Assembly (NCBI GenBank): GCA_035530395.1
Contig: DATKUX010000074.1
Span: 1 to 61,206 of the forward strand
DNA: 61,206 nt
Source: Spirochaetia bacterium
GTDB taxonomy: Bacteria; Bacillota; Desulfotomaculia; Desulfotomaculales; JAJYZD01
Direction of reading: 5' to 3'
Shown here: piece after piece, positions 1 to 61,206 of the stretch
Layout of the letters: the number at the start of each line of letters is the position of its first letter
Position numbering within the stretch: position 1 is the first letter of the stretch
Program-made: the position numbers and the translations under genes
The notes under the pieces: generated by a model
Told to the model about the DNA's origin: nothing
The model's input: the letters and a program-made list of their open reading frames with translations, nothing else
Databases searched by the model: none

Positions 1-475
1 TATCCGGGTGGTCCCGCACCTTCTCCAGGACCGCCAGGAAGTTGGGACACCAGTTGGTTCCGGCCGGAGCCTGGACGGCGAGGCGGCCGCCCGGCTTCAG
101 TGCGGCCAGACAACAGGCCAGGGCCCGGCATGGCTCGCTTAGCCACTGGAAGGCGGAATTGCAGAAGATGGCGTCGAAGGGCTGGTCAACCTGAAAGCGG
201 GTAGCGTCGGCCACGGCGAAACGGAGGTTGGGTCGCTGCCCGTACTTTTGGCCGGCTTGCGCGATCATGCCGGGAGAGGCGTCGAGACCCAGCACCCGGC
301 CGGCGGTGCGGTCGGCGATCGAGGCAGTGAGGTGGCCGGGACCGCAGCCCAGATCCAGAACGTCCTCGTGCGGCTGGATGGACAAGAGATCGAACAGAGC
401 GTCAGCAGCCGACCTCTGAACCAGTGCCTGCTCCTCGTAAGTGGCTGCCCGGGTGTCGAAGCCGATTGTGGCCAT
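1..475 (-). CDS. class I SAM-dependent methyltransferase (C-terminal end cut by window edge)
   Basis: Absent from ORF track because there is no stop in the window. Reverse-strand ATG at 475-473 with GGAGGTG (rc of 483-489) upstream. Translation MATIGFDTRAATYEEQ...DVLDLGCGPGHLT carries SAM-binding motif I. Confidence 0.7.
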   Translation of the reverse strand, partial: MATIGFDTRAATYEEQALVQRSAADALFDLLSIQPHEDVLDLGCGPGHLTASIADRTAGRVLGLDASPGMIAQAGQKYGQRPNLRFAVADATRFQVDQPFDAIFCNSAFQWLSEPCRALACCLAALKPGGRLAVQAPAGTNWCPNFLAVLEKVRDHPD

Positions 476-550
476 GAGAAAGCACCTCCGATATATTAAT
501 AATCAATATAGTTTCTCCATGGTAAACAAGCAAGGCAAAAGAAAACAGGC

Positions 551-1162
551 TCAGGGGCATAGGACCGACAGATACTTCACGCGTTTGCCGCACAAGGGCA
601 AAGGTCCGTGTTCGTGCTCGGCATTGAAGTAGAGGGAATCCCCCTGGAACAGGTGGTACTCCTCCGCCGCGTAGCGGTAGTCCATTTTCCCCTCCAGAAC
701 CAGGATGAGTTCCTGGCCGGGGTGGCTGTAAAAGCGGGCCTGGTAACTGTCCGTACCGTCAATGGTCACCACGAGGGGTTCCATCTTGGGCCGGGCAAAG
801 CCACTTACCAGGGCCTCCGTTACCGGGGCTTCCCCTGCGCCTTCCGGGTTGTACCGGACACCCCGTCCGGCGCGAACTAGCTGAATGGCGCGCTCGTCGC
901 CGGGGGAAAAGAAGTCGGCCAGGGAAACCTCCAGGGCCCGGGCTATCCGGACCAGAGTAGCGATGGGCGGGGAGACCCGGTTGTTCTCGATCTTGGACAG
1001 GAGTCCCTTGGTCAGGCCCGTGCGACCAGCGACGTCCTCCAGAGTGAGTTCCCTTTCCAGCCGGATCTTGTGAATCCTCCGGGCGATTATTTTTTCTTCG
1101 CCGGGCCGCTCATTGAGTATATCCATGATCAACAATATATCATAAGGATCAACATCATGCAA
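551..1162 (-). CDS. XRE-family HTH transcriptional regulator with C-terminal cupin domain
   Basis: HTH_3-like LTLEDVAGRTGLTKGLLSKIENNRVSPPIATLVRIARAL followed by a cupin-like HPGQELILVLEGKMDY...FNAEHEHG. The true start may be the internal Met at 1126. Confidence 0.75.
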   Translation of the reverse strand: MHDVDPYDILLIMDILNERPGEEKIIARRIHKIRLERELTLEDVAGRTGLTKGLLSKIENNRVSPPIATLVRIARALEVSLADFFSPGDERAIQLVRAGRGVRYNPEGAGEAPVTEALVSGFARPKMEPLVVTIDGTDSYQARFYSHPGQELILVLEGKMDYRYAAEEYHLFQGDSLYFNAEHEHGPLPLCGKRVKYLSVLCP

Positions 1163-1429
1163 TAGGTTGGAAAGATAGTTTTGGCCGGACGTGTCAGGTC
1201 ATTTGGACAGGATCAGGGGGGTGGGGACTTCGGGGTGATCCGGTTCCACCCCGGGGGAAATAATATCGTTGGGAAGGCAGGTCTGGCCCTTGACAGGAAT
1301 TTTGTCTCACCCTATACTGTTCAGGTACGAACGTTCGCTGCAGAACGGTATCCTTAGGGGAGCAGGGCCTCTTCGCCCACGAATTTGGGCACAAAAAAGA
1401 GCCCGGCCGGGGCCGGGCAGTGAGGGGGC

Positions 1430-2281
1430 TTAGCTGGTGCCCGCCGGGGCTGCGCCTGACCCGGCGGCCAGTTGGTCCAGGCTGCCGAAGGAGTAGCCGG
1501 CGTCCTTGATGTCCTGCAGGATCTGGTCCAGGGCAGCGGCGTTGTCCTCCGAAACTGCGTGGAGCAGGATGAGGGCGCCGTTGTGTAGGCGGTTCTTGAC
1601 CGTGGTACGGCTTTCGTTCGGTCCGCCGGGCAGGGGTAGCCAGTCGGCCATGGCCAGGCTCCAGAACACCGTACGGTAACCCAGCCGGCGGGCGGTGGCC
1701 AGACTGTTCTCATCGTATTCGCCGCGGGGCGGTCGCAGGTAGTGCATAGACTGCCCGGTGAGGGCGGTGAAAGCATCGTTGACTCCGTTCAGTTCCGCCT
1801 CGATTTGTCCCGTGCCCAGACCGCGCAGGCTGGGGTGGGTCATGGTGTGGTTTCCCACGGTGTGGCCCTCCGCGACCATGCGTTTGACCAGATCGGGGTG
1901 TTTTTTCAGGTAGTGGCCGGTGATGAAAAAGGCGGCCGGTACGTCGTGCTTTTGCAGGATGTCCAATATGCCGGGTGTGTAGCCCTTTTCGTACCCCTCG
2001 TCAAAGGTCAGGTAAACCTTCTTATCCATGGACGAACCGACATAGAGGGCCTGGTAGCGGTCCAGAAGAGTCCGCACCCCCTGCGGTATCTCGGGCTGAG
2101 TGTGGTCCTGGGTGGGCAGGACTCCCCAGGCACCAACGATGCCGATAATCTTCTCGTCACTGAAATTCCGGGCCGTCTGCAGGCGCGCAGCCAGCGCCGA
2201 CGCGTGCGGACCAGGGGTGTTGAGAACCAGGAAGGCGGCTGCCAGGCAAGCCGCCAGTAACGGACCGGCTGGTTTTTTCAT
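1430..2281 (-). CDS. pdaA: polysaccharide deacetylase, likely delta-lactam-biosynthetic de-N-acetylase (PdaA-like), secreted
   Basis: N-terminal signal peptide. NodB motifs VYLTFDEGYEKGYT, FFITGHYLKKHPDLVKRMVAEGHTVGNHTMTHP and LRPPRGEY resemble B. subtilis PdaA. Confidence 0.7.
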   Translation of the reverse strand: MKKPAGPLLAACLAAAFLVLNTPGPHASALAARLQTARNFSDEKIIGIVGAWGVLPTQDHTQPEIPQGVRTLLDRYQALYVGSSMDKKVYLTFDEGYEKGYTPGILDILQKHDVPAAFFITGHYLKKHPDLVKRMVAEGHTVGNHTMTHPSLRGLGTGQIEAELNGVNDAFTALTGQSMHYLRPPRGEYDENSLATARRLGYRTVFWSLAMADWLPLPGGPNESRTTVKNRLHNGALILLHAVSEDNAAALDQILQDIKDAGYSFGSLDQLAAGSGAAPAGTS

Positions 2282-3070
2282 TTTCTTTTCCCTCCGAGGG
2301 TAGGATTCTACGCCGGTGGGTAAAAAATACGCTGCCGGCTGGCGGGCCAGTCAGTGGCCAGGTACCGGCATCTGCCATGTTTCCGGAAGACTTGGCGGGC
2401 CAGCGGGAAAGAGAGATAGGGAGGTGGATGTTCCGAAAATCCGGCCCCATGGACCCGGGACCGGTCTTGACAGCAGGTGCCGGCCTGTCATATGGTTAAC
2501 TCCGGAAACTATTTGATGCTAAAAGTATTTGACTGTCAAAGAACCCTTGGTGTTACATTTCTTCATTTAGCGGTGTCATAGTATATAGGGATTTTGCCGT
2601 TGCCGGTGTGGAGAGACGGGAGGGGAGTTTCCAGGGCCGGCTTCCGGTTGAAACTTTTCGGATAAAAGAGTGTAACTGGCATAGAGGGAACGAGGGGCTG
2701 CAGGCAGTGTCGGCACAGGCGACCTTCGGAGCCTGTAAGGATAGGAAGGCCGGGTAAGACGAAGGGCCTCTGGTTGAAATTAACTCATTGTTTACATTTT
2801 CCGGTGTGTGCACCCTTGGAAAAAGAGGCAGGGGGGGATATAATATTCTCGGCTTGGCCTGATCCGGCCACGGAGCAGCAATACCGGCAGGCGGGTTGAC
2901 GAGTTGACTAGTTGATTGCTTCCTGGCTTCCGATCCGGGAACCAGGCGGACAAAATCGGTTCCGAAAGGGGCGAAGAGCCTGGCGGGGGAGAGCGGATTT
3001 GCCGCCGCCGGGTACCCACCGGCAGTGGTGTTTACAGGCGCGGCAAGTCTCAAGGAGCCAGGCAAAAGTA

Positions 3071-4225
3071 TTGAAGAAGAAAGTCATCCTGTGGATCGTC
3101 GGCATTCTCATTGTAGTCCTGATTGCCGGCGGGGTCGTTTCAAAAATGAAGCACAAAACAGCTCCGGTTACAGCCCAGGGTAGCGCGGCCATGCCCGTGC
3201 AGGTCGTGACTGTCGGCCAAGGCGACCTGAGCAGCGTCAATTCCCTTACCGGCACCGTAAGTGCCAATCAGACCGCCACGGTAGGCACCAAGGTAAGCGG
3301 TCGGGTCCAGACGGTGTCCGCGGACGTGGGACAGGCCGTCAGCGCGGGCGAGGGGCTGGCGCAGCTCGACCCGACGGATCTGCAGGACCAACTGGCCCAG
3401 GTTAAGGCGCAGGAAGCCGGTGCCCAGGCCGCATTGGAGAAGGCCCAGGCCGACTACCAGCGCAACCAGCAACTGTACATAAGCGGCGCGGTGGCTAAGG
3501 CAACCCTGGACGGGTTCAAACTGACGGTGGCCCAAAGCCAGTCCCAACTGGACGTTGATCAGGCCCAGCTGGCCATCCTGCAGCAACAGTTGCAGGAAAT
3601 GTCGATCACCTCTCCCGTAGACGGCGTGATAGCCACCAAAAGCGTGGAGGTCGGCGAGCAGGTTTCCAGCCAGACCGTGTTGTTCACCGTGGTGCAAATC
3701 GACCCGGTGCAGGTGACGGTAGACGTACCGGACCAGTTGATCGCCGAGGTACATCCCGGCACCACGGCCCAGATTACGGTACCGGAACTGGGAACCCAGG
3801 TCTTCCAGGGCACGGTGGCTAATACCAGTCCGGTTCTCGACGCGGTCAGTCACGGTTACCCGGTCCAAATCCAGGTAAAGAACCCGCAGAGCACCATGCT
3901 GCCGGGCATGACGGCCACCGTGGTCTTTACCGGCCTGCATAACCAGCCGGGCATTGTCATACCGGTGGCGGCCGTCCTGGAGACGCCCCAGGGCAGCGAG
4001 GTCTTCACCGTGAGCGGCGGTACCGCCCACCTGCACATGATTCAACTGGGTGCGGTGTCCAGTGACCAGGCGGTGGTGGAAAGCGGTCTTTCAGCCGGTG
4101 ACCAGGTGGTGGTCAACGGCGAGAGCCTGCTGTCCGACGGCAGCCAGGTTACGGTGGTACAAAACGCCGCCCAGGCCGGCGTGCAGGGCCTGACAAACCA
4201 GATCAAGCAGGGGGCGGGTCAATGA
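3071..4225 (+). CDS. efflux RND transporter periplasmic adaptor (HlyD/MFP family)
   Basis: TTG at 3071 after AAGGAG (3051-3056). N-terminal TM segment, coiled-coil Q/A-rich hairpin, beta-barrel region. Stop overlaps the start of the RND pump (ATGA at 4222). Confidence 0.8.
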   Translation: MKKKVILWIVGILIVVLIAGGVVSKMKHKTAPVTAQGSAAMPVQVVTVGQGDLSSVNSLTGTVSANQTATVGTKVSGRVQTVSADVGQAVSAGEGLAQLDPTDLQDQLAQVKAQEAGAQAALEKAQADYQRNQQLYISGAVAKATLDGFKLTVAQSQSQLDVDQAQLAILQQQLQEMSITSPVDGVIATKSVEVGEQVSSQTVLFTVVQIDPVQVTVDVPDQLIAEVHPGTTAQITVPELGTQVFQGTVANTSPVLDAVSHGYPVQIQVKNPQSTMLPGMTATVVFTGLHNQPGIVIPVAAVLETPQGSEVFTVSGGTAHLHMIQLGAVSSDQAVVESGLSAGDQVVVNGESLLSDGSQVTVVQNAAQAGVQGLTNQIKQGAGQ

Positions 4226-7200
4226 AGATAGCCGACGTAGCGGTCGACCGCCCCGTTCTGATCTCCATGATCATGGTGGCTCTCATCCTTCTTGGTATCG
4301 TGGCGCTGCCGCTGTTACCGGTGGATCTGTATCCGAATTTCACAATCCCGATAGCCCTTGTTCAGGTGTCCTGGTCCGGGGCTACCTCGCCGGTGGTCGA
4401 ACAACAGATCACCAAGCCGGTGGAAGCGGTCATGAGCACCGTGGCCAACGTCACCGAAGTTGATTCCTCGTCGACCGCCGGCCAGTCGACCGTCATCCTG
4501 CGCTTCGCCTACGGTACCAATTTGGACCAGGCTGTAGCCGACATGCGGGACAAGGTGAGCCAGGTGACGGCTGCCTTGCCTTCCAGCGCAGGTGTACCGC
4601 AAATCATGCGCATCGACATCAACGCCCAACCCATTATGACCTTCGCCCTGTCGGCCCAAAACGGCGATGTGGAGCAGTTGAAGCAACTGGCGGACGACGT
4701 AGTCCAGCCGCGGCTGCAGCAGGTGCCGGGCGTTTCCGCCGTCGACATCAGCGGCGGCAAGACCCGGCAGATCCAGGTCGTGGCCGATCCGGCCCGCCTG
4801 GCCAGTTACGGTCTCTCTACAACTTCCCTCATCCAGGCCCTGCAGGGCGACAACCTGCAGGGGGACGCCGGGCTGGTGAACAAGGGCAGCCAGGAGATCG
4901 ACGTGCACGTCAACGGCCAGTTCGCCACTCCCGGTGACGTCTTGAACGTGCCGGTGCATCTGCCCACCGGGGGCACCATCAAGATCGCCGATGTGGCCAC
5001 GGTCCAGGACAGCTACGCCGACGTGACCCAACTCACCTACATGAACGGCGTCCCCGCCGTCAGCCTGGACTTGTACAAGGTATCCGGCGGCAACACCGTC
5101 CAGGTCTCCACCGCCGTGCAGAAGGACCTTTCAGCGGTGAACCGGGTCCTGCCTCCCGGGGTCAAGCTGACCCTGATCACCGACCAGGCCCAGTACATCA
5201 GGGATACCATCAGCACACTGGTCCAACATGCCCTGTGGGGAGCCCTGCTGGCGGTGCTGATCCTCTGGCTGTTCCTGCGGTCGGTGCGCACCACCGCAGT
5301 GGTCGCCATCGGCATCCCGATCGCCGTTGTATCCACCTTCGCCCTCCTGTACTTCACCGGGCAGACCATCAACGTTATCACCCTGACGGGTCTGTTCCTG
5401 GGCATGGGCTCGCTTTTGGACTTCGCCATCGTGGTGATCGAGAGCATCTTCCGCCACCGGGAAAACGGTATGGGGGCGATAGAGGCGGCCAAGACCGGCA
5501 CGGCGGAGGTGGGCACCGCCGTTTTCGCCTCCGCCATGGCCCAGATAAGCGTGTTCGCCCCGGTGGTCTTCGTGGCGGGGCTGGCTTCCGAACTATTCCT
5601 GCCCATGGCGATGGCCGTGGCCTTTTCCCACATCGCCGCCCTGGTGGGCGCCCTGACCCTGGTGCCCATGCTGGCGGCCAAAATGATGCGGGGCCGCTCC
5701 TTTAACGTGGTGGTGGAAGAAGGCCCCTCCCGAAACCCCGCCGTGCACTTTTCCCGCGGGGTGGAAAAGTTGAGGGAATACTACCGGGCTCTTTTGTACT
5801 GGGCCCTATCCCATCGCAAGATCGTTCTGGGGACGACTCTCGCTCTCTTCGTGGCCAGCCTGTTCGCCCTACCGGTCATCGGCGCCGAACTGATCCCCAA
5901 CACGGACCAGGGGCAGTACACGGTGAGCATCAGCCTGGACCAGGGTACCAAACTTTCTGTGACCCAGGCCGTGACTGACCAGGTGGTCAAGGACATCCAG
6001 GCCATACCGGAGACCCAATCCGTGTTCACCACGGAGGGCAGTGGTGGCGGCAGCTTCATCTCCCGCAGCGCCACAAACCAGGCTAATATCGAGGTCATCC
6101 TGAAGCCTCTGGCTCAGCGCAAACGCAGTGTCTTCCAGGTCATGGAACAGCTGCGCGGCGAAGTGAAAGACATCCCCGGGGCCCGGATCACGGCCCAGGC
6201 CCAACAACAGGGCATGGGCTTCAGCGGTCCGCCCATCCAGGTGGTGATTCAGGGCAACGACTTAAACGTCCTAAACCAGCTGGGTGACCTGGTGGCGGCC
6301 CAGATAACGCAGGTGCCGGGAACCCGGGACGTCCAGAACACCATGGATCAGACCAATCCCGAGTACGACGTGAACATTGACCGGGAGCGGGTTTCCCAGT
6401 ACGGCCTGTCGGTGCAGCAGGTCCTGAGCACCCTGCAGGCCGACTACGGCGGTACCAAGGCCACCAGCTACGTGGCCGGCTCCTCCTCGGTCGATGTGGT
6501 GGTCAAAATGCCGGAGAGTTATACCCGCAACTACGGGAGTCTGAATGACGTGACGATAACCAGTTCCACCGGCGCCCAGGTGCCCCTGTCGGCGGTGGCC
6601 ACCGTTACGCCCGGCTCCAGCCCGGCGACCATCCGGCGGCAAAACCAGTTGCGCCAGGATACCATTGAGGCCGATATCTTCGGGCGCACGCAGGGCCAGG
6701 TGCAGCAGGACATCCAGGCCCGCATGGCCCGCCTAACCCTGCCGGCCGGCTATACCTGGCAGTTCGGCGGGAATTCCAACGATATGGCCTCGTCTTTCGC
6801 AGCCCTTGGGTTGGCCATGCCTCTGGCGATCATTCTGATGTACATGGTGATGGCGGCCCAGTTCGAGTCGCTCTTTTCGCCCTTCATCATCATGTTCTCC
6901 CTGCCGTCGACGTTCGTGGGGGTGATGCTGGGCCTCTTAGTGATGCATGAGTCCTTTAGCATCAACTCCATGATGGGCATGATCATGCTCATCGGCATCG
7001 TGGTGAACAACGCCATCGTTCTGGTCGACTACACCGATCAGCAGCGCCGCCGGGGCCTCTCCGCCCGGGAGGCTCTCCTGGTGGCGGGTCCGATACGGCT
7101 GCGACCAATCCTCATGACTACGTGCGTCACCGTGCTGACCATGCTGCCCCTGATGCTGGGAGGCGGCGAAGGTTCCGAGTCCTGGCAGTCGATGGCCACG

Positions 7201-7344
7201 GTGGTGGTCTTCGGTCTAAGCGTTTCCACCCTGGTCACCCTGGTACTGATACCCGTGATGTACACGGTTATGGACGACCTGGGTGCCCGGTGGCGCAAGC
7301 GCTGGCGGAGGCCCGCCGAGGCCGGGGCAGGCCTGCCGGGCTGA
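4222..7344 (+). CDS. efflux RND transporter permease (AcrB/HAE1-like), 1040 aa
   Basis: 12-TM RND architecture with two large periplasmic loops and the typical N-terminus DRPVLISMIMVALILLG. Translationally coupled to the adaptor gene. Confidence 0.9.
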   Translation: MKIADVAVDRPVLISMIMVALILLGIVALPLLPVDLYPNFTIPIALVQVSWSGATSPVVEQQITKPVEAVMSTVANVTEVDSSSTAGQSTVILRFAYGTNLDQAVADMRDKVSQVTAALPSSAGVPQIMRIDINAQPIMTFALSAQNGDVEQLKQLADDVVQPRLQQVPGVSAVDISGGKTRQIQVVADPARLASYGLSTTSLIQALQGDNLQGDAGLVNKGSQEIDVHVNGQFATPGDVLNVPVHLPTGGTIKIADVATVQDSYADVTQLTYMNGVPAVSLDLYKVSGGNTVQVSTAVQKDLSAVNRVLPPGVKLTLITDQAQYIRDTISTLVQHALWGALLAVLILWLFLRSVRTTAVVAIGIPIAVVSTFALLYFTGQTINVITLTGLFLGMGSLLDFAIVVIESIFRHRENGMGAIEAAKTGTAEVGTAVFASAMAQISVFAPVVFVAGLASELFLPMAMAVAFSHIAALVGALTLVPMLAAKMMRGRSFNVVVEEGPSRNPAVHFSRGVEKLREYYRALLYWALSHRKIVLGTTLALFVASLFALPVIGAELIPNTDQGQYTVSISLDQGTKLSVTQAVTDQVVKDIQAIPETQSVFTTEGSGGGSFISRSATNQANIEVILKPLAQRKRSVFQVMEQLRGEVKDIPGARITAQAQQQGMGFSGPPIQVVIQGNDLNVLNQLGDLVAAQITQVPGTRDVQNTMDQTNPEYDVNIDRERVSQYGLSVQQVLSTLQADYGGTKATSYVAGSSSVDVVVKMPESYTRNYGSLNDVTITSSTGAQVPLSAVATVTPGSSPATIRRQNQLRQDTIEADIFGRTQGQVQQDIQARMARLTLPAGYTWQFGGNSNDMASSFAALGLAMPLAIILMYMVMAAQFESLFSPFIIMFSLPSTFVGVMLGLLVMHESFSINSMMGMIMLIGIVVNNAIVLVDYTDQQRRRGLSAREALLVAGPIRLRPILMTTCVTVLTMLPLMLGGGEGSESWQSMATVVVFGLSVSTLVTLVLIPVMYTVMDDLGARWRKRWRRPAEAGAGLPG

Positions 7345-7384
7345 GTGAGATAGATCTAAAACAGCAGGCGGTGGTATCAGACCT

Positions 7385-8200
7385 ATGATTCTTGTTCTGG
7401 CCGGCACCAGCGAAGGCCGGGTGCTGGCCCGGACCCTGGCCGGGCAGGGGCGGCCGGTGACGGCCTGTACCGCCACCGGCTACGGCGGGGAACTTTTGAG
7501 CGGTTCCGGCTGCAACGTCCGGACCGGGCCTTTGGACGAGGATTCGTTGCGAGACCTGATCCGGACGCAGGGGGTAACGGTCCTGCTGGACGCTACCCAT
7601 CCCTATGCCCGGGAAATTTCCGCCCTGGCGGGAAAAGTGGCCGGCGAGTGCGGCATTCCATTCCTGCGCTACAGCAGGCCTGCTTTTGCGCTGCCGGATC
7701 ATCCCCTGGTGCACCAGGTGCCCGACTTTATGGCGGCGGCCCGCCTGGCGCCCCGATTGGGGCGCGTCATTTTCCTGGCTACCGGCTCCAAGACCCTGGA
7801 CCTGTTTGTTCCGGCGGCCCGGGAGACCGGCTGCCGGGTGGTGGCCAGGGTTTTGCCCGGTGACCGGATCATGGAACGATGCCTGTGGCTGGGGCTGACG
7901 CCGGGCGACATTGTCGCCATGCAGGGGCCTTTCAGCAAGGAAATGAATATCGCCCTGCTACGCCATTTCCGGGCCGAAGTCATGGTGACCAAGGAAGACG
8001 GCGCGCCGGGTGGCCTGGGTGAAAAACTGGCCGCCTGCCTGGACCTGAGATGTCCGCTGGTGGTGGTGCGACGGCCGGGTGACGACCCGGCCGGGGAGAC
8101 AGACCTGGAAGCTGTATGTGCCATGGTGTTGGATGCCGAAAAGACTTCTGACGAAGGGGAAGACGGGAAACAATGCATGAACTTGGTCCCAGGGAGATAG
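7385..8200 (+). CDS. cobK: precorrin-6A / cobalt-precorrin-6A reductase
   Basis: MILVLAGTSEGRVLA N-terminus and DATHPYA motif typical of CobK/CbiJ. Overlaps the next corrin gene. Confidence 0.8.
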   Translation: MILVLAGTSEGRVLARTLAGQGRPVTACTATGYGGELLSGSGCNVRTGPLDEDSLRDLIRTQGVTVLLDATHPYAREISALAGKVAGECGIPFLRYSRPAFALPDHPLVHQVPDFMAAARLAPRLGRVIFLATGSKTLDLFVPAARETGCRVVARVLPGDRIMERCLWLGLTPGDIVAMQGPFSKEMNIALLRHFRAEVMVTKEDGAPGGLGEKLAACLDLRCPLVVVRRPGDDPAGETDLEAVCAMVLDAEKTSDEGEDGKQCMNLVPGR

Positions 8201-8802
8201 AGGAACGGAGCATGGCCATCATTGAGGAGCAGGTGCCGGAACTGGCCCTGCTGCCTTTTGCCGAGCGGGAAGTTATCAAAAGGGCTATTCATACCACGGG
8301 GGATCTGGCTTTCGGAGAGCTAGTCCGTTTTCATCCGGATGCCGTGACCGCGGCACTCGCGGCCATCCGGGCGGGCCGGCCGGTTATCTGTGATGTCAAC
8401 ATGGTGCGCACCGGCATCAACGCCCGGCGCCTGGCGCACTTCGGCATGGAGGCCGTCTGTTATGTCAGCGATCCGGACGTGGCCCGGGAGGCAAGCACCC
8501 TCGGCACAACCAGGGCGGCCCTGGGGCTGCGGCGGGCCTGTGCCGCTCTGCCCTCGGGCCTGGTGGCGGTCGGGAACGCTCCGACCGCGCTTTTTGCCTT
8601 GTGCGAGATGATTGACCGGGGGAGCTTCCGGCCGGACGTTGTGGTGGCTACTGCGGTGGGCTTCGTGGGAGCAGCCGAATCCAAGGACCTGCTTATGCAA
8701 AAAGGGGTGCCGTACGTCGCGGTCAGCGGAACGCGCGGCGGCAGCGCCGTGGCCGCGGCCATTTTAAACGCCCTGCTCAAGCTGGCGGCCCGGGAAGACT
8801 AA
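8173..8802 (+). CDS. cbiC: precorrin-8X / cobalt-precorrin-8 methylmutase
   Basis: Motifs VIKRAIHTTGDLAF, VICDVNMV, VGNAPTALF and GFVGAAESK are characteristic of CbiC/CobH. Confidence 0.85.
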   Translation: MHELGPREIEERSMAIIEEQVPELALLPFAEREVIKRAIHTTGDLAFGELVRFHPDAVTAALAAIRAGRPVICDVNMVRTGINARRLAHFGMEAVCYVSDPDVAREASTLGTTRAALGLRRACAALPSGLVAVGNAPTALFALCEMIDRGSFRPDVVVATAVGFVGAAESKDLLMQKGVPYVAVSGTRGGSAVAAAILNALLKLAARED

Positions 8803-9800
8803 TCCCTCAGGTACGCGCTTGCGGGGGGGCTAACATAGCCCGGGGTGGAGTCCAGCTTTTGCTTGACCTGCTGGACATACTGCTCAACTGTAGGTTGTCC
8901 CGGATCCGCCCCCGGCAGATACGGTTCGATTTTAGGCCATTGGGTGTCGTTCCACACCACTGGCTTCAGGTTGGCCCTGGCCAGGGCAGCCTGCACGGCG
9001 TGCTCGCCGGCGTAGTAGCTGGCCAGCACCAGGTCGACATGACCATTAAAGTCGTGTTCCAAAACGGAGATATATTCGGCTCCAGCCAGAATATTTTCCG
9101 CCGGATCGAGGATACGCTGCCTGGGTAGCCCGAAGCGGGAGGCCGTGTCCGGAATCAGTTGCATGAGGCCGTAAGCGACCGGGTTACCCAGGGGGTCATA
9201 GGAGATGGCGCCGGCCTGCCCGCCGGACTCCTGCGTCATCACCGCGGCCAGAAGGGCAGGGCTTACGCCCGTCTTTTGCGAGGCCTCCTGGATGGGATCG
9301 CTCCAGTAGTGGTAAATTTGGCTCTCCGGCGCGGTGAATACCCGCACCGTGGTGGTCTGATAGGTCAGGGACAGGACGCACAGGCTGGCCAGGGCCAGGT
9401 ACCACCATTTCAGGCGGCGCCCGAAATGGTGGAGGAGAAGGAAACCGGTTACCGGTATCACCAGGCTCAACAGAAAGGATGCCGCGTCCAGGGGAACGGC
9501 AAACGGCAGTTTCAGCCCCCGTCCGCTGGCCAGGGCTCCGGTTATGGCCTGGTAGGCTGGTGTCAGCACGGGGTTCGCCGTCCGCCAGTCCATGGCCCAA
9601 TAGCCGAATCCCGGCGGGCGCAGGAACAGGAAGGATTTGCCCGCGTAGGGCGGTCCGAGATCCGTGATGTACAGGAAGGTAAGTTTAAACAGCAGCACGA
9701 AGATGATCAATGACCAGCCCAGGATGGCCCTGACCCGTACTGTCCTTATTCCCCGGCCCCGCTCCAGGTAAAGTATCACCCAAGCCACCCCGCCACCCAA
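8799..9800 (-). CDS. membrane-anchored lytic transglycosylase (SLT domain)
   Basis: TTG start at 9800 after GAGAGGAG. Several N-terminal TM helices, then SLT catalytic region LLAAVMTQESGGQ...AYGLMQLIPDTA. Confidence 0.75.
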   Translation of the reverse strand: MGGGVAWVILYLERGRGIRTVRVRAILGWSLIIFVLLFKLTFLYITDLGPPYAGKSFLFLRPPGFGYWAMDWRTANPVLTPAYQAITGALASGRGLKLPFAVPLDAASFLLSLVIPVTGFLLLHHFGRRLKWWYLALASLCVLSLTYQTTTVRVFTAPESQIYHYWSDPIQEASQKTGVSPALLAAVMTQESGGQAGAISYDPLGNPVAYGLMQLIPDTASRFGLPRQRILDPAENILAGAEYISVLEHDFNGHVDLVLASYYAGEHAVQAALARANLKPVVWNDTQWPKIEPYLPGADPGQPTVEQYVQQVKQKLDSTPGYVSPPASAYLRD

Positions 9801-9993
9801 TCGACTCCTCTCTTAATTCTTATGCCCTGGCCACACAGGGCAGGACGTGAGCCCGTATCTGCCGCCGGAGGTAATTTCTGCCCTCCGCTCCCTTATCGCC
9901 GTATAACATTGCCGCCCGCGGGAAAACCAATATCCAGGCAATAATCCCGACGGGCCTGTCATAGGCACTCGGCGCCAAAAAGGAGTTAGTGGC

Positions 9994-12014
9994 ATGGGCA
10001 TGCATTGTGACCAGTGTGAGCAGACGGCCAAGGGAACCGCCTGTACCATTGCGGGTGTCTGCGGCAAGAGTGCGGACGTGGCGGCGTTGCAGGATCTTCT
10101 CATCCACGCCGTGAAGGGTTTATCCCTGTATGCAACAGAAGCGCGCCGTCACGGCATCGTGGATCAGGAAATCAACGGCTTTACCGTGCAGGCCGTCTTT
10201 TCCACCGTAACCAACGTGGACTTCGACCCGGAGCGGTTTAAACCGATGATCGACCGGGCCGTCCAACTGAGGGAGCGACTGAAGGAAAAGGTAGCCGGGG
10301 CTGGGGGAACGGTAAATTTCCCGGATCCCGCGGCCAGCTTCCAACCCGCAGGCGATCTGGCCGGTCTGATCAAACAGGGAGACCCCGAGGATCTGATCGT
10401 CGACCAAACCGCCGGAGCGGACATCCAGTCCCTCCAGCGCATCCTGGTCTACGGCTTGAACCTCTCATGACCAAGGTCACGAGATTCCTGCTTCACGGAG
10501 CCAAGCCTTCCGAGGGAAGGTCTTACCGGCTCTCCACAGGCTATCCCCGCCGTTCCTGCGGTTACTTAGACGTTGCGCGGGCACGAGGGGGTTAGCCTGC
10601 CAGGATGCGCAGGCCCTCGGCCAAAAGGTTGATAGCTGCGTTACGGTCCCTATTGTGGATGTATTCCCGGATTGTTCCCTCGGTTCCCTCACCATCTGTC
10701 GGCACGAAGCAGGGCGGATTCCATACATGCCCGACTTGCAGAACAAGCAATATACCTAAGCGCGTCCCGTGCTTACTAGTATATCGTTCACCTTGTGCGT
10801 GCATTATACCATACGCGTGTTTCCGAAAGCAAGCCCTTTTTGCCATATTTGCTAAAATTAGGCCGGCGAATTCTGGGCCAGCAGGACGATGCCGTCTTCG
10901 CCTTTATCCACGAGGGCCTGGGAGCCCTCAGCAATAAGGAACTAACCCTTGATGACTGGGTCAAGCTGGTACTACGCTGCGGTGAGATCAACCTCCGCGT
11001 CCTGGAACTCCTGGATGCCGGTAACACCGGTGCCTTCGGTCACCCGGTACCTACAGAGGTACCGCTGGGCCACAAAAAAGGTAAATGCATCCTGGTGTCC
11101 GGGCATGACATCAAGGACCTGTCCGACCTCCTTACGCAAACCGCGGGGAAAGGAATCGACGTGTACACCCACGGCGAAATGCTGCCGGCCCACGGATACC
11201 CCGGGCTGAAAAAGCATCAGCACCTGTACGGTCATTTCGGTACAGCCTGGCAGAACCAGAAGAAGGAGTTTTCCGTCTTCCCGGGCTCCATCCTCATGAC
11301 CACCAACTGTATCCAGAAACCCGAAGAGTCCTACATGGGAAACATTTTCAGCACCGGCCTGGTTGGCTGGCCCGGCATGTAACCAACGGCCGGTTCGGAC
11401 CGGTCATCGAAAAGGCCCTGGCCATGCCCGGCTTTCCGGCGGACGAAGACCGGGGCAGTGTGATGGTGGGCTTTGCCCATAACGCCCTGTCCGGTGTGCT
11501 GGATAAGGTGGTCGACGCGGTAAAAAGCGGCGCCATCAAACACTTTTTCCTGGTAGCGGGGTGCGACGGCGCCAAGCCGGGACGCAACTATTTCACCGAA
11601 TTCGTGCAAAAAGTACCCCGGGATTCCGTGGTCCTGACCCTGGCCTGCGGTAAGTTCCGCTTCTTCGATTTGAAGATGGGGGATATCGGCGGCATTCCCC
11701 GGCTGATCGACATCGGCCAGTGCAACGACGCCTACTCGGCCGTCCAAGTGGCCCTGGCCCTGGCCCTGGCGAAAGCCTTCAACTGCGGGGTCAACGACCT
11801 GCCCCTTTCCCTGATCCTCTCCTGGTACGAGCAGAAAGCGGTGGCGATCCTGCTGAGCCTCCTGCACCTAGGTATCAGGGACATCCGCCTGGGCCCGAGC
11901 CTGCCGGCCTTCATATCGCCCGGTGTGTTGGATGTACTGGTCAAGAACTTCGCCATAAAGCCTATCACCACGGCGGATGAAGACCTGGCCGGCATTCTGC
12001 GGAAAGGCGCCTGA
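9994..12014 (+). pseudogene. hcp: hydroxylamine reductase / hybrid-cluster protein, disrupted (insertion plus frameshift)
   Basis: Three collinear Hcp fragments (9994-10470, ~10860-11382, 11424-12014). The N-terminal Cys cluster CDQCEQTAKGTAC...GVCGK and the C-terminal [15 protein letters not shown] and SWYEQKAV motifs are all present. They are interrupted by ~400 bp of foreign DNA and a 1-nt frame change near 11365-11380. Confidence 0.85.
10462..10866 (-). mobile_element. truncated IS200/IS605-family (IS1341-type) tnpB 3' remnant with structured right end
   Basis: Minus-strand ORF 10592-10846 ends ...YTSK...HNRDRNAAINLLAEGLRILAG, matching the TnpB/RuvC-III C-terminus. About 125 bp of hairpin-rich sequence lies 3' of it. 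Boundaries are approximate, and most of tnpB and all of tnpA are absent. Confidence 0.55.
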
Positions 12015-12608
12015 GGCTGTTAACGGGGTCCGGTGCTGGTCACCGGACTTGGAGCGTTGATCCCGGTCGGCCGGTTGCCAAAGTCAGATTTTCGTTCGTT
12101 CCATGAAGACGTCAAAATGAGAACCCTGTCTGAAAGCCCTCGCGCCATCGTTGTTAACGCTGGTGTAGAGTTGTATTTCCTTTATCCTGCGGCAGACGGA
12201 GCAGTTGCGCACTTCCTGCTACAGTTTCTTTCCCGTTTCCTTTCCCCGGTGGCGGGCTGAAACAACCAGGGTGGAATATGTCCGATTATGGCAGGGAGGA
12301 GGGGGGCATTTTCTCCAATATCACCCGCTTTTGGGCCGCAGGGCAGGGAAGAAGGTTGCTCCGTCAGCAATTGGCAAGTCAGTAATCTCTAAGCACGCAA
12401 CGCTTAATTTGCACCGTTTCTCAGATGTAATTCGTCATATAGATTTGATGGTCCTGCTCCTCTTTTGCCCCTTGATACCTGGTTGAGTGCCCTGTGCAGA
12501 TATCGCAGGGTAGTGGCGCAAGGCGATCGCACCCTTAGTTGGAATATTTTGCATGGATAAGGATATAATATTAATGTGCAAAATATTTTCCGGCAAAAGG
12601 AGGCCGCG

Positions 12609-13334
12609 ATGAGAAACTACAAGGGCTTAGTCTGGCTGGGAGTGTTGCTCCTTTTTCTCGGTCAGGCCGCGCCCGCGCTTGCGGCGGATATCGGTACATC
12701 CGCCGTATCCCTGATCGACGACGAGGTCGAAATGACCTATACGGTGCAGGCCGGCGACACGCTGTCCGGCATTGCCGGGCAGTTCGGAGTAACCCTGGAC
12801 AACCTCACAAACGCCAACAGACTGGACACCTACCTCATCCACCCCAATGACCTGTTGCTTATTCCGGGGCACTACGAGCCGGTTCCGGCGTTCGTCTCCC
12901 GGGGGGATGTGGATCGGTCCGATTTGACCCTGCTGGCCCACCTCATCTATGCCGAGGCGCGGGGCGAGCCGTTTTCCGGTCAGGTCGCGGTGGGTGCGGT
13001 GATCATAAACCGGCTGGCCAGTCCGGTATTTCCCAAAACCATCCGGGAAGTGATCATGCAGCACAGCGGCCGCTCGTACCAGTTTCAGCCGGTGTCCGAC
13101 GGGGCCATCGACCTGACACCGGACGCCACAGCGGTCCGGGCGGCCATCTCGGCCCTCAACGGGCGGGACCCCTCCCACGGTGCCCTCTATTTCTACAACC
13201 CGGCCCAGGCAGACGATTCCTGGATTCGCAGCCTGCCGGTGATTACCAGAATCGGCAACCACGTGTTCGCCACAGAGAGGTCCGCCGGCCGCGCCTTCTT
13301 CCCGGAAGGGGTGCCGGCGGACCTTCCGGCTTGA
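12609..13334 (+). CDS. sleB: spore cortex-lytic enzyme family protein (LysM + SleB-type cell-wall hydrolase domain)
   Basis: ATG 12609 after AAAGGAGG. Signal peptide, LysM (YTVQAGDTLSGIAGQFGV...LLIPG), Hydrolase_2 motifs LIYAEARGE and QFQPVSDG. Confidence 0.75.
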   Translation: MRNYKGLVWLGVLLLFLGQAAPALAADIGTSAVSLIDDEVEMTYTVQAGDTLSGIAGQFGVTLDNLTNANRLDTYLIHPNDLLLIPGHYEPVPAFVSRGDVDRSDLTLLAHLIYAEARGEPFSGQVAVGAVIINRLASPVFPKTIREVIMQHSGRSYQFQPVSDGAIDLTPDATAVRAAISALNGRDPSHGALYFYNPAQADDSWIRSLPVITRIGNHVFATERSAGRAFFPEGVPADLPA

Positions 13335-13581
13335 GGGGAGCTTCACCCCACCATTTACCCCGGTACGCTATTCCCCGGCCTTCAGTCATCATAATACTGT
13401 GTGAAGGTGGCACCACGCACCTGCCGTATCCTTCGCCTCTGCCGCACCGGGAATGATTGTTAGGTGCCGGGGGGGATAATATTTTTTGGCTGCCCGGAAG
13501 ATCCGCTGGTCCTTTCCGGGGCCCCATCGCCCGCCGGATCCCGGCAAGGGAGCGACCAGGATTTGTTTTGAAGGCTGGTTA

Positions 13582-15678
13582 ATGACCATGGCGACTACAG
13601 ATATTCACCTGCTGCACCGCCTGGCCCGGTTATACGGGGTGGAGGTTGGATTCAGGGACTATGCGGGCTGTTTTCGCCAGGCAACCCCACAGGCGCTCCT
13701 AGCGGCCCTGCAGGGGCTGGGCGCCCCCGTGCACTGCCTGGCCGACGTCACTGCGGGCTTGCGGGAGCGGACCAGGGAACAGTGGGAGCGCTGCTGTGAA
13801 CCGGTCGTTGTGGGCTGGCACGGGGCACCCCTCCATTTGGACCTGAGGTTGCCGGCGCACGCGGTCACCGCCGCCGAGTGCAGTTTGGAACTGGAAAATG
13901 GCGAGGTCCGGCGCCTGTTTCCGGACGTCGCCGATCTTCCGCTCCTGGCAGCCCGCGTGGTGGAAGGGATCCGGTACGAACACCGGCGGCTCCCGTTGCC
14001 CCCGGGGCTACCCCGGGGCTACCATCGTCTGCAGCTTTACCTGGGAAAGCACACGGCTCATGTTCTCATAATCGTCGCGCCGCGGTTCGCCCACGATCTG
14101 GCCGGGCCGGACCGGATCTGGGGGGCGTTTATGCCGCTGTATGCCCTTCATTCCCGCCGCTCCTGGGGCGCCGGAGATTATGCCGACCTGCGGGACCTGC
14201 TCGACTGGGCCGGTTCCCTGGGGGGGCGCCTAGTCGGCACCTTGCCGCTGTTGGCCGCCTTTCTGGACGAACCCTTGGTCCCCAGCCCGTACCAACCGGT
14301 GAGTCGTTTGTTTTGGAACGAGTTCTACCTGGACGTCGGCGCGGTGGAAGAAGCGGGCAGAAGTCCGGGCGCTCAAAGGTTGATGGAATCGCCGGAATTC
14401 CGCCGGGAGATAGCCGACCTCCAGGCCGCGCCGAGGGTGGACTATCGCCGGGGTATGGCGGTAAGGCGAGCGGTCCTGGAACACTGCGCCCAAACATGCT
14501 TTGCCGAAGAATCAGGGCGGTTATCCGCCTTACGGCGATGGGTGGCGGAAAACCCGGCCACCAGGGATTATGCCCGCTTTCGGGCCACCCTGGAAAAGCG
14601 GGGCACCGCCTGGACGGACTGGCCGGAGCGGATGCAAAACGGCCTTTTGGAGGAGGGAGACGGCGACCCGGCGGCGGAGCGCTACCACCTGTACGTGCAG
14701 TGGCTCACCAGCAGGCAATTGGGGAGTGTCTCCCTGCGGGCCCGGGAAAACGGTCAGATGCTCTATCTTGATTTGCCCCTGGGGGTTCACCCTGCCGGCT
14801 ATGACGCCTGGCGCGAGCGCGCTGCCTTCGTGCCGGGAATCAGCACCGGCGCCCCGCCGGATGCCTTTTTTGCCGAAGGGCAGGATTGGGAATTTCCACC
14901 CTTACACCCGGAGCGTATTCGGGAACAGGGGTACCGTTACTACATCGCCTGCCTGCGTAACCACCTCCGGTATGCCGGATTGTTGCGCTTGGATCACGTG
15001 GCCGGGCTGCACCGCCTCTTTTGGGTGCCTGCGGGCCTGCCGGCCAGTGAAGGGGTTTACGTGCGCTATAACGCCAAGGAATTCTACGCCGTTCTATGCC
15101 TGGAGTCCCAGCGTCACCAGGCGGTGATCGTGGGCGAGGACTTGGGTATCGTGCCCGGTTACGTCCGCCGGGCCATGGCCCGGCACCGGATCTACCGGAT
15201 GTATGTGTTACCCTTCGAGTTGTCCGGGACTCCCGGCGAGACGCTCCGCCCCATCCGTTCCCAGAGCCTGGCCACCCTAAATACCCACGATATGGCCCCG
15301 TTCGCCTCTTTCTGGCTGGATGAGAAAAAGAAGGGTGCAGGGGTGGCTTTGCCCCTTTTTCTGGCACGGCGGGGCCATCTGGCGGTCGCCACCAACCGGG
15401 TGACGTCCGTCCTGCAGGCCTGCCTGGCCCACCTGGCCGCCAGCCGGGCCGGGATCCTTCTGGTGAATCTGGAGGATCTGTGGCTGGAAAGAGCGCCTCA
15501 GAACGTACCCGGTACAACGGACCAACATCCCAACTGGCAACGGAAGGCCCGCTATGGTCTGGAAAAGATACGGGGATTGCCCGGAGTGGCGCCGGTGTTG
15601 CGGAAAATCAGCCGTTTGCGCAACGCCAGGCAGATATGGGGAATGCGCCGGGCCCAACGGGAGGGGGTAAAGAAGTAA
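13582..15678 (+). CDS. malQ: 4-alpha-glucanotransferase (GH77, amylomaltase)
   Basis: GH77 motifs: LRLDHVAGLHRLFWVP, VIVGEDLGIVP, TLNTHDMAP and the NVPGT region. Start chosen at ATG 13582; the track ORF has an implausible N-terminal extension. Confidence 0.8.
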   Translation: MTMATTDIHLLHRLARLYGVEVGFRDYAGCFRQATPQALLAALQGLGAPVHCLADVTAGLRERTREQWERCCEPVVVGWHGAPLHLDLRLPAHAVTAAECSLELENGEVRRLFPDVADLPLLAARVVEGIRYEHRRLPLPPGLPRGYHRLQLYLGKHTAHVLIIVAPRFAHDLAGPDRIWGAFMPLYALHSRRSWGAGDYADLRDLLDWAGSLGGRLVGTLPLLAAFLDEPLVPSPYQPVSRLFWNEFYLDVGAVEEAGRSPGAQRLMESPEFRREIADLQAAPRVDYRRGMAVRRAVLEHCAQTCFAEESGRLSALRRWVAENPATRDYARFRATLEKRGTAWTDWPERMQNGLLEEGDGDPAAERYHLYVQWLTSRQLGSVSLRARENGQMLYLDLPLGVHPAGYDAWRERAAFVPGISTGAPPDAFFAEGQDWEFPPLHPERIREQGYRYYIACLRNHLRYAGLLRLDHVAGLHRLFWVPAGLPASEGVYVRYNAKEFYAVLCLESQRHQAVIVGEDLGIVPGYVRRAMARHRIYRMYVLPFELSGTPGETLRPIRSQSLATLNTHDMAPFASFWLDEKKKGAGVALPLFLARRGHLAVATNRVTSVLQACLAHLAASRAGILLVNLEDLWLERAPQNVPGTTDQHPNWQRKARYGLEKIRGLPGVAPVLRKISRLRNARQIWGMRRAQREGVKK

Positions 15679-18116
15679 TGAGCCGTATGGAGCGTTACGT
15701 GTGTATTCACGGCCATTTTTATCAACCGCCGCGGGAAAACCCGTGGCTGGAGGAAGTCGAACTCCAGGACGGCGCCTATCCCTACCATGACTGGAACGCG
15801 AGGATAACCGCCGAATGCTATGAGCCCAACACCGTGTCGTGCATCCTCGCGGGCGATGGCTGGATTAGAAAGATCATCAACAACTACGCCAAAATAAGCT
15901 TCAATTTCGGGCCCACCCTGCTTTCCTGGCTGGAAAGGAACGAACCCGCCGTGTACCGGGCCGTAATAGGAGCCGACGTACAAAGCCGGGATAACTTCTC
16001 CGGTCACGGTTCGGCCTTGGCGCAGGCCTACAACCACATGATCATGCCCCTGGCCAACCACCGGGACAAAGTTACCCAGATCGTGTGGGGAATCAGGGAC
16101 TTTGAGTACCGTTTCGGGCGGCGCCCGGAGGGGATGTGGCTGCCGGAGACGGCTGTTGATCTGGAGACCCTGGACATCATGGCGGAGCAGGGCATCCGGT
16201 TTACCATCCTGTCTCCCTATCAGGCCAGGCGATTCCGCCCGGCCGGCGGGTGCGAGTGGCAGGAAGTGGCGGCCGGAGCCATTGATACGACCGTTGCTTA
16301 CGAGCTTCACCTCCCCGGGTCGGGGCGGACAATCACCCTTTTCTTTTACGACGGCGAAATATCCCGGGCGGTAGCCTTCGAAAGATTGCTCTCGGACGGA
16401 GAGCGCTTCGCTAAAAAGCTGTTGGCCGGCTTCGCGGAAGAGTACCCGTACCAACTGGTCAATATCGCCACCGATGGTGAGACTTACGGTCACCATCACC
16501 GGCACGGCGACATGGCCCTGGCCTACGCCCTGGATTACATCGAAGCCAACCAGTTGGCCCGGCTCACGAACTACGCGGAATACCTGCAGCTACACCCGCC
16601 TACCCATGAGGTGGAGGTGTACCCAAACAGCGCGTGGAGTTGCGCGCACGGGGTCGAGCGCTGGCAGAGCGACTGCGGTTGCAACTCAGGGCTGCACCCC
16701 GGTTGGAACCAGGCCTGGCGAGCTCCTTTGCGCACGGCCTTGGACTGGCTCCGGGACAGTATAGGTTCCCGGTACGAGGATTTGGCCCGCCATTTTCTCA
16801 AAGACCCCTGGGAGGCACGTGACGAATACATCGCTGTGATTCTGGACCGGTCCGGAGAGAGTTGCGAACGATTTCTGGCGCGGCACGCGGCGGGGGAACC
16901 AGACGCGGACCAGCGGATCACGGTTTGGAAACTGCTGGAGTTGCAAAGACACGCAATGTTGATGTACACCAGTTGCGGCTGGTTCTTCGATGATATTTCC
17001 GGGATTGAAACGGTCCAGGTGATCAAGTACGCCGGGAGGGTCATCCAGTTAGCCGGGGAACTTTTCGCCACGGACTTGGAACCCCGCTTTCTGGAGATGC
17101 TGGCCCTGGCCAAAAGCAACGTTCCCCGGTACGGGGATGGTGCCCAAATCTACGGAAAGTCCGTCAAACCGGCCATGGTCGATTTACCAAAGTTGGGCGC
17201 CCATTACGCCATATGTTCATTGTTTGATGCGTATGACGAGGACTCCCGCATCTATTGCTACCGGGTAAAGCGGTTGGACAAAGAAGACCGGCTGGCGGGA
17301 GCGGCCAAGATGACGGCCGGACGGGCCCTGGTTACTTCGGAGATCACCGGGGAGTGGGCCAGCCTGAGTTACGGGGCGGTTTACCTGGGTAGCCCCGACG
17401 CCAACGCCGGGGTCGGCTTCTACCGGAATGAAGATGCCTATCAGCAGATGATACAAGATCTGACGGGCGCTTTCGAACGGGCCGACTTTGCCGAGGTTAT
17501 CCGCTTTCTGGACCAGCACTTCGGCGGGGCTACCTATTCCCTGAAGCAGCTTTTTCGGGACAAACAGCGGTTGGTCCTGGGCCAGATTCTGGACGCCGCC
17601 CTGGCCGAGGCGGCCGGGGCTTACCGGCGGATTTACGAGCACCGCGCGCCCCTGATGCGGTTTCTGAAGGACTTGAACATACCTCAGCCCAGAGTCCTTT
17701 TCACCGCGGCCGAGATCGTTCTTAACGCCAACCTCCGCATGGCCTTTCTGGAAGACCCGCCGGACATCAATCTCATCAACGCCCTGCTGGGCGAGGTCGA
17801 CATTACCGATGTGGTGCTCGACGGCACCATCCTCGCCTACGTTTTGGAGCAGACCCTGAAGCGGATGGGGGAGCGATGGCTTGGTCACCCCGCCGACGAG
17901 GCGCAGCTTGCCCATCTGGACGATGTAGTAGGATTGGCCCGCGCCCTGCCCTTCGAGGTGGACCTGTGGAAGGTGCAGAACATCTATTACAGGCTGATGC
18001 AGACGGTGTACCCCGGCTTCCGGAACAGCGCGGGGAATGGGGATGAGGAAGCCCGGCTGTGGCTCGGCCGGTTCAACGACCTCGGGAATAAATTGCGGGT
18101 GCGGAGGAATGAGTAG
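15678..18116 (+). CDS. glycoside hydrolase family 57 protein with C-terminal DUF3536-like region
   Basis: ATG 15678 overlaps the malQ stop (TAATG). N-terminus YVCIHGHFYQPPRENPW and the ATDGETYGHHH motif are typical of GH57. Confidence 0.8.
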   Translation: MSRMERYVCIHGHFYQPPRENPWLEEVELQDGAYPYHDWNARITAECYEPNTVSCILAGDGWIRKIINNYAKISFNFGPTLLSWLERNEPAVYRAVIGADVQSRDNFSGHGSALAQAYNHMIMPLANHRDKVTQIVWGIRDFEYRFGRRPEGMWLPETAVDLETLDIMAEQGIRFTILSPYQARRFRPAGGCEWQEVAAGAIDTTVAYELHLPGSGRTITLFFYDGEISRAVAFERLLSDGERFAKKLLAGFAEEYPYQLVNIATDGETYGHHHRHGDMALAYALDYIEANQLARLTNYAEYLQLHPPTHEVEVYPNSAWSCAHGVERWQSDCGCNSGLHPGWNQAWRAPLRTALDWLRDSIGSRYEDLARHFLKDPWEARDEYIAVILDRSGESCERFLARHAAGEPDADQRITVWKLLELQRHAMLMYTSCGWFFDDISGIETVQVIKYAGRVIQLAGELFATDLEPRFLEMLALAKSNVPRYGDGAQIYGKSVKPAMVDLPKLGAHYAICSLFDAYDEDSRIYCYRVKRLDKEDRLAGAAKMTAGRALVTSEITGEWASLSYGAVYLGSPDANAGVGFYRNEDAYQQMIQDLTGAFERADFAEVIRFLDQHFGGATYSLKQLFRDKQRLVLGQILDAALAEAAGAYRRIYEHRAPLMRFLKDLNIPQPRVLFTAAEIVLNANLRMAFLEDPPDINLINALLGEVDITDVVLDGTILAYVLEQTLKRMGERWLGHPADEAQLAHLDDVVGLARALPFEVDLWKVQNIYYRLMQTVYPGFRNSAGNGDEEARLWLGRFNDLGNKLRVRRNE

Positions 18117-18122
18117 CGTAGC

Positions 18123-18692
18123 CTACGAACGGAAGATATCATTGGTATCCATGCCGAACCCGGCCAGCACTTTGGATTCCACCCGGGCATGCTCGCCGGC
18201 TTTTTGATCGGTCACCAGCCTGCCTTCGGCCCATACAAATATCTCGATGGTTTTACCTGCAGGTTCAATTATCCAGTATTCCAGAACACCATATTTCTCA
18301 TATGCCGCAAACTTCTCTCCCAGGTCGAAACGCGCCGTAGTCGGGGACAGGATTTCCACCACCAGGTCGGGGGCGCCTTCGATCCTTTTCTTTTGGAGGA
18401 TCCCTTTTCTATCGTTGGAGACGAAGACGATGTCCGGTTGATAAGTTTCGTGCTCGTCCAGGTAAACGTCGGTGGGAGGAAAGAAGATTTCCCCGCAGCG
18501 GTGACTATCAACAAATGCCCCCATGTGTAGGACCAGTCTCCTGGATATCCTCTGGTGGTAGAGTACCGGCGCAGGGGTCAAGACGAGTTCGCCTCCAATC
18601 AGTTGGTACGGAGCGCCCTCGGGCAATTCGGCATAGTCCTCGTATGTTAATTTCTTTTTGTATGGCAATGCTGTTTCCCTGATTTCCTCCAC
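18123..18692 (-). CDS. Uma2-family (DUF820) restriction-endonuclease-fold protein
   Basis: YQLIGGELVLTPAP...HQ...PDIVFV...APDLVVEILSP...D...K...Y...GVLEYWII matches the Uma2 PD-(D/E)xK pattern. Confidence 0.8.
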   Translation of the reverse strand: MEEIRETALPYKKKLTYEDYAELPEGAPYQLIGGELVLTPAPVLYHQRISRRLVLHMGAFVDSHRCGEIFFPPTDVYLDEHETYQPDIVFVSNDRKGILQKKRIEGAPDLVVEILSPTTARFDLGEKFAAYEKYGVLEYWIIEPAGKTIEIFVWAEGRLVTDQKAGEHARVESKVLAGFGMDTNDIFRS

Positions 18693-18826
18693 GGCTCAAC
18701 CCTCACTTTGACAGATCTTCCATGTAACCTGGTTGATTATGCCATTAATAGGATCATACCGCGTGAGTCAGGTTTAGTCAACGCCGCGGCCCCGGTCTGC
18801 CGCCCTTGAAAGTAATCGCAGGCTCC

Positions 18827-18856
18827 TTGACAAACGACCCTTCCGGTGGCTATAAT
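18827..18856 (+). promoter_or_regulatory. consensus SigA-type promoter (TTGACA-N18-TATAAT)
   Basis: Perfect -35 TTGACA (18827-18832) and -10 TATAAT (18851-18856), directly upstream of the brnT remnant and brnA. Confidence 0.6.
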
Positions 18857-18877
18857 GGTGTTGCTTGTAACTACAAA

Positions 18878-19100
18878 TGGAGTTATAAGAAGCCCTCCGC
18901 CCTGCCAAGGCATGGGCTGGACTCCGTTAATGCGGAGGAGATGTAGGGCTCGGTGTTTGTCCATCCCGCCCGCAGGCGCGACTAAGGGTTGGGCGAACGG
19001 GGGGTATGGCGTGGGCCGTACGGCCGCTGGTCGGGTAATTTTGAGGAGAAAGGCGATACAACGTGAGCGAGAAACCTCCGTCCGAGCCGTCACCGGCTGA
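18878..19100 (+). pseudogene. brnT: BrnT-like (DUF497) toxin remnant with in-frame stop and frameshift
   Basis: The frame from 18878 reads WSYKKPSALPRHGLDSVNAEEM then TAG (18944-18946); compare the BrnT N-terminal W-x3-K-x6-KHG(L/V)-F-EEA pattern. A second frame ends ...GRVILRRKAIQRERE, BrnT C-terminus-like. No start codon is retained. Confidence 0.5.
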
Positions 19101-19320
19101 CTGCGTAAAAGTGTTTAGTAAGCCCGACACTGAGGTCTCAGATAACCCCCAGGGGGGTAAGGAGTTCTGGACCAAGGCTGTGCGCTGGCCGGTCCCGAAG
19201 CAGCAGATCACGCTTCGGCTGGATGCGGACGTACTGGACTTCTTCAGGAAGCAGGGGAGGGGCTACCAGACGGCGATCAATGCCGTGTTGCGTCAGTATA
19301 TGAAGGCTCATCAGCGTTAG
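19063..19320 (+). CDS. brnA: BrnA-family antitoxin
   Basis: C-terminal ITLRLDADVLDFFRKQGRGYQTAINAVLRQYMKA is the BrnA signature. Confidence 0.75.
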   Translation: MSEKPPSEPSPADCVKVFSKPDTEVSDNPQGGKEFWTKAVRWPVPKQQITLRLDADVLDFFRKQGRGYQTAINAVLRQYMKAHQR

Positions 19321-19452
19321 TACGGTGAAGTTAGGTGTCCGTCATGCCCGATTGAGCGAATCCGATCCAGAGACTCCCGGACGCCGGGGGTGGCCCGGCA
19401 GTTGGAACGGAACAAAGGGGAATAAATTGCAATTAGAAAGCGGGCCGTTAAT

Positions 19453-19635
19453 ATGAGTATTGTTGTGGATAATATGAGGTGCCCCCAAAACCATTCTTGC
19501 CCATCCGTTAGGATATGTCCTGTTGGAGCATTGAAACAGGAAGGGTATAAAGCACCTGCCGTAGATATGGATAAGTGCATTGAATGTGAACAATGTGTCT
19601 CGTTTTGCCCGATGAAAGCTATTAAAAGCCGTTAG
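19453..19635 (+). CDS. small 4Fe-4S ferredoxin-domain protein
   Basis: CPxxxxCPSVRICP and CIECEQCVSFCP cluster motifs in an AT-rich patch. Confidence 0.6.
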   Translation: MSIVVDNMRCPQNHSCPSVRICPVGALKQEGYKAPAVDMDKCIECEQCVSFCPMKAIKSR

Positions 19636-20050
19636 TAGATGTAGATAATTCAGTCCGGATAAGAGCCCCGGAGCCGGCCAATTGCCCGGTGTCCGGGGCC
19701 TTCATTTGCCCCCCTGCACAACTCCTTCCGGGGCGCTGGGCCGGGCTGATATTGACGAGTCTTTTTGCCTATAGGCTGCAGGCATGCTGGCAACCTGGGC
19801 CCGGGTCGCGGGCAGGTCAGGTCGAAACGTATCGTCCGGGAAGCCCCCAAGGATTCCCTCAGCCACATCCAGGGACAGCGGGCCCTGACACCAGGAAGGT
19901 ATGGCTGCCGAAGACAGGCTGAGGATGTACTCCTGGCCAAGGAGCCGGTGATCTCGTTGAAAACGCTACGTATATCTAAGAAAGGAATCTCTTTAACAGT
20001 CTATTAAAGAGATTCCTGGCCATTTTGATGTAGGGGTAATCTCGCCCCAC

Positions 20051-20641
20051 ATGTTTTATTCGCTACACATAGAATATTCAGCTAGTCAAAGACGGCTTTC
20101 TTCTTCGCTGCTTGAGTCTTTCTGCGAAATAAGACAAGCGCAAAAGAACAATATACCTTGCCTATGGTATAATGAGTTGTGGGCTAAAGAATTCGAAGAT
20201 TTTATTGGTAGGCTTGTTGCCCATAACGAGCCTACTTCGATTATTGAAAGTCCTAGAAGAGACAATTGCCCAATCCTTTCCCCATGCTGAATTAGCGATA
20301 GAAAATCGTCATGGCACAAGATATCCAAAACCTTCCTAATCTCGAAGTTATCTACTATTGAGTCGCTAGTAGACAGAATTAGGCAGCTTGACCTTAAGCT
20401 CAAGCTGGTTGTTGATATACCTCCACTCTTTTCGGCCCATTATCTCTCGGAAAACAATATGCCTGCAGGTAAAATTAGAAGGCTTCTCGAACCCCTCAAG
20501 GAATATCGCGATAGTATTTCCGGTATTCATATTTTGGGAAGGAAGAAGGCGGGCAAAAATATGGTTGCTCACGTAGGAACCCTAGACGATTTAGTTGGCA
20601 ACAATAAGGAATTAAAGACCGCATTTCTAGCAGGCCTATGA
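20051..20641 (+). pseudogene. possible frameshifted gene of unknown function (two ORF fragments) at the left edge of the AT-rich islet
   Basis: ORF 20051-20290 and an open frame ~20300-20641 lie in different frames. There is a weak ELAIENRHG (TIM-barrel isomerase/endonuclease-like) motif at the junction. Family not recognised. Confidence 0.25.
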
Positions 20642-21076
20642 ATTCTTCGACGATGAGAAACCTCGTTATTTTGCTCCGGAGGTTAACAGCTCAGGAGGGG
20701 ATTGCTTGTTAACCATACATGATTTTCTAAATATGGTTTCAACTTTAACCAGTCGTAAGACCTAAACCCTGTGGCCCTCTTAACTATACCGAGACCTTGC
20801 AATGTGTTCTCCTGTAGGTGCGGTCGCGCGGCAGCTAGATCCTGAATTCCTGAAACATCTCAGGCCGATGGTGATATCTCTATTGTGGGGTTTCCTTGGC
20901 TCCGGTCATGGGCCGTTGAGGGGTGGGGCGTAGCTATAGACTATATGAGGTTTAGCTGGATGATCATTCCCTGGAATGACTATCCTAAAATGTACATATA
21001 AGTACGTGTTTGGAGAAGTAGGTTAAGGCAATCGTAGTCAAATCAATCTATAATGGCATAAGGAGCAGAGCGCTTT

Positions 21077-21442
21077 ATGAAGGATAGCAGTTACACTATA
21101 AATTGCCTCAAGGATATTGTCAAGGTATTTTGCGAAGAAAGGGATTGGGACAAATTCCACAATCCTAAGGATTTGGCTATTGGTATTGTTACTGAAGCGT
21201 CCGAGGTGATAGAGCACTTTCGCTTCAAGTCGCTAGAAGAGATAGAAACAATGTTTAGTGATAAAGATAAAAAACAGGAGATTGCCGAAGAGCTAAGTGA
21301 TGTATTGTTTTTCGTGTTAAGATTTGCACAGATGTACAATATTGATTTAAGTGCTGAATTTCTTGCAAAGATCGAGAAAAATCAAGCAAGATACCCTGTT
21401 GTAAAATGTAAAGGGTCGAACAAAAAGTATACGGAGGCTTAA
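21077..21442 (+). CDS. MazG-like nucleoside triphosphate pyrophosphohydrolase (dCTPase/DCTPP1-like, all-alpha NTP-PPase)
   Basis: ERDWDKFHNPKDLAIGIVTEASEVIEHF...EELSDVLFFVLRFA...EKNQARYP matches the MazG/DCTPP1 EExxE/D core. RBS AAGGAG is present. AT-rich. Confidence 0.75.
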   Translation: MKDSSYTINCLKDIVKVFCEERDWDKFHNPKDLAIGIVTEASEVIEHFRFKSLEEIETMFSDKDKKQEIAEELSDVLFFVLRFAQMYNIDLSAEFLAKIEKNQARYPVVKCKGSNKKYTEA

Positions 21443-21447
21443 CTTTA

Positions 21448-23322
21448 ATGAGGCTTTATGTTGGTACTTCTGAACAATTTATACAGGACAACGTCTTAAA
21501 TCAAATTGCAGAAAAATTAAAAAATACTTTTTTCGGTTATTATAGGTACTATCCCTCGCCATCAGAAGTTAGTTCCTGGAGGAACTCTTTAAGAACTATG
21601 TCGCAAATGATACAATATGCAGATCTTTTGGATAACGGTGTCATCCTAGAGTATCAGCTACCGTTGACATCAAAGAGACTGGACTGTCTGATTTCGGGAA
21701 GAGATACAGATAGCAATGATTCCGCAGTTATAGTCGAGCTCAAACAATGGGAGGGGTGTCAAGAATCTAATGGTGAAAACGAGGTTGTCACGTGGATTGG
21801 TGGGCATTACCGAGATGTGCTTCATCCCTCTGTTCAAGTAGGACAATATAATATGTACTTGCAGGATACCCATACTGCGTTTTACGAAGGTGAAAACCCT
21901 GTTCGACTCAATTCATGCACATATTTACACAATTACAACTATTACTCAGATGATGTCATTTTCTCTAGAAAATTTACGGATGCTCTGCAAAAATACCCAC
22001 TTTTTACGGCCGATGATGTGCCGTCTTTTAAGACATATCTCAGTGACAAACTTTCCATGGGTAATGGAATGGAAGTTCTTAATAGAATTGAGAAAGGCGA
22101 ATACCGTCCGAGTAAAAAGCTGATGGAGCATATTGGTAATACGATAAAAGGTAAATCAGAATATATTTTACTCGACGAGCAATTGGTCGTGTACGATAAA
22201 GTATTGGCCTGTGTAAAAGATGGCTTTCACGACAAGCAAAAGGCTGTCTTTATAATTAAAGGTGGGCCAGGGACAGGCAAATCCGTAATTGCTTTGAACC
22301 TGGTCGCAGATTTATTGCTTTCCGGCTACAATGCGCACTATGCCACCGGCTCAAAGGCGTTTACGGAAACGCTGAGGAAAATAATGGGGACAAGGAGTCC
22401 AACTCAGTTTAAGTATTTTAACAGTTACTCACAATGTGCTATTAACGAAATAGATGTGCTAATATGCGACGAGGCTCACAGAATTAGAGAGTCGAGTAAT
22501 AGCTTCTACACTCCAAAAGGCAGTAAGTCCAATATTGCTCAAATCCAAGAAATACTTAAGGCCGCTAAGTCAAGTGTCTTTTTTATCGACGACGCCCAGG
22601 TAGTTAGGCCTAATGAAGTTGGCTCGGTTCAATATATTAAGCATCATGCCGATACACTCAAATGTAGGGTTCTTGAATACGAATTGGAGGCCCAATTTAG
22701 ATGTAGTGGCTCCGACGGCTTTGTTAATTGGGTAGACAACACTTTGGGGATAAGGAGGACTGCTAACATCCTTTGGAATCAAAAAGAGGAATCGTTTGAT
22801 TTAAAGATCATGGGTTCTCCTGAAATGTTAGAAGATGCGATTAGAGAAATGGCCGAAAATGGGTTTACCGCAAGGATGACGGCAGGATTCTGCTGGCGAT
22901 GGTCAAAAACGTTGACGCCTGAGGGAAGGTTGCACAATGATGTTGTGGTTGGTAACTATGCGCGTCCGTGGAACGCACATCCAGACGCTACCGGGCTTCC
23001 GAGGAATATTCCCAAGGCGTCATATTGGGCCTATGACCATAATGGAATTGGTCAAGTAGGATGTGTTTATACGGCACAAGGGTTTGAGTTCGATTATGTT
23101 GGTGTAATTGTTGGTAATGACCTAAAGTACAGCTTTGAGGCCAATGAGTGGCAGGGGTTTCCGGAAAAATCGTATGATACTACGGTAAAGCGTTCTAAGG
23201 ATCAGTTTGTTGACCTAGTAAAGAATACATATCGGGTTCTTTTTACAAGAGGCCTCAAAGGATGCTATGTATATTTTATGGATAAGGATTCTGAGAGATT
23301 CTTTCGAAGTCGGATGGAGTAA
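21448..23322 (+). CDS. DUF2075-family protein: N-terminal PD-(D/E)xK-like nuclease module + SF1 helicase-like P-loop ATPase
   Basis: RLDCLISG...AVIVELKQW (D...ExK), Walker A GGPGTGKS, Walker B VLICDEAHR, C-terminal YTAQGFEFDYVGVI. Starts 6 nt after the MazG stop, so likely operonic. Confidence 0.8.
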   Translation: MRLYVGTSEQFIQDNVLNQIAEKLKNTFFGYYRYYPSPSEVSSWRNSLRTMSQMIQYADLLDNGVILEYQLPLTSKRLDCLISGRDTDSNDSAVIVELKQWEGCQESNGENEVVTWIGGHYRDVLHPSVQVGQYNMYLQDTHTAFYEGENPVRLNSCTYLHNYNYYSDDVIFSRKFTDALQKYPLFTADDVPSFKTYLSDKLSMGNGMEVLNRIEKGEYRPSKKLMEHIGNTIKGKSEYILLDEQLVVYDKVLACVKDGFHDKQKAVFIIKGGPGTGKSVIALNLVADLLLSGYNAHYATGSKAFTETLRKIMGTRSPTQFKYFNSYSQCAINEIDVLICDEAHRIRESSNSFYTPKGSKSNIAQIQEILKAAKSSVFFIDDAQVVRPNEVGSVQYIKHHADTLKCRVLEYELEAQFRCSGSDGFVNWVDNTLGIRRTANILWNQKEESFDLKIMGSPEMLEDAIREMAENGFTARMTAGFCWRWSKTLTPEGRLHNDVVVGNYARPWNAHPDATGLPRNIPKASYWAYDHNGIGQVGCVYTAQGFEFDYVGVIVGNDLKYSFEANEWQGFPEKSYDTTVKRSKDQFVDLVKNTYRVLFTRGLKGCYVYFMDKDSERFFRSRME

Positions 23323-23766
23323 GACGGGCGGAGATAGGATTGGATGGCTGATCAAGATAAGTGGTCAGTACTCTGAAGGCCCTATGAGATCACAAAATTA
23401 GGATTTGATAAGAGACTTATAGCTATCAATGATTCCGCTGCGAAAAGTACGATTTTCCCGAAGGACATCCCAAGTATAGTGGCGCGCATTCACCTGGACC
23501 CCTATAGGGGGTATCCGCCGCGTGAGCGAAGGGGTTTTCGCAGTAGAATCATCAATATTCCCCACTTGGTTTTTTGCGTTCAATAGCCTGGATATTAGAA
23601 TTTTGCTAGTAATAAGAGGTAAAAAATTATTGCCGGGGTCTCTGGGTTAAAAGGATAGATCCAGGAATCCTCCTCCTGGAGAGCGGTAGAGATGGTCTTC
23701 CCGGTTCATGTCAATCATGAAGAGAACTCTGGAACTAGCCAATGGCAAGGTTTCAAGGGTTCGGTT

Positions 23767-23898
23767 GTGGTCTGCATGTTGGTCTGCATGGGGGCCTATT
23801 TTTGGTCTGCCGATTGGTCTGCATAGTACCGGAAACCCGCAGAAACACAGGGTTCCTTGCGGAACCCTGTCTAGCCACTCCCTATGTATTTGGTCTGC
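23767..23898. repeat. five direct copies of a 9-bp motif (T/G)TGGTCTGC (GCAGACCAA on the tRNA strand)
   Basis: Copies at 23767-75, 23779-87, 23802-10, 23814-22 and 23890-98, plus hairpin CAGGGTTCC/GGAACCCTG at ~23849-23869. All lie immediately 3' of tRNA-Pro. Confidence 0.8.
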
Positions 23899-23945
23899 TA
23901 TGTAAATGTAAGAAGCCTTGATTCTCAAGGCTTCCCGGATTCGCT

Positions 23946-24023
23946 TGGTCGGGATGACAGGACTTGAACCTGCGACCTCACGGTCCCGAACCGTGCGCTC
24001 TAGCCAAACTGAGCTACATCCCG
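23946..24023 (-). tRNA. tRNA-Pro (anticodon CGG), CCA encoded
   Basis: Reverse complement CGGGATGTAGCTCAGTTTGGCTAGAGCGCACGGTTCGGGACCGTGAGGTCGCAGGTTCAAGTCCTGTCATCCCGACCA folds as a cloverleaf (7-bp acceptor, D, anticodon loop TTCGGGA, TPsiC GGTTCAAGT). A hairpin follows at ~23912-23934. Confidence 0.9.
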
Positions 24024-24126
24024 GTGAGATAGTTGTCTCGGCTCCTCTAACATTATGCCTCAGACTGGGGTAGAAAGTCAAGCCGCAACCGCCGGGAATC
24101 GACCCGGACATAATCGGTAACCGGGG

Positions 24127-24807
24127 TCAGCCGTCGATTTCCCTATCCGTAATCTTCCGTGCCAAGTCATAAACCAGCCTGGCCGTTATTCCCCAGATGA
24201 CCCCTTTTTCCGTCCTATAGACAAGGATATTGTGCCTCCGGCCATGCCAGGGTTCGGTGTACTTGGCGGGCAGTCCCAATTCCCGGGCCGGCAGGAGGAC
24301 GACTTCCTTACCGGTCTCCTCATCGAAGTAAGAAGGGTGGATTTCTATATCCACCTCATATCCCTCCGGCAGGGTATGGAGAAAATAAGATACGGGAACT
24401 GTGAAGATAGACTCTACTTCGAGCGGGTTGACCTTCAGTTCTTTCAGGTTACCGATACGGGCGACTCCTACGAAGGCGTCCACAGTGGTGCCCATCGGCG
24501 CCACCATTGTATCCAACACACCGATAATATCTAGCTTGTCCGCAGTAATGCCAAGCTCTTCAGCCGTTTCGCGGACTGCTGTCTCCTGGAAATCAGCGTC
24601 TTGTTTTTCATCGTATTCCCCGCCGGGAAAACAAATTTCACCGCCCTGTCTTATGGCGGAGGCTCTTTTCTCGAACAGAAAGTGATATTCTCCGCCGATG
24701 GGGACGAGCAACACCAACACAGCCGAATTGAAATACTCGTCCTTGCCGTGAATGCCTGGGGTTTTCGGTAATTTATCTTTGATTTCGTCCAATAAATCCC
24801 TTTTCAT
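24127..24807 (-). CDS. NUDIX hydrolase (CoA pyrophosphatase-like)
   Basis: Nudix box GGEICFPGGEYDEKQDADFQETAVRETAEELG. Start chosen at ATG 24807 (MKRDLLDE). Confidence 0.75.
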   Translation of the reverse strand: MKRDLLDEIKDKLPKTPGIHGKDEYFNSAVLVLLVPIGGEYHFLFEKRASAIRQGGEICFPGGEYDEKQDADFQETAVRETAEELGITADKLDIIGVLDTMVAPMGTTVDAFVGVARIGNLKELKVNPLEVESIFTVPVSYFLHTLPEGYEVDIEIHPSYFDEETGKEVVLLPARELGLPAKYTEPWHGRRHNILVYRTEKGVIWGITARLVYDLARKITDREIDG

Positions 24808-24887
24808 GAGCCAGCCACCTGTCCTACGGCCAAATCGTATCACCCGGCATTAGTTTTCCCGCAAAAGTATTCTTTCCCGGGCCCGGC

Positions 24888-26111
24888 TCAACCGCCGGCA
24901 TAGTAGGCCAGTACCTTTTTGACGGCCTGGATGACAGCATCGACATCTTCTTCCTGCATAGCCGGATAGATCGGCAGGCTGATCAGGTTGGCGTAAGCCT
25001 CTTCGGTGTGGACGAAGGGGTTCTCCAGGGCACAGAACTCCGGGTGACCGATCCAGCGCTGATAGGGATGGCGAAATACGGGGAGGTAATGCACGTCGAG
25101 CGAGATGTTTTCCGCCCGGACGGCCTCAAAAATCTCCCGGCGGCCGGCCTTGAGGCGGGATGCAACCAGGCGTACCGGGTAGAGGTAATGGGCATCGCCG
25201 GTCGCCGGGGTCCGGGGGGGCAGGATCAGCGGCTCATCCCGGAAGGCTTCGTCGTAACGGGCGGCGATTGCACCCCGTCGGGACAGAAAATCGCCGGCCC
25301 GCTCCATCTGGCTGGCGCCCAGGGCCGCCTCCAAAGGACCGAGGCGATAGCTGAAGCCCAGGTCCTGCATTTCCCGGTGCCAGGGGCCTTCGTTCGCCAC
25401 CAGGCCGGCCGGGTCTTCCACTAGCCCGAGGTTGCGGAAAAGCCGCAGCCAGTCGGCCAGGTCGGCCCGGTCGGTTACCACCGCCCCGCCTTCCCCGGTG
25501 CAGACCCCCTGACGGTGATGAAAGCCGAGGCAGGAGATCTCGCCGAAGGAGCCGGCCGGGTGACCGTTATAGGTGGCTCCCAGAGCCTGGGTGGCGTCCT
25601 CGATCAGGGTCAGGTTGCGGCGGGCCGCCAGTTCGGCGATAGCATCCATATCACAGGGACGGCCGGCGTAGTGAAAAGCAATGACCGCCTTGCTGCGTTC
25701 GGTGAGGACCTGTTCGACCGCGGCCGGATCCATGGTAAGGGTCCGCGGGTCGACGTCGGCGAAGATGGGGACGGCCCCCATGTAGAGAACGGCGTTGGCG
25801 GCCGCCGGTGGAGCCAGGGGCGACAGCACGACCTCTTCCTGGGGTCCGATGGCGGCCGCGGCCAAGGCCAGATGCAGGGCGGCGGTCCCGCTGGCGACAG
25901 CTACCGCGTAGCGCCGGCCGGTGTAGGCGGCCAGTTTCTCCTCTAACATGTCCAGCCATGGCTGGACCACGAGATCTCCCTGCAGGGCCTGCTGCACCAT
26001 TGCTGTGTCCTTTACGTTGAGCGATGGACGGGCAAAAGGCAACAATTCGGGGCGGACCGGCCGGCCACCGGCTATAGCGGGCGTGGTGTCTCCTTGCGGC
26101 ATCACTGCCAT
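24888..26111 (-). CDS. DegT/DnrJ/EryC1/StrS-family PLP-dependent sugar aminotransferase
   Basis: Family-typical AVASGTAALHLAL, LIEDATQALGA and SFHHRQ regions. Confidence 0.8.
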   Translation of the reverse strand: MAVMPQGDTTPAIAGGRPVRPELLPFARPSLNVKDTAMVQQALQGDLVVQPWLDMLEEKLAAYTGRRYAVAVASGTAALHLALAAAAIGPQEEVVLSPLAPPAAANAVLYMGAVPIFADVDPRTLTMDPAAVEQVLTERSKAVIAFHYAGRPCDMDAIAELAARRNLTLIEDATQALGATYNGHPAGSFGEISCLGFHHRQGVCTGEGGAVVTDRADLADWLRLFRNLGLVEDPAGLVANEGPWHREMQDLGFSYRLGPLEAALGASQMERAGDFLSRRGAIAARYDEAFRDEPLILPPRTPATGDAHYLYPVRLVASRLKAGRREIFEAVRAENISLDVHYLPVFRHPYQRWIGHPEFCALENPFVHTEEAYANLISLPIYPAMQEEDVDAVIQAVKKVLAYYAGG

Positions 26112-26119
26112 CTCCCTTG

Positions 26120-27217
26120 CTAGATCCTTACCAGTTCGTAATCCCGCGTACCTAGGCCCATGGCCTGGGCGTAGGCGAGTTGCCGCTCCCAGTCGACGGT
26201 AGGGTAGAGGGTCCGGAATTTATCCGTGCCGGGCGCCAGGCCGGCCAGACGACCGTCCGGCAGGGCCGCCTCCTGGTTGACCAGGTCAACGGCAGCCTGA
26301 TCCAGAGCGACAGGGTCCAGGGAAGCCAGGATACCGATGTTGCGCACGATGGGGGCGTCGCTCCAGTTACAGCAGTCGCAGTCAGGAGAGACGTTGGTGA
26401 CGAAGGACAAAAAGCCGGCTTTGCCCGTCTTGTTGGCGAGAACCCCCATGGCGTGTTCCACGATCTTCTCCTGGATGACGTCCGGTTCTGTTTTCCAGTT
26501 GATGGCAATAGCGTGCTCGCCGCAGGTAACCGTGCATTCCCCGCAGCCAATACACTTGTCCTGGTCAATCCGGTTCTTCTTCTCCACTACCAAAGCCGCG
26601 CCGGTAGGGCACCAGCGGTTGCATTTGCCACAGCCGGTGCACTTTTCCTCGTCCACCACGGGGAGCACGTCCGAATGCATCATCTGTTTGCCGGCCCGCG
26701 AGCCGCAGCCCATTCCCAGGTTTTTCAGGACCCCTCCGAAGCCGGTCGCCTCGTGGCCCTTGAAGTGGGTTACCGCTATGAGGGCGTCGGCATACACCAC
26801 GGCACTGCCGATCTTGACCTCGCGGAAATGCTTGCCTTCGATGGGAACATTCACGGCATCTTTGCCGGTCAGGCCGTCGGCTATGATGACCGGGGCACCG
26901 GCCACGGCAAAATCAAAGCCGTTCAAGACGGCCGACTGGAGGTGGTCTACCGCGTTGGCGCGGCGCCCTACATACAGGGTGTTGGCATCGGTCAGGAAGG
27001 GCTTGGCGCCGAGTTTCACCAGCCGGTCGACCAGCCGGCGGACATACTGGGCCCGCACGTAGCCCGTGTTGCCAGGTTCGCCGAAATGGATCTTGATGGC
27101 CACCAGATCGCCCTTGTCTATGAACTGGTCCATGCCGCTGGCGGTGATCAGGCGGTCGACCTTGCGCAAGAGACTCTCCTGTCCTGTCTTGAGGTCGGCC
27201 ATATATACCTTGGCCAC
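26120..27217 (-). CDS. DUF362 domain protein with two 4Fe-4S ferredoxin motifs
   Basis: GTG 27217 after GGGGGAG. VAIKIHFGEPGNT, TDANTLY, HFKGHEATGFGG and GMGC, plus CTGCGKCNRWCP and CIGCGECTVTCG. Confidence 0.8.
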   Translation of the reverse strand: MAKVYMADLKTGQESLLRKVDRLITASGMDQFIDKGDLVAIKIHFGEPGNTGYVRAQYVRRLVDRLVKLGAKPFLTDANTLYVGRRANAVDHLQSAVLNGFDFAVAGAPVIIADGLTGKDAVNVPIEGKHFREVKIGSAVVYADALIAVTHFKGHEATGFGGVLKNLGMGCGSRAGKQMMHSDVLPVVDEEKCTGCGKCNRWCPTGAALVVEKKNRIDQDKCIGCGECTVTCGEHAIAINWKTEPDVIQEKIVEHAMGVLANKTGKAGFLSFVTNVSPDCDCCNWSDAPIVRNIGILASLDPVALDQAAVDLVNQEAALPDGRLAGLAPGTDKFRTLYPTVDWERQLAYAQAMGLGTRDYELVRI

Positions 27218-27242
27218 AAAAACTCCCCCTTTTCGCATTTGG

Positions 27243-27851
27243 CTATCTGCCGGCTGCTTCTATCAGATCGTTGGCCAGTTCCTGTCCCAGTACCCAGAGA
27301 GCGGCGGTGCTTAGGCTGGCCGGGGCTACCGTATCGAAAAGAATATTGGTGCGGGCGGAAAATTCCTCGTCCTGTTCCCAGAGCACCACCGCCAGCGGGA
27401 GACGAGGCAAGGCTTCGACAACGAAGGAACGGTGGCCGAGGGTAAGGGCCCGTCCGCCCAAAAGCCGCCCCGCTTCCGTAAATGATTCACCCCGGCTGCC
27501 GAAGGACAGGGCCAGGGGGTTGAGAACCTGCTCCAGGAAGGGAACATGGTGCAAGACACCTTCCGGCAACTCCAGGAAGGCGAGCCATTGTCCCCGGGGA
27601 GGCAGGCCGCTGGCGCAGGCGAGATACTGCAGGATCAGGGTGGCAGCGTTAAAGGCAGCCGGACGGCCCGCCGGGTCCAGAACTCCGGCGGTAGCACTGA
27701 CCAGGTAGCGCTTACCGAGGTAGGATATGGACAGTTCCTCTTTCTGCTTGTCCCAGGCAGCGCCGCCGGCGCGGGCCATGGCCGCGGGATCGCCCCTCCG
27801 AAAAATGTCCCAGGCCACGGATAGAGCGTCCGGTCTCTTCTTTCCGGTCAT
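27243..27851 (-). CDS. DUF3786-like protein
   Basis: ~200 aa. N-terminal AL..AWDIF...DP..MA...G and overall layout recall DUF3786. Recognition is tentative. Confidence 0.4.
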   Translation of the reverse strand: MTGKKRPDALSVAWDIFRRGDPAAMARAGGAAWDKQKEELSISYLGKRYLVSATAGVLDPAGRPAAFNAATLILQYLACASGLPPRGQWLAFLELPEGVLHHVPFLEQVLNPLALSFGSRGESFTEAGRLLGGRALTLGHRSFVVEALPRLPLAVVLWEQDEEFSARTNILFDTVAPASLSTAALWVLGQELANDLIEAAGR

Positions 27852-27864
27852 CAGGCGAGCCCCC

Positions 27865-28437
27865 TCACCGCAAGAAATATTTCAGCAGGATGACGGCCAG
27901 GGCCAAAAACAGGAAGAGGTACAGAACCATGCCCAGCCCGCCGAAGGAAGTCATGGCCCGCAGCACCACACCCTGTTCCTCGGCCTGGCGCCGCATCTCC
28001 CCGTACACGTTCAGCTGGCCCATGGCGTCCATGGCTAACCGGTCGGCCAAGTCCGGCTCACCCCGGTTCTTCAGCATACTGGCCACCGTCCGGTCAAGCC
28101 AGGCCTGTCTTCCTTCCCCGCTCAAGCCGGTATACTTTTCCCGGAGCAGAAACTTGAAATCCCTTTCCCGCGGCTTCAGACGGCCGAAGTAGAAACGGCG
28201 GCCACTGCGGCCTAGTTCCCGCAGGGTTGAGGAGAGAATCTCCTGATCCTGGTCCGGCAGGGTAAAGGCTTCCGCCAGGACGGCGACAATCTCCCTCGAC
28301 AAAATACCAGTCCTTCCTTCAGGCACTGCATAATCCCTTTCCATATAGTCTTCGCCCGGAAGGTAATGAATTCCTTGTTTGCTCCCGGGGGTGAACATTT
28401 TCAGGGGCGGGACCTCCTGGTCAGGACGGGCCGGCAA
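27865..28437 (-). CDS. hypothetical protein with C-terminal transmembrane anchor
   Basis: Co-oriented and tightly packed in the operon. Hydrophobic tail GGLGMVLYLFLFLALAVILL. No recognisable family. Confidence 0.45.
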   Translation of the reverse strand: MPARPDQEVPPLKMFTPGSKQGIHYLPGEDYMERDYAVPEGRTGILSREIVAVLAEAFTLPDQDQEILSSTLRELGRSGRRFYFGRLKPRERDFKFLLREKYTGLSGEGRQAWLDRTVASMLKNRGEPDLADRLAMDAMGQLNVYGEMRRQAEEQGVVLRAMTSFGGLGMVLYLFLFLALAVILLKYFLR

Positions 28438-28439
28438 GG

Positions 28440-29483
28440 TCAGCGGACCGGAACCGGACCGGTCGGATCATCCCGGCCTTGTTGCAACAGAAGGGAAGAG
28501 GTGAGGACAAAGAAGGCCGCCTCCGCGCAAAACCAGGATCCCGCGTGGGCGTCGACATAAGCCTGTTGCACGAAGAGCAGCTTTTCCCGGGCCCTGAGGC
28601 AGCCACCCTGCCGGGCGGCCCAGTAGGCGAGAATAACCCAGGGGAAGTCGGGCGGCCGGATCTGGGTCCACTGGGGCTGATAGCGGTTGAAGTCGCGGTA
28701 AAGCTGGAAGGCGCGGGGGGAAGCGGGGCTGATCAAGCCGTAGAGGGCCGGGAAGATCTGGCAGGTGGCGTCCGGGTAAAACTTCCGCCAGTTTACCCGT
28801 GGTCGCAGCAGCCCGGCCCCGGAGGGTTGGTAAACCTGACGGCGTGGATTCCAGAGCACCTTTTCGATACCGGCCTTGATTCTTGCGGCGCGGCCGCGGA
28901 AACAGGCCGCATGGTCATCCCCCAGTTCCGCCAGCAAGCCGGCAAAGTCGGCCAGTCCGCGGTAAGCCTCGCAGTTGTCCATCAGATATTTGACCCGGTA
29001 ATTGGCCAGGGCGAAGGTCAGGCCGTCGGTATCCATGAGGCCGGTGATGACCCCGGCCACCTTTTTCAGGGCCGGGAGGTTCTCCCCAACCCAGGTGTCT
29101 CCTGGACATACTTGATGATAGCGGGCGGCCAGGTAAAGAAATGTTCCTGCATAGGCGTCTTCCGAATCCGGCCGGCTAGTCCGCCCGCCAGAGCCGGCAT
29201 CATACTGATAGTCGCGGATGGTCCCGTTGTCCTCCAGGTGCCGGACGTACCAGTCCATGTAGCGCCGCACGAGCGGAGCGGTCGGTGGATCGTCCAGGAG
29301 GGCCAGGGCGGCGAAATTGGCAAAATACGGTTTGACCGTACCCTGATCCGGATAACTCCTTATCGCGCCGTCGGTAGCCTGGCCGGGTTCGAGGATCTGG
29401 CAGTCCTTGAGCCAGTTAATCTGCTCGGCCCGGAGCCTGGCCAGATGCCGGTCCGCGGATTCCCCTTGCTTGTCGCCCGTCAT
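28440..29483 (-). CDS. hypothetical protein, possibly (alpha/alpha)6-barrel glycosyl-hydrolase-like
   Basis: ATG 29483 after GGAGGGG. Helix-rich with W/Y/D-rich repeats (YFANFAALAL, GTFLYLAARY, NCEAYRGL). Family not recognised. Confidence 0.4.
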   Translation of the reverse strand: MTGDKQGESADRHLARLRAEQINWLKDCQILEPGQATDGAIRSYPDQGTVKPYFANFAALALLDDPPTAPLVRRYMDWYVRHLEDNGTIRDYQYDAGSGGRTSRPDSEDAYAGTFLYLAARYHQVCPGDTWVGENLPALKKVAGVITGLMDTDGLTFALANYRVKYLMDNCEAYRGLADFAGLLAELGDDHAACFRGRAARIKAGIEKVLWNPRRQVYQPSGAGLLRPRVNWRKFYPDATCQIFPALYGLISPASPRAFQLYRDFNRYQPQWTQIRPPDFPWVILAYWAARQGGCLRAREKLLFVQQAYVDAHAGSWFCAEAAFFVLTSSLLLQQGRDDPTGPVPVR

Positions 29484-29607
29484 TGTAACCCCTCCGTCGC
29501 CGGTGGTTTTCTTTATCCTATGGATTGGCCGCCCCTGGTGGTTACCGGTAGGGAAGGAAACCGGTAAGGGCTGGCGAATATCCACCCGTGAGAGGTGATA
29601 CGAACAT

Positions 29608-30993
29608 ATGATCACCGGTCTAAGCGACACCCATCAGCCGGTAGTCCTGGCAGAAGCCCTGGCCTCCGCCAGGAACCTGGTGCTTTACCGTGGTATTCTG
29701 GAGGATCCGGTCTGCCGGGCCATGATGCGTTTTTTGCGCGCTGTTACCGCCGAGGCTGAAACAGGCAGACCCAGCGAGGCTTTCAGCGAGCTGTTTTTCC
29801 TGCTGTCCCGGAACGCCGGGCGTCCCGGCGACGCCTGGCAAAATCACCTACTCGATCTGATCCTCAACGATGACAATGCTTTCACCCGGGGAGCGGCCGC
29901 ATCGAAGGACCGGTTGGGCGGTCCGTTGGAAGAGACGGTGCAAGGAGACCTGCAAAGGCTGCACAATTTGTTTCGGGTGGATGCCGTTGCCGCCCGGGAA
30001 GCAGTTTTGAACGGGGACCCCCTGCCGCCGGGTGGACTACCTCTCTGGCGCGACCTGTCCGTTTCCAGGACTGTCCGGGAAGGGGAATCCGCCAAGCAAG
30101 TTCGTACCCTCCTTCAGGAGGCCAGGGACTGGAACGGGTGTTTGGACCAACTGGCAAATTATCACCGGCAGGCCGGGGCCGGTCTGTTCGCCCGTTACCG
30201 TGCCTTTCGCTGGCTGGGCCGGCCGGGCTGTCTGGAAGGGATTGTGGAGCCGGATCCGGTAACCATGGAGGAGCTGATCGGCTACCAGTCCCAACGCCGG
30301 GAGGTGCTGGCCAACACCGAACGGTTTCTGGCCGGTTGGCCGGCCAATAACCTCTTGCTGTATGGTGACCGGGGTACGGGCAAGTCCTCCACGGTCAAGG
30401 CCCTGCTCAACCGGTACGGGGAGGAAGGGCTGCGTATGGTAGAAGTCGCCAAGGGCGATTTGGCCGATTTCCCGCGGATTGTCCGGGAACTGCGCCGGCA
30501 GCCGCAACGGTTTATTCTCTTCGTCGACGACCTTTCCTTTGAGGAAACCGAGGTGGAGTATAAAGAACTGAAGGCCGTCCTGGAGGGGGGGCTGGAAAGC
30601 CGGCCCGCCAACGTCGTCATCTACGCTACGTCCAACCGCCGTCACCTGGTCCGGGAACGCTTCGCCGACCGGCAGCCGGAATACGGAGACGGCGGGGAAG
30701 TCCGGACCGGCGACACCATCCAGGAAAAGCTCTCTTTGGCCGACCGCTTCGGCATAACCGTGCTTTTCATCGCCCCGGACAAGGCCCTTTTCCTGGAGAT
30801 CGTCCGGGGGCTGGCCAGGCAGAGGAGAATTTCCTTGCCCGACAGTGAACTGGAGCGCCGGGCCCTGCTCTGGGAGGTCTGGCAGAACGGCCGTTCCGGA
30901 CGCAGTGCCAGGCAGTTCATCGACCACATCTGCGGGGAAGAGGGAGTGCCGGCAGGTACTTCCCGGCCGGCTACCGGGCCCGGGGGGACTTGA
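29608..30993 (+). CDS. DUF815-family AAA-type ATPase
   Basis: NLLLYGDRGTGKSSTVKAL (Walker A), RFILFVDDLSFEE (Walker B) and VIYATSNRRHLV are typical of DUF815. Confidence 0.75.
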   Translation: MITGLSDTHQPVVLAEALASARNLVLYRGILEDPVCRAMMRFLRAVTAEAETGRPSEAFSELFFLLSRNAGRPGDAWQNHLLDLILNDDNAFTRGAAASKDRLGGPLEETVQGDLQRLHNLFRVDAVAAREAVLNGDPLPPGGLPLWRDLSVSRTVREGESAKQVRTLLQEARDWNGCLDQLANYHRQAGAGLFARYRAFRWLGRPGCLEGIVEPDPVTMEELIGYQSQRREVLANTERFLAGWPANNLLLYGDRGTGKSSTVKALLNRYGEEGLRMVEVAKGDLADFPRIVRELRRQPQRFILFVDDLSFEETEVEYKELKAVLEGGLESRPANVVIYATSNRRHLVRERFADRQPEYGDGGEVRTGDTIQEKLSLADRFGITVLFIAPDKALFLEIVRGLARQRRISLPDSELERRALLWEVWQNGRSGRSARQFIDHICGEEGVPAGTSRPATGPGGT

Positions 30994-31257
30994 TCCCGCC
31001 GACCTGCTGCTTAGGTGGCTGGCGTGGGAGAGGTGTAGACACTCAGCGAATTGTTTTCGGGGATAATCACCTGCTTAGGAGAGTTGCAACAGGGGTTCTT
31101 GCCCTTTTGGCAAAATCTTGTTATGATGCTTAGAGAAGCAGCGAGTGGTCGAGTGGAACGTCCAAACCAGACACTAACCACAGGGAAGTTCGGGGGGAGT
31201 TGGTCTGCGAACCCAAATGGCAGGCGTTCCTATTCGTTTTTTCGAGGTGGTTCTTTT

Positions 31258-32091
31258 ATGCCGACCGCTATGGCCCTCGACGAACTGGCGATATCCTTCG
31301 ACGAGCAAGCTCTCGTTCGTCTATGCGAGACCTACGGCATCGCCGAGTTGTCCTTTTTCGGCTCCGTCACACGAGATGACTTCAACCCGGTCCGGAGCGA
31401 CGTGGACGTCCTGATCGAGTTCCTGCCGGACACCCCGGTGAGAACCCTATTCATGGACCAGTTCAGCTGGTTTGCATTGAGGAGAGACTTTGTAGCGTTG
31501 TTCCGCCGCAAAGTAGACATCGTGGAAAAAGAAGGGCTCGATAAGTATATCAAAGACGATGTCCTCCGTAGACGCGTGGTCGTCTACCAGTCTTCTGGCA
31601 ATGGGGGGGGGCTGGTCATACCTAAGCGCAGGGGAACAACGAAAGACTCCTCCGGTCAAACACCGGAGTGGGCCAAGGGTGTCCACGCTTTCGTCGAGAT
31701 CGATGGTACAGCAGCCGGGAAAATCAAGAAACCTGATTTATACCTTTTTCACATGCGGGATAATTGTAAACTGCTTCTAAAATCTGCAGCTAGCTTGACT
31801 TATGAAGATTTTCTCGAGAGGGATGAAATGTGGCGGCGGGGAGTAAGTAAATGTATAGAAGAGATCGGTGAGAATGCGGGTAAATTAAGCCATTCATTTA
31901 GGAAAAACCATCCTGAGATTCACTGGGATAAATATATCGAATCCAGACAGCATCTGGCTCACGTTTACGAACACGTTAAAATGTATACGGTTTGGACCAC
32001 AGTGACAGAAGAAATACCTGGGTTGCTTGCCGGCCTCGAAGCACTGATCCAGGACGTCGTAAACACCACCCCGGAGGGGACCCGGGAATAA
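31258..32091 (+). CDS. single ORF fusing a MntA-type nucleotidyltransferase to a HepT (DUF86) RNase domain
   Basis: ATG 31258 after GAGGTGG. NTase motif FGSVTRDDFNPVRSDVDVLIEF. ~50-aa linker starting at the G9 tract (31603-31611). C-terminal DUF86 with RQHLAHVY (Rx4HxY). GC content drops visibly from ~31700. Confidence 0.65.
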   Translation: MPTAMALDELAISFDEQALVRLCETYGIAELSFFGSVTRDDFNPVRSDVDVLIEFLPDTPVRTLFMDQFSWFALRRDFVALFRRKVDIVEKEGLDKYIKDDVLRRRVVVYQSSGNGGGLVIPKRRGTTKDSSGQTPEWAKGVHAFVEIDGTAAGKIKKPDLYLFHMRDNCKLLLKSAASLTYEDFLERDEMWRRGVSKCIEEIGENAGKLSHSFRKNHPEIHWDKYIESRQHLAHVYEHVKMYTVWTTVTEEIPGLLAGLEALIQDVVNTTPEGTRE

Positions 32092-32601
32092 CCTTGATTT
32101 TCCATGAGGAGATCGGGGAGTAGCCTCGTCGATCCCGTTAGGGACCGTAACCGGTCCCTAGTTTCTATCACCAACCCATACCGGTTTTGACGATTACAGC
32201 CGCCCCGGGCTGTTTTGCCTCTTATTAAGGGACGTCTCCGCCCCCTGAATCCCTGGTTCACGAACCAAGTAAACATTCCGAAAGGCAACTATAACGGTGT
32301 CTAACGTGGCCGGGTGGCCGTCCGTAAACTGGTTGCTTTGACGTCAAGGACGAAAGCGGAAATAGAGTATGCCAGGGCATTCCGGCAAAGTATTTCCCGG
32401 TATTGCAGAGATCGGACGGATGGCAGTACGGGAAAGTGAGGGTTGCGCCGCGCTTGCTCGCCATGGCTAAAGCGGCTGAAGCCAGGGGCTTCCGCGCGGC
32501 CACTTCGGTGAAGAGGTAACTACTCCAGCCCGTCTACCAGCAAGGCTGCTGGGGCTGCAGCAGGAATTCGACCCCAGGCGTGGAATTTCTTCCGGCAGGA
32601 G

Positions 32602-33060
32602 ATGAGGAATTTGAGCAGACCTAGTTGGCACAGCACTTTCATGGAGGTGGCCCGCGTGGTGGCCCGCCGGGCGACCTGCCTGCGCCGCCAGGTAGGCGCC
32701 GTGCTGGTGCGGGACAACCGGATTCTGGCCACCGGCTACAACGGTGCGCCCTCCGGTATCAAGCACTGTCTGGATACCGGTTGCCTCAGGGAACAACTCG
32801 GCATCCCTTCGGGTGAACGCCACGAGCTCTGCCGGGCCGTCCACGCCGAGCAGAATGTTATCATCCAGGCTGCCTTGCACGGGGTGACCACGACCGGTTC
32901 CACCCTGTACGTGACTTGTCAGCCGTGCTTTATCTGCGCCAAGATGCTGATCAACGCCGGCATCGAACGGGTCGTCTGCGAGGGACCCTACCCGGACGCC
33001 ATGGCGGGGCAAATATTGAAGGAAGCCGGTGTCACTTTTGAGACTTATCCTGCTGGGTAA
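32602..33060 (+). CDS. comEB: deoxycytidylate (dCMP) deaminase, ComEB family
   Basis: Zinc/catalytic motifs HAEQNVI and [16 protein letters not shown]. Confidence 0.85.
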
Positions 33061-33577
33061 AGCCGGGACCGGGAAGGATACCGTGGCCGCCTACCTGGCC
33101 GGTCGATGCGGCTTTCGTTGCTACGCTTTCGCCGACAAGATCAGGGAAATCGGACGCGACCTCTTTCCCGAGCATTTCCAGGACGGCGCCAAACCGCGGC
33201 GACTCTTGCAGGACCTCGGCATCAAGATGCGGGAGTTGGGCCCGGACTGTTGGACGAATTATGTCCTACGGCGCATTGCTACGGACGATCCGCTCCATGC
33301 GGTCATCACCGACTGCCGTTATTTGCGGGAAATAGCCCTGGCCGGTCAGGCCGGTTTTTTGCCCGTCCTGGTGGACTGTCCCACGGAGATCCGGCTGGCC
33401 CGGCTGGCCGCCCGGGACGGGGGATCCTTCCGGCCGGAGGACCTCCAGCACGTTTCCGAACAGGAAACCGAAAGCGCGGCGGTAGCCGGAACCGTCCTCA
33501 ACACAGGAACCCTCGCCGACCTGGAAGTTGCCGTCGACCGGCTCCTCTATAACCTCTATCCCGGTCAATTAACGTAG
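33029..33577 (+). CDS. P-loop kinase, deoxynucleoside-monophosphate-kinase-like
   Basis: GKAGTGKDT Walker A, DCRY...E motif. Overlaps the comEB end by 32 nt. Confidence 0.5.
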
Positions 33578-33891
33578 TTTCGAAGTCTCTCCACTCTCCT
33601 GAGAAGATCTCCGCCTTGAACCACTCCACGACTGAAGTCGCTGGATTCCGAAGAATCTCGTAACTCAGACCGTTTCATCGCTTCCTGCTTCTCTGGATCG
33701 AGCCTTCGGAGAAGGTCTAACCGTTCCTCCACAGGCGAGCCCCAAGCCACTCTGTCCCTTTTTCCAAGAGATACAGTTGACCAACAAGGGCTCAGGAGCG
33801 ATGACCTGAAGCCTTTTTTCCTTTGCGCGGCGGGGGAAGAAACTCCGGGGCACCGCTTAGACAGTGGCGTCGGCCGAGACCGTTCCGGTGG

Positions 33892-33919
33892 ACACCTGCA
33901 GGCAAATCACCATAAGATA
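33892..33919 (+). promoter_or_regulatory. SigK-type promoter (AC-N17-CATAAGATA)
   Basis: AC at 33892-93, 17-nt spacer, CATAAGATA at 33911-19, followed by the conserved TTCTAGCCCA. Lies 87 nt upstream of ATG 34006. Confidence 0.5.
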
Positions 33920-34005
33920 TTCTAGCCCACGGGATGGGAGCGTTTAGCGATCCGTTCCGCGGGCTAGAATCACCGGAATTTCCCGAAAAGGAGGCGTACC
34001 TTGCC

Positions 34006-34482
34006 ATGACTACCCAAACCACCCTGCGCGTCAGACTGCCCGAGATATGTCTTCCAGACACGGTTTTCACGCCGGTGCCCCCAACGACAAGTTGTACTCC
34101 GCCGCCGGCAGGATCCACCGTCAGCTGCAACGTCAGCGGCGTGACCTGCACCGAGGTGTCCCGGACGAACAGCAGCACCGTCTCCGGCCTTCAGGACGTC
34201 AAGTTCCTGATCACGTTCACTCTCAACCTAAACATCATTAACCCTGCCGGCATAATCGTTTGCCAGACCAGTCAAACCTCGGAGTTTTTCCAGACCGTCA
34301 CACTCTACGCCCCGCCCTGGATACCGACGTTTTGCGTAGCCACCTTCGATTGCGGTCCCTGCATAGCGTTGGATGACACGACCTGCTGTTCCCTGGAAGT
34401 TTGCCTGACCGTCTGGACGTTCGTGCCGCAACGATCCGGAGGGCGACGTAACTCCTCTATGCGGCTTCTCCGGCAACTCTGA
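34006..34482 (+). CDS. cysteine-rich protein, divergent paralogue (E) of the 43-48 kb family
   Basis: AAGGAGG then ATG 34006. Shares VTCTEVSRT, F(L/F)ITFTLNLNIINPAG, EFFQTVTLYAP, FDCGPCIALDD and CCSLEVCL with copies A-D. Lacks their N-terminal PICIEVPQVLDFCFQ and C-terminal PPxCPP tail. Confidence 0.7.
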   Translation: MTTQTTLRVRLPEICLPDTVFTPVPPTTSCTPPPAGSTVSCNVSGVTCTEVSRTNSSTVSGLQDVKFLITFTLNLNIINPAGIIVCQTSQTSEFFQTVTLYAPPWIPTFCVATFDCGPCIALDDTTCCSLEVCLTVWTFVPQRSGGRRNSSMRLLRQL

Positions 34483-34595
34483 GCGTGGGGAGAGGACGCC
34501 TGCCGGCCGCTTCCCTGAAAAGCCCAGCCACCATCCGCGCCGTCCCTTCATATTATGCAGGAGATACAAGGTTAAACAACGGGCGGGGTGGCTTC

Positions 34596-36476
34596 ATGGG
34601 GGACAGAATCAGCCTCTGTATGATTGCGCGTAACGAGGAAGAGAACCTGGGGCGCTGCTTGGACAGCGCCGCCGGCTGTGTGGACGAGATCGTGCTGGTG
34701 GATACCGGCTCCGCGGACGCCACCGTGGAGGTTGCTAAAAGCTACGGGGCCAGGGTTCGGCAATCTCCCTGGCATGATGACTTTTCTATGGCCAGAAACC
34801 AGTCGCTGGCCGAGGCGGCGGGCGACTGGATCCTGGTCCTCGACGCCGACGAGGAATTGCCGCCGGAAGCGGTGCGTTTTTTGCGGGAGCAGGCGGGTCA
34901 GGAAGACACGGATGCCTGGACTTTCACCGTTGTGAGTAATGTGTCGACCGGTGAGGATCTATGTGCCACCCGGCACGCGGCCCTGCGCATGTTTCGCAAC
35001 CGGCCGGAGCACCGGTTCGAGGGTCTGGTGCACGAACAGGTGCGGCCCAGTATTTTGCGAAACAATCCCACCGCCGGCATCCGCCACGCCAACCTGGAGA
35101 TCCGGCACCACGGTTACGTGGTTGACGGTGGGGAAGCCGGGAACAAAACCGGGTACAAGATCCGCCTCCTGCAAAAAGCTCTGGCGGCCAAGCCCTTCGA
35201 TGCCTTCCAGAACTATAACCTGGGTGTCAGCTACCTGACGGCACGGGAACCGGAAAAGGCCCGTTCCCACTTTGAAATAGCCCATCTCGCTACGGACGCC
35301 CGATCCGGTTTTGCGCCGGCCCTCTACCGCAATTACGCCCTGTGCCTGTACGAACTGGGTGAGTTCACCGACTGTCTCAAGTTGCTGGACGAAGGCCTCG
35401 GCCATTTCCCCGCATACCCTGACCTCCACTTTCTGAAAGGCCGGCTTTTTTTTGAACTGGGACTGCTGGCCCAAGCCAGGGCGTGTTTGCAAGCCTGTAC
35501 AGGCTTTCGCCACGTTCCGCCCGAGTACCCTACCATGGAAGGTATCACCAGCTATCTAAGCGAGGAAAACCTGGCCGGGGTCGCACTAAAGGGAGACGAT
35601 CCAGACATGGCCCTAGAGCACCTGGGTGCCGCTTACAGCATGCGAAGATCCTACAGCGTGGCGCTCCGCCTGGCCCTGGTGCTGAAACAAAAGGGTCTTT
35701 CCCGTGCCGGGCTGCGGCAGGCCCTGACCGGGCGGTTTGACCTGGATGATCCGGCCATGGCCCGTCTCTTTTACGACCTCGGGGAATACGAGGCCTGTTT
35801 GGAGCACTTGGCCGGATCTGACGGCCAGCCCGCGTTTTCGTTACTCCGGGCCAGGTGTTTGACCCGCCTGGGACAGCCTGACGCCGCGCTTAAACTGTTG
35901 GATCAGTTGTCCGGGACCGGCGTTGATCCGGCGGAAGCGGAGCGGGAAGTATGGTTGGCCGGTTGGCTGAGGGGAGCGGAACAGGCCGCCCCGACGGAAG
36001 AAGCGGCAGATGAGGAAAACGCGGCGCTCATTGAAGAAGTGGCGTATGCCGCCTGGATCAGGGGCGAGCATGAACGGGCGCTGTCTCTGGCCGCCGCGGT
36101 GGCCGGGGAAAAGGCCCGCCTGAGGCTGGCCGGATATGCGCTGGGACATAATCAGCCCGTGGTGGTCGAGACTCTTCTGGCAGAAGAGGCACCCGGAGCA
36201 GCTGGCAGCTATTTAAAGGGCCAGGCCTGCGCCGAACGGGGGAGGCACCGGGAGGCTTTCCTCCATTATGTCGAAGCGGCTGGGGACAGGGGTAAAGAGA
36301 AAATGTGCTACTTACGGGCTCTGGAAGAAGTGATCATCCAGTGCCAGCTGATGGTGCTGCAACTCCTAAATGTCGAAGGACCAAACGGGGTACTCCAATT
36401 GGAGCTATTCCGGCTGGCTTCCCGGCAAAAAAAGCTTGGTCGGTATAAGGGGGAATCAACCGTTGACGCGTGGTAA
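34596..36476 (+). CDS. family-2 glycosyltransferase with C-terminal TPR-repeat region
   Basis: ISLCMIARNEEENLGRCL, VLVDTGSADAT, WHDDFSMARNQSL and ILVLDADEEL (GT2 DxD), followed by TPR-like helical repeats. Confidence 0.8.
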   Translation: MGDRISLCMIARNEEENLGRCLDSAAGCVDEIVLVDTGSADATVEVAKSYGARVRQSPWHDDFSMARNQSLAEAAGDWILVLDADEELPPEAVRFLREQAGQEDTDAWTFTVVSNVSTGEDLCATRHAALRMFRNRPEHRFEGLVHEQVRPSILRNNPTAGIRHANLEIRHHGYVVDGGEAGNKTGYKIRLLQKALAAKPFDAFQNYNLGVSYLTAREPEKARSHFEIAHLATDARSGFAPALYRNYALCLYELGEFTDCLKLLDEGLGHFPAYPDLHFLKGRLFFELGLLAQARACLQACTGFRHVPPEYPTMEGITSYLSEENLAGVALKGDDPDMALEHLGAAYSMRRSYSVALRLALVLKQKGLSRAGLRQALTGRFDLDDPAMARLFYDLGEYEACLEHLAGSDGQPAFSLLRARCLTRLGQPDAALKLLDQLSGTGVDPAEAEREVWLAGWLRGAEQAAPTEEAADEENAALIEEVAYAAWIRGEHERALSLAAAVAGEKARLRLAGYALGHNQPVVVETLLAEEAPGAAGSYLKGQACAERGRHREAFLHYVEAAGDRGKEKMCYLRALEEVIIQCQLMVLQLLNVEGPNGVLQLELFRLASRQKKLGRYKGESTVDAW

Positions 36477-38679
36477 ACTCAGTGTTTGCCTCATCGCCAA
36501 GAACGAATCCGTCAACATCGAGCGCTGTCTGAACAGCGTCAGGGAATGTGCGGACGAAATCGTGCTGGTGGACACGGGTTCCAGCGACGATACACCGGAA
36601 ATAGTGGAATCCATGGGCGCCAGGGTAATTCATACCCGCTGGACCGGCGATTTCAGCGTTGCCCGCAACCTCTCCCTGGAAGCCGCCACCGGCGACTGGA
36701 TCCTTTTTTTGGACTGTGATGAGGAGTTGTCCCCGGAAAGCCGCCAGGAACTTCAGGGCGTCCTGGACAATGACAACTATGAGGCTTATTTCGTCATAGT
36801 CGATAACATAACGGATAAAGGGCACGAACTAAGTGTCCCGAGTATAAGGCTTTTCAGAAACAGACCCTGCTTCCGGTTTAAAGGAAAGATCCACGAACAG
36901 ATCGTAAACTCGATCCTGGCCAACTATGGTCAGACCAGCTTAGGCCAAAGCGATATAGTAGTCCTCCACCATGGTTACCACCCCCATACGACCAACATCA
37001 GGGCCAAGATGAACCGCAACCTGGAAATATTGCTGACGTACGGCGAGGAGGAGAAAGACGGCTTCTTCTATTACAACCTGGGCACGGAATATTGGCGGTT
37101 GGGTCAAAGGGAGCAAGCCCTAGAGAACTACTCCCAGGCCCTGCAGTTGAGCAATCCCGCTCATAACTTTGGACCCATTCTGGTCAGAAGAACTATCAGC
37201 TTGCTGATGGAGCTCAACAGATACCGCTCGGCCATTGAACGGGCAAAGCATTACCAGACCCTGTTGCCCGACTACCATGACCTGGTATTCCTGGAGGGGG
37301 CCTGCCACTTGGCCTGCGGGCGGTATTCCCGCGCCGGGGCCCTCTTTAAACGCTACCTGAAGATGCCCCCGCCCCCGCGTGGATACCCCAAGGAACAGGG
37401 ATTCCACGGCTTCAGCCCCGAGACCATGCAGACCTGGGCCGCTGATCAGGCCCGGAAGGGGGCTGTGCCCAACCTGGCCGTCTGTATCGCCGGCGGCGGC
37501 ACAAAAGAAATGCTGGCCCGCTGCATCCGGAGCGTCCAGGAAATAGCCCGGGAGCTTATCTTCCTGGATCCAGGCTCCCCGCCAGGCTGTGGAGACGTCG
37601 CCTATCAGATGGGGGCCACGGTGGCAGCCCTGAAGCCGGGCCAAAGCCAAGACGCCGTTTGGGCGGAAGCTGCGGCCACGGCCACAACGAAGTGGGTCCT
37701 GGTGCTGTACTCCGACGAGGTGCTGGCCCCGGGGGGGCGTGAGGGCGTCAGCCGGATCATCAATAACCCTGAGCATCAGGGCTACCTGCTCAAACTACGC
37801 ACCTTTCTCGGCCCGGATATGTCCCAGGCGTCCTGCCATCTGAAAGGGGAAATGAGGCTCTTCCGGCGCTCCGGCAACCGGCCTCCTCCGCCGGGTCATG
37901 CCGGCATCGTCATTGACTGTCTGCGTTACACGTCCGCGGGGAAAGAACCAGCTCAAGCCGGTATGTCGGCCTACGACCATGCCCTGACGTGTTTCTACCG
38001 GCAAGACTTCCACGCGGCGGTCGCCGGTCTGGCCATGGTGAGTAGGGAGAATGCCCCTGGCCCCGCCTTCTTTTTCTTCTACGGGCTGTCTCTCATCAAT
38101 AGCGGGAACACTTCCGAGGCCCTGGCCGTACTGGAGGAGGGGGTGGCCGGGTACGGGGACTACACCGACCTGCGGTACCTGCGGGGTATAGCCCGCTTTC
38201 AACTGGGCGACGCCACTGCCGCGGAGCGCGACTTCGCCCGCTGTCTGGAAATGGGCGACGCTCCCTGGTTCAAGTACACGGTGAGCCCCGGAACCGGTAC
38301 GCACCGCTCCCTATGTTCCCTGGGCACCATTCTGGCCGAGCGTGGCGATACCCCCGGAGCTCTGGATCTTTTCCTCCGGGCGGCAAAAGTGGCGGACGGG
38401 TTCGAACCGGCCCTGGAAAGACTGGCCTTCCTGGTCGACCAATGGCCTCAGGCGCCCATGGCCTATTTAGAAAGCCGCGGCCTGCTCAACTCAGTGAGCC
38501 TGGGTATTTTGGCCGGCACCCTGGCCGGGAAGGGAAGATACCGGGAAAGCCTGGAGTACCTGTCCACGGCGGGCGAGCGCCTGGCTCAGGAACCCGTTCC
38601 CCGCAGCGTTGGGGCGTGGGTGCGGGCCATGGATCACCTGCTGGCCAACCTGAACCGGGAGGCCGGGACGGCCTTCTGA
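36463..38679 (+). CDS. family-2 glycosyltransferase - TPR - second degenerate GT-like module - TPR
   Basis: TTG 36463 after AAGGGGGAA, overlapping the upstream stop. LSVCLIAKNESVNIERCL, VLVDTGSSDDT and ILFLDCDEEL. An internal AVCIAGGG...FLDPGS...VLVLYSDEVL resembles a decayed second GT2 fold. Confidence 0.75.
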   Translation: MTRGKLSVCLIAKNESVNIERCLNSVRECADEIVLVDTGSSDDTPEIVESMGARVIHTRWTGDFSVARNLSLEAATGDWILFLDCDEELSPESRQELQGVLDNDNYEAYFVIVDNITDKGHELSVPSIRLFRNRPCFRFKGKIHEQIVNSILANYGQTSLGQSDIVVLHHGYHPHTTNIRAKMNRNLEILLTYGEEEKDGFFYYNLGTEYWRLGQREQALENYSQALQLSNPAHNFGPILVRRTISLLMELNRYRSAIERAKHYQTLLPDYHDLVFLEGACHLACGRYSRAGALFKRYLKMPPPPRGYPKEQGFHGFSPETMQTWAADQARKGAVPNLAVCIAGGGTKEMLARCIRSVQEIARELIFLDPGSPPGCGDVAYQMGATVAALKPGQSQDAVWAEAAATATTKWVLVLYSDEVLAPGGREGVSRIINNPEHQGYLLKLRTFLGPDMSQASCHLKGEMRLFRRSGNRPPPPGHAGIVIDCLRYTSAGKEPAQAGMSAYDHALTCFYRQDFHAAVAGLAMVSRENAPGPAFFFFYGLSLINSGNTSEALAVLEEGVAGYGDYTDLRYLRGIARFQLGDATAAERDFARCLEMGDAPWFKYTVSPGTGTHRSLCSLGTILAERGDTPGALDLFLRAAKVADGFEPALERLAFLVDQWPQAPMAYLESRGLLNSVSLGILAGTLAGKGRYRESLEYLSTAGERLAQEPVPRSVGAWVRAMDHLLANLNREAGTAF

Positions 38680-38714
38680 AGCCCAACCAGCCGGCAAGAT
38701 GGGGAAAAAGAAAA

Positions 38715-38739
38715 CGGGAGGGACTTATTTCCCCTCCCG
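38715..38739. terminator. bidirectional rho-independent terminator
   Basis: CGGGAGGG / CCCTCCCG stem, flanked by an A-run upstream and a T-rich tract downstream. Sits between convergent genes ending at 38679 (+) and 38760 (-). Confidence 0.65.
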
Positions 38740-38759
38740 CGGCTTTTCCTCCCGGGTCT

Positions 38760-39212
38760 TTACTCACACTTGGCGTCCTCGACACAGACCACAGTGGGCG
38801 CGCAGAGGTTGTGCACGGTGAAGGACAAATTGATTTCGCCGGATACCGTAGTAGGGGTCGTGGTAATGCTACGCGGATCGCAGTTCGCCGAGTAGGTGAC
38901 CTGGGGTTCGGTTGTTCCGCAGCAGGCGGTCAGGCCCAGGGGGAGGGGCAGGGAACCGCTCTTGCCGACAATGGTGCAGAAATCCCTGAACTTGGTTCCT
39001 TCGTTCAGATACTCATACTCGAACTGGGTGTCGAAGGAGAAGGACAGGGTGGGAGGCACGCCCGCCATGTTCACCGTCACGTTGTACAGGGCGATTGTGC
39101 AATGTTCTCCCGGGCCGACCGGGGAGAAAGCGGGAGTGGCGCAGGTGACCCTCTCCGACAGTTTCTCGACTATAGACGTCATCTCGTTGACACAAAGTTG
39201 CCTGATGGCCAT
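38760..39212 (-). CDS. hypothetical cysteine-containing beta-rich protein (10 Cys / 150 aa), no signal peptide
   Basis: Strong RBS AAGGAGG (rc of 39223-39229) upstream of ATG 39212. Family not recognised. Confidence 0.6.
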   Translation of the reverse strand: MAIRQLCVNEMTSIVEKLSERVTCATPAFSPVGPGEHCTIALYNVTVNMAGVPPTLSFSFDTQFEYEYLNEGTKFRDFCTIVGKSGSLPLPLGLTACCGTTEPQVTYSANCDPRSITTTPTTVSGEINLSFTVHNLCAPTVVCVEDAKCE

Positions 39213-39500
39213 ATCATATCAAACCTCCTTTCCATGATATCAACATATGGGAAAGTCGACGGAATGTTACTCGGAACCGTCGTATTCCTGCGAAGCCCAG
39301 GCCGCCGGTCTTCTAGAGCGCTACCTGCAGGGTAGTCCTAGCCAGATATAACCATGAGGACTTTATTCTCCAAGAAAAGAAATATAGTTCCGGAGGTAAC
39401 CGCTGTTTTAGCCCTACGAAAGACTGTTCGGGAATACGCTGGTTGCCTCATTTTCCATTTCCGGTTACAATGGGTTTCACTTCAACAAAGGAGGTAGTTC

Positions 39501-40178
39501 ATGGTTAAGCGAATGAAGTACTGGAAAGCAGGACTGGTTATCCTAACAGCGCTTGTGTATTCTCTTGCCGCGTCCGGTCCCTCGCAGGCAACTTCCCTTT
39601 CTACAGTAGAGCAATGGTACTCCACCGTTTACGGTTCGGCGGGGCAGCTCATCCAGACCGGCGCCACAGCGGCGGCATCGCCCACTCAGACCCTACCGAC
39701 TACCAACGGCCCCTCCAACTCCTCCCCGTTACCGGCTACCTCACCTTCCTCAGCCTCCGCCATTTGGTCCGGTTATAGTGCCGGCTACAGCCTCAACGCC
39801 GGTGAGCAGCAATTGCTGAGCCTGGTCAACCAGCAGCGGGTGGCGAATAAACTTCCCGCCTATACCGTCAACCTGAAACTGTCCTACCTGGCCCGGCTCA
39901 GGGCCCAGGACCTGGCTAACCACCAGAACCTTAGCCACTATTCGCCTACGTATGGTACGCCGCCTCAAATGGAACAAACAGCAGGCATCTCTGGCAACCC
40001 GATGGGAGCAGAGAATATCTGTGAAGGCCCCAGCGTGAGCGTAGACAACTCGGCCCTGTTTAACAGTCCTCCCCACCGGGCTAACCTGCTCAATCCCCAG
40101 GAAACCCAAATCGGCCTGGGTGTGGTTCAGAGCTCGAATGGAATCGTGTGGGTAAGCGAGTTGTTCCTGGGCAACTAA
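39501..40178 (+). CDS. secreted CAP/SCP (PR-1-like, YkwD-type) domain protein
   Basis: AAAGGAGG RBS, signal peptide, S/T/P linker, CAP domain (LSLVNQQR...HYSPTYGTP...GAENI...SPPHRANLL...IGLGV). Confidence 0.8.
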   Translation: MVKRMKYWKAGLVILTALVYSLAASGPSQATSLSTVEQWYSTVYGSAGQLIQTGATAAASPTQTLPTTNGPSNSSPLPATSPSSASAIWSGYSAGYSLNAGEQQLLSLVNQQRVANKLPAYTVNLKLSYLARLRAQDLANHQNLSHYSPTYGTPPQMEQTAGISGNPMGAENICEGPSVSVDNSALFNSPPHRANLLNPQETQIGLGVVQSSNGIVWVSELFLGN

Positions 40179-40198
40179 CCAAATAGCGCCGGATGCAA

Positions 40199-40233
40199 GA
40201 CGGCGGGTCCTCTTCAGAGCGCCCGCCGTCTTT
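40199..40233 (+). terminator. rho-independent terminator
   Basis: GACGGCGGG / CCCGCCGTC stem followed by TTT. Confidence 0.6.
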
Positions 40234-40479
40234 GCGTCTGTCAACGACAACCTGCCGTTACGCAGGTTTCAGCCGGCGGGGGAGGAGGGGGTCCGGCGGG
40301 GATCCTCCGCCAGGCAGCGTCCAGATATAACCATGAAGCCTGAATTCTGCAAATAAAGAAATATAGTACCGGACATGCCAGCTGTTTGAGCCTAACGAAA
40401 GTATGTTCGGGAATACGCCGGTTGCCTCATTTTCCATTCCCGGGTTATCATGGCTCTACTTCAACAAAGGAGGTAGTTC

Positions 40480-41394
40480 ATGGTTAAGCGAGTGAGGTAC
40501 TGGAAGGCAGGAATGGTTTTCGTAACGGCACTGGCGTTTTCGATCGGCGCGGCCGCTCCTTCGGGGGCAACTTCCCTTTCTTCAGTAGCGCAATGGTACA
40601 CCACTGTCTACGGGGGGCAATTGATCCAGGTCGGCTCTTCCCCTGCAACAGCATCGCCCACCCAGACCCTACCGGCCTCCACCACCAGCACCGCTACCAG
40701 CACCACCAGCACCACAAGCCCGGCGACCCCTAGCACCACGAGCACCACCATCAGCCCGGCTCCGGCCACCTCAACCTCAGAAGCGAACCTGCTCAGCTAT
40801 TACCTGACCCAATACGAACAGACTGTGGCACCGGTTTCGACACCGGCTCCCGCTCCGGCTCCCGCTCCCGCTCCGGCTCCCGCTCCGGCTCCGGCTCCCG
40901 CTCCGGCTCCCGCTCCGACACCAACTCCGACACCAACACCAACACCAACTCCGACAACGCTTCCGTCGGCCTCCGCTATCTGGTCCGGTTACAGCGCAAA
41001 CTACAGCCTCAACGCCGGTGAGCAGCAATTGCTGAGCCTGGTCAACCAGCAGCGGGTAGCGAACAGTCTTCCCGCCTACACCGTCAACTCGAAACTGTCC
41101 TACCTGGCCCATCTCAGGGCTCAGGACATGGCCAATCACCAGGTGCTTACCCACTATTCGCCTACTTATGGTACGCCGCCTCAAATGGAAGAAACCGCAG
41201 GCATCTATGGGAATCCGATGGGGGCGGAGAATATCTGTGAAGGACCTAGCGTGACCGTAGACAACTCGGCCCTGTTTAACAGTCCTCCCCACCGGGCCAA
41301 CCTGCTCGATCCCCAGGAAACTCAAATCGGCCTGGGTGTGGTTCAGAGCTCGAATGGAATCGTGTGGGTAAGCGAGTTGTTCCTGGGCAACTAA
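40480..41394 (+). CDS. secreted CAP/SCP domain protein, paralogue with expanded (PA)n(TP)n linker
   Basis: About 170 bp of upstream sequence, the signal peptide and the CAP domain nearly duplicate those of 39501-40178. The linker contains ~12 PA and ~6 TP dipeptides. Confidence 0.8.
   Translation: MVKRVRYWKAGMVFVTALAFSIGAAAPSGATSLSSVAQWYTTVYGGQLIQVGSSPATASPTQTLPASTTSTATSTTSTTSPATPSTTSTTISPAPATSTSEANLLSYYLTQYEQTVAPVSTPAPAPAPAPAPAPAPAPAPAPAPAPTPTPTPTPTPTPTTLPSASAIWSGYSANYSLNAGEQQLLSLVNQQRVANSLPAYTVNSKLSYLAHLRAQDMANHQVLTHYSPTYGTPPQMEETAGIYGNPMGAENICEGPSVTVDNSALFNSPPHRANLLDPQETQIGLGVVQSSNGIVWVSELFLGN
40843..40956 (+). repeat. hexanucleotide tandem repeat (CCGGCTCCCGCT... then ACACCAACTCCG...) encoding PA and TP dipeptide runs
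   Basis: Direct reading of 40843-40956. Confidence 0.9.
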
Positions 41395-41418
41395 CCAAAT
41401 AGCACAAGGGACAAGGCG

Positions 41419-41454
41419 ACGGCGGGCCCCTCCGGAGAGGGCCCGCCGTTTTGT
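41419..41454 (+). terminator. rho-independent terminator
   Basis: ACGGCGGGCCC / GGGCCCGCCGT stem followed by TTTGTGTG. Confidence 0.65.
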
Positions 41455-41528
41455 GTGCTCTAATATTTCCGCAGTGGTTTATATTCCTTATAAGCCAACG
41501 GCATCCTGCCGGGTTCCACGGGCTTCAT

Positions 41529-42665
41529 TCACCGCAGGGGCGAACCCGGCCCGCAAGAGTCGTTTTGCCCGTCTGACCGGTTGGATTCCGTTCCACCTCC
41601 TGTACCCGCGGCAGGAGCAGGCCTCCCCAGCTGAGGACGGTAAAACGGTTGGGCCTCCTGACGTTGCCCGGCGGTCGACGACGGCCGGGTGAAGGGTGCC
41701 ATGGACACCGGATAGGGGGAGGCCGGGTACTTAAAACCGGCTGCCGGAGCCCGGGGCAAAGTCGATGCAGGCGCATGCCGCCCGAACAGGGCGGGAGGGA
41801 GTCCCGGCTGGCGGGCCTGGAGATTCACCATGGCTGCCCTGGCCGTTTTCATCGCCGCCTGGTGGGAGCTTGTGGTCACCACCGGGTTGACCGGAGCGGA
41901 CGGAGGGGCCGGAGCGGAATCCTCTCCGAGGTTGAATACCGTTTTAGCGGCGGCGGTCAGCCGGGCTTCCGGGACAACCTGTTTGAGGCGCCGCCAAAAG
42001 ACCTGCACCGTCTCTTCCCGGCTGGTGTCACTTCCTCCTTCGGAACCGGTCCGCTCACCGCTGGAGAGACTGGTTCCCTCGCCGCTAAAATGGCGGGCCA
42101 GACCCTGCTTCAAGCCTGCGGCCCAGTGCTTAACCGCCCCGGGCGGCGCCGGCGGGCATTCAATCAGGACCGCAGGCATACTGGCCGGCAGCGGCCCACG
42201 GGGCGACTCCAGGAAAAGAACCTCCGTGCCGGGCGTCAACCGGACAGCCGAAGATAACTCCTCAGTCAGCAGGGACGCCAGGCGGGTACTGCCGTAATAC
42301 TTCCCGGGCACTATCACCAGGGGCGCGTGCTCTGCGCCGTCGGTCAGCCATAACAATAAATGGCCGCCCAGGGGCAGGGAAGCGCGATGACCGGCCAGAC
42401 GCACCAGGTTGACCCTGGCGGAGGCCGCCATCAGAAGTTCTTGCAGGGCGCCTCCCAGGCTAAGCGAAGTACCCTGTGCTTCGCTTTCCACGATCAAGGC
42501 TACTTGCCGGCCGGTGAAAGGGGAATTGACCAGCAGCACCCCTTCAGCGGAAGACCGGTGGAAGGACTGGCCCAGCTCTCTGGCAACCTGGGCAGCCTTT
42601 TCGATTTGCCCGGCCGGGAGGTGGCAGAGGCCGTCGAGTTCCCATACCACCAGTATTTCGTCCAC
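41529..42665 (-). CDS. hypothetical protein: Amidase_3-like fold apparently lacking zinc ligands + Pro/Ala-rich C-terminal region
   Basis: GTG 42665 after AGGTGA. MPAVLIECPP, YYGSTRLASLL and the LKQGLARHF layout recall N-acetylmuramoyl-L-alanine amidase (CwlD-type), but there is no DPGHGG/His-Glu motif. The tail is low complexity. Confidence 0.35.
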   Translation of the reverse strand: MDEILVVWELDGLCHLPAGQIEKAAQVARELGQSFHRSSAEGVLLVNSPFTGRQVALIVESEAQGTSLSLGGALQELLMAASARVNLVRLAGHRASLPLGGHLLLWLTDGAEHAPLVIVPGKYYGSTRLASLLTEELSSAVRLTPGTEVLFLESPRGPLPASMPAVLIECPPAPPGAVKHWAAGLKQGLARHFSGEGTSLSSGERTGSEGGSDTSREETVQVFWRRLKQVVPEARLTAAAKTVFNLGEDSAPAPPSAPVNPVVTTSSHQAAMKTARAAMVNLQARQPGLPPALFGRHAPASTLPRAPAAGFKYPASPYPVSMAPFTRPSSTAGQRQEAQPFYRPQLGRPAPAAGTGGGTESNRSDGQNDSCGPGSPLR

Positions 42666-42693
42666 AATAATCACCTGCCTGTTCAAGCTGCTA

Positions 42694-42721
42694 TATTCTA
42701 CGCTGGCCGATCGCCTGTTGT
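42694..42721 (-). promoter_or_regulatory. near-consensus SigK-type promoter (AC-N17-CGTAGAATA, one mismatch)
   Basis: Reverse strand: AC (rc of 42720-21), 17-nt spacer, CGTAGAATA (rc of 42694-42702). Lies ~29 nt upstream of GTG 42665. Confidence 0.35.
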
Positions 42722-43009
42722 GCGCCTGGCAACCCGTTAAAACGCCTCTCAAAGCGGGGCATGCGAAACCTGGGGTGCCTTATCCGGCAGAATTTTCGAT
42801 TAAGGGTTAGCTTGACCGAACAAACACAAAGGACGAATTCCTTAGCTGGGGTGTTTAATTTATTTTTGGTATCATTTGCCATACGAGGCAACACTTGTTT
42901 TGACTTTAAGGCCCATACAGGTATACGTTACCAGTTTCGTCATTGTATTCCTTTCCACGGTACTGGGCCCTTTTTTATCTCAGATACCGAAAATTTTACT
43001 GCCGGTTTC

Positions 43010-43037
43010 ACCAAGATAAGGCAATACACATAGAATA
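43010..43037 (+). promoter_or_regulatory. SigK-type promoter (AC-N17-CATAGAATA)
   Basis: AC 43010-11, 17-nt spacer, CATAGAATA 43029-37, then TTCTAGCCCA. Lies 78 nt upstream of ATG 43115. Confidence 0.55.
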
Positions 43038-43114
43038 TTCTAGCCCAGCGGGATTGAAAATATCGAGCTGGTAACAGCTGAAGCGATAGCTGATTAGAGG
43101 AGGTAAAGTTAATC

Positions 43115-43675
43115 ATGCCTGACCCCATTTGCATTGAAGTACCCCAGGTATTAGACTTTTGTTTCCAGACGGAGTCCCAGGACGTGTGTCTCCCTCTCGC
43201 GGCGTTTACCCTCGTGGTACCTACGCTTCTTACTTGCACGGGCAATACCGCTGCCTGCACCCTGACCAGCATAAGCTGTACCGAGGTGTCCCGGACCGCC
43301 ACTACCACCAGCGGTTTCTTTGACGTCACGTTCCTGGTTTCGTACTCGCTCACCATCAATATCGTGAACTCGGCCGGCGTCGTTATCGCCCACTCCACCA
43401 ATACCGCCAGCTTCTTTAAGACCGTCGTCCTCTGCGCGCCTGATGGAGCCATCACGGCTTGCGATATCACCTTCAGCTGCGGCCCCTGCATTTGCATCGA
43501 CGACGTTGTGTGCTGTTCCTTCAACCTGTGCATTGTCATCAAGTCTATATTCCCGGTGGTTCTTTCGGTGGTCGGCACCGTCCTCACCCCGACGCTGTGC
43601 GTCATGCCGAGCCCCTTCCCGCCGGTCTGTCCGCCCATGGTTCCGACCATCTGCAACAACTGCCCGCCGGTGTAG
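43115..43675 (+). CDS. cysteine-rich protein, copy A (186 aa, 18 Cys)
   Basis: RBS AGAGGAGGTAAAG, 7 nt before the ATG. No signal peptide. N-terminal PICIEVPQVLDFCFQ, core ISCTEVSRT...FFDVTFLVSYSLTINIVNSAG, C-terminal CGPCICIDDVVCCSFNLC...TPTLCVMPSPFPPVCPP...CNNCPP. Confidence 0.8.
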   Translation: MPDPICIEVPQVLDFCFQTESQDVCLPLAAFTLVVPTLLTCTGNTAACTLTSISCTEVSRTATTTSGFFDVTFLVSYSLTINIVNSAGVVIAHSTNTASFFKTVVLCAPDGAITACDITFSCGPCICIDDVVCCSFNLCIVIKSIFPVVLSVVGTVLTPTLCVMPSPFPPVCPPMVPTICNNCPPV

Positions 43676-43695
43676 GTTTAATCCGGGGAGGGACA

Positions 43696-43720
43696 GCAGG
43701 CTGCTCACGGGGCAGCCTGC
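43696..43720 (+). promoter_or_regulatory. intercistronic GC stem-loop (GCAGGCTGC/GCAGCCTGC), no U-tract
   Basis: Conserved in position and sequence after all four copies (A-D). Confidence 0.55.
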
Positions 43721-43780
43721 CCCGCTTTCCGGCATGTAGAACCGGCAAGTATGCCTGCATGGATACAGTACTGGATAAAA

Positions 43781-43892
43781 ATGCTTAAGCCTGTCTGGAC
43801 GGGAGGTCCGGGGAAGGGCTCCGGCAGTCGCCATACCCGGCGTAAAGAAAGTTATAATCGCCTGCCCAGGTCGGGCGGAAGTGCAATACGAC
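43781..43892 (+). pseudogene. decayed remnant of the first HMA-like gene, truncated at the tandem-duplication junction
   Basis: ATGCTTAA... aligns to 44577 onward with a ~27-nt deletion (frameshift). It ends at ...GTGCAATACGAC and is joined directly to the AGAGGAGGTAAAGTTAATC RBS of copy B. Confidence 0.7.
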
Positions 43893-43911
43893 AGAGGAGG
43901 TAAAGTTAATC

Positions 43912-44472
43912 ATGCCTGACCAGATTTGCATTGAAGTACCCCAGGTATTAGACTTTTGTTTCCAGACGGAGTCCCAGGACGTGTGTCTCCCTCTCGCGGC
44001 GTTTACCCTCGTGGTGCCGACGCTTCTTACTTGCACCGGCCACACAGCTTCCTGCACGCTGACCAGCATAAGCTGCACCGAGGTATCTCGGACCGCCACC
44101 ACCACCGCCGGTTTCTTTGACGTCACGTTCCTGGTTTCGTACTCGCTCACCATCAATATCGTGAACTCGGCCGGCGTCGTTATCGCCCACTCCACCAATA
44201 CCGCCAGCTTCTTTAAGACCGTCGTCCTCTGCGCGCCTGACGGAGCCAGCACGGCTTGCGATATCACCTTCAGCTGCGGCCCCTGCATTTGCATCGACGA
44301 CGTGGTGTGCTGTTCCTTCAACCTGTGCATTGTCATCAAGTCCATATTCCCGGTGGTTCTTTCGGTTAGCGGCACCGTTCTCACCCCGACGCTGTGCGTC
44401 ATGCCGAGCCCCTTCCCGCCGGTCTGTCCGCCCATGGTTCCGACCATCTGCAACAACTGCCCGCCGGTATAG
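43912..44472 (+). CDS. cysteine-rich protein, copy B (186 aa; 6 substitutions relative to A)
   Basis: Same RBS and architecture as copy A. No promoter of its own, because of the duplication junction. Confidence 0.8.
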   Translation: MPDQICIEVPQVLDFCFQTESQDVCLPLAAFTLVVPTLLTCTGHTASCTLTSISCTEVSRTATTTAGFFDVTFLVSYSLTINIVNSAGVVIAHSTNTASFFKTVVLCAPDGASTACDITFSCGPCICIDDVVCCSFNLCIVIKSIFPVVLSVSGTVLTPTLCVMPSPFPPVCPPMVPTICNNCPPV

Positions 44473-44492
44473 GGCTTAACCGGGGAGGTAGA

Positions 44493-44517
44493 GCAGGCTA
44501 CGCGCTGAGCAGCCTGC
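44493..44517 (+). promoter_or_regulatory. intercistronic GC stem-loop
   Basis: GCAGGCT / AGCCTGC arms, homologous to 43696-43720. Confidence 0.45.
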
Positions 44518-44576
44518 CCCGCTTTCCGGTGTGCTCATCCGGCGATTATGCCTTTAGGAGGTAGTGCTGGATAAAA

Positions 44577-44789
44577 ATGCTTAACACTGTAGCGATCAAT
44601 GTCACCCAGCCCCTGGACGGGAGGACCGGGGAAAGACTCCGGCAGTCGCTCGTTGCCCTGCCCGGCGTAAAGAAAGTAACAATCGCCTACCCAAGCAGGG
44701 TGGAAGTGCAGTACGACGCGGCCGAGACGCGGGCCGGCAGTCTTATGACGGTCATACGGGCTCACGGTTTAAGAACCGGCTTAAAGTGA
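44577..44789 (+). CDS. small HMA-fold (ferredoxin-like beta-alpha-beta-beta-alpha-beta) protein lacking the CxxC metal site, type 1
   Basis: MLNTVAINVTQPLDGRTGERLRQSLVALPGVKKVTIAYPSRVEVQYDAAE...LMTVIRAHGL aligns position by position with the CopZ-type pattern (V.GM.C..C....L..L.GV..V.V......V.V.(F/Y)D......I...I...G), with GMxCxxC replaced by QPLDGRTG. Confidence 0.65.
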   Translation: MLNTVAINVTQPLDGRTGERLRQSLVALPGVKKVTIAYPSRVEVQYDAAETRAGSLMTVIRAHGLRTGLK

Positions 44790-44893
44790 TGCCAGAATAA
44801 GTAGGGGCGGTCGCCTCTATTAAAGCGTCCCCGTGGCAGCAGGACGGGTGGCCCGGTGCTGATCGGGGATACATGGCGAGGGGAGTGACCCAG

Positions 44894-45118
44894 GTGCCCA
44901 CCACGGTTACACTCAAGACAGGGCTGTGGCTCGGCCGGGAGGAAGCGGCCGAGTTAAAGAGCAAACTGGCCAAGCTCAGGTATGTCCTCCAGGTGGATGT
45001 GCCCTTTCCCGACCGGGTGGTAATAACCTACGAAAACGGCAGGTTGGGATTATCCACACTGAAGGCCGCCATCGCCAGCCGGACCGCTGTTCCTGACGTC
45101 AGGGTAACGCGGCGGTGA
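44894..45118 (+). CDS. small HMA-fold-like protein lacking CxxC, type 2
   Basis: GTG 44894 after GAGGGGAG. VPTTVTLKTGLWLGREEAAELKSKLAKLRYVLQVDVPFPDRVVITYENGRLGLSTLKAAI shows the same beta-alpha-beta-beta-alpha pattern. Confidence 0.55.
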   Translation: MPTTVTLKTGLWLGREEAAELKSKLAKLRYVLQVDVPFPDRVVITYENGRLGLSTLKAAIASRTAVPDVRVTRR

Positions 45119-45161
45119 GGAGGACGCAAATAGGGGGGCCGGCGGCCTCCCGGGAATTCCG

Positions 45162-45187
45162 GACCGGCTTTGCGCCGGTCTTTTTTT
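45162..45187 (+). terminator. rho-independent terminator of module B
   Basis: GACCGGC-TTTGC-GCCGGTC followed by T7. Confidence 0.8.
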
Positions 45188-45305
45188 GTTCCTCCGGCCC
45201 GGACGCAGCCGCCGGTTTCACCGGAAAGCCCTGGACGGTAACCTGGTCCACTGTTGCTGACTATCCTATATTATCCGAGACTGGATAAACTTTCCGCAAT
45301 CGTGC

Positions 45306-45333
45306 ACCAGTAAAAGGAAATATACATAAAATA
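45306..45333 (+). promoter_or_regulatory. SigK-type promoter (AC-N17-CATAAAATA)
   Basis: AC 45306-07, 17-nt spacer, CATAAAATA 45325-33, then TTCTAGCCAG. Lies 78 nt upstream of ATG 45411. Confidence 0.5.
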
Positions 45334-45410
45334 TTCTAGCCAGGGGGGAAGGCCTTCAGCAAGCCAGCCCCGATCGGCGGCATCGTAACATGAGGAGGTA
45401 AACAAAAATC

Positions 45411-45995
45411 ATGGCTAATCCCATTTGCATCGAAGTTCCCCAGGTATTAGACTTCTGTTTCCAGGCGGAGACAACGGACATTTGTCTCCCGGTCTTCGGG
45501 TTCGTGCCCATTGCCCCCGCGCTGACCTGCACTTGTGCGACGGGCAACACGGTCGCGTGCAGCGTCGTCGCCGTCAGCTGCACCGAGATCGTTCCGGCAC
45601 CCGGCCGGGTCCCCAGCACCACACCCGGATTCTTTAACGTTACCTTCGCGATTTCCTTCTCCCTCGCCATCACCCTTGTTAGCCCGACCGGCGTCGCTAC
45701 CTGCGCCACCTTCGTGACCTCCAGCCCCTTCACGAAGACCGTCGTGCTGTGCGCACCCGACGGGGCGATCACGGTTTGCGAGGTTACCCCGGCCTGCGGT
45801 CTCGGGATCTGTATCGACGACGTGGTCTGTGTTTCGGTTAACCTGTGTCTGGTTTTCAAATCGGTATTTCCAGTGGTCCTGTCCGTGATCGGCACCGTCC
45901 TCACCCCGACGCTGTGCGTCATGCCGAGCCCCTTCCCGCCGATCTGCCCGCCCCTGCCGCCGACGATCTGTGCTCCCTGCTCGTTGTTGACGTAA
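45411..45995 (+). CDS. cysteine-rich protein, copy C (194 aa, most divergent of the tandem set)
   Basis: RBS GAGGAGGTAAAC. Conserved PICIEVPQVLDFCFQ, KTVVLCAPDGAIT, ICIDDVVC and TPTLCVMPSPFPPICPP. The middle of the protein is diverged. Confidence 0.8.
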   Translation: MANPICIEVPQVLDFCFQAETTDICLPVFGFVPIAPALTCTCATGNTVACSVVAVSCTEIVPAPGRVPSTTPGFFNVTFAISFSLAITLVSPTGVATCATFVTSSPFTKTVVLCAPDGAITVCEVTPACGLGICIDDVVCVSVNLCLVFKSVFPVVLSVIGTVLTPTLCVMPSPFPPICPPLPPTICAPCSLLT

Positions 45996-46004
45996 AGCAG
46001 GGAA

Positions 46005-46039
46005 GCAGAGCAGGCTGCTCCCGGAGCAGCCTGCTCTGC
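46005..46039 (+). promoter_or_regulatory. intercistronic perfect ~15-bp GC stem-loop
   Basis: GCAGAGCAGGCTGCT / AGCAGCCTGCTCTGC. Confidence 0.55.
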
Positions 46040-46092
46040 TCCGCGGCACGAAAATCCGGCAATTATGCCCGTAGGAGGTAGTAGGGATAAAG

Positions 46093-46299
46093 ATGCTTAG
46101 CAAGATAACGGTCAATACCACTGCGGCCCTGCATGGAAAGTCTGGAGAAAGGCTCCGGCGGTCGATCATGACGATGCCGGGCGTGCAGCAGGTAACCATT
46201 ACCTACCCGAAACAGGTGGAAGTGCACTTCGACGGTAGCGAGACGGGGGCCGGCCACCTTATTACGGCCATACGGGCCCTCAGTATGAGGACCGTCTGA
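46093..46299 (+). CDS. HMA-fold protein lacking CxxC, type 1 (module C)
   Basis: MLSKITVNTTAALHGKSGERLRRSIMTMPGVQQVTITYPKQVEVHFD... is a paralogue of 44577-44789. Confidence 0.6.
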   Translation: MLSKITVNTTAALHGKSGERLRRSIMTMPGVQQVTITYPKQVEVHFDGSETGAGHLITAIRALSMRTV

Positions 46300-46408
46300 A
46301 CATGATGCTGGAACAAATAGGGGTCGCTGCCCCTATTTGTTTGCCGGCACGAAAACGAGGAAAGGTCACAGGTACCGATTTCGAACATCGACAGGAGGGA
46401 GTGTGACG

Positions 46409-46630
46409 GTGCCCGTCATCGTCACACTCAAAACCAGTCTATGGCCCGGCGCGGAGGAAGGAGATAACTTTATGGGCATAGTGGTGAGAATTAAGGGCGT
46501 CACCCCGGTTGGGGTACTGCGTCCCGGTCGAATGACCGTATCCTTCGACAACGCTAGGATGGGCTTCTCGCCCCTGGGAAGGGTAGTGAGACGCGGGGTA
46601 GGAACAGGCGCCAATGTACAGCGGAAATGA
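46409..46630 (+). CDS. HMA-fold-like protein lacking CxxC, type 2 (module C)
   Basis: GTG 46409, 8 nt after AGGAGGGA. VPVIVTLKTSLWPGAEEG... is a paralogue of 44894-45118. Confidence 0.5.
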   Translation: MPVIVTLKTSLWPGAEEGDNFMGIVVRIKGVTPVGVLRPGRMTVSFDNARMGFSPLGRVVRRGVGTGANVQRK

Positions 46631-46669
46631 GGAGGACGCAAATAGGGGGCCGGCGGCCCCCGGGATACC

Positions 46670-46699
46670 GGACCGGCTTTAGGCCGGTCCTTTCTTTTT
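46670..46699 (+). terminator. rho-independent terminator of module C
   Basis: GGACCGGC-TTTAG-GCCGGTCC followed by TTTCTTTTT. Confidence 0.8.
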
Positions 46700-47023
46700 G
46701 GCCGCACAACCTGCCGGTTCGCGCTCCTATATCTTACCCGGAAGGATGCCTCTTTGGCATTGGCACCGCAGGGACAAGCTGACCGGCGTTGATCCATAGA
46801 ATATTGCGCTGTAGTCCCGACTAATTACTCCAAATCCAGAATCGTGCCTATTGATTGTGATCCTATGTTTAAACCAGGTAGTCCTAGTAAACGGTATTAT
46901 AGACAATAAATGTTAGTATGCCGGGAAACCCCAACCAAAAGACGGAGCGGCATCTATTTTTTGTTAAAACGCGGAATATGCCTCCCTAAAGCAGAAAACT
47001 TTGTGCCGGTTTCACCAATATAA

Positions 47024-47051
47024 GGCAATACACATAGGATATTTCAGCCCA
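47024..47051 (+). promoter_or_regulatory. SigK-type promoter (AC-N17-CATAGGATA)
   Basis: AC 47024-25, 17-nt spacer, CATAGGATA 47043-51. The surrounding GCCGGTTTCACCAAnATAAGGCAATACACATAG is conserved with the copy-A promoter. Confidence 0.55.
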
Positions 47052-47121
47052 CTGGAGTTGGAGCTTTAATCGAACCGGCAATGACCGGCTTAGTCACTCA
47101 AAAGAGGAGGTAAAGTTTACC

Positions 47122-47691
47122 ATGCATCATGACTCAACCATTTGCATTGAGGTGCCCCAGGTATTAGACTTTTGTTTCCAGACGGAGCAACAGGATGTAT
47201 GTCTCCCTCTCTCGGCGTTTACGCCGACAGTAGCCGGAGTGGCTTGTAGCTGCACCAACAGCACGGCCAGCTGCACGCTGACCACCATCAGCTGCACCGA
47301 GGTGTCCCGTACCGCGAGCACCACCGCCGGTTTCTTTGACGTTACGTTCCTGGTTTCGTACTCGCTCACTATCAATATCGTAAACTCGGCCGGGATCGTT
47401 ACTTGCACTTCCACCAACAGCGCAAGCTTCTTCAAAACCGTCATCCTCTGCGCACCCGACGGCGCCAGCACGGCATGTGACCTCACCTTCAGCTGCGGTC
47501 CCTGCATTTGTATCGACGACGTGGTCTGCTGTTCCTTCAACCTGTGTCTGGTCCTCAAGTCTATATTCCCCGTAGTTTTGTCCGTGACCGGCACCGTCCT
47601 TACCCCGACCCTGTGCGTAACGCCGAGTCCGTTCCCGCCCATCTGTCCGCCCGTAGTCCCGACGCTCTGCAACAACTGCCCGCCGATGTAA
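47122..47691 (+). CDS. cysteine-rich protein, copy D (189 aa)
   Basis: RBS AGAGGAGGTAAAG. Same architecture and motifs as A and B, with about 85% identity by eye. Confidence 0.8.
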   Translation: MHHDSTICIEVPQVLDFCFQTEQQDVCLPLSAFTPTVAGVACSCTNSTASCTLTTISCTEVSRTASTTAGFFDVTFLVSYSLTINIVNSAGIVTCTSTNSASFFKTVILCAPDGASTACDLTFSCGPCICIDDVVCCSFNLCLVLKSIFPVVLSVTGTVLTPTLCVTPSPFPPICPPVVPTLCNNCPPM

Positions 47692-47702
47692 AAGTCAATC
47701 GA

Positions 47703-47737
47703 GGGAGGGCAGGCTGCCTACGGGGCAGCCTGCTCCC
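47703..47737 (+). promoter_or_regulatory. intercistronic GC stem-loop
   Basis: GGGAGGGCAGGCTGCC / GGCAGCCTGCTCCC. Confidence 0.55.
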
Positions 47738-47795
47738 TTAGCTAAGACCAATCCGGCGATAATGGCCGGACGGAGGGAGGTAGAACCGGACTAAA

Positions 47796-48005
47796 ATGCT
47801 AACCAGGATAGCGGTTAACGTCAAGCCGGCCATGGACAGGAGGACCGGTCAACGACTCCGGCAGTTGCTCGTGGCTATGCCGGGTGTCAAGCAGGTAACC
47901 ATCGCCTACCCGAACCGGGTGGAAGTGCAATATGACGAAGCGGAGGCCAGTGCCAGCGGCTTTTTGACGGTCATTCGAACTCACGGCTTAAGAACCGGTT
48001 TATAA
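47796..48005 (+). CDS. HMA-fold protein lacking CxxC, type 1 (module D)
   Basis: MLTRIAVNVKPAMDRRTGQRLRQLLVAMPGVKQVTIAYPNRVEVQYDEAE... Confidence 0.6.
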   Translation: MLTRIAVNVKPAMDRRTGQRLRQLLVAMPGVKQVTIAYPNRVEVQYDEAEASASGFLTVIRTHGLRTGL

Positions 48006-48105
48006 CTGGCCTGGACAGACAGGGGGTTGCCCCTGTCTGTTTGTCGTGAGCAGGGGCGAAAGGGCCGGTGCCGGTTTGCGGACAACATTGAAGGGAGTGG
48101 GAAAA

Positions 48106-48327
48106 GTGCCTACCATGGTTACACTCAAAACGGGCCTTTTTTTGAGCCCGGAAGAAGGGGATAAGTTAAAGAGCAGGCTCACCAGGTTCAAGGGCGTCAA
48201 CCGCGTTGACGTGTTGTATCCGGACCGCCTGCTCATAACCTACGACAGCCCCAGGGTAACTTTGTCGACCCTCAAGGCGGCAGTGAACGCCAAGGAACCA
48301 AAAAGCATCAGTGTAAACCGGAAATGA
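48106..48327 (+). CDS. HMA-fold-like protein lacking CxxC, type 2 (module D)
   Basis: GTG 48106 after [68 protein letters not shown]. Confidence 0.55.
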
Positions 48328-48371
48328 GGGGGACGCAAATAGGGGGGACCGGGGGTCCCGCCGTAGTGAAA

Positions 48372-48400
48372 AGACCGGCGTTGCACCGGTCTTTTCTTTG
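48372..48400 (+). terminator. rho-independent terminator of module D
   Basis: AGACCGG-CGTTGCA-CCGGTCT followed by TTTCTTTG. Confidence 0.75.
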
Positions 48401-48496
48401 TGCGCTTTTTCTCAAATTCATCTTCACCTTGGGACATGCCCGTGGTATAATGTCTATATAGGAAAAAAAGAACTATCGGTAGGGAGGGATGTTTCT

Positions 48497-49138
48497 TTGA
48501 ATCTGCTGATCATGGGACCACCCGGGGCAGGTAAGGGAACACAGGCGGAAGTACTGGTCAAGGAACTCAAAATCCCCCACATTTCCACCGGAGACATGTT
48601 TCGGGCCGCCATCAGCGAAGGCACCGAAATGGGTAAAAAGGCCAAGGAGTACATGGACAAGGGCCAACTGGTCCCTGACGAAGTGGTAGTGGGGATGGTC
48701 AAGGAGCGTCTGGGTAAACCGGACACGGCCGTAGGCTTTTTGTTGGACGGTTTTCCGCGCAACCTGTCCCAGGCCCAGGCTCTTGACGAAACGCTGGCTT
48801 CCCTCGGCATCAAACCTGACGGTGTTATAAACATAGCTGTGCCGCGGGAGCGTCTGATGGCGCGTCTCACCGGCCGGCGGGTCTGCAAGAATTGCGGCGC
48901 CAGCTATCACATAATGTTCAATCCACCGAAATCCGAGGGGGTTTGCAACTCCTGCGGCGGGGAACTTTACCAGCGCAGCGATGACAACGAAGTTTCCGTG
49001 GGTAACCGCCTGGACGTGTACGAAGGTCAGACCAGGCCCCTCATTGAGTACTACCAGGCTCAGGGCATACTGAAGGACATTAACGGCGACCAGGCCATCG
49101 ACCAGGTTCTGAAGGATATCCTGGCCAGCCTGCGGTAG
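48497..49138 (+). CDS. adk: adenylate kinase (long form with Cys4 zinc lid)
   Basis: TTG 48497 after [22 protein letters not shown]-loop. Lid CKNCGASYH...CNSCGGEL. Confidence 0.9.
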
Positions 49139-49147
49139 CACTTCCCG

Positions 49148-49912
49148 ATGGCCTGTTACGAAGCCCTGGCCCTTCTCTACGACCGGCTGGTCGAAGGGGT
49201 GGATTTTGCGGGCTGGGCAGATTACGTGGAGGAGATTCTCGCTCATTTCCACAGCCGGGCCGTCAATGTTGTGGATCTCGCCTGCGGTACGGGCAATACC
49301 GCCCTGCCACTGGCAGGGCGGGGTTACCGGGTGACAGGTGTGGACATCAGCCCCGCCATGCTGGCCGTGGCCGGAGAAAAGGCGCGCCGCCTGGACACAG
49401 TTCTTGAGCTGATCCAGGCCGATATGCGTCTTTTTTCCCTGCCGGGGATGGTCGACCTGGTAACCTGCTTTCACGATGGTCTAAACTACCTGTCCGGCAT
49501 CGGGGACTTGAGGCAAACCTTTGCGAGGGTGCGGCTGGCCCTGCGTCCGGGCGGACTCTTTATTTTCGACCTGAACGCGCTGGAGTGGCTGATGGGTTGT
49601 CACCCCGTCACAGGGGCAACCAGCCAGCCGGAGGAAGTTGTTCTGACGGAGGAAGATTTTGGCTTGACCTGGCGTACGACCTACGATCACGAGCACCGCA
49701 GATGGGAAATTGAACTTCAGGGGTGGATAATGCAAAACGGGGAGAAGGCCTGCTTCGCGGAATGCCACAGGGAACGGGCCTATGCCCCCAATGAGGTGGC
49801 TGCGGCTCTGGAGGCGGCCCGCCTCCAGATGTTGGGCATCTTTCATCCCTTCACCCTGGAACCCGCCGGTCCTGCGAGCCGGCGTCACTTTTACGTGGCC
49901 AGGCGGCCGTAA
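49148..49912 (+). CDS. class I SAM-dependent methyltransferase
   Basis: VVDLACGTGNTALPLAGRGYRVTGVDIS motif I/II. Confidence 0.75.
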   Translation: MACYEALALLYDRLVEGVDFAGWADYVEEILAHFHSRAVNVVDLACGTGNTALPLAGRGYRVTGVDISPAMLAVAGEKARRLDTVLELIQADMRLFSLPGMVDLVTCFHDGLNYLSGIGDLRQTFARVRLALRPGGLFIFDLNALEWLMGCHPVTGATSQPEEVVLTEEDFGLTWRTTYDHEHRRWEIELQGWIMQNGEKACFAECHRERAYAPNEVAAALEAARLQMLGIFHPFTLEPAGPASRRHFYVARRP

Positions 49913-49916
49913 GGGA

Positions 49917-50744
49917 GTGGTCAACCTGCCGCAGGAGATACCGCCTGCCGATATCGCTGTCATCGGTGGATCAAGCACCTACAGCATTGCCTTTCCGGAG
50001 GCCATATCCCGTGAAGGGGTAGAGGTCCTGGCCGAGGGGCTGGTCTTCGAAACCCCATTTGGTCCCGGCCCCCCGCTGAAGCTCTTCACGGCGTCCGGTC
50101 GCAGGGTGCTCACTGTCCGCATGCACGGCTGGCGCCGGGGCGTATCCCGGGCATCTGCCTCCCAACAGCTTTTCTGGCTTTTAAGCCAGGCCGGGGTGAA
50201 GGAGGTGCTGGCGGAGGGGGGCGTCGGCGCCGTCAACCATCTCCTTAACCTGCGTGACATCATGGTCGTTTCCGATTACCTGGATTTTTCCTTGCGTAAG
50301 GACGTGAGTTTGGGCACCCCCTTTCTATCCAGCATGCGCCAGCCGGTTTGTCCCCGTCTGGCCGGGTCCCTGGCGCAGGCCGCCGGCGGAGCCAAACGTT
50401 TGTTTGACCGCGGTGTTTACGCCGTCACGGACGGGCGCCACTTTGAAAGCCGGGCCGAGGTAAAGATGCTGGCGCAACTCGGCGCGGACGTGGTGGGACA
50501 AAGCATGTGCCCCGAGGTTTACCTGACCCGGGAAATAGGGGCCTGCTACGCCCGCGTCGATCAGGTGGTCAACTACGCCGAGGGGGTAATCGCCGATTGG
50601 CAGCATGAGGACCTCGAAGACATCTTTTATGAAGAAGCGTTGCTTTTAGCCCGCATCCTACTGGATGCAGTGAACCTGCCCCCACAGGGCGACCCGTGCC
50701 ACTGCCGGGATTTGCGCTTTCCCAGCCTCCTGACCGGCGTCTGA
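49917..50744 (+). CDS. MTAP-family purine nucleoside / methylthioadenosine phosphorylase-like protein
   Basis: IAVIGGSS N-terminal motif and GADVVGQSMCPEVYLTREIGACYARVDQVVNYAEG, typical of the MTAP/PNP family. Start uncertain (GTG 49917 chosen). Confidence 0.6.
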   Translation: MVNLPQEIPPADIAVIGGSSTYSIAFPEAISREGVEVLAEGLVFETPFGPGPPLKLFTASGRRVLTVRMHGWRRGVSRASASQQLFWLLSQAGVKEVLAEGGVGAVNHLLNLRDIMVVSDYLDFSLRKDVSLGTPFLSSMRQPVCPRLAGSLAQAAGGAKRLFDRGVYAVTDGRHFESRAEVKMLAQLGADVVGQSMCPEVYLTREIGACYARVDQVVNYAEGVIADWQHEDLEDIFYEEALLLARILLDAVNLPPQGDPCHCRDLRFPSLLTGV

Positions 50745-51216
50745 ACGGCGCCGGTCAAGGCGCGTTCCGTACGCGTCCCCCGGTTATTCAAACGTGACAA
50801 AAGTCCTACAACTTCCGCCTAAACCATCCCGCAAAGGTGCCGATAATGTAATAGGACATGTGGTAAACCTGCTCATGATTAAACAGAAAGTTTGTTCGGC
50901 GGCTACCCAAACCGGTATTCGCTCAAAACAGAGTCACAAAGTATCTACATCACTGCAGACCGCCAATAGTTTTCACAACACAGGCCAGACCATCGGAAAT
51001 AGCAACGCGGATGCGGTACTAAAGTACTAGTATCCCAGACACGGCCTATGCCTGTCCGGCGCAGGAGCAACCAAGTCGTAGCGACAGGGGGGGACTCTGA
51101 ACATGCCAGCGGCACGCAACGGCAACGGTCCCGACGGCTCCTATTCCCTGAAAGGGAGTCCGGAACCGTGCCTGCCCACAACCGTTTTTCCACAGAACGT
51201 TACCGGGGAGGACATC

Positions 51217-52137
51217 GTGCTTAAAGCCGCTCTGGTGGAAGAGATTGCGGACATGGTGTTAGTGCATAATTTCCAGGGGTTCTTTGTTTATGTAAACCAG
51301 GCAGCCATGCAAACCCTGGGGTACAAGGAAGATGAGATATACAGTATGCACGTCACCCAGGTGGACCACAACGCGGTAAAGATCAAGCACGTAGTGGCGG
51401 CCTTACGAAGACACGGCCACTGCGTGTTCACGTCCAGCTATACCAGGAAAAACGGTAAGGAAATTATGGTGGAAGTAAACTCCAGGGTTATTACCTGCGG
51501 GGGTGAAGAGATTGTGCTGAGTCTGGCCAGGGATATTTCGAGGAGAATTCAGGCCCAGGAAAGGCTCAAACTGAGGCACCGCCGCCTGATCGCGATGAAC
51601 AACCAGTTACGCCTCAAAAGCGAAAAGGACCCTCTTACCGACCTTTATAACAGGCTCTTTTTCGAACGAGCCCTAAGCAGGATAGAGGGCAGCCGGGATC
51701 ACTATCCGGTATCCATCTTTCTCTTGGACATTGACGGACTTAAACTGGTCAACGACATTCTGGGCCACAGCAAGGGCGACATGTTTCTGAAGAAGGCCGT
51801 ATCGATCATAAAATGCAACTTCCGTTCCGAAGACATCATTGCGCGTCTGGGTGGCGACGAGTTCACGGTGCTGATGCCTAGAAGCAACCACCTGGTAGCC
51901 GGGGAAAAAGCGCAGGTCTTGCGCGAGATGGCCCTGGGCAGCCTGGAGGAGCCGCTGCCGGTATGCTATTCGGTCGGCTTCGCTACCACTGACAACATCT
52001 TTAAAAGCCTCTACGACGTACTGCGCGAAGCTGACGCCAATATGTACCGGGAAAAGGAAGCCAACCGGGATAATACTTTTTCAGTGGTGCGAAAATCGCT
52101 CTGGCGCCTGCGGAGTGAAGGATATCACGACTTCTGA
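51217..52137 (+). CDS. PAS-domain diguanylate cyclase (GGDEF)
   Basis: GTG 51217 after GGGGAGGA (alternative ATG at 51103). PAS region, coiled linker, then DPLTDLYNR...DIDGLKLVND..GH..GD...RLGGDEFTVLM. Confidence 0.8.
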   Translation: MLKAALVEEIADMVLVHNFQGFFVYVNQAAMQTLGYKEDEIYSMHVTQVDHNAVKIKHVVAALRRHGHCVFTSSYTRKNGKEIMVEVNSRVITCGGEEIVLSLARDISRRIQAQERLKLRHRRLIAMNNQLRLKSEKDPLTDLYNRLFFERALSRIEGSRDHYPVSIFLLDIDGLKLVNDILGHSKGDMFLKKAVSIIKCNFRSEDIIARLGGDEFTVLMPRSNHLVAGEKAQVLREMALGSLEEPLPVCYSVGFATTDNIFKSLYDVLREADANMYREKEANRDNTFSVVRKSLWRLRSEGYHDF

Positions 52138-52160
52138 GAGGCCCCGGGATCCGGGGCCTC
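52138..52160 (+). terminator. stem-loop terminator after the GGDEF gene
   Basis: GAGGCCCCGG-GAT-CCGGGGCCTC. The U-tract is weak. Confidence 0.45.
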
Positions 52161-52342
52161 GAGCCTTTTACCAACGGTCAGTCCTCTCCCTCAATTTAGT
52201 TCCCATAATGTATATTATGTAAACTAAAATAACTTCCCGGGCTCCCGGGGCCGGCAGTCCCTTCCCCCGCCCGGGCTGGGGCACCTTTTACCCTTATTGA
52301 ATAAATATTCATCCCCTGATTATTCATAATCCAAAGATAAAA

Positions 52343-52374
52343 CCCGATGAATACTTGCATAGATATTCATCGGG
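52343..52374 (-). terminator. rho-independent terminator of the nitroreductase gene
   Basis: 11-bp perfect stem CCCGATGAATA / TATTCATCGGG, followed on the minus strand by TTTTATCTTT. Confidence 0.65.
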
Positions 52375-52411
52375 TCAAGGGCATTCCTACAGTTGTAATA
52401 CTAATCCGGCC

Positions 52412-52945
52412 TCAGGCCTGACCGTCCCACCTTTCGTAGCAAACAATCTCCTCCAGGGTCTTCCTGGGACGTGGTTTGGGATCCTGGTCAGGATAGCCCA
52501 GCGGTGTCATCCCGACGATCTTCCATGTTGCCGGTATGCTCAGGGCGACTTTGACCGGGTTCTCGTCGAATTCTCCCAGCCAGCACGTACCCAGACCCTC
52601 CGCCCTGGCCGCCAGCATCAGGTTTTCCATGGTAATTCCGGCGTCCACCAGGTAATAGTCCTTGTCGCCCATCTTGCCGGAGGCCTGGGGATCCGCGCAC
52701 AGCACGATCATCACGGGGGCGGCCGTGATGGCCTTTTTGCCGGGGTTTGTGTCTTCGAAGCCGGACAAAATGCCGGTCTTGCCAGTCTCACCGCGCACCA
52801 CGATGAACCGCCAGCACTGCAGGTCTTTCCACGATGGCGCCAGACGGGCGGCGTCGAGGACGCGCAGCACCTGCTCCTGGGCCACCTGGTCCGGCTTGTA
52901 GCGGCGTATGCTTCGCCTGGCTGAAATGGCCTCGTAGACATCCAT
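52412..52945 (-). CDS. nitroreductase-family protein
   Basis: AISARRSIRRYKPDQV...VLDAARLAPSW...QCWRFIVV is the classic FMN nitroreductase N-terminus. Confidence 0.85.
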   Translation of the reverse strand: MDVYEAISARRSIRRYKPDQVAQEQVLRVLDAARLAPSWKDLQCWRFIVVRGETGKTGILSGFEDTNPGKKAITAAPVMIVLCADPQASGKMGDKDYYLVDAGITMENLMLAARAEGLGTCWLGEFDENPVKVALSIPATWKIVGMTPLGYPDQDPKPRPRKTLEEIVCYERWDGQA

Positions 52946-53123
52946 AAATTTTTCCTCCTGTCATCTTAGTCTACATAGTTGCACCGATGCCGCCACGGGC
53001 TGGGGGAAATCCCCCCTGCCCTGCCAGCCCCGCCATCAGTTGACCTAATTGCCGGCGGCCGTCAACACGGCACCGTCTGATTGTCCATTTCCGCACGATA
53101 CCCATGTTGGCGGCAAGGTTTCC

Positions 53124-53903
53124 TTAGTCGCCTTCCCGGCCGAACTCCTTCTCCACCTGGCTGTAGGCAGCGGGAAACACCGCCTCGTAGTTTAGTGTGG
53201 ACGTAATCGGGTACCTTACTCCTTTGCGGTGGGTTTCCGCCAGACCTTTAAGGACCCCGTCCAAACGGCCGGCAGGGATGCCGAAGGCCATTTCGTGATC
53301 CTGGGTCTGGGCAAACACCCTCTCTCCCGTGCAGGGCATGCCCATCTGACATTTGCCACTCAAGTAGGGTGCCGCAATTTCTTCCGCACAGGCGCCCCGC
53401 CCGGACATGGCCGTGGCGAATGCTCCCCCTGTTCCATAAAGGTCGGCCTGGATCAACCGCATCATTTGCGCCGGGTGGCCGTAAACCAGCACGATATCCG
53501 GGTCGAAGTCGATCCGGTCCAGGGGGCCGATTACAACCCAGCGCTCCGGATTGTAGGCTAGGCGTTGCATGGTCTGCTCCGAACGCACTCCAGCCTCACT
53601 TGACGATACGTAGGTCTGTTCGGCCAGATGGCCTTCCAGGTAAAAGGGGCCGGGATGGTCAAATCCGAATATAAGGGAGCCCAGAGCACATTTTTGCTCC
53701 TCCCGGCCGAACGCCACCGTCCAGCCGTAGCGGCGGGCCATGGTAACGAGTTGGCACACGGCCAGCTTCTTTTTGAAATTATGCACCGGGGTTTTGGCGG
53801 ATTTGGGTACGCCCTCCCTGCTTTCCAGGATCCCGATGCCCAACGGAAAGGAACTGGGTAGAAGGTAACGGTTCAGTTGCGCGGCGGCTTCCTTGGTATC
53901 CAC
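53124..53903 (-). CDS. DUF169-like protein
   Basis: ~259 aa. LAVCQLVTMARRYGWTV...KCALGS and MGMPCTGERV features recall DUF169. Family assignment is tentative. Confidence 0.4.
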   Translation of the reverse strand: MDTKEAAAQLNRYLLPSSFPLGIGILESREGVPKSAKTPVHNFKKKLAVCQLVTMARRYGWTVAFGREEQKCALGSLIFGFDHPGPFYLEGHLAEQTYVSSSEAGVRSEQTMQRLAYNPERWVVIGPLDRIDFDPDIVLVYGHPAQMMRLIQADLYGTGGAFATAMSGRGACAEEIAAPYLSGKCQMGMPCTGERVFAQTQDHEMAFGIPAGRLDGVLKGLAETHRKGVRYPITSTLNYEAVFPAAYSQVEKEFGREGD

Positions 53904-54277
53904 TGACTACTCCCCCTTTTACGGCCGGTCGAGATTATTCGTACATACCGGCCGGTGTTAACGAGGAGTATTTCTCTGTCGAAGATTCTCTTTCCTGCCG
54001 TTTCGCCACCCTAAGAGCCCAGTAAACCCAAGCAGTTCTTGAGCTCACCGCTCACACCCTAAGACTCTGCTTTCCTGCCCCATATCACCTCGTGCCCTGC
54101 TGCGATCCGGTGGACCTGCAGGAGGCCTTTGCAGCCTGTCTGGGTAACCTTTATCGGTTATAGCCATAATATGGAATATATACCGCAGATGGCAACGCCA
54201 CTACCGTTGCATCCTGTTTCAGCCCCGTCCCGCTTCCCGGGATCGGGTACGGAGTGTAGGTGAGGAGGAAACTCATC

Positions 54278-55543
54278 GTGCGACAAAGCAAGGAAAGCAG
54301 AGCAATGCAGGGAAAGCACAAGCGACGGGCAACGTCTGTGGCTTCCGGGCCGCTGGCTCCGGCCGTTGCCGTAAGCCCTGACAAGGTCCAATGCTCCATC
54401 GTAATTCCCCAGTATGGGCGAGCCGACCTGACCCTTCAGTGTCTAAATTCGCTGATGACCCATGTTGTTCCCTTTCATTCCTGCGAAGTAATTGTTGTGG
54501 ACGACGCTTCACCCGATGACGCTGCCCAGCAGGTAACCAGGGAGTACGGAGACAGGGTGACGATGGTCCGGAACGCGAGGAACCTGGGTTTTGCCGGTGC
54601 CTGCAACCGGGGGGCAGCGGTTGCCTCCGGCAAATACGTGGTGTTCTTGAACAACGACACGCTGTCGACAAACGACTGGCTTACGCCGATGTTGAGGGCC
54701 GCAGCGGATCCCAGGGTGGGTATCGTGGGGGCCAAGCTCCTTTTTCCCGACCATACGGTTCAGCACGCCGGCGTCTGGTTCGCTTCCAACGGACGATTTC
54801 CCCTGACCCCGGTTCATGTTCATTTTGGTAGCGCCGGAATCACGGATCCGGCGGTTAACACTCCGGGGGAGGTGCCGGCCGTCACTGGTGCCTGTATGCT
54901 CGTGGACCGCAGGCTTTTTCTCGGGGTGGGTGGGTTTGACGAAGCCTACGACATGTCCTGTGAGGATATAGACCTGTGCATGAAGGTGCGGGAAAAAGGC
55001 CGCGTGATCAGGTACGAGCCTGAGGCGGTGCTGATCCATTTCGAACGGCAGACCCGGCAGGATTTGGCCACGGAAAAAGATGTACCTGCACTTTTGACTT
55101 TCAATAAAAAGTGGCTGAAGAGTGATTGGGTCAAGTATACCATTCCTTCGCCCGCCGACGGGGATGAGGGCGGATCACCCCTGGATTTCGTCATCACCGG
55201 CGGCCGTGGTTTGCCGGCACTTTACCAGTCGATGCTAGAAATGTTGCGCTTTCTCAGGCCCATGGACCGGGTGATCCTCTGCGATTCCGGCTCCCAAGAC
55301 GGCGCGGCCGAGTTTATAGAGAACATCGCCAGGAACAACCCCGGCAGAGCCATAAATGTGTCCGGCGTGCCAGCTGGTCAACCGCAGGAACTGGCCAGTT
55401 GGCTATTGGCGGGAGGTGTGGGTGTCACTTTGGGGCGACTGGTTTTTTGGCAACCGATGGTGCACGAACCAGGGCCCACCAGGGTGGCCCTTGCTGAACT
55501 GCGGACCGCCCCGGAACCAGCCGGGCGGTTCAGCCTGGTATAG
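54278..55543 (+). CDS. family-2 glycosyltransferase
   Basis: GTG 54278 after GAGGAGG. CSIVIPQYGRADLTLQCLNSL, VIVVDDASPDD, NLGFAGACNRG and VFLNNDT. Confidence 0.8.
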   Translation: MRQSKESRAMQGKHKRRATSVASGPLAPAVAVSPDKVQCSIVIPQYGRADLTLQCLNSLMTHVVPFHSCEVIVVDDASPDDAAQQVTREYGDRVTMVRNARNLGFAGACNRGAAVASGKYVVFLNNDTLSTNDWLTPMLRAAADPRVGIVGAKLLFPDHTVQHAGVWFASNGRFPLTPVHVHFGSAGITDPAVNTPGEVPAVTGACMLVDRRLFLGVGGFDEAYDMSCEDIDLCMKVREKGRVIRYEPEAVLIHFERQTRQDLATEKDVPALLTFNKKWLKSDWVKYTIPSPADGDEGGSPLDFVITGGRGLPALYQSMLEMLRFLRPMDRVILCDSGSQDGAAEFIENIARNNPGRAINVSGVPAGQPQELASWLLAGGVGVTLGRLVFWQPMVHEPGPTRVALAELRTAPEPAGRFSLV

Positions 55544-55617
55544 AAGGTTCAATCCGTCCGAGATGGCACTACACAGTATTGCCGGCCAAGTAAAAAGAGG
55601 AAAGAAGGCAAGAGGTT

Positions 55618-56280
55618 ATGAAAGGTGATCTTTGGAACTACTTCGAAAATAACCAGGGGCGAAAGATAGACAAATGGGTTCACCATTTCGAAATCTACGA
55701 AAGATACTTTAGTAAATATAGAAATCTCCCGGTTAATGTATTAGAGATCGGCGTAGATCATGGGGGTTCCCTTCAAATGTGGAAACACTATTTCGGCGAC
55801 ACTGCCCAGATATTTGGTTTGGATATTAATTCACACTGCAAATCTCTTGAAGAAGACCGTATCAAAATATTCATCGGCGATCAGGGCAACAAAGAATTTC
55901 TTAGATCACTAAAACAAGAATTACCGAAGATACACATATTAATTGACGACGGTGGTCACACAATGTCTCAGCAAATAACAACCTTTGAAGAATTATTTCC
56001 GCATATAGTTGAAGATGGAATATATCTTTGTGAGGATGTATGTACAAGCTACTGGAACGAATTTGGTGGCGGATATAAGAATAGTAATACCTTCATCGAA
56101 CATAGCAAGAACCTGATTGATTACCTCAATGCCTGGTATTCCCGTGAAAGCGAAACATTTAACGTAAATGATTTTACTAGGTCAGCACATTCTATGCATT
56201 ATTATGCTAGTGTTTTAGTTATTGAGAAATGCCTAATGACTCTACCCCAGCGCTGTATATCGGGGAAGCCGTCGTTTTAA
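55618..56280 (+). CDS. class I SAM-dependent methyltransferase (CmcI / cephalosporin-hydroxylase-like family), AT-rich
   Basis: KIDKWVHHFEIYERYF...NVLEIGVDHGGSLQMW..YF...IFGLDIN and IDDGGH are typical of the CmcI-like sugar O-methyltransferase family. Confidence 0.65.
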   Translation: MKGDLWNYFENNQGRKIDKWVHHFEIYERYFSKYRNLPVNVLEIGVDHGGSLQMWKHYFGDTAQIFGLDINSHCKSLEEDRIKIFIGDQGNKEFLRSLKQELPKIHILIDDGGHTMSQQITTFEELFPHIVEDGIYLCEDVCTSYWNEFGGGYKNSNTFIEHSKNLIDYLNAWYSRESETFNVNDFTRSAHSMHYYASVLVIEKCLMTLPQRCISGKPSF

Positions 56281-56741
56281 CAACGTATGTCCCGCTGTTA
56301 TTCGAAAACGAATGGCGATGGAAAGATGCTTCGTCGGGGATGTCTTTCGTCATCCGGCAAGGTTGACATTGGTCGCGCATGCCATACAGCGGGATCGTTC
56401 CCCGGAGGAACCTTATCACGTTGAAGCTGATCACCCCCCTACGAGCACCCGCCCTGCTGGCCACCATGCACACGGTAGGCCATAATTGATTCAGCCAAAA
56501 ATGGGGGCTTGTGACGCGTTGGGCAAATCCAACGTGGGGCCTGTCTGCCTCTTTTGAGGTTCACTACCCCCGGGCCCAGGAAGGCCATACCACATTCGGA
56601 CACATAGGGGCCGATTCCTGCCGTCCTTTGTAAGGCAGAGAACCGTTAGTATTGCCATATGAAAGAAACAGGGGGGTACCTGTCTTGCGGGTGCCCCCCG
56701 ATACATTTTTCCTGTAGTCCGGTTGCCCCGCCCCGGTAGGC

Positions 56742-57092
56742 TTACTCGGTCTCCTTTTGCTGCTTCCCGAACCTGGCCAGGACTTCGGGAACGACCTCGG
56801 CCAGCTTTTCCAAGGTGCCCTTTTGAGCCAGGGAATAGACCTTTACCTCCCCTTCCTGGAGGACGACCAGCGCAACCGGCTTAATCCTACCCCCCGCCCC
56901 GCCACCGCTGCCCTTACCGCCGCATTTGGCCGTGTCGTTGTTTTCCCCGCTGCCAAGACCAAAGCCGAACGCGGCCGACATAACCGGAATAATGGTAACA
57001 TTGCCGCTGACTATGGGCTCGCCCACGATAGTCTTGGTGGTAATCAGGTTCTCCAACCTGGAAACCACGGCTTCGATATTTTCTTTGAACAT
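56742..57092 (-). CDS. ytfJ: sporulation protein YtfJ / GerW family
   Basis: ENIEAVVSRLENL...KTIVGEPIVSGNVTIIPVMSAAFGFGLGSGE...GGGAGG...PVALVVLQEGEVKV. Confidence 0.8.
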   Translation of the reverse strand: MFKENIEAVVSRLENLITTKTIVGEPIVSGNVTIIPVMSAAFGFGLGSGENNDTAKCGGKGSGGGAGGRIKPVALVVLQEGEVKVYSLAQKGTLEKLAEVVPEVLARFGKQQKETE

Positions 57093-57182
57093 CCTACAGC
57101 CCCCTACGCGTTATGGACTTTCACCCGGTAATTATCAGGTGCCGGGCCACCCTTCTCCGCTCCAGTCCGCTGTCTGGTTCCT

Positions 57183-57554
57183 CTAACGGTTATGGTTGTG
57201 GCCAAAGGCATGACCGTGGTCCTGTGCACCGATTTTGGCCAGCAGTTCGGGTACAACCTCGGCAAGTCTTTCCAGAACGCCCTTTTGGGCCAGGGAATAT
57301 ACTTTAAGATCCCCTTCCTGAAGGACGACCAGCGCCACCGGCTTCAGGCCGCCTCCAGCCCCGCCGCCGCTGCCCTTGCCGCCGCCTTTAATAGTGTCGG
57401 GGCCTTCGCCGCTGCCGAGCCCGAAACCGAAACCGGCCGCCATTACGGGAATGATAGTGACGTTGCCGCTTACAATGGGATCACCCACAATGGTCTTGGT
57501 GGTAATCAGGTTCTCCAACTTGGACACCATGGCCTCGATGTTTTCTTTAAACAA
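57183..57554 (-). CDS. ytfJ: sporulation protein YtfJ / GerW family (tandem paralogue)
   Basis: Same motifs as 56742-57092, with a His-rich C-terminus. Confidence 0.8.
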   Translation of the reverse strand: MFKENIEAMVSKLENLITTKTIVGDPIVSGNVTIIPVMAAGFGFGLGSGEGPDTIKGGGKGSGGGAGGGLKPVALVVLQEGDLKVYSLAQKGVLERLAEVVPELLAKIGAQDHGHAFGHNHNR

Positions 57555-57556
57555 AC

Positions 57557-58213
57557 TTAAAACCCCCCTTGTGATTTAGAATTTCGTGTTCCAATCTTCG
57601 GCCACCAGAGCTTCCGCACGGGACGTATTAGCAGGAAGCCTCCGGTTAACCACATGAATCTCGCAGGGACCAGACGGCCGCGCAACTCTCCACTGATGTC
57701 CAGGTAGGGCTCGCCAAAGACCGGGCACAAATACAATTCCACCGGGCCGCCACCCAACGTGGCCAAAAAACCGCTGAGACAACCGGTCAGGGCCGGGTCC
57801 CCTGTTCCATACTCCCCTTCCAAGCGCAGACTGAGCTTAAGAGATTGAAGGACCGAACGGGCATAAGAGATTCCTCTCCACCATACCTCGCTGTTTAAGA
57901 CGAGTTCCAGCCACTTATCCCGGGACCGGTTCCGCCGGCCCCCCTGTTTGTTCTTTTCCGTCCGCTTGTGGGCAGGCGGGTCTTTGGGCTTGCGCTGGAG
58001 CAGAAACCACGGTAGACCAGCCAACCGCAGTGACAGATCGGGTTTGCGCCCGGCCATGGCCACCCTGGCACGGATCAGCCCACCGACCAAAGCCAGTTCC
58101 ATCTCGCCGAGCAGGCTTTCGGTCAAGTGGACCCGCCCGTAAAAGGCAACGGGCAGACTCAGCACGCCCAGCAGGACAAGGAGAATGCTTACTATGGCCG
58201 CCAGGACGATCAC
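57557..58213 (-). CDS. ytfI: DUF2953 (YtfI-like) sporulation membrane protein
   Basis: GTG 58213 after GGAAGGGGGG, overlapping the anti-sigma stop (GTGA). N-terminal TM segment. GEYGTGDPALTGCLSGFL region. Sits upstream of ytfJ as in B. subtilis ytfIJ. Confidence 0.6.
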   Translation of the reverse strand: MIVLAAIVSILLVLLGVLSLPVAFYGRVHLTESLLGEMELALVGGLIRARVAMAGRKPDLSLRLAGLPWFLLQRKPKDPPAHKRTEKNKQGGRRNRSRDKWLELVLNSEVWWRGISYARSVLQSLKLSLRLEGEYGTGDPALTGCLSGFLATLGGGPVELYLCPVFGEPYLDISGELRGRLVPARFMWLTGGFLLIRPVRKLWWPKIGTRNSKSQGGF

Positions 58214-58665
58214 CGGGAAGGTCCCCCCTTCCCTACCTGATAACCTTGTTTGCGCAACAAGCGCCCGGTCGTACTCACCAGACCGAACAACAATCCAGGC
58301 AGTCCCCTTCCGGCGGCCTTGGCCAGGTTGACAGCTCCCGCGGTGCCGGGGAGGTAAGCGGATGCCAGGCTGACGGGTTGCCAGGCCAGTCTCTGGCTCT
58401 CCCAGAAGCCTAGTCTCTCTTCCGGCAGGGTGCTGTGATCCGTCATGGCAGCCGCGATGACCTGCTGACGGAGATAGGGCCACTCAGGCGGCAGGGGAGC
58501 TTCTTCCTTCTCGGTCAATTCCAGCCACAGGAGTTTCAAGCGGGACAACTCCCGGCGGCAGGCCCGGCATGCGGTCAAGTGTTTTCCGATTTCCTGGACC
58601 GTCCCCCCTTCGAGTTCGCCGTCAAGATAGGCCTGCAGGAGCTCATGGTCACATTCCACTGTCAT
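58210..58665 (-). CDS. anti-sigma factor with zf-HC2 domain
   Basis: H-x3-C-x2-C motif (HLTACRACRREL). Overlaps the ECF sigma gene by 17 nt. Confidence 0.75.
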   Translation of the reverse strand: MTVECDHELLQAYLDGELEGGTVQEIGKHLTACRACRRELSRLKLLWLELTEKEEAPLPPEWPYLRQQVIAAAMTDHSTLPEERLGFWESQRLAWQPVSLASAYLPGTAGAVNLAKAAGRGLPGLLFGLVSTTGRLLRKQGYQVGKGGPSR

Positions 58666-59239
58666 TCACCTCCCAGCCGTACGCATCGGCAAGCCACTCG
58701 CGCAGCATTTTTCGGGCTCGGGAAAGGTAGGTTTTGACCGTCCCCAGGGGTAGGCCGGTGGTTGTAGCGATTTCCTGGTAGCTCATCTCTTCCTGGTGGC
58801 GCAGGGTCATCACCAGCCAGAACAAGGGAGGCAACCGGCCCATGACATCCCGGAGCATCCGCCGTGTTTCCACCCATTGGACGTACGTTAGAGGATCGCT
58901 CCCCGGGGCGCGGAGGCTGTCGCCCAGAGTAAAATCATTACCAATTGGGTGATCGAGGGAGAGTATGTCCGGAGTAACCCGGCGCAGGAAGTTGAGACAA
59001 ACATTGAGCGCTATCCGGCGCAGCCAGGGTTTGAAAGGGAGGTTTAGTTGAAAGTCTCCCAAACCGGCGAAAACCTTGATCCAAGCCTCCTGGGCGAGTT
59101 CGACGGCATCTTCCCGCCGGCCGGTGAGCCGGTAACAGAGGCTGTAAACGTAGCCTTCGTACCGGGAGAGCAACAGACGGTAGGCGTCTTCCTGTCCGTC
59201 CCTGCAGTTCAGAACCAATTGGCGGTCGTCGACTTCCAA
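58649..59239 (-). CDS. ECF-subfamily RNA polymerase sigma-70 factor
   Basis: Region 2 (YRLLLSRYEGYVYSLCYRLTGRREDAVELAQEAWIKVF) and region 4 (MSYQEIATTTGLPLGTVKTYLSRARKML). Confidence 0.85.
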   Translation of the reverse strand: MEVDDRQLVLNCRDGQEDAYRLLLSRYEGYVYSLCYRLTGRREDAVELAQEAWIKVFAGLGDFQLNLPFKPWLRRIALNVCLNFLRRVTPDILSLDHPIGNDFTLGDSLRAPGSDPLTYVQWVETRRMLRDVMGRLPPLFWLVMTLRHQEEMSYQEIATTTGLPLGTVKTYLSRARKMLREWLADAYGWEVNDSGM

Positions 59240-59476
59240 AGGATCCTCCCCTTTCTCAGCGCTCCCCCACTTGCCTCATACACCATTCTGCGCAAAAGGT
59301 TTCAGCATTGTATATAACTTGCCCTGCATCCAGGGAAAAAAAGGCGCGGCCAAGCGCCCGAAGGAGTCACACAGCCCTCTTGACAGACAACCGCTGGACT
59401 GGATGTCGTCTGCCCGGGTGTTCCGTGGCGCCGTTTAGCGGGATGCGCATCTATTGACGACTTGTCCTACATCGCC

Positions 59477-60163
59477 TTATGGGCGAAGGGGAGACTTATT
59501 CATATTAGCCAGCCTATTTTTGGTATTTCCTGAGAGTATCGTATTGACTAACTTTCCAGCCTGAACCACGCTTTTACCCTTAGCCCAGCCTTCCGCCTTG
59601 GCGTCGGCCATCTTGGAAATCTCGTTCGGTTGACCGCGTTCGCGTCGAAAGGCTCTATATATAAACCGAATCGCGTTTGCAACCAATTACTGGTGTGATG
59701 AAAACGCCTTGTGAGCCGCCTTGCACCACACATGCTTATCAATGGCTGCTTATGCGAATTTATCTCGGTGTCAGAAATAATTTTCTGCATGCCACACATC
59801 CTTTCCTTTTCGCTCAGCCCGGCGCTATGCGCCATTTTGTTGAATTTTATGAGTACCAGTATGGCAGTACGGCCAAGCGTTTCGTTGGCTGGGCCTACAG
59901 ACTGGAAATTCGCAGCCATATCACCTAAACCGATAATACGAAGGAACTCAGGTATGGGAGTGCCATTGAGTACCATCGGAATAATAAACATATTGAGGAA
60001 GGTGCTCCACAAGGTGATAAGTCACCACTTTGTCTGCACATTCATCCAGCAGGGGGATTGGTTCAAATCCCAAATTGCAAATAATATCCGCCTGCGACAA
60101 AGGAGATATGTCAATTCCAATATCTCCTCGCTTCATATTACCACAACCCAAATCAATAATCAT
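59477..60163 (-). pseudogene. AT-rich SAM-methyltransferase gene, apparently frameshifted
   Basis: ORF 59948-60163 begins MIIDLGCGNMKRGDIGIDIS...VVTYHLVEHLP (motif I to post-II) and then stops. Downstream coding potential continues in two other frames (59548-60012, 59477-59686). Confidence 0.35.
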
Positions 60164-60228
60164 AAATATGCCTACAATGAATTTTATCTATGTGAGGAAT
60201 GGATATCGATAACCCATTTCGAATGAAA

Positions 60229-60345
60229 CCATGGCTCCCGGGTCAGCTCGACGGCCTCTTCCCGCCGGCCGGTTAGGCGGTAACAGAGACTGTACAGGTA
60301 GGCTTCGTACCGGGAGAGCAACAGACGGTAGGGACGCAAGTTTTC
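60229..60345 (-). pseudogene. remnant of a second ECF sigma gene (region 2 only)
   Basis: YRLLLSRYEAYLYSLCYRLTGRREEAVELTREPW. The DNA at ~60240-60330 is about 85% identical by eye to 59095-59190. Confidence 0.6.
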
Positions 60346-60421
60346 CCATGCCTGGAGCGCTGTGGCAAGAGATCCGTATCCATGATGGTGATCCGATTCC
60401 AAATGCGTTTCCCCTACCGAT

Positions 60422-61206
60422 TCATCCGGTACCGCCGCCTTTTACGAGATGGGACTCGTGTTGAGCCATTTTGTATTTCAGTTGTTGTCCCAAAAGGAAG
60501 AGCGCGGTCTGCGCCGGGGGGGCAAGGCTGTTGCGGGGCTTTCCGGCAGCCCTGGCCTTAGCATAATCGCTGAATATGGTATTCAGTTCGTCCCAAGCGA
60601 GATGGAGCAATCTTGAAAGCGTATTATTTTCATGCACTCGGTAGGCCATAAGGGGTTCATCCAAGAAGCACGGCTCCGTTTCGAGAAGGACCCTTAGAAG
60701 GTAGTCCCAATCATGAACGATCTTATAGTCACGGAATAGCCCCACCTTATCAATTATAGATCTTTTCATTAAAAAGTTACTTGTAGTAACTGCAAGATTA
60801 TATTTCAAGAGAGAGAAGGCTAAACTGGGAAAGTGCCCCCGCCCTTCATATACCGATAGATACGTAGACCTGATTTCCCGATTTCTATCAAGGTAAGTGC
60901 CATCTGACGAAACATGATCAACTTTGGAGAAAGCAAACTCGCAATGGTTAAGTGTCGCCCATGTCAATAGCTTTTCTAGTCGGCGAGGATAATAAAAATC
61001 GTCTGAATTAAGAATTGCTACATATTCACCTCTTGCCATTGATATTCCACGATTAATGGTATTGTGTGCGCCACAATTGTCTTGCAGAAACAGCTGTGCG
61101 TTTAGGGTGTGGATATCTTTGAGCACGTTTTCTATTACGGAGGGGCTACCATCACTGGATCCATCGTCAATAACAATTAATTCTATGTTCTTATAGGTTT
61201 GATCAT
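60422..61206 (-). CDS. family-2 glycosyltransferase (N-terminus beyond window edge), AT-rich
   Basis: The frame stays open to the window end: ...DQTYKNIELIVIDDGSSDGS...CGAHNTINRGISMARGEYVAILNSDDFY (GT2 DxD). Confidence 0.8.
   Translation of the reverse strand, partial: DQTYKNIELIVIDDGSSDGSPSVIENVLKDIHTLNAQLFLQDNCGAHNTINRGISMARGEYVAILNSDDFYYPRRLEKLLTWATLNHCEFAFSKVDHVSSDGTYLDRNREIRSTYLSVYEGRGHFPSLAFSLLKYNLAVTTSNFLMKRSIIDKVGLFRDYKIVHDWDYLLRVLLETEPCFLDEPLMAYRVHENNTLSRLLHLAWDELNTIFSDYAKARAAGKPRNSLAPPAQTALFLLGQQLKYKMAQHESHLVKGGGTG

Follow-up and report, generated by a model that had tools for sequence, protein, structure and literature searches.

The window analysed here is a stretch of 61,206 nucleotides from a Spirochaetia bacterium (GCA_035530395.1 DATKUX010000074.1:1-61206), with all coordinates counted from its first letter. 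Our subject is a pair of adjacent genes within a low-GC region that ends at a tRNA gene; the features of this region and its neighbours are as follows.

18123-18692, minus strand: Uma2-family endonuclease, matching the PADLOC single-gene defence candidate PDC-S03
19063-19320, plus strand: BrnA-type antitoxin
19983-19996 and 20004-20017: stem of a perfect 14-bp inverted repeat with a 7-nt loop, where the GC content breaks on the left
20021-20641, plus strand: pseudogene remnant of an uncharacterised ~290-aa family, aligning to residues 27-251 of 289
21077-21442, plus strand: gene 1, a predicted DCTPP1/RS21-C6-type all-alpha MazG-like dNTP pyrophosphatase of 121 aa
21448-23322, plus strand: gene 2, a predicted Nhi-like nuclease-helicase of 624 aa, with a GGAGG ribosome-binding site 8-9 nt upstream
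21448-22152, plus strand: N-terminal domain of gene 2 (aa 1-235), with a PD-(D/E)xK-type motif
22240-23283, plus strand: DUF2075 / Schlafen-group-3 SF1 helicase domain of gene 2 (aa 265-612; PF09848)
23323-23909: AT-rich non-coding spacer (GC 0.47)
23910-23937, minus strand: hairpin with a U-rich tail, directly 3' of tRNA-Pro
23946-24023, minus strand: intact tRNA-Pro(CGG) with CCA encoded (Rfam 66 bits), at the right edge of the low-GC region

From ~19980 to ~23900 the GC content falls from ~0.61 to 0.41. In steps of 500 nt it stands at 0.54 (19500-19999) and 0.41 (20000-20499), reaches a minimum of 0.36 (21250-21749) and then holds at 0.42-0.45 up to 23749; the flanks lie at ~0.61 (1-18000) and 0.58 (25000 to the end), the two-gene module at 0.406, and the stretch holding the Uma2-family gene (18117-19979) is moderately low at 0.545. 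The first-pass annotation had described just such a sharp drop up to the side of tRNA-Pro(CGG), and both the profile and the position of the tRNA agree with it: the composition of the islet is clearly atypical. It had also placed a perfect hairpin at the left break, which is indeed there, with a stem of 14 rather than 13 bp (-18 to -19.5 kcal/mol; z -2.8 / -4.6) and a single occurrence within the window; since UUUCUU follows it on the minus strand, this inverted repeat looks like a terminator. On the other side, the hairpin at 23910-23937 is probably the terminator of tRNA-Pro itself, which would set the native right boundary there. The spacer that precedes it, in which TGGTCTGCAT occurs four times (23765-23824), has no counterpart in sister cassettes.

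Adjacency to a tRNA had been read as a sign of an acquired islet, and whilst the adjacency is real, it carries little weight: no integrase or recombinase gene was found at 18117-24023 by ORF and Pfam search (as the first-pass annotation had stated), a repeat search turned up no direct copy of the tRNA 3' end to mark the far boundary, its sole match being an inverted one (18 nt, 83%), and none of the sister cassettes lies at a tRNA. A search with the NUDIX flank found no close relative of the host in which an empty site could appear: the highest identity was 57%, without synteny.

Upstream of the pair, the remnant at 20021-20641 runs in one frame that is interrupted once, by an in-frame TGA (20288-20290); set against its ~290-aa family, it has lost internal sequence and is truncated at both ends. 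The earlier description of a frameshifted gene at 20051-20641, taken as a sign of an old, decaying element, is thus to be revised, as this is a single reading frame of an unrelated family that lies outside the conserved cassette; its intact relatives have recombinase, RM and EVE genes in their vicinity. Upstream of the BrnA-type antitoxin, no BrnT toxin gene could be recognised. Modified-base reader domains (EVE, SRA, DUF3427, MrcB_N) are absent from the window, and no modification-dependent endonuclease adjoins the pair there.

Gene 1 matches the Pfam MazG-like family PF12643 (E 1e-10; 42 bits, cutoff 27) and aligns with DCTPP1 without gaps over residues 32-143 (E 5e-18). Its four predicted metal ligands, E40 (21194), E43 (21203), E72 (21290) and D75 (21299), are intact, correspond to E63, E66, E95 and D98 of DCTPP1, and belong to an ExxE...ExxD set that is at least 95% conserved among 120 homologues. 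The assignment of 21077-21442 to the DCTPP1/MazG type therefore holds, and gene 1 encodes, judged by this alignment, a dNTP pyrophosphatase of the DCTPP1 type whose catalytic site is intact. The aromatics W24, F50 and F79 are kept, and Val15 stands in place of His38, which contacts cytosine in DCTPP1, so that cytosine specificity is not assured. An AGGAG ribosome-binding site precedes the gene, and no strong sigma-70-like promoter was found upstream of it.

Gene 2 begins 5 nt downstream (not 6, as had been given) and is the 624-aa DUF2075 protein already proposed. Its helicase domain matches DUF2075, or SLFN-g3_helicase (PF09848), over residues 265-612 (E 8e-87), with Walker A GGPGTGKS at residues 272-279 (22261-22284) and DEAH at 341-344 (22468-22479). 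The N-terminal motif consists of E68, D79 (21682-21684), E97 (21736-21738) and K99 (21742-21744), the last two forming E97-L-K99. The previously noted nuclease-like, GGPGTGKS and DEAH motifs are all present, and E68, D79, E97-L-K99, GGPGTGKS and DEAH are invariant across homologues. An AF2 model of the N-terminal domain (pLDDT 84.7) has the order helix-strand-strand-strand-helix-strand expected for PD-(D/E)xK; its best PDB match is the PD-(D/E)xK nuclease EndoMS, a marginal one (E 0.036, TM 0.30), and a search of BFVD returned nothing significant. We treat this domain as a putative nuclease: its signature is invariant, whilst the fold search did not confirm a nuclease fold. The whole-protein model has its best fold matches in SLFN11, RecD2 and Dda. 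Around half of the close homologues carry a C-terminal S24 domain of the self-cleaving LexA/UmuD-like kind, in many cases with both a cleavage site (Ala-Gly or Cys-Gly) and the catalytic Ser and Lys; the copy in the window has none.

The resemblance of this protein to Nhi-like had been proposed at first reading, and two comparisons with the validated protein of B. cereus FSL H8-0482 (Millman 2022 supplement; first 399 of 611 residues) bear it out. BLASTP aligns the two over residues 4-345 (E 3e-6), and hhalign extends this to residues 4-397 (probability 95.4%, E 1.7e-8), collinear over ~390 residues with the nuclease motifs in register, such that E68/D79/E97xK99 aligns with RRPD...IECK; identity is low, at ~20%. 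On this evidence, gene 2 and this anti-phage protein are distant homologues with collinear sequences. PADLOC v2 yields only partial matches (PDC-S41 3e-16, AbiO 1.6e-14, Nhi 3.6e-13), that to Nhi covering the first helicase lobe alone (residues 236-418 against HMM positions 178-329 of 470), and no full-length match to its Nhi or AbiO HMM.

Whether the two genes are linked elsewhere was a check suggested at the outset. In GTDB species-representative genomes, a MazG-like gene lies near the gene 2 relative in 55 of 80 loci, against 0 matches in 375 kb of unrelated control DNA; in 43 of the 80 it directly precedes that relative on the same strand, the two genes being spaced by -4 to +28 nt. Many relatives have a 4-nt gene overlap where the window has its short gap, and in Actinobacteria the gene order is inverted. 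The pairing also occurs in all three metagenome contexts looked up, on one plasmid and in four viral or phage records, as well as with DUF2075 homologues of only 25-37% identity; bacterial and archaeal phyla alike retain it. The MazG partner is no universal requirement, as it is absent nearby in 25 of the 80 loci and Nhi-like works as a single gene. The trees of the two proteins are scarcely correlated (Mantel r 0.16), which argues against a tight co-evolving complex.

Nor is the region conserved core sequence, the other point raised at the outset. In the closest relatives, 80% nucleotide identity is confined to 21095-23325, the two genes only, in a different context, and in one relative locus the module (GC 0.41) sits within a genome of 0.64-0.67. 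Identity between phyla reaches 65-70% in a patchy, cross-domain distribution, and matches are rare in viruses, with 4 from 2.9 million viral contigs compared with at least 574 from 185,579 species genomes. By these comparisons, the pair moves as a unit and is horizontally acquired, as the first-pass annotation had suggested, in part from its foreign composition. Relative to the nearest relative, dN/dS is 0.13 for the MazG gene, 0.05 for the helicase and 0.048 for the N-terminal domain; on these ratios, both genes are under purifying selection.

The company kept by related loci is that of defence: SIR2, reverse transcriptase, AbiL/RloB, type I RM, AriA, Mokosh, PD-Lambda-2, DpdJ and HEC-01, and in some operons genes for an HTH regulator and an M78/CapP-like protease come first. 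In 19 of 83 loci, EVE-HNH, SRA-HNH or DUF3427 genes adjoin the pair. The EVE-HNH group matches VcaM4I over its full length (PDB 6YEX, E 8e-37), an enzyme with 5mC/5hmC-dependent activity (PMC7897488), and on a Priestia plasmid MrcB_N-HNH is followed by MazG and then by DUF2075. DUF2075 genes adjoining McaZI-type enzymes have already been noted (Lutz et al. 2019).

Taken together, the reading that we favour, with some reservation, is that of a horizontally mobile two-gene module against phages or other mobile elements, so that the anti-phage candidate first proposed finds computational support. We infer its defence function, and it seems likely to us that the pair restricts invading DNA, of phages or otherwise: the helicase-nuclease would move along that DNA, or its replication intermediates, and cleave it. 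A more tentative suggestion is that the target is DNA with modified cytosines (5mC, 5hmC and derivatives). The MazG enzyme would then hydrolyse modified dCTPs and deprive the phage of its protective nucleotide. The same activity could prevent the modified base from entering the host chromosome, and self DNA would thereby be spared by the nuclease and by the modification-dependent endonucleases often encoded next to it. This suggestion draws on those neighbouring endonucleases, on the preference of DCTPP1 for dCTP and its 5-modified forms and on the loss of a DNA methylase by phages that escape Nhi-like; Val15 in place of His38, and the lack of such an endonuclease beside the pair in the window, count against it. 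The LexA/UmuD-like domain of the homologues suggests activation by RecA-coated single-stranded DNA. PADLOC v2 has no model for the pair and we found no paper describing it; because the pairing recurs, often beside modified-cytosine-dependent endonucleases, the cassette is probably an undescribed two-part variant of known phage defence.

Could the pair instead act by nucleotide depletion or abortive infection, perhaps by analogy with the dCTP deaminase and dGTPase defences? The helicase-nuclease would then mainly sense phage replication intermediates, and the MazG effector would drain canonical dCTP or another dNTP. DCTPP1 does hydrolyse canonical dCTP besides modified forms, the metal ligands of gene 1 are intact and invariant, operon coupling is tight, and MazG domains are among the predicted, unvalidated defence domains (PMC13092281). 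Yet an invariant nuclease motif in a domain of such low dN/dS makes a sensor-only role unlikely for the large protein, no regulatory domain that might silence a dCTPase is obvious in small tetrameric MazG enzymes, and the recurrent link to modified-cytosine-dependent endonucleases would be left without explanation; we regard this reading as unlikely. Slightly less probable is an accessory role in DNA damage and repair, in which a damage-responsive helicase-nuclease would process stalled forks or lesions and the MazG enzyme sanitise the dNTP pool, as a fitness factor on mobile DNA. House-cleaning is the classical MazG role, S24 fusions with a cleavage site and catalytic residues recur, the HTH and M78/CapP-like genes precede some operons, and the closest fold is the helicase of SLFN11, which reacts to the single-stranded DNA of stressed forks. 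However, CapP-like and LexA-like switches also serve defence systems, and the pair is patchily distributed, foreign in composition, homologous to a validated defence protein and found within defence islands beside type IV restriction enzymes.

An addiction module akin to toxin-antitoxin systems appears improbable to us. Here a toxic nuclease-helicase would be neutralised by MazG, directly or through removal of an activating nucleotide, and the pair would stabilise mobile DNA with no anti-phage role, for which one could cite the small gene standing first, the overlapping stop and start codons, the plasmid copies and the BrnA antitoxin gene close by. But the order is reversed in several lineages, 25 of the 80 loci have no MazG gene, partners without co-evolution would be unusual for a binding antitoxin, and the MazG catalytic site is complete. 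Most doubtful of all is the notion that what the window carries is the inert remainder of an old insertion, in the same decay as the adjacent pseudogene: whilst that pseudogene is truncated and interrupted, mobility genes are lacking and no strong promoter precedes gene 1, both reading frames are full length with every invariant residue kept and a Shine-Dalgarno sequence each, and dN/dS is 0.05-0.13.

How does the anti-phage module favoured here compare with known systems? DCTPP1, or RS21-C6, the eukaryotic dCTP pyrophosphatase 1, shares the four acidic ligands, and its three pocket aromatics are conserved or conservatively replaced in gene 1, whose substrate is a predicted one and which has Val in place of His38. 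DCTPP1 is a housekeeping enzyme with no helicase partner, whereas gene 1 is paired with one; DCTPP1 prefers dCTP and 5-modified dCTPs and lowers 5-methyl-dCTP in cells (PMC4491611). The dCTP deaminase and dGTPase defences likewise place a dNTP-pool enzyme within immunity, but are single-gene systems of other enzyme families and chemistry, without a nuclease-helicase partner. Type IV enzymes (EVE-HNH VcaM4I, SRA-HNH, DUF3427, MrcB_N-HNH) are frequent neighbours in the same operon, though not in the window, and in the pair itself no domain that reads modified bases can be recognised. Human SLFN11, a group III Schlafen, shares PF09848 and is the best fold match of the whole gene 2 model, but gene 2 lacks the Schlafen RNase domain, and published work on bacterial Schlafen defences has so far dealt with this domain, not with the PF09848 helicase. 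Nhi (S. epidermidis SERP2475; Bari et al. 2022) and AbiO follow the same nuclease-helicase plan as gene 2 and have a helicase core overlapping DUF2075, with N-terminal domains that gene 2 does not match; the reported target is phage replication, with escape via a phage single-stranded-DNA-binding protein. Nhi-like (Millman et al. 2022) has its domains in the same order as gene 2, a nuclease-type one with D...ExK at the N-terminus and the DUF2075 SF1 helicase after it, and phages escaping it have lost a DNA methylase (bioRxiv 10.1101/2022.08.27.505566). It was validated as a single-gene system, whereas in the clade to which gene 2 belongs a MazG partner is conserved, and many members carry an S24 domain at the C-terminus.

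The pair of genes within this low-GC islet likely serves to restrict invading DNA, a task that the helicase-nuclease would carry out. We infer this role from what is directly visible: both proteins keep intact catalytic motifs, their operon coupling is conserved, they are under purifying selection, and the cassette is mobile and lies in a defence-island neighbourhood. The first-pass annotation had proposed a tRNA-adjacent, horizontally acquired anti-phage module, and this reading stands, corrected with respect to the pseudogene, the weight given to the tRNA and the nuclease fold. The features of the islet and its left flank are:

18123-18692, minus strand: Uma2-family endonuclease (PADLOC single-gene candidate PDC-S03, E 2e-40; also phrog_16228)
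19063-19320, plus strand: BrnA-type antitoxin
19983-19996 / 20004-20017: left-edge inverted repeat, perfect 14-bp stem with a 7-nt loop, fold -18 to -19.5 kcal/mol
20021-20641: truncated pseudogene in a single frame, with an in-frame TGA at 20288-20290 and an internal deletion
21077-21442, plus strand: gene 1, MazG-like, 121 aa, above the Pfam MazG-like threshold
21448-23322, plus strand: gene 2, DUF2075 helicase, 624 aa, starting 5 nt past gene 1
~23910-23937: probably the hairpin terminator of tRNA-Pro(CGG) itself
23946-24023, minus strand: tRNA-Pro(CGG), intact

The sharp fall in GC content at ~19980 is borne out by a profile of 500-nt windows, which drops from 0.54 (19500-19999) to 0.41 (20000-20499), reaches its minimum of 0.36 at 21250-21749 and then holds at 0.42-0.45 as far as 23749; the two-gene module has a GC of 0.406, against flank means of 0.61 (1-18000) and 0.58 (25000-end). 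The perfect hairpin described at the left edge (19983-20017) is present, its stem being 14 bp rather than 13; it is followed by a U-rich run on the minus strand, and no second copy of its arm exists anywhere in the window. Adjacency to tRNA-Pro, a pillar of the original interpretation, holds as a fact but weighs less as an argument, as the gene content includes no integrase (as had been annotated) and a search for a direct repeat of the tRNA 3' end, as expected of att sites, found none. Rfam models matched nothing besides the tRNA over 18000-25000 (E <= 1), and promoter and terminator scans gave no more sites than shuffled sequence. A decamer, TGGTCTGCAT, occurs four times (one copy degenerate) at 23765-23824 with spacings of 12, 23 and 12 nt, within the non-coding stretch that separates the cassette from the tRNA terminator, and is absent from the sister cassettes.

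To the left, the stretch 18117-19979 is itself moderately low in GC (0.545) and holds the Uma2 endonuclease and the BrnA antitoxin. No BrnT toxin is recognisable upstream of the latter (18693-19075), where the three forward frames contain stops or match no family, and this BrnA may represent an orphan or a decayed toxin-antitoxin pair. Given this content and composition, the whole interval from the GH57 gene to the tRNA looks like a small variable region. Elsewhere in the window, 1-kb bins of lower GC occur at 31001-32000, 55001-57000 and 60001-61206 (0.47-0.52, against a background of 0.58-0.62).

The mobility of the cassette is seen in its nearest relatives (L086-L089), whose nucleotide sequence is 80% identical to that of the window, but only within 21095-23325, exactly the extent of both coding sequences. 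These sister cassettes lie between NifU/nitrilase/YchF and TauE/HflX genes, without a tRNA, and their GC of 0.41 again stands out from a background of 0.64-0.67. As identity is confined to the coding sequences, and a low-GC insert recurs in another neighbourhood, sequence comparison identifies the gene pair itself as the mobile unit; no related locus shares its 1.1 kb of upstream or 0.6 kb of downstream sequence. A search of metagenome contigs for an empty site, using the flanking NUDIX protein, gave a best match of 57% identity and no locus with a tRNA or synteny. Comparison of the window copy with its nearest relative yields dN/dS values of 0.13 for the MazG-like gene and 0.05 for the helicase-nuclease (both domains alike), and from these low values the window copy appears functional.

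This cannot be said of the gene upstream. The earlier description of a frameshifted gene was right as to its degradation and wrong as to its cause: 20021-20641 is a truncated pseudogene that keeps a single frame interrupted by a TGA, and belongs to an uncharacterised family of ~290 aa without a Pfam model. Its alignment with a 289-aa protein covers residues 27-251 of the latter (38% identity, E 1e-42), and no word-sharing homologue was found for its first 79 codons. Could it be a decayed third component of the module? We rejected this, since it resembles no neighbour in the 83 related loci surveyed, and its intact relatives lie close to serine recombinases, helicases, EVE and restriction-modification genes, and not to this pair. 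At two loci of this family (L133 and L137), the contexts comprise either a serine recombinase, an HTH protein, a DEAD helicase, RadC and AddA, or an EVE protein and an Eco57I/MmeI-type restriction-modification enzyme; the family may be another accessory or defence-island gene.

Gene 1 gives an ungapped alignment with mouse and human dCTP pyrophosphatase 1 (RS21-C6/DCTPP1; E 5e-18) over residues 32-143 of the latter. Its E40, E43, E72 and D75, each at least 95% conserved across 120 homologues, correspond to E63, E66, E95 and D98 of DCTPP1 (PMC4491611), and three aromatics of the pocket are kept, but the cytosine-contacting His38 is replaced by Val15. With metal ligands and aromatics in place, the product is probably an active pyrophosphatase, whose base preference is only putative. 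DCTPP1 favours dCTP and its 5-methyl or 5-halo derivatives, and it reduces both the 5-methyl-dCTP of cells and their DNA methylation (PMC4491611). PADLOC v2 gave no real match for gene 1; DefensePredictor lists a MazG domain among predicted, unvalidated defence domains.

Gene 2 follows closely, as first annotated, with a gap of 5 nt rather than 6. Residues 265-612 form a DUF2075/Schlafen-group-3 helicase domain (PF09848, 8e-87), whose GGPGTGKS and DEAH motifs are invariant among homologues. The N-terminal 235 residues, previously likened to PD-(D/E)xK nucleases, do carry the motif invariantly (E68, D79, E97-x-K99), but the fold is not confirmed: the predicted model of this domain alone (pLDDT 84.7; helix-strand-strand-strand-helix-strand) found the PD-(D/E)xK nuclease EndoMS as its best PDB match at a marginal, non-significant E of 0.036, and no significant match among viral models (BFVD). 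The putative nuclease assignment is thus based on motif and homology, not on structure. The AF2 model of the whole protein is poor (pLDDT 59.8) and matches mostly helicases, and PDB sequence and profile searches returned nothing useful. More than 8000 relatives were found at E <= 1e-10, the best 120 of them having 65-84% identity and coming from Omnitrophota, Chloroflexota, Auribacterota and other phyla.

Is the pairing more than a local accident? A MazG-like gene lies directly upstream of the gene 2 homologue in all three distinct metagenome or genome contexts inspected. The module is compact, at 2.25 kb. Taking one genome per GTDB species, at least 574 loci from many bacterial and archaeal phyla contain a gene 2 relative; the 80 kept for analysis span many bacterial phyla as well as Methanosarcina, Thermoplasmata, Thaumarchaeota and Woesearchaeota. 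A profile built from MazG homologues matched in 55 of these 80 loci and not once in 375 kb of unrelated loci, so that the linkage suggested from a single genome extends to others. The MazG-like gene is most often immediately upstream on the same strand (43 loci, gap -4 to +28 nt), and otherwise upstream at 1.2-2 kb (3 loci), immediately downstream (~7, mostly Actinobacteria), divergent (1) or convergent (1). Linkage reaches ~85% for relatives with 54% identity or more; below this identity it falls to between about half and 60%. A quarter to a third of relatives have no MazG nearby; even helicase homologues of a mere 25-37% identity can be paired (a Priestia plasmid, a Microcystis phage record, IMG/VR contigs). 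In viral collections the module is rare (4 of 2.9 million contigs, plus 4 phage records). One such pair lies in the 22-kb record of Microcystis phage Mwe-JY31 (L127, PP438423.1), deposited as a phage with all genes annotated as hypothetical. In five loci without an adjacent MazG (among them L011, L029 and L062), a ~288-aa HExxH (AHECGH) protein with no Pfam or PADLOC match lies directly upstream of the helicase, and may be an alternative partner. A Hymenobacter canadensis plasmid (L126, NZ_CP114769.1) has no MazG gene and carries two tandem DUF2075 paralogues, upstream of which lie genes for a DNA methyltransferase and a DUF4747 protein.

We expected strong co-phylogeny of the partners, but the correlation of their pairwise distances is weak (Mantel r 0.16; 53 paired loci from L001-L084, plus the window). 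Helicases at 43% identity can accompany MazG proteins at 60%, and helicases at 69% MazG proteins at 35%; the MazG partner thus seems to have been exchanged between cassettes whilst adjacency was kept, a pattern more easily reconciled with a shared pathway than with a tight complex.

The pair occurs near SIR2 and reverse-transcriptase genes that recombinases flank, near AbiL-type AAA_21/RloB genes and, on a plasmid, near type I restriction-modification with ABC-three-component genes; same-strand upstream genes match PADLOC HNH, RmrA, CapP, AbiLi, AriA, MkoA/C, PD-Lambda-2, DpdJ, HEC-01 and PDC-S05. Besides MazG, the only recurrent neighbours are modification-dependent endonucleases, found in 19 of the 83 loci and usually in the same operon as the pair. 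A 309-aa group (12 loci) matches over its full length VcaM4I (PDB 6YEX, E 8e-37), a 5mC/5hmC-dependent EVE-HNH enzyme (PMC7897488); a group behind the S24-fused forms is a probable SRA-HNH, with a weak SRA match (E 1.3e-4) under the Pfam threshold; DUF3427/type IV enzymes adjoin the pair at four loci, and on the Priestia plasmid the genes run MrcB_N-HNH, MazG, DUF2075. DUF2075 genes adjoining McaZI-type enzymes were described by Lutz et al. 2019.

Around half of the close gene 2 homologues, and those of 14 of the 80 genome loci, end in a LexA/UmuD-like S24 domain, in which the Ser/Lys catalytic residues accompany an Ala-Gly or Cys-Gly cleavage site (P0007, P0022, P0041, P0052 and P0099; L005, L006, L007, L048 and others); one protein, P0058, has an HTH domain in its place. 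Some operons are preceded by genes for an HTH regulator and an M78/CapP-like protease. The cleavage features and these upstream genes suggest that such forms could be controlled by RecA-coated single-stranded DNA, with RecA-dependent self-cleavage as the switch. The window copy has neither the S24 domain nor the HTH and protease genes.

What, then, might the pair recognise? Three independent hints converge on DNA containing modified cytosine, which we offer as a tentative target: the substrates of DCTPP1, the operons shared with 5mC/5hmC-dependent nucleases, and the loss of a DNA methylase in phages that escape the validated Nhi-like system (bioRxiv 10.1101/2022.08.27.505566). The MazG-like pyrophosphatase could destroy modified dCTP, starving the phage of its protective nucleotide, and could also prevent the incorporation of this nucleotide into host DNA, the chromosome thereby escaping the modification-directed nucleases. 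The idea is concrete and falsifiable: hypermodified phage DNA would be attacked, and the cell itself left unharmed. The fullest version, which we consider rather unlikely as a whole, is a widespread bacterial and archaeal immune module in which a DCTPP1-like enzyme polices modified dCTP for a Schlafen-type helicase-nuclease, the two jointly excluding cytosine-replacing phages and the host chromosome being shielded from the same base, with sister forms being activated when RecA stimulates a LexA-like tail to cleave itself. If this is true, DCTPP1 and the SLFN11-type helicase, two eukaryotic families of genome guardians, would have prokaryotic relatives that cooperate in immunity, and the LexA-like fusions would provide a tractable case of an immune effector under direct control of the RecA signal.

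The combination of MazG and nuclease-helicase appears new: PADLOC v2 has no system model for it, and the literature searched contains no link of MazG or a pyrophosphohydrolase with DUF2075, Nhi or modification-dependent restriction. For gene 2, PADLOC v2 gave partial matches only (PDC-S41 3e-16, AbiO 1.6e-14, Nhi 3.6e-13), that to Nhi being restricted to residues 236-418, and the literature on bacterial Schlafen defences concerns an RNase domain, not a helicase of this type. The resemblance to Nhi-like proposed at first pass was confirmed using the first 399 residues of that protein, taken from the supplement of Millman et al., who describe an N-terminal nuclease followed by DUF2075 and validated a single-gene construct. 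The two proteins are collinear over ~390 residues (20% identity, BLASTP E 3e-6, hhalign probability 95.4%), with RRPD...IECK of Nhi-like in register with RLD...VELK of gene 2, and on this alignment gene 2 is a distant Nhi-like relative with the same predicted architecture. The validated system is a single gene, whereas the window holds a pair; should the latter prove to be a defence system, it would represent a two-component form of the Nhi-like nuclease-helicase, to which a nucleotide-pool enzyme has been added.

Follow-up and report, generated by a model that had tools for sequence, protein, structure and literature searches.

A putative late-sporulation locus joining Cys-rich outer spore-layer proteins and SgtA-like glycosyltransferases in an uncultured spore-former

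Do the Cys-rich proteins, glycosyltransferases, secreted CAP-domain proteins and amidase-like protein encoded side by side in one 14.5-kb block build and decorate a single spore-surface structure, or are they adjacent by chance? We addressed this question in a 61,206-nt stretch of DNA (hereafter, the window, meaning the whole stretch that was analysed). All the genes that a preliminary description of the block had listed were present in the list of open reading frames, at or close to where it had placed them. They are spread over both strands in some eight transcription units, and the block sits between a dNMP kinase gene and adk in this clade. From its sequence, the block looks like a late-sporulation cluster of Cys-rich outer spore-layer proteins and conserved partner genes in an uncultured Peptococcaceae-type spore-former. 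The evidence consists of sequence homologies, promoter motifs, the layout of operons and synteny comparisons.

The Cys-rich genes (cys1-cys5) and the small HMA-like genes of the block are the following.

34006-34482, + strand: cys5, a divergent BMQ_0737-like paralogue (38% identity to cys1)
43115-43675, + strand: cys1, a BMQ_0737-like Cys-rich protein
43776-43892, + strand: remnant of a small HMA-like gene, truncated and frameshifted, at the junction of a 797-bp duplication after cys1
43912-44472, + strand: cys2, 97% identical to cys1, own promoter absent
44577-44789, + strand: hmaA2, small HMA-fold-like protein without CxxC
44873-45118, + strand: hmaB2, small HMA-fold-like protein without CxxC
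45161-45181: terminator after hmaB2
45411-45995, + strand: cys3
46093-46630, + strand: hmaA3 and hmaB3 (terminator at 46670-46690)
47122-47691, + strand: cys4 (AlphaFold2 model, pLDDT 89.4)
47796-48327, + strand: hmaA4 and hmaB4, the final genes of the block
48398: adk, downstream of the block (assigned by synteny and by Pfam in the related MAG L001)

All five Cys-rich paralogues are distantly related to BMQ_0737, an outer-coat/exosporium protein of Bacillus megaterium. The cys5 protein matched NF052457 with 23.1 bits (E = 7e-5), under the curated cut-off of 71 bits, and cys1-4 had no direct match to this family (for cys1 and cys4, none at E ≤ 0.1 and E ≤ 0.01). NF052457 was matched by 53 of the 62 relatives found by profile search (best E = 9e-21), and none of the 62 matched any Pfam family. 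The tie of cys1-4 to BMQ_0737 is transitive, and the sequence comparisons point to homology at the superfamily level only. BMQ_0737 itself is an outermost-layer spore protein with a role in outer-layer integrity (PMC4656864). The window proteins resemble it in detectable homology, size (~150-210 aa), Cys-richness and putative mother-cell-type promoters, but score far under the NF052457 cut-off. They also differ in being present in five copies, in their co-transcription with HMA-like genes, in their linkage to CAP and GT2-TPR genes, and in their host, which is an anaerobic Peptococcaceae-type organism and not a Bacillus like B. (Priestia) megaterium QM B1551.

In the alignment, cys5 is 38% identical to the four tandem paralogues, and it lacks the CIEV..DFCFQ segment at the N-terminus as well as the C-terminal tail rich in Cys and Pro; its orthologue in L001 is 68% identical. 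The block had been described as ending in four tandem modules. Four Cys-rich copies are indeed there, but only three modules are complete, copy 1 being followed by the truncated small-gene remnant. The tandem duplication is marked by the 797-nt spacing and by repeat families D9 and D10. One further, closely related paralogue (82% identical) is located elsewhere, in an unrelated neighbourhood without the block's neighbours. Fusions to beta-propeller or repeat display domains occur in some members of the family. The HMA-like proteins gave a weak match to PF00403 (0.007; 17.1 bits, gathering cut-off 24.8), and none of six aligned sequences contains a Cys, hence no CxxC metal site.

Promoters were searched with a strict SigK-type motif (AC-N16-18-CATAnnnTA) and a relaxed version of it, and further sites were read from the sequence.

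33892-33919, + strand: SigK-type promoter of cys5, AC-N17-CATAAGATA (strict match)
34530-34557, + strand: near-consensus SigK-like site before GT1, CATATTATG (relaxed match)
39241-39267, - strand: relaxed SigK/SigE-like site before p150, AC-N16-CATATGTTG
39443-39471: SigA-like core promoter of CAP1, TTGCCT-17-TACAAT
42694-42721, - strand: one-mismatch SigK-like site, AC-N17-CGTAGAATA, 28 nt 5' of the amidase-like gene (read from sequence)
43010-43037, + strand: SigK-type promoter of cys1 (strict match)
45306-45333, + strand: SigK-type promoter of cys3 (strict match)
47014-47041, + strand: SigK-type promoter of cys4 (strict match)

The strict form AC-N17-CATAnnnTA lies upstream of four of the five paralogues (cys5, cys1, cys3 and cys4), whose promoters share a CATAnnATATTCTAGCCCA motif (4 matches vs 0.06 expected). 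The fifth, divergent paralogue does have a SigK-type promoter of its own, as previously claimed. The relaxed motif, which was defined post hoc on these data, has 13 distinct sites in the 61-kb window, seven of them inside the block. Across 37 distant loci, the strict motif was found upstream of 7 family genes (background, 0.7%), and the relaxed motif, set after seeing the data, upstream of 25 (background, 1.8%). These SigK-type consensus sites are putative mother-cell promoters and are enriched before Cys-rich family genes. The core promoters of the CAP genes are SigA-like, not SigK-like.

Directly after cys5 are the two large glycosyltransferase genes that the preliminary description had placed there, and both proteins match Glycos_transf_2 and many TPR families.

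34596-36476, + strand: GT1, a GT2-family GT-A domain and a TPR region (PF00535, 1.7e-22, plus TPR families)
36463-38679, + strand: GT2, a GT-A domain, TPRs, a second degenerate GT-A-like region and further TPRs (PF00535, 1.2e-31, two stretches)
38714-38740: hairpin terminator that separates GT2 from the convergent p150 gene (10-bp stem with 7 GC pairs, then a T-run)

The 113-nt gap between cys5 and GT1 is terminator-free, and the terminator after GT2 is strong. Judged by its ribosome-binding site and the L001 orthologue, the best start of GT2 is the TTG at 36463, which overlaps the GT1 stop and suggests translational coupling. The translations carry LDADEE and LDCDEE motifs (DxD), with the GT-A domain followed by TPRs and no signal peptide. 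A similar layout is known from Clostridioides difficile, in which the gene for the GT-A+TPR enzyme SgtA adjoins bclA3 and the enzyme adds O-GlcNAc to Thr of the exosporium protein BclA3 (PMC7157674). What the two loci have in common in layout is a cytoplasmic GT-A enzyme with C-terminal TPRs beside a spore-surface structural gene (a putative one in the window). The window enzymes differ in being two and much larger (626 and 738 aa), one of them with a second GT-like region, and the candidate acceptor would be a Cys-rich beta protein rather than a collagen-like one; no collagen-like acceptor or repeats were found within the window.

The remaining genes lie between GT2 and cys1.

38760-39212, - strand: p150, an orphan 150-aa protein with 10 Cys (hydrophobic N-terminus/signal peptide absent)
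39501-40178, + strand: CAP1, secreted and YkwD-like, with a CAP domain and an S/T/P-rich linker (PF00188, 1.1e-11; TIGR02909, 98.7 bits)
40480-41394, + strand: CAP2, a second copy of CAP1 whose linker is long, S/T-rich and includes (AP)n(TP)n (PF00188, 1.7e-11; TIGR02909, 93.5 bits)
41529-42665, - strand: degenerate CwlD-type Amidase_3-like protein (by hhalign to an Amidase_3 protein of locus L045)

The convergent p150 gene encodes a Cys-containing protein without a signal peptide, as expected from the earlier reading. It has no Pfam or NCBIfam match and was found in close relatives only (63% identical). No relationship of p150 to the Cys-rich family was detected (hhalign probability, 2%).

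That two duplicated CAP proteins are secreted also held: both have Sec-type leaders and exceed the PF00188 gathering cut-off of 21.1 bits (46.1 and 45.4 bits), and their duplication takes in ~160 nt of upstream DNA (repeat families D5 and D6). The YkwD domain has been reported in spore-formers only, and YlbC is sigma-F regulated (PMC6568419). Like members of this family (TIGR02909), the window CAP proteins carry a secretion signal and have a CAP/YkwD-like domain at the C-terminus; their scores are below its 171-bit cut-off. Because they are Sec-exported, they should not meet cytoplasmic glycosyltransferases.

The amidase-like protein carries a disordered, Pro-rich tail and, at its C-terminus, a conserved C..GSPLR motif, and neither a signal peptide nor a transmembrane segment was detected. 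It has no Pfam, NCBIfam or PDB match, the Pfam and PDB sequence searches being empty even at E ≤ 10, and its AlphaFold2 model is unusable (pLDDT 38). Its profile aligned over 170 columns with the L045 Amidase_3 protein (hhalign probability 86%, E = 5e-6), which in turn matches CwlD (TIGR02883) at 4.9e-27. Both zinc-binding His are replaced in this alignment (GHGG aligns with EAQG, and SIH with VIV), and two Glu (E78 and E171) are invariant. This remote homology suggests a degenerate CwlD-type Amidase_3 domain that has kept both Glu and lost the zinc histidines; it differs from CwlD also in the missing signal peptide or transmembrane segment, the long Pro-rich tail and the lack of a Pfam match. 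Both parts of the original claim, no visible zinc ligands (here the two His) and a one-mismatch SigK-type site, were confirmed. The family comprises only 6 clusters among 5.8 billion proteins and is confined to the close clade.

Comparative synteny gave a divided answer. Synteny over the full block is limited to close relatives (53-87% protein identity); in the 37 distant loci, the Cys-rich gene keeps just two neighbours, a CAP gene and a small HMA-like gene. The CAP gene lies within 3 kb in 23 of the 37 loci (18 of the 25 with full flanks), a conserved pairing of CAP and BMQ_0737-like genes for which we found no description in the literature, and the HMA-like gene is directly 3' in 13 of the 37. 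Most Desulfotomaculia loci have no GT2-TPR genes within 10 kb of the family gene. The linkage of GT2-TPR genes to the CAP-Cys pair occurs in one other lineage only, in which three GT2-TPR genes cluster with genes for a collagen-like protein, CAP and Cys-rich proteins (L037 and L047) and the linkage is kept through rearrangement (L046). Other glycosyltransferase families are near in three more loci; CgeB/YkvP-like, GT4 and nucleotide-sugar genes are beside the CAP-Cys pair in L044. In L045, the gene for a genuine CwlD-like amidase, which has the architecture of the window's amidase-like protein, is near this pair.

The functional module might comprise only the Cys-rich, HMA-like and CAP genes. 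The others (the cys5-GT operon, p150 and the gene for the dead amidase) might then serve sporulation or the cell surface independently of it and have come to lie between dNMP kinase and adk in this clade by chance. This is consistent with the distant linkages, with the restriction of the GT, p150 and amidase-like linkage to close relatives, where synteny is expected anyway, with the paralogue located away from these three kinds of genes, and with the many transcription units on both strands. But a family member lies 113 nt 5' of GT1 with no terminator between them, SigK-like sites are concentrated within the block, the second lineage retains GT2-TPR arrays beside the CAP-Cys pair despite rearrangement, and L045 pairs a similar amidase with CAP and Cys-rich genes. 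We regard such chance adjacency as a serious possibility, though one that is rather doubtful. The proposal that the block is a single unit found partial support: clade-level synteny and the SigK-like sites speak for it, whereas the clade-confined p150 and amidase-like genes, the SigA-like CAP promoters, the paralogue elsewhere and the lack of detectable kinship between p150 and the Cys-rich family do not.

Instead of a coat or exosporium sheet, the Cys-rich proteins could build endospore appendages held together by disulfides, similar to Ena fibres, and the other block genes would then be fibre accessories. Their model predicts an elongated all-beta core of six 16-21-residue strands with Cys-rich N- and C-terminal segments at both ends, which would suit fibres, as would the tandem amplification and the display domains of some family members. 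The predicted fold (pLDDT 89), however, matches no solved structure by fold or sequence, and the one relative that has been characterised, BMQ_0737, serves the integrity of the outer layers (PMC4656864). The appendage reading appears improbable to us. The Cys-rich family has no Pfam match at all, and therefore none to DUF3992, the Ena family.

In sequence, the glycosyltransferases resemble cytoplasmic protein/peptide glycosyltransferases. The top solved relatives of GT2 are GmaR (2e-28), SunS (3.5e-26) and ThuS (2.3e-18), and the best, sub-threshold NCBIfam match of GT1 is SunS. GmaR, a flagellin O-GlcNAc transferase of Listeria, and SunS/ThuS, which are S-/O-glycosyltransferases of glycocins, are the best solved relatives over the GT-A domain and the helical region after it, and all act on proteins or peptides in the cytoplasm. 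It is nevertheless very unlikely that GT1 and GT2 modify flagellin or a secreted glycocin-type peptide, with cys5 adjacent incidentally, as both score far under the SunS family (TIGR04195) cut-off of 350 bits (58.6 and 99.6 bits), no precursor peptide, C39/ABC exporter or thiol-disulfide oxidoreductase was found among the open reading frames and Pfam matches of the block and flanks, the block has no flagellar gene, and GT1 and GT2 belong to the transcription unit of a spore-coat-family member that has a SigK-type promoter.

The Bacillus subtilis crust and spore-polysaccharide loci (cotVWXYZ, cgeAB/cgeCDE and sps) likewise have genes for self-assembling, Cys-rich proteins of the outer layers close to glycosyltransferase genes, and they are controlled by the mother cell late in sporulation. 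The block differs in having no CotY/Z, CgeB or Sps homologues and no nucleotide-sugar genes, and CgeB/YkvP-like genes were seen only in L044. The original spore-coat/exosporium interpretation is supported at the sequence level by the NF052457 matches of the family, the mother-cell-type promoters, the YkwD-like CAP proteins and the SgtA-like layout.

With modest confidence, we favour a mother-cell-expressed locus for spore outer-layer assembly to which SgtA-like protein glycosylation was added in this clade. The transcription units, most with SigK/SigE-type mother-cell promoters, would encode components of the outermost spore layers. The structural core would be the tandemly amplified Cys-rich all-beta proteins, which probably self-assemble and cross-link via their Cys-rich terminal segments, and the one or two HMA-fold proteins apparently co-transcribed with each may be assembly or chaperone partners. 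The secreted YkwD-type CAP protein is a widely conserved neighbour of the family, and the cys5-GT1-GT2 operon, p150 and the catalytically dead amidase domain with its Pro-rich tail would be clade-specific recruits. By analogy with SgtA/BclA3, the most likely targets of GT1 and GT2 are Ser/Thr (or Cys) residues of spore-surface proteins, which would be glycosylated in the cytoplasm of the mother cell while they assemble or beforehand, and the tail-less cys5 protein would be the prime candidate acceptor. The locus type is already known, and since two glycosyltransferases were added to a known kind of locus, this is not a new system; the novelty is that two protein glycosyltransferases have joined it in this lineage.

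Every gene that the preliminary description had placed in the 14.5-kb block (33890-48400) was present in the ORF map, and the features on which the analysis turns are as follows.

34006-34482, cys5, Cys-rich gene with 38% identity to the four tandem paralogues
34596-36476 and 36463-38679, GT1 and GT2, downstream of cys5, GT2-family GT-A domains fused to TPR regions
38760-39212, p150, convergent 150-aa ORF with 10 Cys and no hydrophobic leader
41529-42665 (-), amidase-like gene
43115-43675, cys1, tandem Cys-rich gene and the reference for identity
43912-44472, cys2, tandem Cys-rich gene, 97% identical to cys1
45411-45995, cys3, tandem Cys-rich gene
47122-47691, cys4, tandem Cys-rich gene
43668-43755, 44465-44552 and 45982-46069, copies of a GC-rich hairpin

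The tandem array had been described as four modules; the four Cys-rich copies (64-97% identity to cys1) are there, but only three modules are complete. cys1 and cys2 arose from a 797-bp tandem duplication (window 43096-44690), and between them lies the remnant of an HMA-like gene (43776-43892), truncated, apparently frameshifted and fused to the cys2 ribosome-binding site. The small genes that follow cys2, cys3 and cys4 (hmaA and hmaB) weakly matched the HMA fold (E 0.007), and their products lack cysteine. The conserved GC-rich hairpin (GAGCAGGCTGC...GCAGCCTGC, lacking a T-run) is located after the Cys-rich stop codons and before the HMA-like gene. It may adjust how much accessory protein is made relative to structural protein, either as a partial terminator or by affecting mRNA stability. 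Two parts are missing from cys5: the segment CIEVPQVLDFCFQ at the N terminus and the C-terminal tail rich in Cys and Pro. GT2 starts at a TTG codon (36463) overlapping the GT1 stop, as judged from its ribosome-binding site and from the orthologue of the close relative L001, and the Cys-containing ORF without a signal peptide was found convergent to the glycosyltransferases as described. In L001, a DUF3231 gene (769-1155) lies between dNMP kinase and cys5; it is absent from the window, where the gap is about 330 nt.

The secreted proteins CAP1 and CAP2 matched PF00188 above the gathering score and the YkwD model below its cut-off. They are duplicates, as proposed, and the duplicated stretch also takes in about 160 nt of upstream DNA. 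These leaders (39342-39500 and 40321-40479, 81% identity) contain a SigA-like promoter, with the core TTGCCT-17-TACAAT; an Rfam scan detected no riboswitch or other RNA in them, the sole match in the window being a tRNA.

A set of 5.8 billion proteins contained only 14 clusters of close homologues of the Cys-rich proteins, all of them from MAGs of Peptococcaceae or Bacillota. When 1.84 billion cluster representatives were searched with a profile, 100 matched. Pfam had no match for the Cys-rich proteins or for 62 relatives, 53 of which matched NCBIfam NF052457 ("BMQ_0737 family morphogenetic spore coat protein"); cys5 matched this model directly (E 7e-5), under the curated cut-off. As the link to NF052457 runs via the relatives and the sub-cut-off cys5 match, the window proteins are, judged by sequence, distant superfamily relatives of BMQ_0737 outside the curated family. 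PMC4656864, which cites Manetsberger et al. 2014, places BMQ_0737 in the outermost layers of B. megaterium spores and describes it as required for those layers to stay intact.

The AlphaFold2 model built from the 62-sequence alignment (pLDDT 89.4, pTM 0.80) has six strands of 16-21 residues each. Foldseek searches with this model returned no hit at E<=0.001 in either the PDB (best E 0.07) or BFVD (best E 0.0065), with TM about 0.2, and a sequence-profile search of the PDB with the family was also empty, so that neither an Ena/DUF3992-type nor another known fold is supported. In some family proteins (P0017, P0032, P0045 and P0054) the Cys-rich domain is fused to or interrupted by large repeat regions that we read by eye as FG-GAP-like or NHL-like, or carries an extra C-terminal domain, which suggests that it could anchor display modules or act as a scaffold.

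The motif CAC-N17-CATAnnATA sits 86-95 nt before the start codons of cys5, cys1, cys3 and cys4, in agreement with the SigK-type promoter described for cys5. These sites fit the B. subtilis SigK consensus, AC-16/17-CATAnnnTA. The window has four copies of an extended form, CATAnnATATTCTAGCCCA (0.06 expected). A strict copy was found 283 nt upstream of CAP1, the one-mismatch site reported before the amidase-like gene was recovered at 42694-42721, and relaxed sites (ending T[AG], a form chosen after inspection of the data) also precede GT1 and p150. The 61-kb window has 13 distinct sites, of which seven are inside the 14.5-kb block. Among 37 distant family genes, the strict motif was present within 220 nt upstream in seven (0.7% background, p about 6e-9), and the relaxed motif, picked post hoc, in 25 (1.8% background).

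Strong terminators follow GT2/p150, hmaB2 and hmaB3, and no terminator was found in the cys5-GT1 gap. The likely transcription units are cys5-GT1-GT2, p150, CAP1, CAP2, the amidase-like gene, cys1-cys2-hmaA2-hmaB2, cys3-hmaA3-hmaB3 and cys4-hmaA4-hmaB4. At the start of the cys5 leader is a stable hairpin (33925-33965; whole leader -34.7 kcal/mol, z -2.7). This leader was the only exception, those of cys1, cys3 and cys4 folding no better than shuffled sequences.

The complete block is kept between dNMP kinase and adk in related MAGs, with 53-86% identity for the block proteins and 72-87% for the flanking housekeeping proteins; because these MAGs are so close, synteny in them alone proves little. 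Related loci were collected with a 15-sequence alignment, the 62-sequence alignment having no conserved stretch; the more distant ones belong to Pelotomaculum, Desulfotomaculaceae, Ammonifex, Thermaerobacter, Limnochordia-like and other Bacillota. Inheritance of the block as a unit held in the close relatives, but in the 37 distant loci only the linkage to CAP and HMA-like genes did. A CAP gene lies within 3 kb of the Cys-rich gene in 23 of them (18 of the 25 that have 3 kb or more of sequence on each side), and a small HMA-like gene directly downstream in 13, while tblastn (E<=1e-3) detected no p150 or amidase-like homologue near the Cys-rich gene in any. The cultured relative Pelotomaculum carries the Cys-rich, HMA-like and CAP genes together. 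One 82%-identical paralogue had an unrelated neighbourhood. As judged from these neighbourhoods, the deeply conserved unit consists of a Cys-rich protein, its HMA-like partner and a CAP protein of the YkwD type.

GT2-TPR genes adjoin the CAP-Cys pair in only one further, unrelated lineage. Its locus L037/L047 (1-10600) has three GT2-TPR genes, a further glycosyltransferase, DUF6385 and a collagen-like GPP-repeat protein, followed by CAP and the Cys-rich gene. In L046 (1-10600; 68% identical) the association is kept though the glycosyltransferase array is inverted, with three GT2-TPR genes, DUF6385, GT4 and GT2 genes, unnamed proteins of roughly 200 aa, CAP and a BMQ_0737-like gene. The source of L037 is labelled Aneurinibacillus in one case and Bacillota bacterium in another. 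Other sugar functions also adjoin the pair: CgeB/YkvP-like, GT4, UDP-glucose dehydrogenase and epimerase genes in L044, and other glycosyltransferase families or sugar genes in L038 and L040. Queries with GT4, CgeB-like and GT2 proteins (tblastn) revealed no further glycosyltransferases in the Desulfotomaculia loci.

The nearest solved relatives of the glycosyltransferases are GmaR (2e-28), SunS (3.5e-26) and ThuS, all of which act in the cytoplasm to glycosylate proteins or peptides. The closest functional precedent is SgtA of C. difficile, which shares the layout of a GT-A domain followed by C-terminal TPRs; sgtA lies immediately upstream of bclA3, and beta-O-GlcNAc is added to Thr of the exosporium protein BclA3 (PMC7157674). 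No collagen-like acceptor was detected when the window was scanned in six frames. The CAP proteins have S/T/P-rich linkers but are unlikely substrates, as they are Sec-exported and the enzymes cytoplasmic.

The amidase-like family comprises only six clusters. Pfam (even at E<=10) and phmmer and profile searches of the PDB were all empty for the window protein, and its AlphaFold2 model reached a pLDDT of only 38. A genuine CwlD-like Amidase_3 protein is encoded in L045 (6268-7515, -), 2.5 kb from the CAP-Cys pair, with the same layout of a short N-terminal region, an amidase domain and a long Pro-rich tail; it is the sole relative detectable beyond the window protein's own clade. The two aligned by hhalign with 86% probability (E 5e-6, 170 columns). 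Because both zinc histidines are replaced in this alignment (GHGG to EAQG, SIH to VIV; two glutamates invariant), the earlier reading as a dead amidase is supported by this one profile comparison. p150 has 63% identity in relatives and no family assignment; it showed no detectable relation to the Cys-rich family (hhalign probability 2%) and so is not a sixth paralogue.

Just upstream of the block, a fused nucleotidyltransferase and HepT-like ORF (31258-32091, MNT/HepT toxin-antitoxin type) adjoins a DUF815 ATPase (29608-30993). A low-GC island (20000-24100; 0.41-0.45 vs about 0.60), probably an integrated element or defence island, contains a Schlafen-group-3-like helicase/STAND NTPase gene (21448-23322) and adjoins tRNA-Pro(CGG) (23946-24023, -). 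Downstream (54260-55543, 55618-56280, 57557-58483, 58649-59239 and 60422-61126) are two more GT2, Methyltransf_24, DUF2953 and ECF-type sigma factor genes.

We suggest that the block is a clade-specific elaboration of the Cys-rich/HMA-like/CAP unit, in which the structural gene was amplified, the tail-less paralogue cys5 was joined to two SgtA-like (GT-A plus TPR) glycosyltransferases, and the Cys-rich orphan p150 and a dead CwlD-type domain were added. On balance, we favor a late role, under mother-cell control, in assembling and glycosylating the outermost layer of the spore. If this reading is wrong, the block would be just adjacent hypothetical sporulation genes. The main rival, that the extra genes are merely neighbours, appears rather unlikely to us. 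An appendage-forming role of the Cys-rich proteins is improbable, and a non-spore substrate for the glycosyltransferases very improbable, as nothing in the block points to a flagellar or glycocin setting. Within the favored spore-layer reading, a more specific combination is doubtful: a conserved, as yet undescribed spore-surface module of a BMQ_0737-like protein, a YkwD-type CAP protein and a small, cysteine-free HMA-fold protein, spanning anaerobic and thermophilic Bacillota and based on a beta fold lacking a solved relative. In this clade the module would have been amplified and linked to the SunS/GmaR-like GT1 and GT2, and the tail-less cys5 would be directly O- or S-glycosylated by them.

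Cys-rich outer-layer proteins are paired with glycosyltransferases in the crust, cge and sps genes of B. subtilis, and to our knowledge almost nothing is known of spore outer layers beyond Bacillus and Clostridioides. A spore-surface protein/glycosyltransferase locus is likewise already known in sgtA-bclA3 (PMC7157674). What is new is the barely studied BMQ_0737-like family, whose confidently predicted fold is unlike any solved structure, its two conserved partners, one of the CAP type and the other small and HMA-like, and the GT2-TPR linkage recurring in two lineages. The block and its relatives provide concrete candidates for the proteins at the surface of Desulfotomaculia-type spores and for the glycosylation of that surface, and cys5 with GT1 and GT2 is a testable candidate enzyme-acceptor pair. 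If the combined reading is true, spores of this clade would have a glycosylated Cys-rich surface independent of collagen-like BclA proteins.

Follow-up and report, generated by a model that had tools for sequence, protein, structure and literature searches.

In the window (the whole stretch of 61,206 nucleotides that we analyzed), Cys-rich proteins encoded in tandem are likely, judging from sequence comparisons, to be mother-cell-expressed and probably disulfide-cross-linked components of the outer spore layer, each with a clade-specific HMA-like partner that does not work through metal. The locus would be a tandem amplification of structural genes for the outer spore envelope, that is, an outer coat or exosporium-like layer.

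A divergent clade of a spore coat family

The four paralogous Cys-rich coding sequences proposed by the first-pass annotation were all found, as plus-strand ORFs (A to D; Table 1). Cys makes up 9.3 to 10.6% of the residues, Thr, Val, Ser, and Pro together account for 44 to 46%, and there are 12 to 14 charged residues per protein, in line with the earlier description. The conserved ends (the N-terminal motif ICIEVPQVLDFCFQ and a Cys/Pro-rich C terminus, both kept among the copies) and the very strong ribosome-binding site (GAGGAGGTAAA) can also be read in the sequence. The claim that aromatic residues are few is true of Trp (none) and Tyr (0 or 1) but not of Phe (12 or 13 per protein).

The proteins had been proposed to form an undescribed system, but NCBIfam already names the family: by sequence, A to D are a divergent clade of NF052457, "BMQ_0737 family morphogenetic spore coat protein." Copy C alone matches this model directly, over its full length (34 bits, E = 3e-8) and under the curated cutoff of 71 bits; A, B, and D, searched individually, gave no match to it. 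NF052457 is matched by 21 of 34 close relatives and by 57 of 77 wider ones. A profile of the window family matches 208 clusters at E ≤ 1e-3 and retrieves proteins that score 107 to 247 bits on NF052457, above the cutoff; one retrieved cluster contains a protein to which NCBI has given the family name. When the window clade was compared with bona fide members by hhalign, the two aligned at full length (181 columns, 99.15% probability, E = 3.9e-19). The family member of Priestia filamentosa has spoVIF and cotO among its neighbors.

In spores of Bacillus megaterium, BMQ_0737-GFP is located as a surrounding shell, in the outermost layers (PMC4656864), and BMQ_0737 is required for the integrity of these layers according to the title of Manetsberger 2014, cited in the same paper. 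This protein, from a distant Bacillus, is the only family member studied experimentally. The earlier spore-outer-layer reading thus stands, with distant homology to a coat family in place of analogy.

The AF2 model of the Cys-rich protein (pLDDT 81) is all beta. With regard to the transmembrane segments that the first-pass annotation held to be absent, residues ∼131 to 157 form a long beta-strand in it; their Kyte-Doolittle 19-residue mean reaches 2.1 to 2.3, and in relatives the same strand, which includes Lys and Pro, reads VKLLVPSFGFC. Among 34 close family members, Cys is kept with few or no exceptions at some 17 positions, mostly in parts modeled as beta-strands and in the Pro-rich tail, and CC, CxC, and CGPC motifs are present. 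Foldseek matched no PDB chain to the model at E < 0.2, and, because the model has no structural match, the mode of assembly cannot be read from it. A relation to Ena/DUF3992, CotY/CotZ, or CdeC, as raised in the first-pass annotation, was detected neither by Pfam nor by Foldseek against the PDB. Several paralogues, an all-beta prediction, Cys-rich termini that could serve as covalent connectors, and a model without a fold match would also suit subunits of a spore appendage or fibre (Ena or pilus type) instead of a coat or exosporium sheet. We consider such a fibre very unlikely, given that Pfam DUF3992/Ena gave no match even at E ≤ 1 to 10, that the PDB search was empty at E < 0.2, and that the homologue BMQ_0737 is located in a shell about the spore (PMC4656864).

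The N terminus has no signal-peptide-like sequence, so deposition on the forespore would take place from the mother-cell cytoplasm. By analogy with other Cys-rich spore-envelope proteins, A to D probably self-assemble and are then cross-linked by disulfides; disulfide formation in the mother cell of a strict anaerobe is not a given.

Table 1. Features of the Cys-rich cluster and of its upstream paralogue (positions in the window)
Feature	Position	Strand	Remarks
SigK-type promoter match upstream of paralogue E	33892..33919	+	ACACCTGCAGGCAAATCACCATAAGATA
Paralogue E, divergent	33934..34482	+	182 aa as listed; start may lie later
SigK-type promoter, module A/B	43010..43037	+	AC-N17-CATAGAATA
Cys-rich protein A	43115..43675	+	186 aa, 18 Cys; BMQ_0737 superfamily
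GC-rich hairpin after A	43683..43732	+	-35.5 kcal/mol, z -4.9; U-tract not clear
HMA-like gene 1 remnant (pseudogene)	43781..43892	+	HMM E 3e-10; 22-nt and 7-nt deletions
Cys-rich protein B	43912..44472	+	186 aa, 18 Cys; 97% identity with A
Hairpin after B	44479..44530	+	-31.3 kcal/mol, z -2.0
HMA-like B1	44577..44789	+	70 aa, type 1, no Cys, net charge +4
B1-B2 hairpin	44800..44821	+	Short local stem; whole-region z +0.5
HMA-like B2	44894..45118	+	74 aa from GTG start following GAGGGGAG; type 2, basic C-terminal tail
Rho-independent terminator, module A/B	45161..45190	+	Called by terminator scan (45161-45181)
SigK-type promoter, module C	45306..45333	+	AC-N17-CATAAAATA
Cys-rich protein C	45411..45995	+	194 aa, 18 Cys
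Hairpin after C	45997..46047	+	-41.1 kcal/mol, z -5.0
HMA-like C1	46093..46299	+	68 aa, type 1
C1-C2 hairpin	46306..46349	+	-27.4 kcal/mol, z -5.4
HMA-like C2	46409..46630	+	73 aa from GTG; type 2, most divergent copy of its type
Rho-independent terminator, module C	46670..46700	+	Called by terminator scan (46670-46690)
SigK-type promoter, module D	47014..47041	+	AC-N17-CATAGGATA
Cys-rich protein D	47122..47691	+	189 aa, 20 Cys
Hairpin after D	47702..47739	+	-33 kcal/mol, z -4.5
HMA-like D1	47796..48005	+	69 aa, type 1
D1-D2 hairpin	48013..48042	+	-25.9 kcal/mol, z -4.9
HMA-like D2	48106..48327	+	73 aa from GTG, type 2
Terminator-like stem with U-rich tail, module D	48368..48405	+	Stem (∼48368-48396) read from fold; no call by terminator scan

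Promoters, hairpins, and gene turnover

Of the four modules, each of which had been credited with a SigK promoter, A, C, and D carry AC-N17-CATANNNTA, but B lacks one. Strict matches to the SigK motif number 5 in the window, with 0.64 expected, and 4 of them lie directly upstream of family genes. A relaxed motif is found within 260 nt upstream at 32 of the 45 homologous loci, compared with a background of 3.7% (binomial, 7e-36). Because the -10 elements of SigK and SigE resemble each other, assignment of the sigma factor is by consensus only. These promoters would drive transcription in the mother cell late in sporulation.

A fifth paralogue, E, lies outside the region singled out by the first-pass annotation and has its own SigK-type motif, in which the stretch after the -10 element (ATTCTAGCC) agrees with promoters A and C. 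The protein is 32 to 36% identical to A to D, matches NF052457 at E = 9e-5, has neither the CIEVP motif at its N terminus nor the Pro/Cys tail, and is visibly similar to P0069, a family match of other origin that scores E = 3e-23 against the A1 profile. Its gene is the first of a GT2-TPR glycosyltransferase operon; GT2-TPR glycosyltransferase and CAP/YkwD-like genes lie upstream of the cluster, with synteny kept in relatives. In NCBIfam, the two upstream GT2-TPR enzymes are most similar, though far under the cutoff, to the SunS-family S-glycosyltransferase, and on these grounds the Cys-rich proteins might be secreted or modified peptide-like products unrelated to spores, such as antimicrobial substrates of these enzymes. 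We regard this as extremely improbable: the proteins have ∼190 residues, are modeled with confidence as globular and beta, carry neither a leader nor a signal peptide, are homologous to a spore coat family, and are preceded by a conserved sporulation-type promoter motif. Their relatives also point to spores: 46 of 47 GTDB loci are titled Bacillota (Pelotomaculum, Desulfotomaculaceae, Ammonifex, Thermaerobacter, Symbiobacteriaceae, and others), and lineages such as Pelotomaculum and Desulfotomaculaceae are endospore formers. The single other title, of L049, is an "uncultured Pseudomonadota" MAG label.

Modules B, C, and D continue, as described earlier, with a hairpin, a small ORF, a second hairpin (a short stem only in B), another small ORF, and a terminator. 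The gene after the module D stem is adk. Copies A and B are recent duplicates, as their near identity indicates, and the 236 bp separating them are a decayed small gene 1, truncated and fused to the ribosome-binding site of B. Gene number would vary through recent duplication and decay, the partner of A being a pseudogene.

The same order (structural gene, strong hairpin, and one or two genes for small, basic, CxxC-less HMA-fold proteins) is found in Pelotomaculum, Desulfotomaculaceae, Ammonifex, and this organism. Folds read by eye show an intercistronic hairpin at 11 of 15 loci, and z is ≤ -2 at 9 of 15; the structure is conserved and the sequence differs. The hairpin would lower or stabilize transcript levels, leaving the structural protein in excess over its partner.

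HMA-like partners

The CxxC-less HMA fold claimed for the small ORFs was borne out by AF2 and Foldseek: the model (pLDDT 83.9) matched CsoZ, CopZ, and MerP at TM scores of 0.85 to 0.89 and rmsd of 1.1 to 1.8 Å, and CxxC is absent. The ORFs score under threshold on Pfam HMA (E = 4e-4 to 0.2; best, 21.1 versus a gathering score of 24.8 bits), and their best NCBIfam matches, also sub-threshold, are metal-binding families (CopZ, CsoZ, and UxxU). Among 27 HMA-like sequences, 19 are entirely free of Cys, and in none does the canonical GMxCxxC loop contain Cys; His is scarce as well. Net charge is -4 to -14 in nearly all Cys-rich proteins and mostly +2 to +8 in their HMA-like partners.

The HMA fold, the families matched, and the CC, CxC, and CGPC motifs of the Cys-rich proteins would fit a thiol-rich layer on the spore surface that sequesters or buffers Cu, Zn, Fe, or other metals and is served by degenerate metallochaperones that still deliver or sense metal. 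This alternative is weakened by the lack of Cys at the metal site and the scarcity of His. In addition, the placement of Cys in beta-strands and a Pro-rich tail looks structural, unlike metallothionein-type clusters, and the role of the sole characterized homologue, going by the title of Manetsberger 2014 (in PMC4656864), is structural, in integrity. We therefore judge a metal role unlikely.

Under the outer-layer reading that we prefer, the HMA-like protein would bind the acidic Cys-rich protein by protein-protein contact, not by metal, and would act as an assembly chaperone or adaptor or as a minor stoichiometric component. It is conceivable, with a smaller share of our confidence, that these proteins are not chaperones but minor structural parts of the envelope (a cap, a linker, or a surface-decorating subunit) within the Cys-rich lattice. 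Predicted cotranscription and conserved adjacency with the Cys-rich gene, a basic charge that complements the acidic scaffold, and the retention of both diverged types, 1 and 2, next to each other in the nearest relatives are consistent with such parts; sequence data do not tell them apart from chaperones, and the lower expression suggested by the hairpin suits both.

An HMA-like gene lies directly downstream of the Cys-rich gene in ∼17 of 47 GTDB loci (18 if a weak match ∼900 bp downstream in L051 is counted). The arrangement recurs at loci L001 to L003 of P. thermopropionicum SI, a cultured carrier whose Cys-rich gene lies at about 1,364,067 to 1,364,645 of AP009389.1, and at L056 and L057. 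All loci with a partner fall in one clade; 29 of the 47 related loci have none, so the partner is unnecessary for the family as a whole. The adjacency part of the proposed three-gene linkage is kept beyond this genome, but the layout with two HMA-like genes, in which the diverged types 1 and 2 remain adjacent, is confined to the closest relatives, beyond which each Cys-rich locus has one such gene or none.

Comparison with known systems

Full-length collinear homology connects the window clade to the BMQ_0737 family (Bacillus [Priestia] megaterium QM B1551; NF052457). Both have the motifs CI-V-KVYD (near the N terminus), LCAP-G-T (central), and C-P...CP...PPQC (C-terminal), a length of ∼190 to 240 residues, and no signal-peptide-like N terminus. 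Identity is only ∼23%, however; the window proteins have 18 to 20 Cys, versus 10 to 15 in four bona fide Bacillaceae members, and lack the ∼40-residue insertion and the Trp (YDW) of the Bacillus proteins. The window gene is amplified to 4 or 5 copies, and at the one Bacillaceae locus inspected, by gene calls only (P. filamentosa, L054/L055), no small gene follows the BMQ_0737-family gene.

CsxA and CsxC of Clostridium sporogenes, CdeC, and CsA and CsB of C. sordellii are Cys-rich SPOCS/DUF3794 lattice proteins of the spore envelope (bioRxiv 10.64898/2026.09.03.749163). They resemble the window proteins in being Cys-rich, beta-rich spore-envelope proteins with proposed self-assembly and disulfide cross-linking, and in having multiple paralogues per genome, with differing roles. 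Pfam DUF3794 matched no family member tested, Foldseek of the Cys-rich model returned no SPOCS entry, and a query with an approximate CotE sequence had no match in the PDB. One UniRef label for a BMQ_0737-family member reads "DUF3794 domain-containing." The terms "HMA" and "heavy-metal" are absent from the text of bioRxiv 10.64898/2026.09.03.749163.

CotY, CotZ, and ExsY follow the same logic in the Bacillus crust or exosporium basal layer, as mother-cell-expressed, Cys-rich, self-assembling proteins of a disulfide-stabilized outer layer, with a different fold (bioRxiv 10.64898/2026.09.03.749163); they share no sequence or profile similarity with the window proteins, which gave no CotZ-family Pfam match. 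Ena1 and Ena2 (DUF3992) are likewise spore-surface proteins with Cys-bearing termini and several paralogues, but the window Cys-rich proteins matched neither DUF3992 nor any PDB structure.

The small proteins share the ∼70-residue beta-alpha-beta-beta-alpha-beta fold of CopZ, CsoZ, MerP, and the metal-binding domains of P-type ATPases (HMA, PF00403). Unlike these, they lack GMxCxxC, are basic, score under the Pfam gathering threshold, and have as genomic partner a spore coat gene, not a Cu or Hg transporter. This pairing with HMA-like proteins shorn of their metal-binding Cys is the only feature of the cluster that appears to be undescribed.

Relationship of the cysteine-rich proteins to a spore coat family

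Pfam scans assigned the window Cys-rich proteins to no family, and the sole NCBIfam match among copies A to D was that of copy C to NF052457, the BMQ_0737 family morphogenetic spore coat protein (E = 3e-8, 34 bits against a cutoff of 71; residues 5 to 181 on model positions 1 to 195 of 199). A and D did not match this model at E ≤ 1, and B did not at E ≤ 0.01; paralogue E, a fifth and divergent copy, scored 22.7 bits. None of A to E reaches the curated whole-protein cutoff of 71 bits, and they are not NF052457 members under this equivalog threshold. A large-database search returned 32 close relatives, none of them named, from Peptococcaceae, Pelotomaculum, and Ammonifex MAGs. In an alignment of the four window copies with 30 relatives, 21 of the 34 sequences match NF052457, with a best E value of 1e-17.

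When the profile of this alignment was searched against 1.84 billion representatives, 208 clusters matched at E ≤ 1e-3. Among 77 sampled relatives, 57 match NF052457, and none has any Pfam family. Six profile matches exceed the NF052457 cutoff, at 107 to 247 bits; one of these clusters holds a Priestia filamentosa protein that bears the family name at NCBI. An hhalign profile comparison between the window clade and bona fide family members gave a probability of 99.15% and an E value of 3.9e-19 over the full length (1 to 195 on 1 to 231), and the two groups have the motifs CI-V-KVYD, LCAP-G-T, and C-P...CP...PPQC in common. Protein searches with broader alignments (A2 and A3) gained little beyond the close clade. 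From the profile tests in both directions and the hhalign comparison, we conclude that the window Cys-rich proteins are, as judged from sequence profiles, distant, superfamily-level homologs of BMQ_0737.

The first-pass annotation did not recognize the Cys-rich family, which is in fact catalogued and has one studied member, the Bacillus megaterium spore protein BMQ_0737, reportedly described by Manetsberger et al. The window contributes a divergent, amplified clade of this catalogued family, not a new kind. For the window clade, a place in the outer spore layers and a role in their integrity have indirect support from conserved SigK-type motifs and from neighbors of kinds linked to spore surfaces; in P. 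filamentosa the family gene sits among spoVIF and cotO. As a GFP fusion, BMQ_0737 colocalizes with proteins of the outer coat and exosporium and can be reached by antibody (PMC4656864).

Far larger proteins, of about 500 to 1000 amino acids, likewise contain a BMQ_0737-type domain (database matches P0041, P0062, P0106, P0118, P0153, P0173, and P0178), mostly at or near the C terminus; in P0153 it is N terminal. There the domain is fused to repeats that by eye resemble FG-GAP, NHL, or beta-propeller repeats, and P0153 has a weak beta-helix Pfam match. Such fusions suggest that the domain may serve to attach further modules to the surface of the spore.

The protein types named earlier for comparison, i.e., Ena appendages, CotY/CotZ/ExsY, and CdeC, were not borne out as relatives. 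In Pfam scans, the window proteins, the 77 relatives, and eight Bacillus-type members, the last at E ≤ 10, matched no family, DUF3992 (Ena), CotZ, and DUF3794 (PF12673; CdeC) included. AlphaFold2, given the 34-sequence alignment, produced a confident all-beta model of the Cys-rich protein (pLDDT 81.4, pTM 0.70). Its strands are unusually long, the longest reaching 23 residues, and its Pro/Cys tail is modeled with low confidence. Foldseek placed nothing in the PDB below E = 0.2, the best value, and nothing meaningful in BFVD (TM ≤ 0.25), so that an Ena-like or any other solved fold was rejected and an Ena-like fiber is not supported. PDB sequence searches with a single Cys-rich sequence and with the family profile gave chance matches only.

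Module architecture, promoters, and the HMA-like proteins

The four plus-strand paralogues described in the first-pass annotation are present in the ORF listing, and their strong ribosome-binding site (GAGGAGGTAAA) and conserved N- and C-terminal ends are as it described. T, V, S, and P make up 44 to 46% of each protein, charged residues number just 12 to 14, and aromatic residues comprise 12 or 13 Phe and no Trp. Pairwise identity is 97% for A/B, 82% for A/D, and 64% for A/C. The features of the window are collected in the table.

Features of the window, with coordinates, strand, and defining properties
Feature	Coordinates	Strand	Properties	Source
RND efflux pair	2912-7344		periplasmic adaptor (TIGR01730, 254 bits) and 1040-aa permease; unrelated to Cys-rich cluster	
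Low-GC island	~20000-24000		GC 0.41-0.45 vs about 0.60 elsewhere	
Fifth SigK-pattern match	20049		at edge of low-GC island; may be chance	
Schlafen-group-3-like helicase	21448-23322		PF09848, E 8e-87; in low-GC island	
PseC/LegC-like sugar aminotransferase	24888-26111	-	TIGR03588, E 2e-98, below cutoff; in minus-strand gene block reaching ~29600	
Fourth SigK-pattern match	33892		directly 5' of paralogue E	
Paralogue E	33934-34482		182 aa as listed, 11 Cys	
Two GT2 + TPR glycosyltransferases	34485-38679		directly downstream of E	
CAP-domain protein (PF00188)	39501-40178			
CAP-domain protein (PF00188)	40480-41394			
407-aa protein	41529-42752	-	C-terminal half Pro/Ala-rich	
Cys-rich protein A	43115-43675	+	186 aa, 18 Cys	ORF listing
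Cys-rich protein B	43912-44472	+	186 aa, 18 Cys	ORF listing
TGAGGAGGACGCAAATAGGGGGG element, module B	45113-45160			
Cys-rich protein C	45411-45995	+	194 aa, 18 Cys	ORF listing
HMA-like protein C2	46337-46630		type 2 small protein of module C	
TGAGGAGGACGCAAATAGGGGGG element, module C	46625-46669			
Cys-rich protein D	47122-47691	+	189 aa, 20 Cys	ORF listing
TGAGGAGGACGCAAATAGGGGGG element, module D	48322-48367			

Downstream of B, C, and D, the order of elements is a strong, GC-rich hairpin (-31 to -41 kcal/mol), a type 1 ORF of 68 to 70 aa, a second hairpin, a type 2 ORF of 73 to 74 aa with a GTG start and its own ribosome-binding site, and a terminator. The second hairpin is significant in C and D; in B it is just a short local stem. 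Terminators were called by the tool for modules B and C and read from the fold for D. In all three modules, the stop codon of the second small gene is overlapped by a conserved element, TGAGGAGGACGCAAATAGGGGGG; an additional GC hairpin comes next, ahead of the terminator. An Rfam scan of 42.5 to 48.6 kb gave sub-threshold chance matches only, and the element belongs to no known RNA family; its conservation may simply reflect duplication of the modules.

Module A ends differently. The 236-bp spacer between A and B aligns to the start of the small gene of module B, carries 22-nt and 7-nt deletions, and ends where the ribosome-binding site of B begins; an HMM still picks up this remnant at E = 3e-10. 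A and B are therefore one transcription unit that arose by recent duplication, and the HMA-like partner gene of A is a pseudogene.

The consensus of Bacillus subtilis SigK promoters is AC-N16-18-CATANNNTA, and the -10 element of SigE is similar to that of SigK. Here the SigK-type consensus is taken from B. subtilis and the sigma factor is assigned by consensus alone. The strict pattern AC-N17-CATANNNTA, scanned across the window, has five matches against 0.64 expected. A SigK-type promoter had been proposed for every module; a strict match does lie upstream of A, C, and D, but none precedes B. With the spacer of 16 to 18 nt, A, C, D, and E each have an upstream consensus match at an appropriate distance, and B again has none.

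Conserved SigK-type motifs are found beyond this window. In the 260 nt upstream of 45 homologous GTDB loci, the strict motif is found at 13, for a background of 1.2%, and 32 have the relaxed motif AC-N16-18-CATANNNT[AG] against 3.7% (binomial 7e-36). Because the -10 elements resemble each other, we go no further than to predict that these promoters are used by a sporulation sigma factor of the mother cell, with SigK the likeliest. A non-spore product is not supported.

Type 1 and type 2 small proteins align collinearly and are, by this alignment, paralogues of one another. Against Pfam HMA (PF00403), five of six small ORFs reach 12.3 to 21.1 bits, below the gathering threshold of 24.8, and C2 has no match at all. 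The AlphaFold2 model has the beta-alpha-beta-beta-alpha-beta ferredoxin-like fold (pLDDT 83.9), and its best Foldseek matches are 6ff1, 2l3m, 1osd, 2aw0, and 2qif (TM 0.86 to 0.89; best matches at rmsd 1.1 to 1.8 Å). Each of the top 25 matches is an HMA domain for copper, mercury, or zinc. The small proteins superpose on CopZ/MerP but are without the GMxCxxC metal loop: the six window proteins contain no Cys, the loop position reads, for example, QPLDGRTGE or GLWLGREEA, and the HMA-like proteins of relatives have no Cys at the loop either (GLQNSEKAK). With the metal ligands missing, a role in metal handling is unlikely; the earlier description of two CxxC-less HMA-fold proteins stands for modules B, C, and D. 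These proteins are mostly basic (net charge +2 to +8), and the Cys-rich proteins are nearly all acidic (typically -4 to -14).

Distribution of the gene pair and genomic surroundings

Linkage of the Cys-rich and HMA-like genes was recovered in related genomes. An iterated HMM applied to every ORF in 47 GTDB loci found an HMA-like gene in 17, each time with its start a few tens of bases past the Cys-rich stop codon; elsewhere within the 47 loci none was found, save one more weak match about 900 bp downstream in one locus (L051). Carriers include Pelotomaculum propionicicum, P. terephthalicicum, Ammonifex, and several Desulfotomaculaceae, and three loci of P. thermopropionicum SI, retrieved apart from the 47, carry the gene too. 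Reading of the folds shows a strong intergenic hairpin at 11 of 15 linked loci, with z ≤ -2 in 9 of the 15, and the hairpin sequences are unrelated among loci. An alternative conserved neighbor downstream of the Cys-rich gene was sought in loci without the HMA-like gene, and none was found.

On a neighbor-joining tree, HMA-linked genes all fall in one of two main clades. Paralogues without a partner occur inside this clade, a pattern that implies loss of the HMA-like partner in some lineages. Three modules occur in the closest relative (L056), within the same CAP ... adk-methyltransferase-PNP synteny. Positions 2796 to 8213 of another metagenome contig (L057) hold a Cys-rich and HMA-like pair in a context unrelated to the window, so the pair moves as a cassette, mobile in evolutionary terms. 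The L057 pair is near a gene with a Cas12f1-like_TNB Pfam match and a phage-integrase fragment.

Paralogue E is without the N-terminal CIEVP motif and the Pro/Cys tail, and it is the first gene of an operon with two GT2-TPR glycosyltransferases. It is visibly similar to a family match from another source (P0069), so it is probably a real sub-type and not a wreck. The closest NCBIfam model of the GT2-TPR pair is the SunS-family peptide S-glycosyltransferase (58 and 100 bits, far short of the 350-bit cutoff). GT2-TPR genes are likewise upstream of the Cys-rich cluster in relatives L004 to L006, and these positions raise the idea that Cys-rich proteins may be glycosylated, possibly on Cys. The PseC/LegC-like aminotransferase may supply unusual sugars for surface glycosylation.

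Both CAP-domain proteins resemble the sporulation-linked YkwD family TIGR02909 (94 to 99 bits against a cutoff of 171), and a CAP gene adjoins a Cys-rich gene also in P. thermopropionicum, an M0Z41 MAG (L004 to L006), and L056. The gene of the 407-aa protein, which has no match in Pfam or NCBIfam, lies next to the Cys-rich cluster on its upstream side, in divergent orientation, and this arrangement is kept in L004 to L006 (376 to 398 aa) and L056 (378 aa). The helicase of the low-GC island looks like a horizontally acquired defense-type gene.

A possible assembly pathway and its relation to other spore layers

The Cys-rich proteins are predicted to be expressed late in the mother cell and to be deposited without export onto the forespore; by analogy with CotY/ExsY and CsxA/CsxC, they could self-assemble and cross-link by disulfides. 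The hairpin would leave the structural protein in excess over its partner, and the basic HMA-like protein would bind the acidic Cys-rich scaffold by protein-protein contact. As far as sequence goes, this partner may act as chaperone or adaptor or may be a minor structural subunit.

One reading, which we consider rather doubtful, is that the CxxC-less HMA-fold proteins are unrecognized, dedicated spore-envelope assembly factors and that the BMQ_0737 family has a fold with no solved relative and builds a disulfide-locked lattice of a new type. In the cytoplasm of the mother cell, each HMA-like protein would then bind the cognate protein of the BMQ_0737 type, acidic and Cys/Pro-rich, and either keep it soluble or un-cross-linked until the forespore surface is reached or cap the lattice as it grows.

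Peptococcaceae and Desulfotomaculia include syntrophs and subsurface sulfate reducers. The spore outer layers of these anaerobes appear to be molecularly uncharacterized, and we found no literature on a Pelotomaculum exosporium. The locus ties these layers to a family of which one member, from Bacillus, has been studied by experiment, and the BMQ_0737-related family, for which there is no Pfam model, proves widespread, with 208 clusters at 50% identity. The HMA-like partner cassette, conserved across genera, appears to be the novel part: in this two-gene cassette a metal-chaperone fold is re-used without its metal site, and our search of the literature on HMA domains with spore coats did not find it described.

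The Cys-rich SPOCS/DUF3794 proteins CsxA, CsxC, and CdeC have been argued to build crystalline, disulfide-locked layers of Clostridium spores (10.64898/2026.09.03.749163, September 2026 preprint). One BMQ_0737-family protein is labeled "DUF3794 domain-containing" in UniRef, but no scanned member of the family matches the Pfam model of SPOCS/DUF3794; a CotE sequence, used as a SPOCS structure probe, had no match in the PDB. If the HMA-like partner is an assembly factor, the pair would be tractable for in vitro assembly studies, and the partner would be a new element in the view now emerging, in which Cys-rich proteins build spore envelopes by crystallizing and cross-linking.
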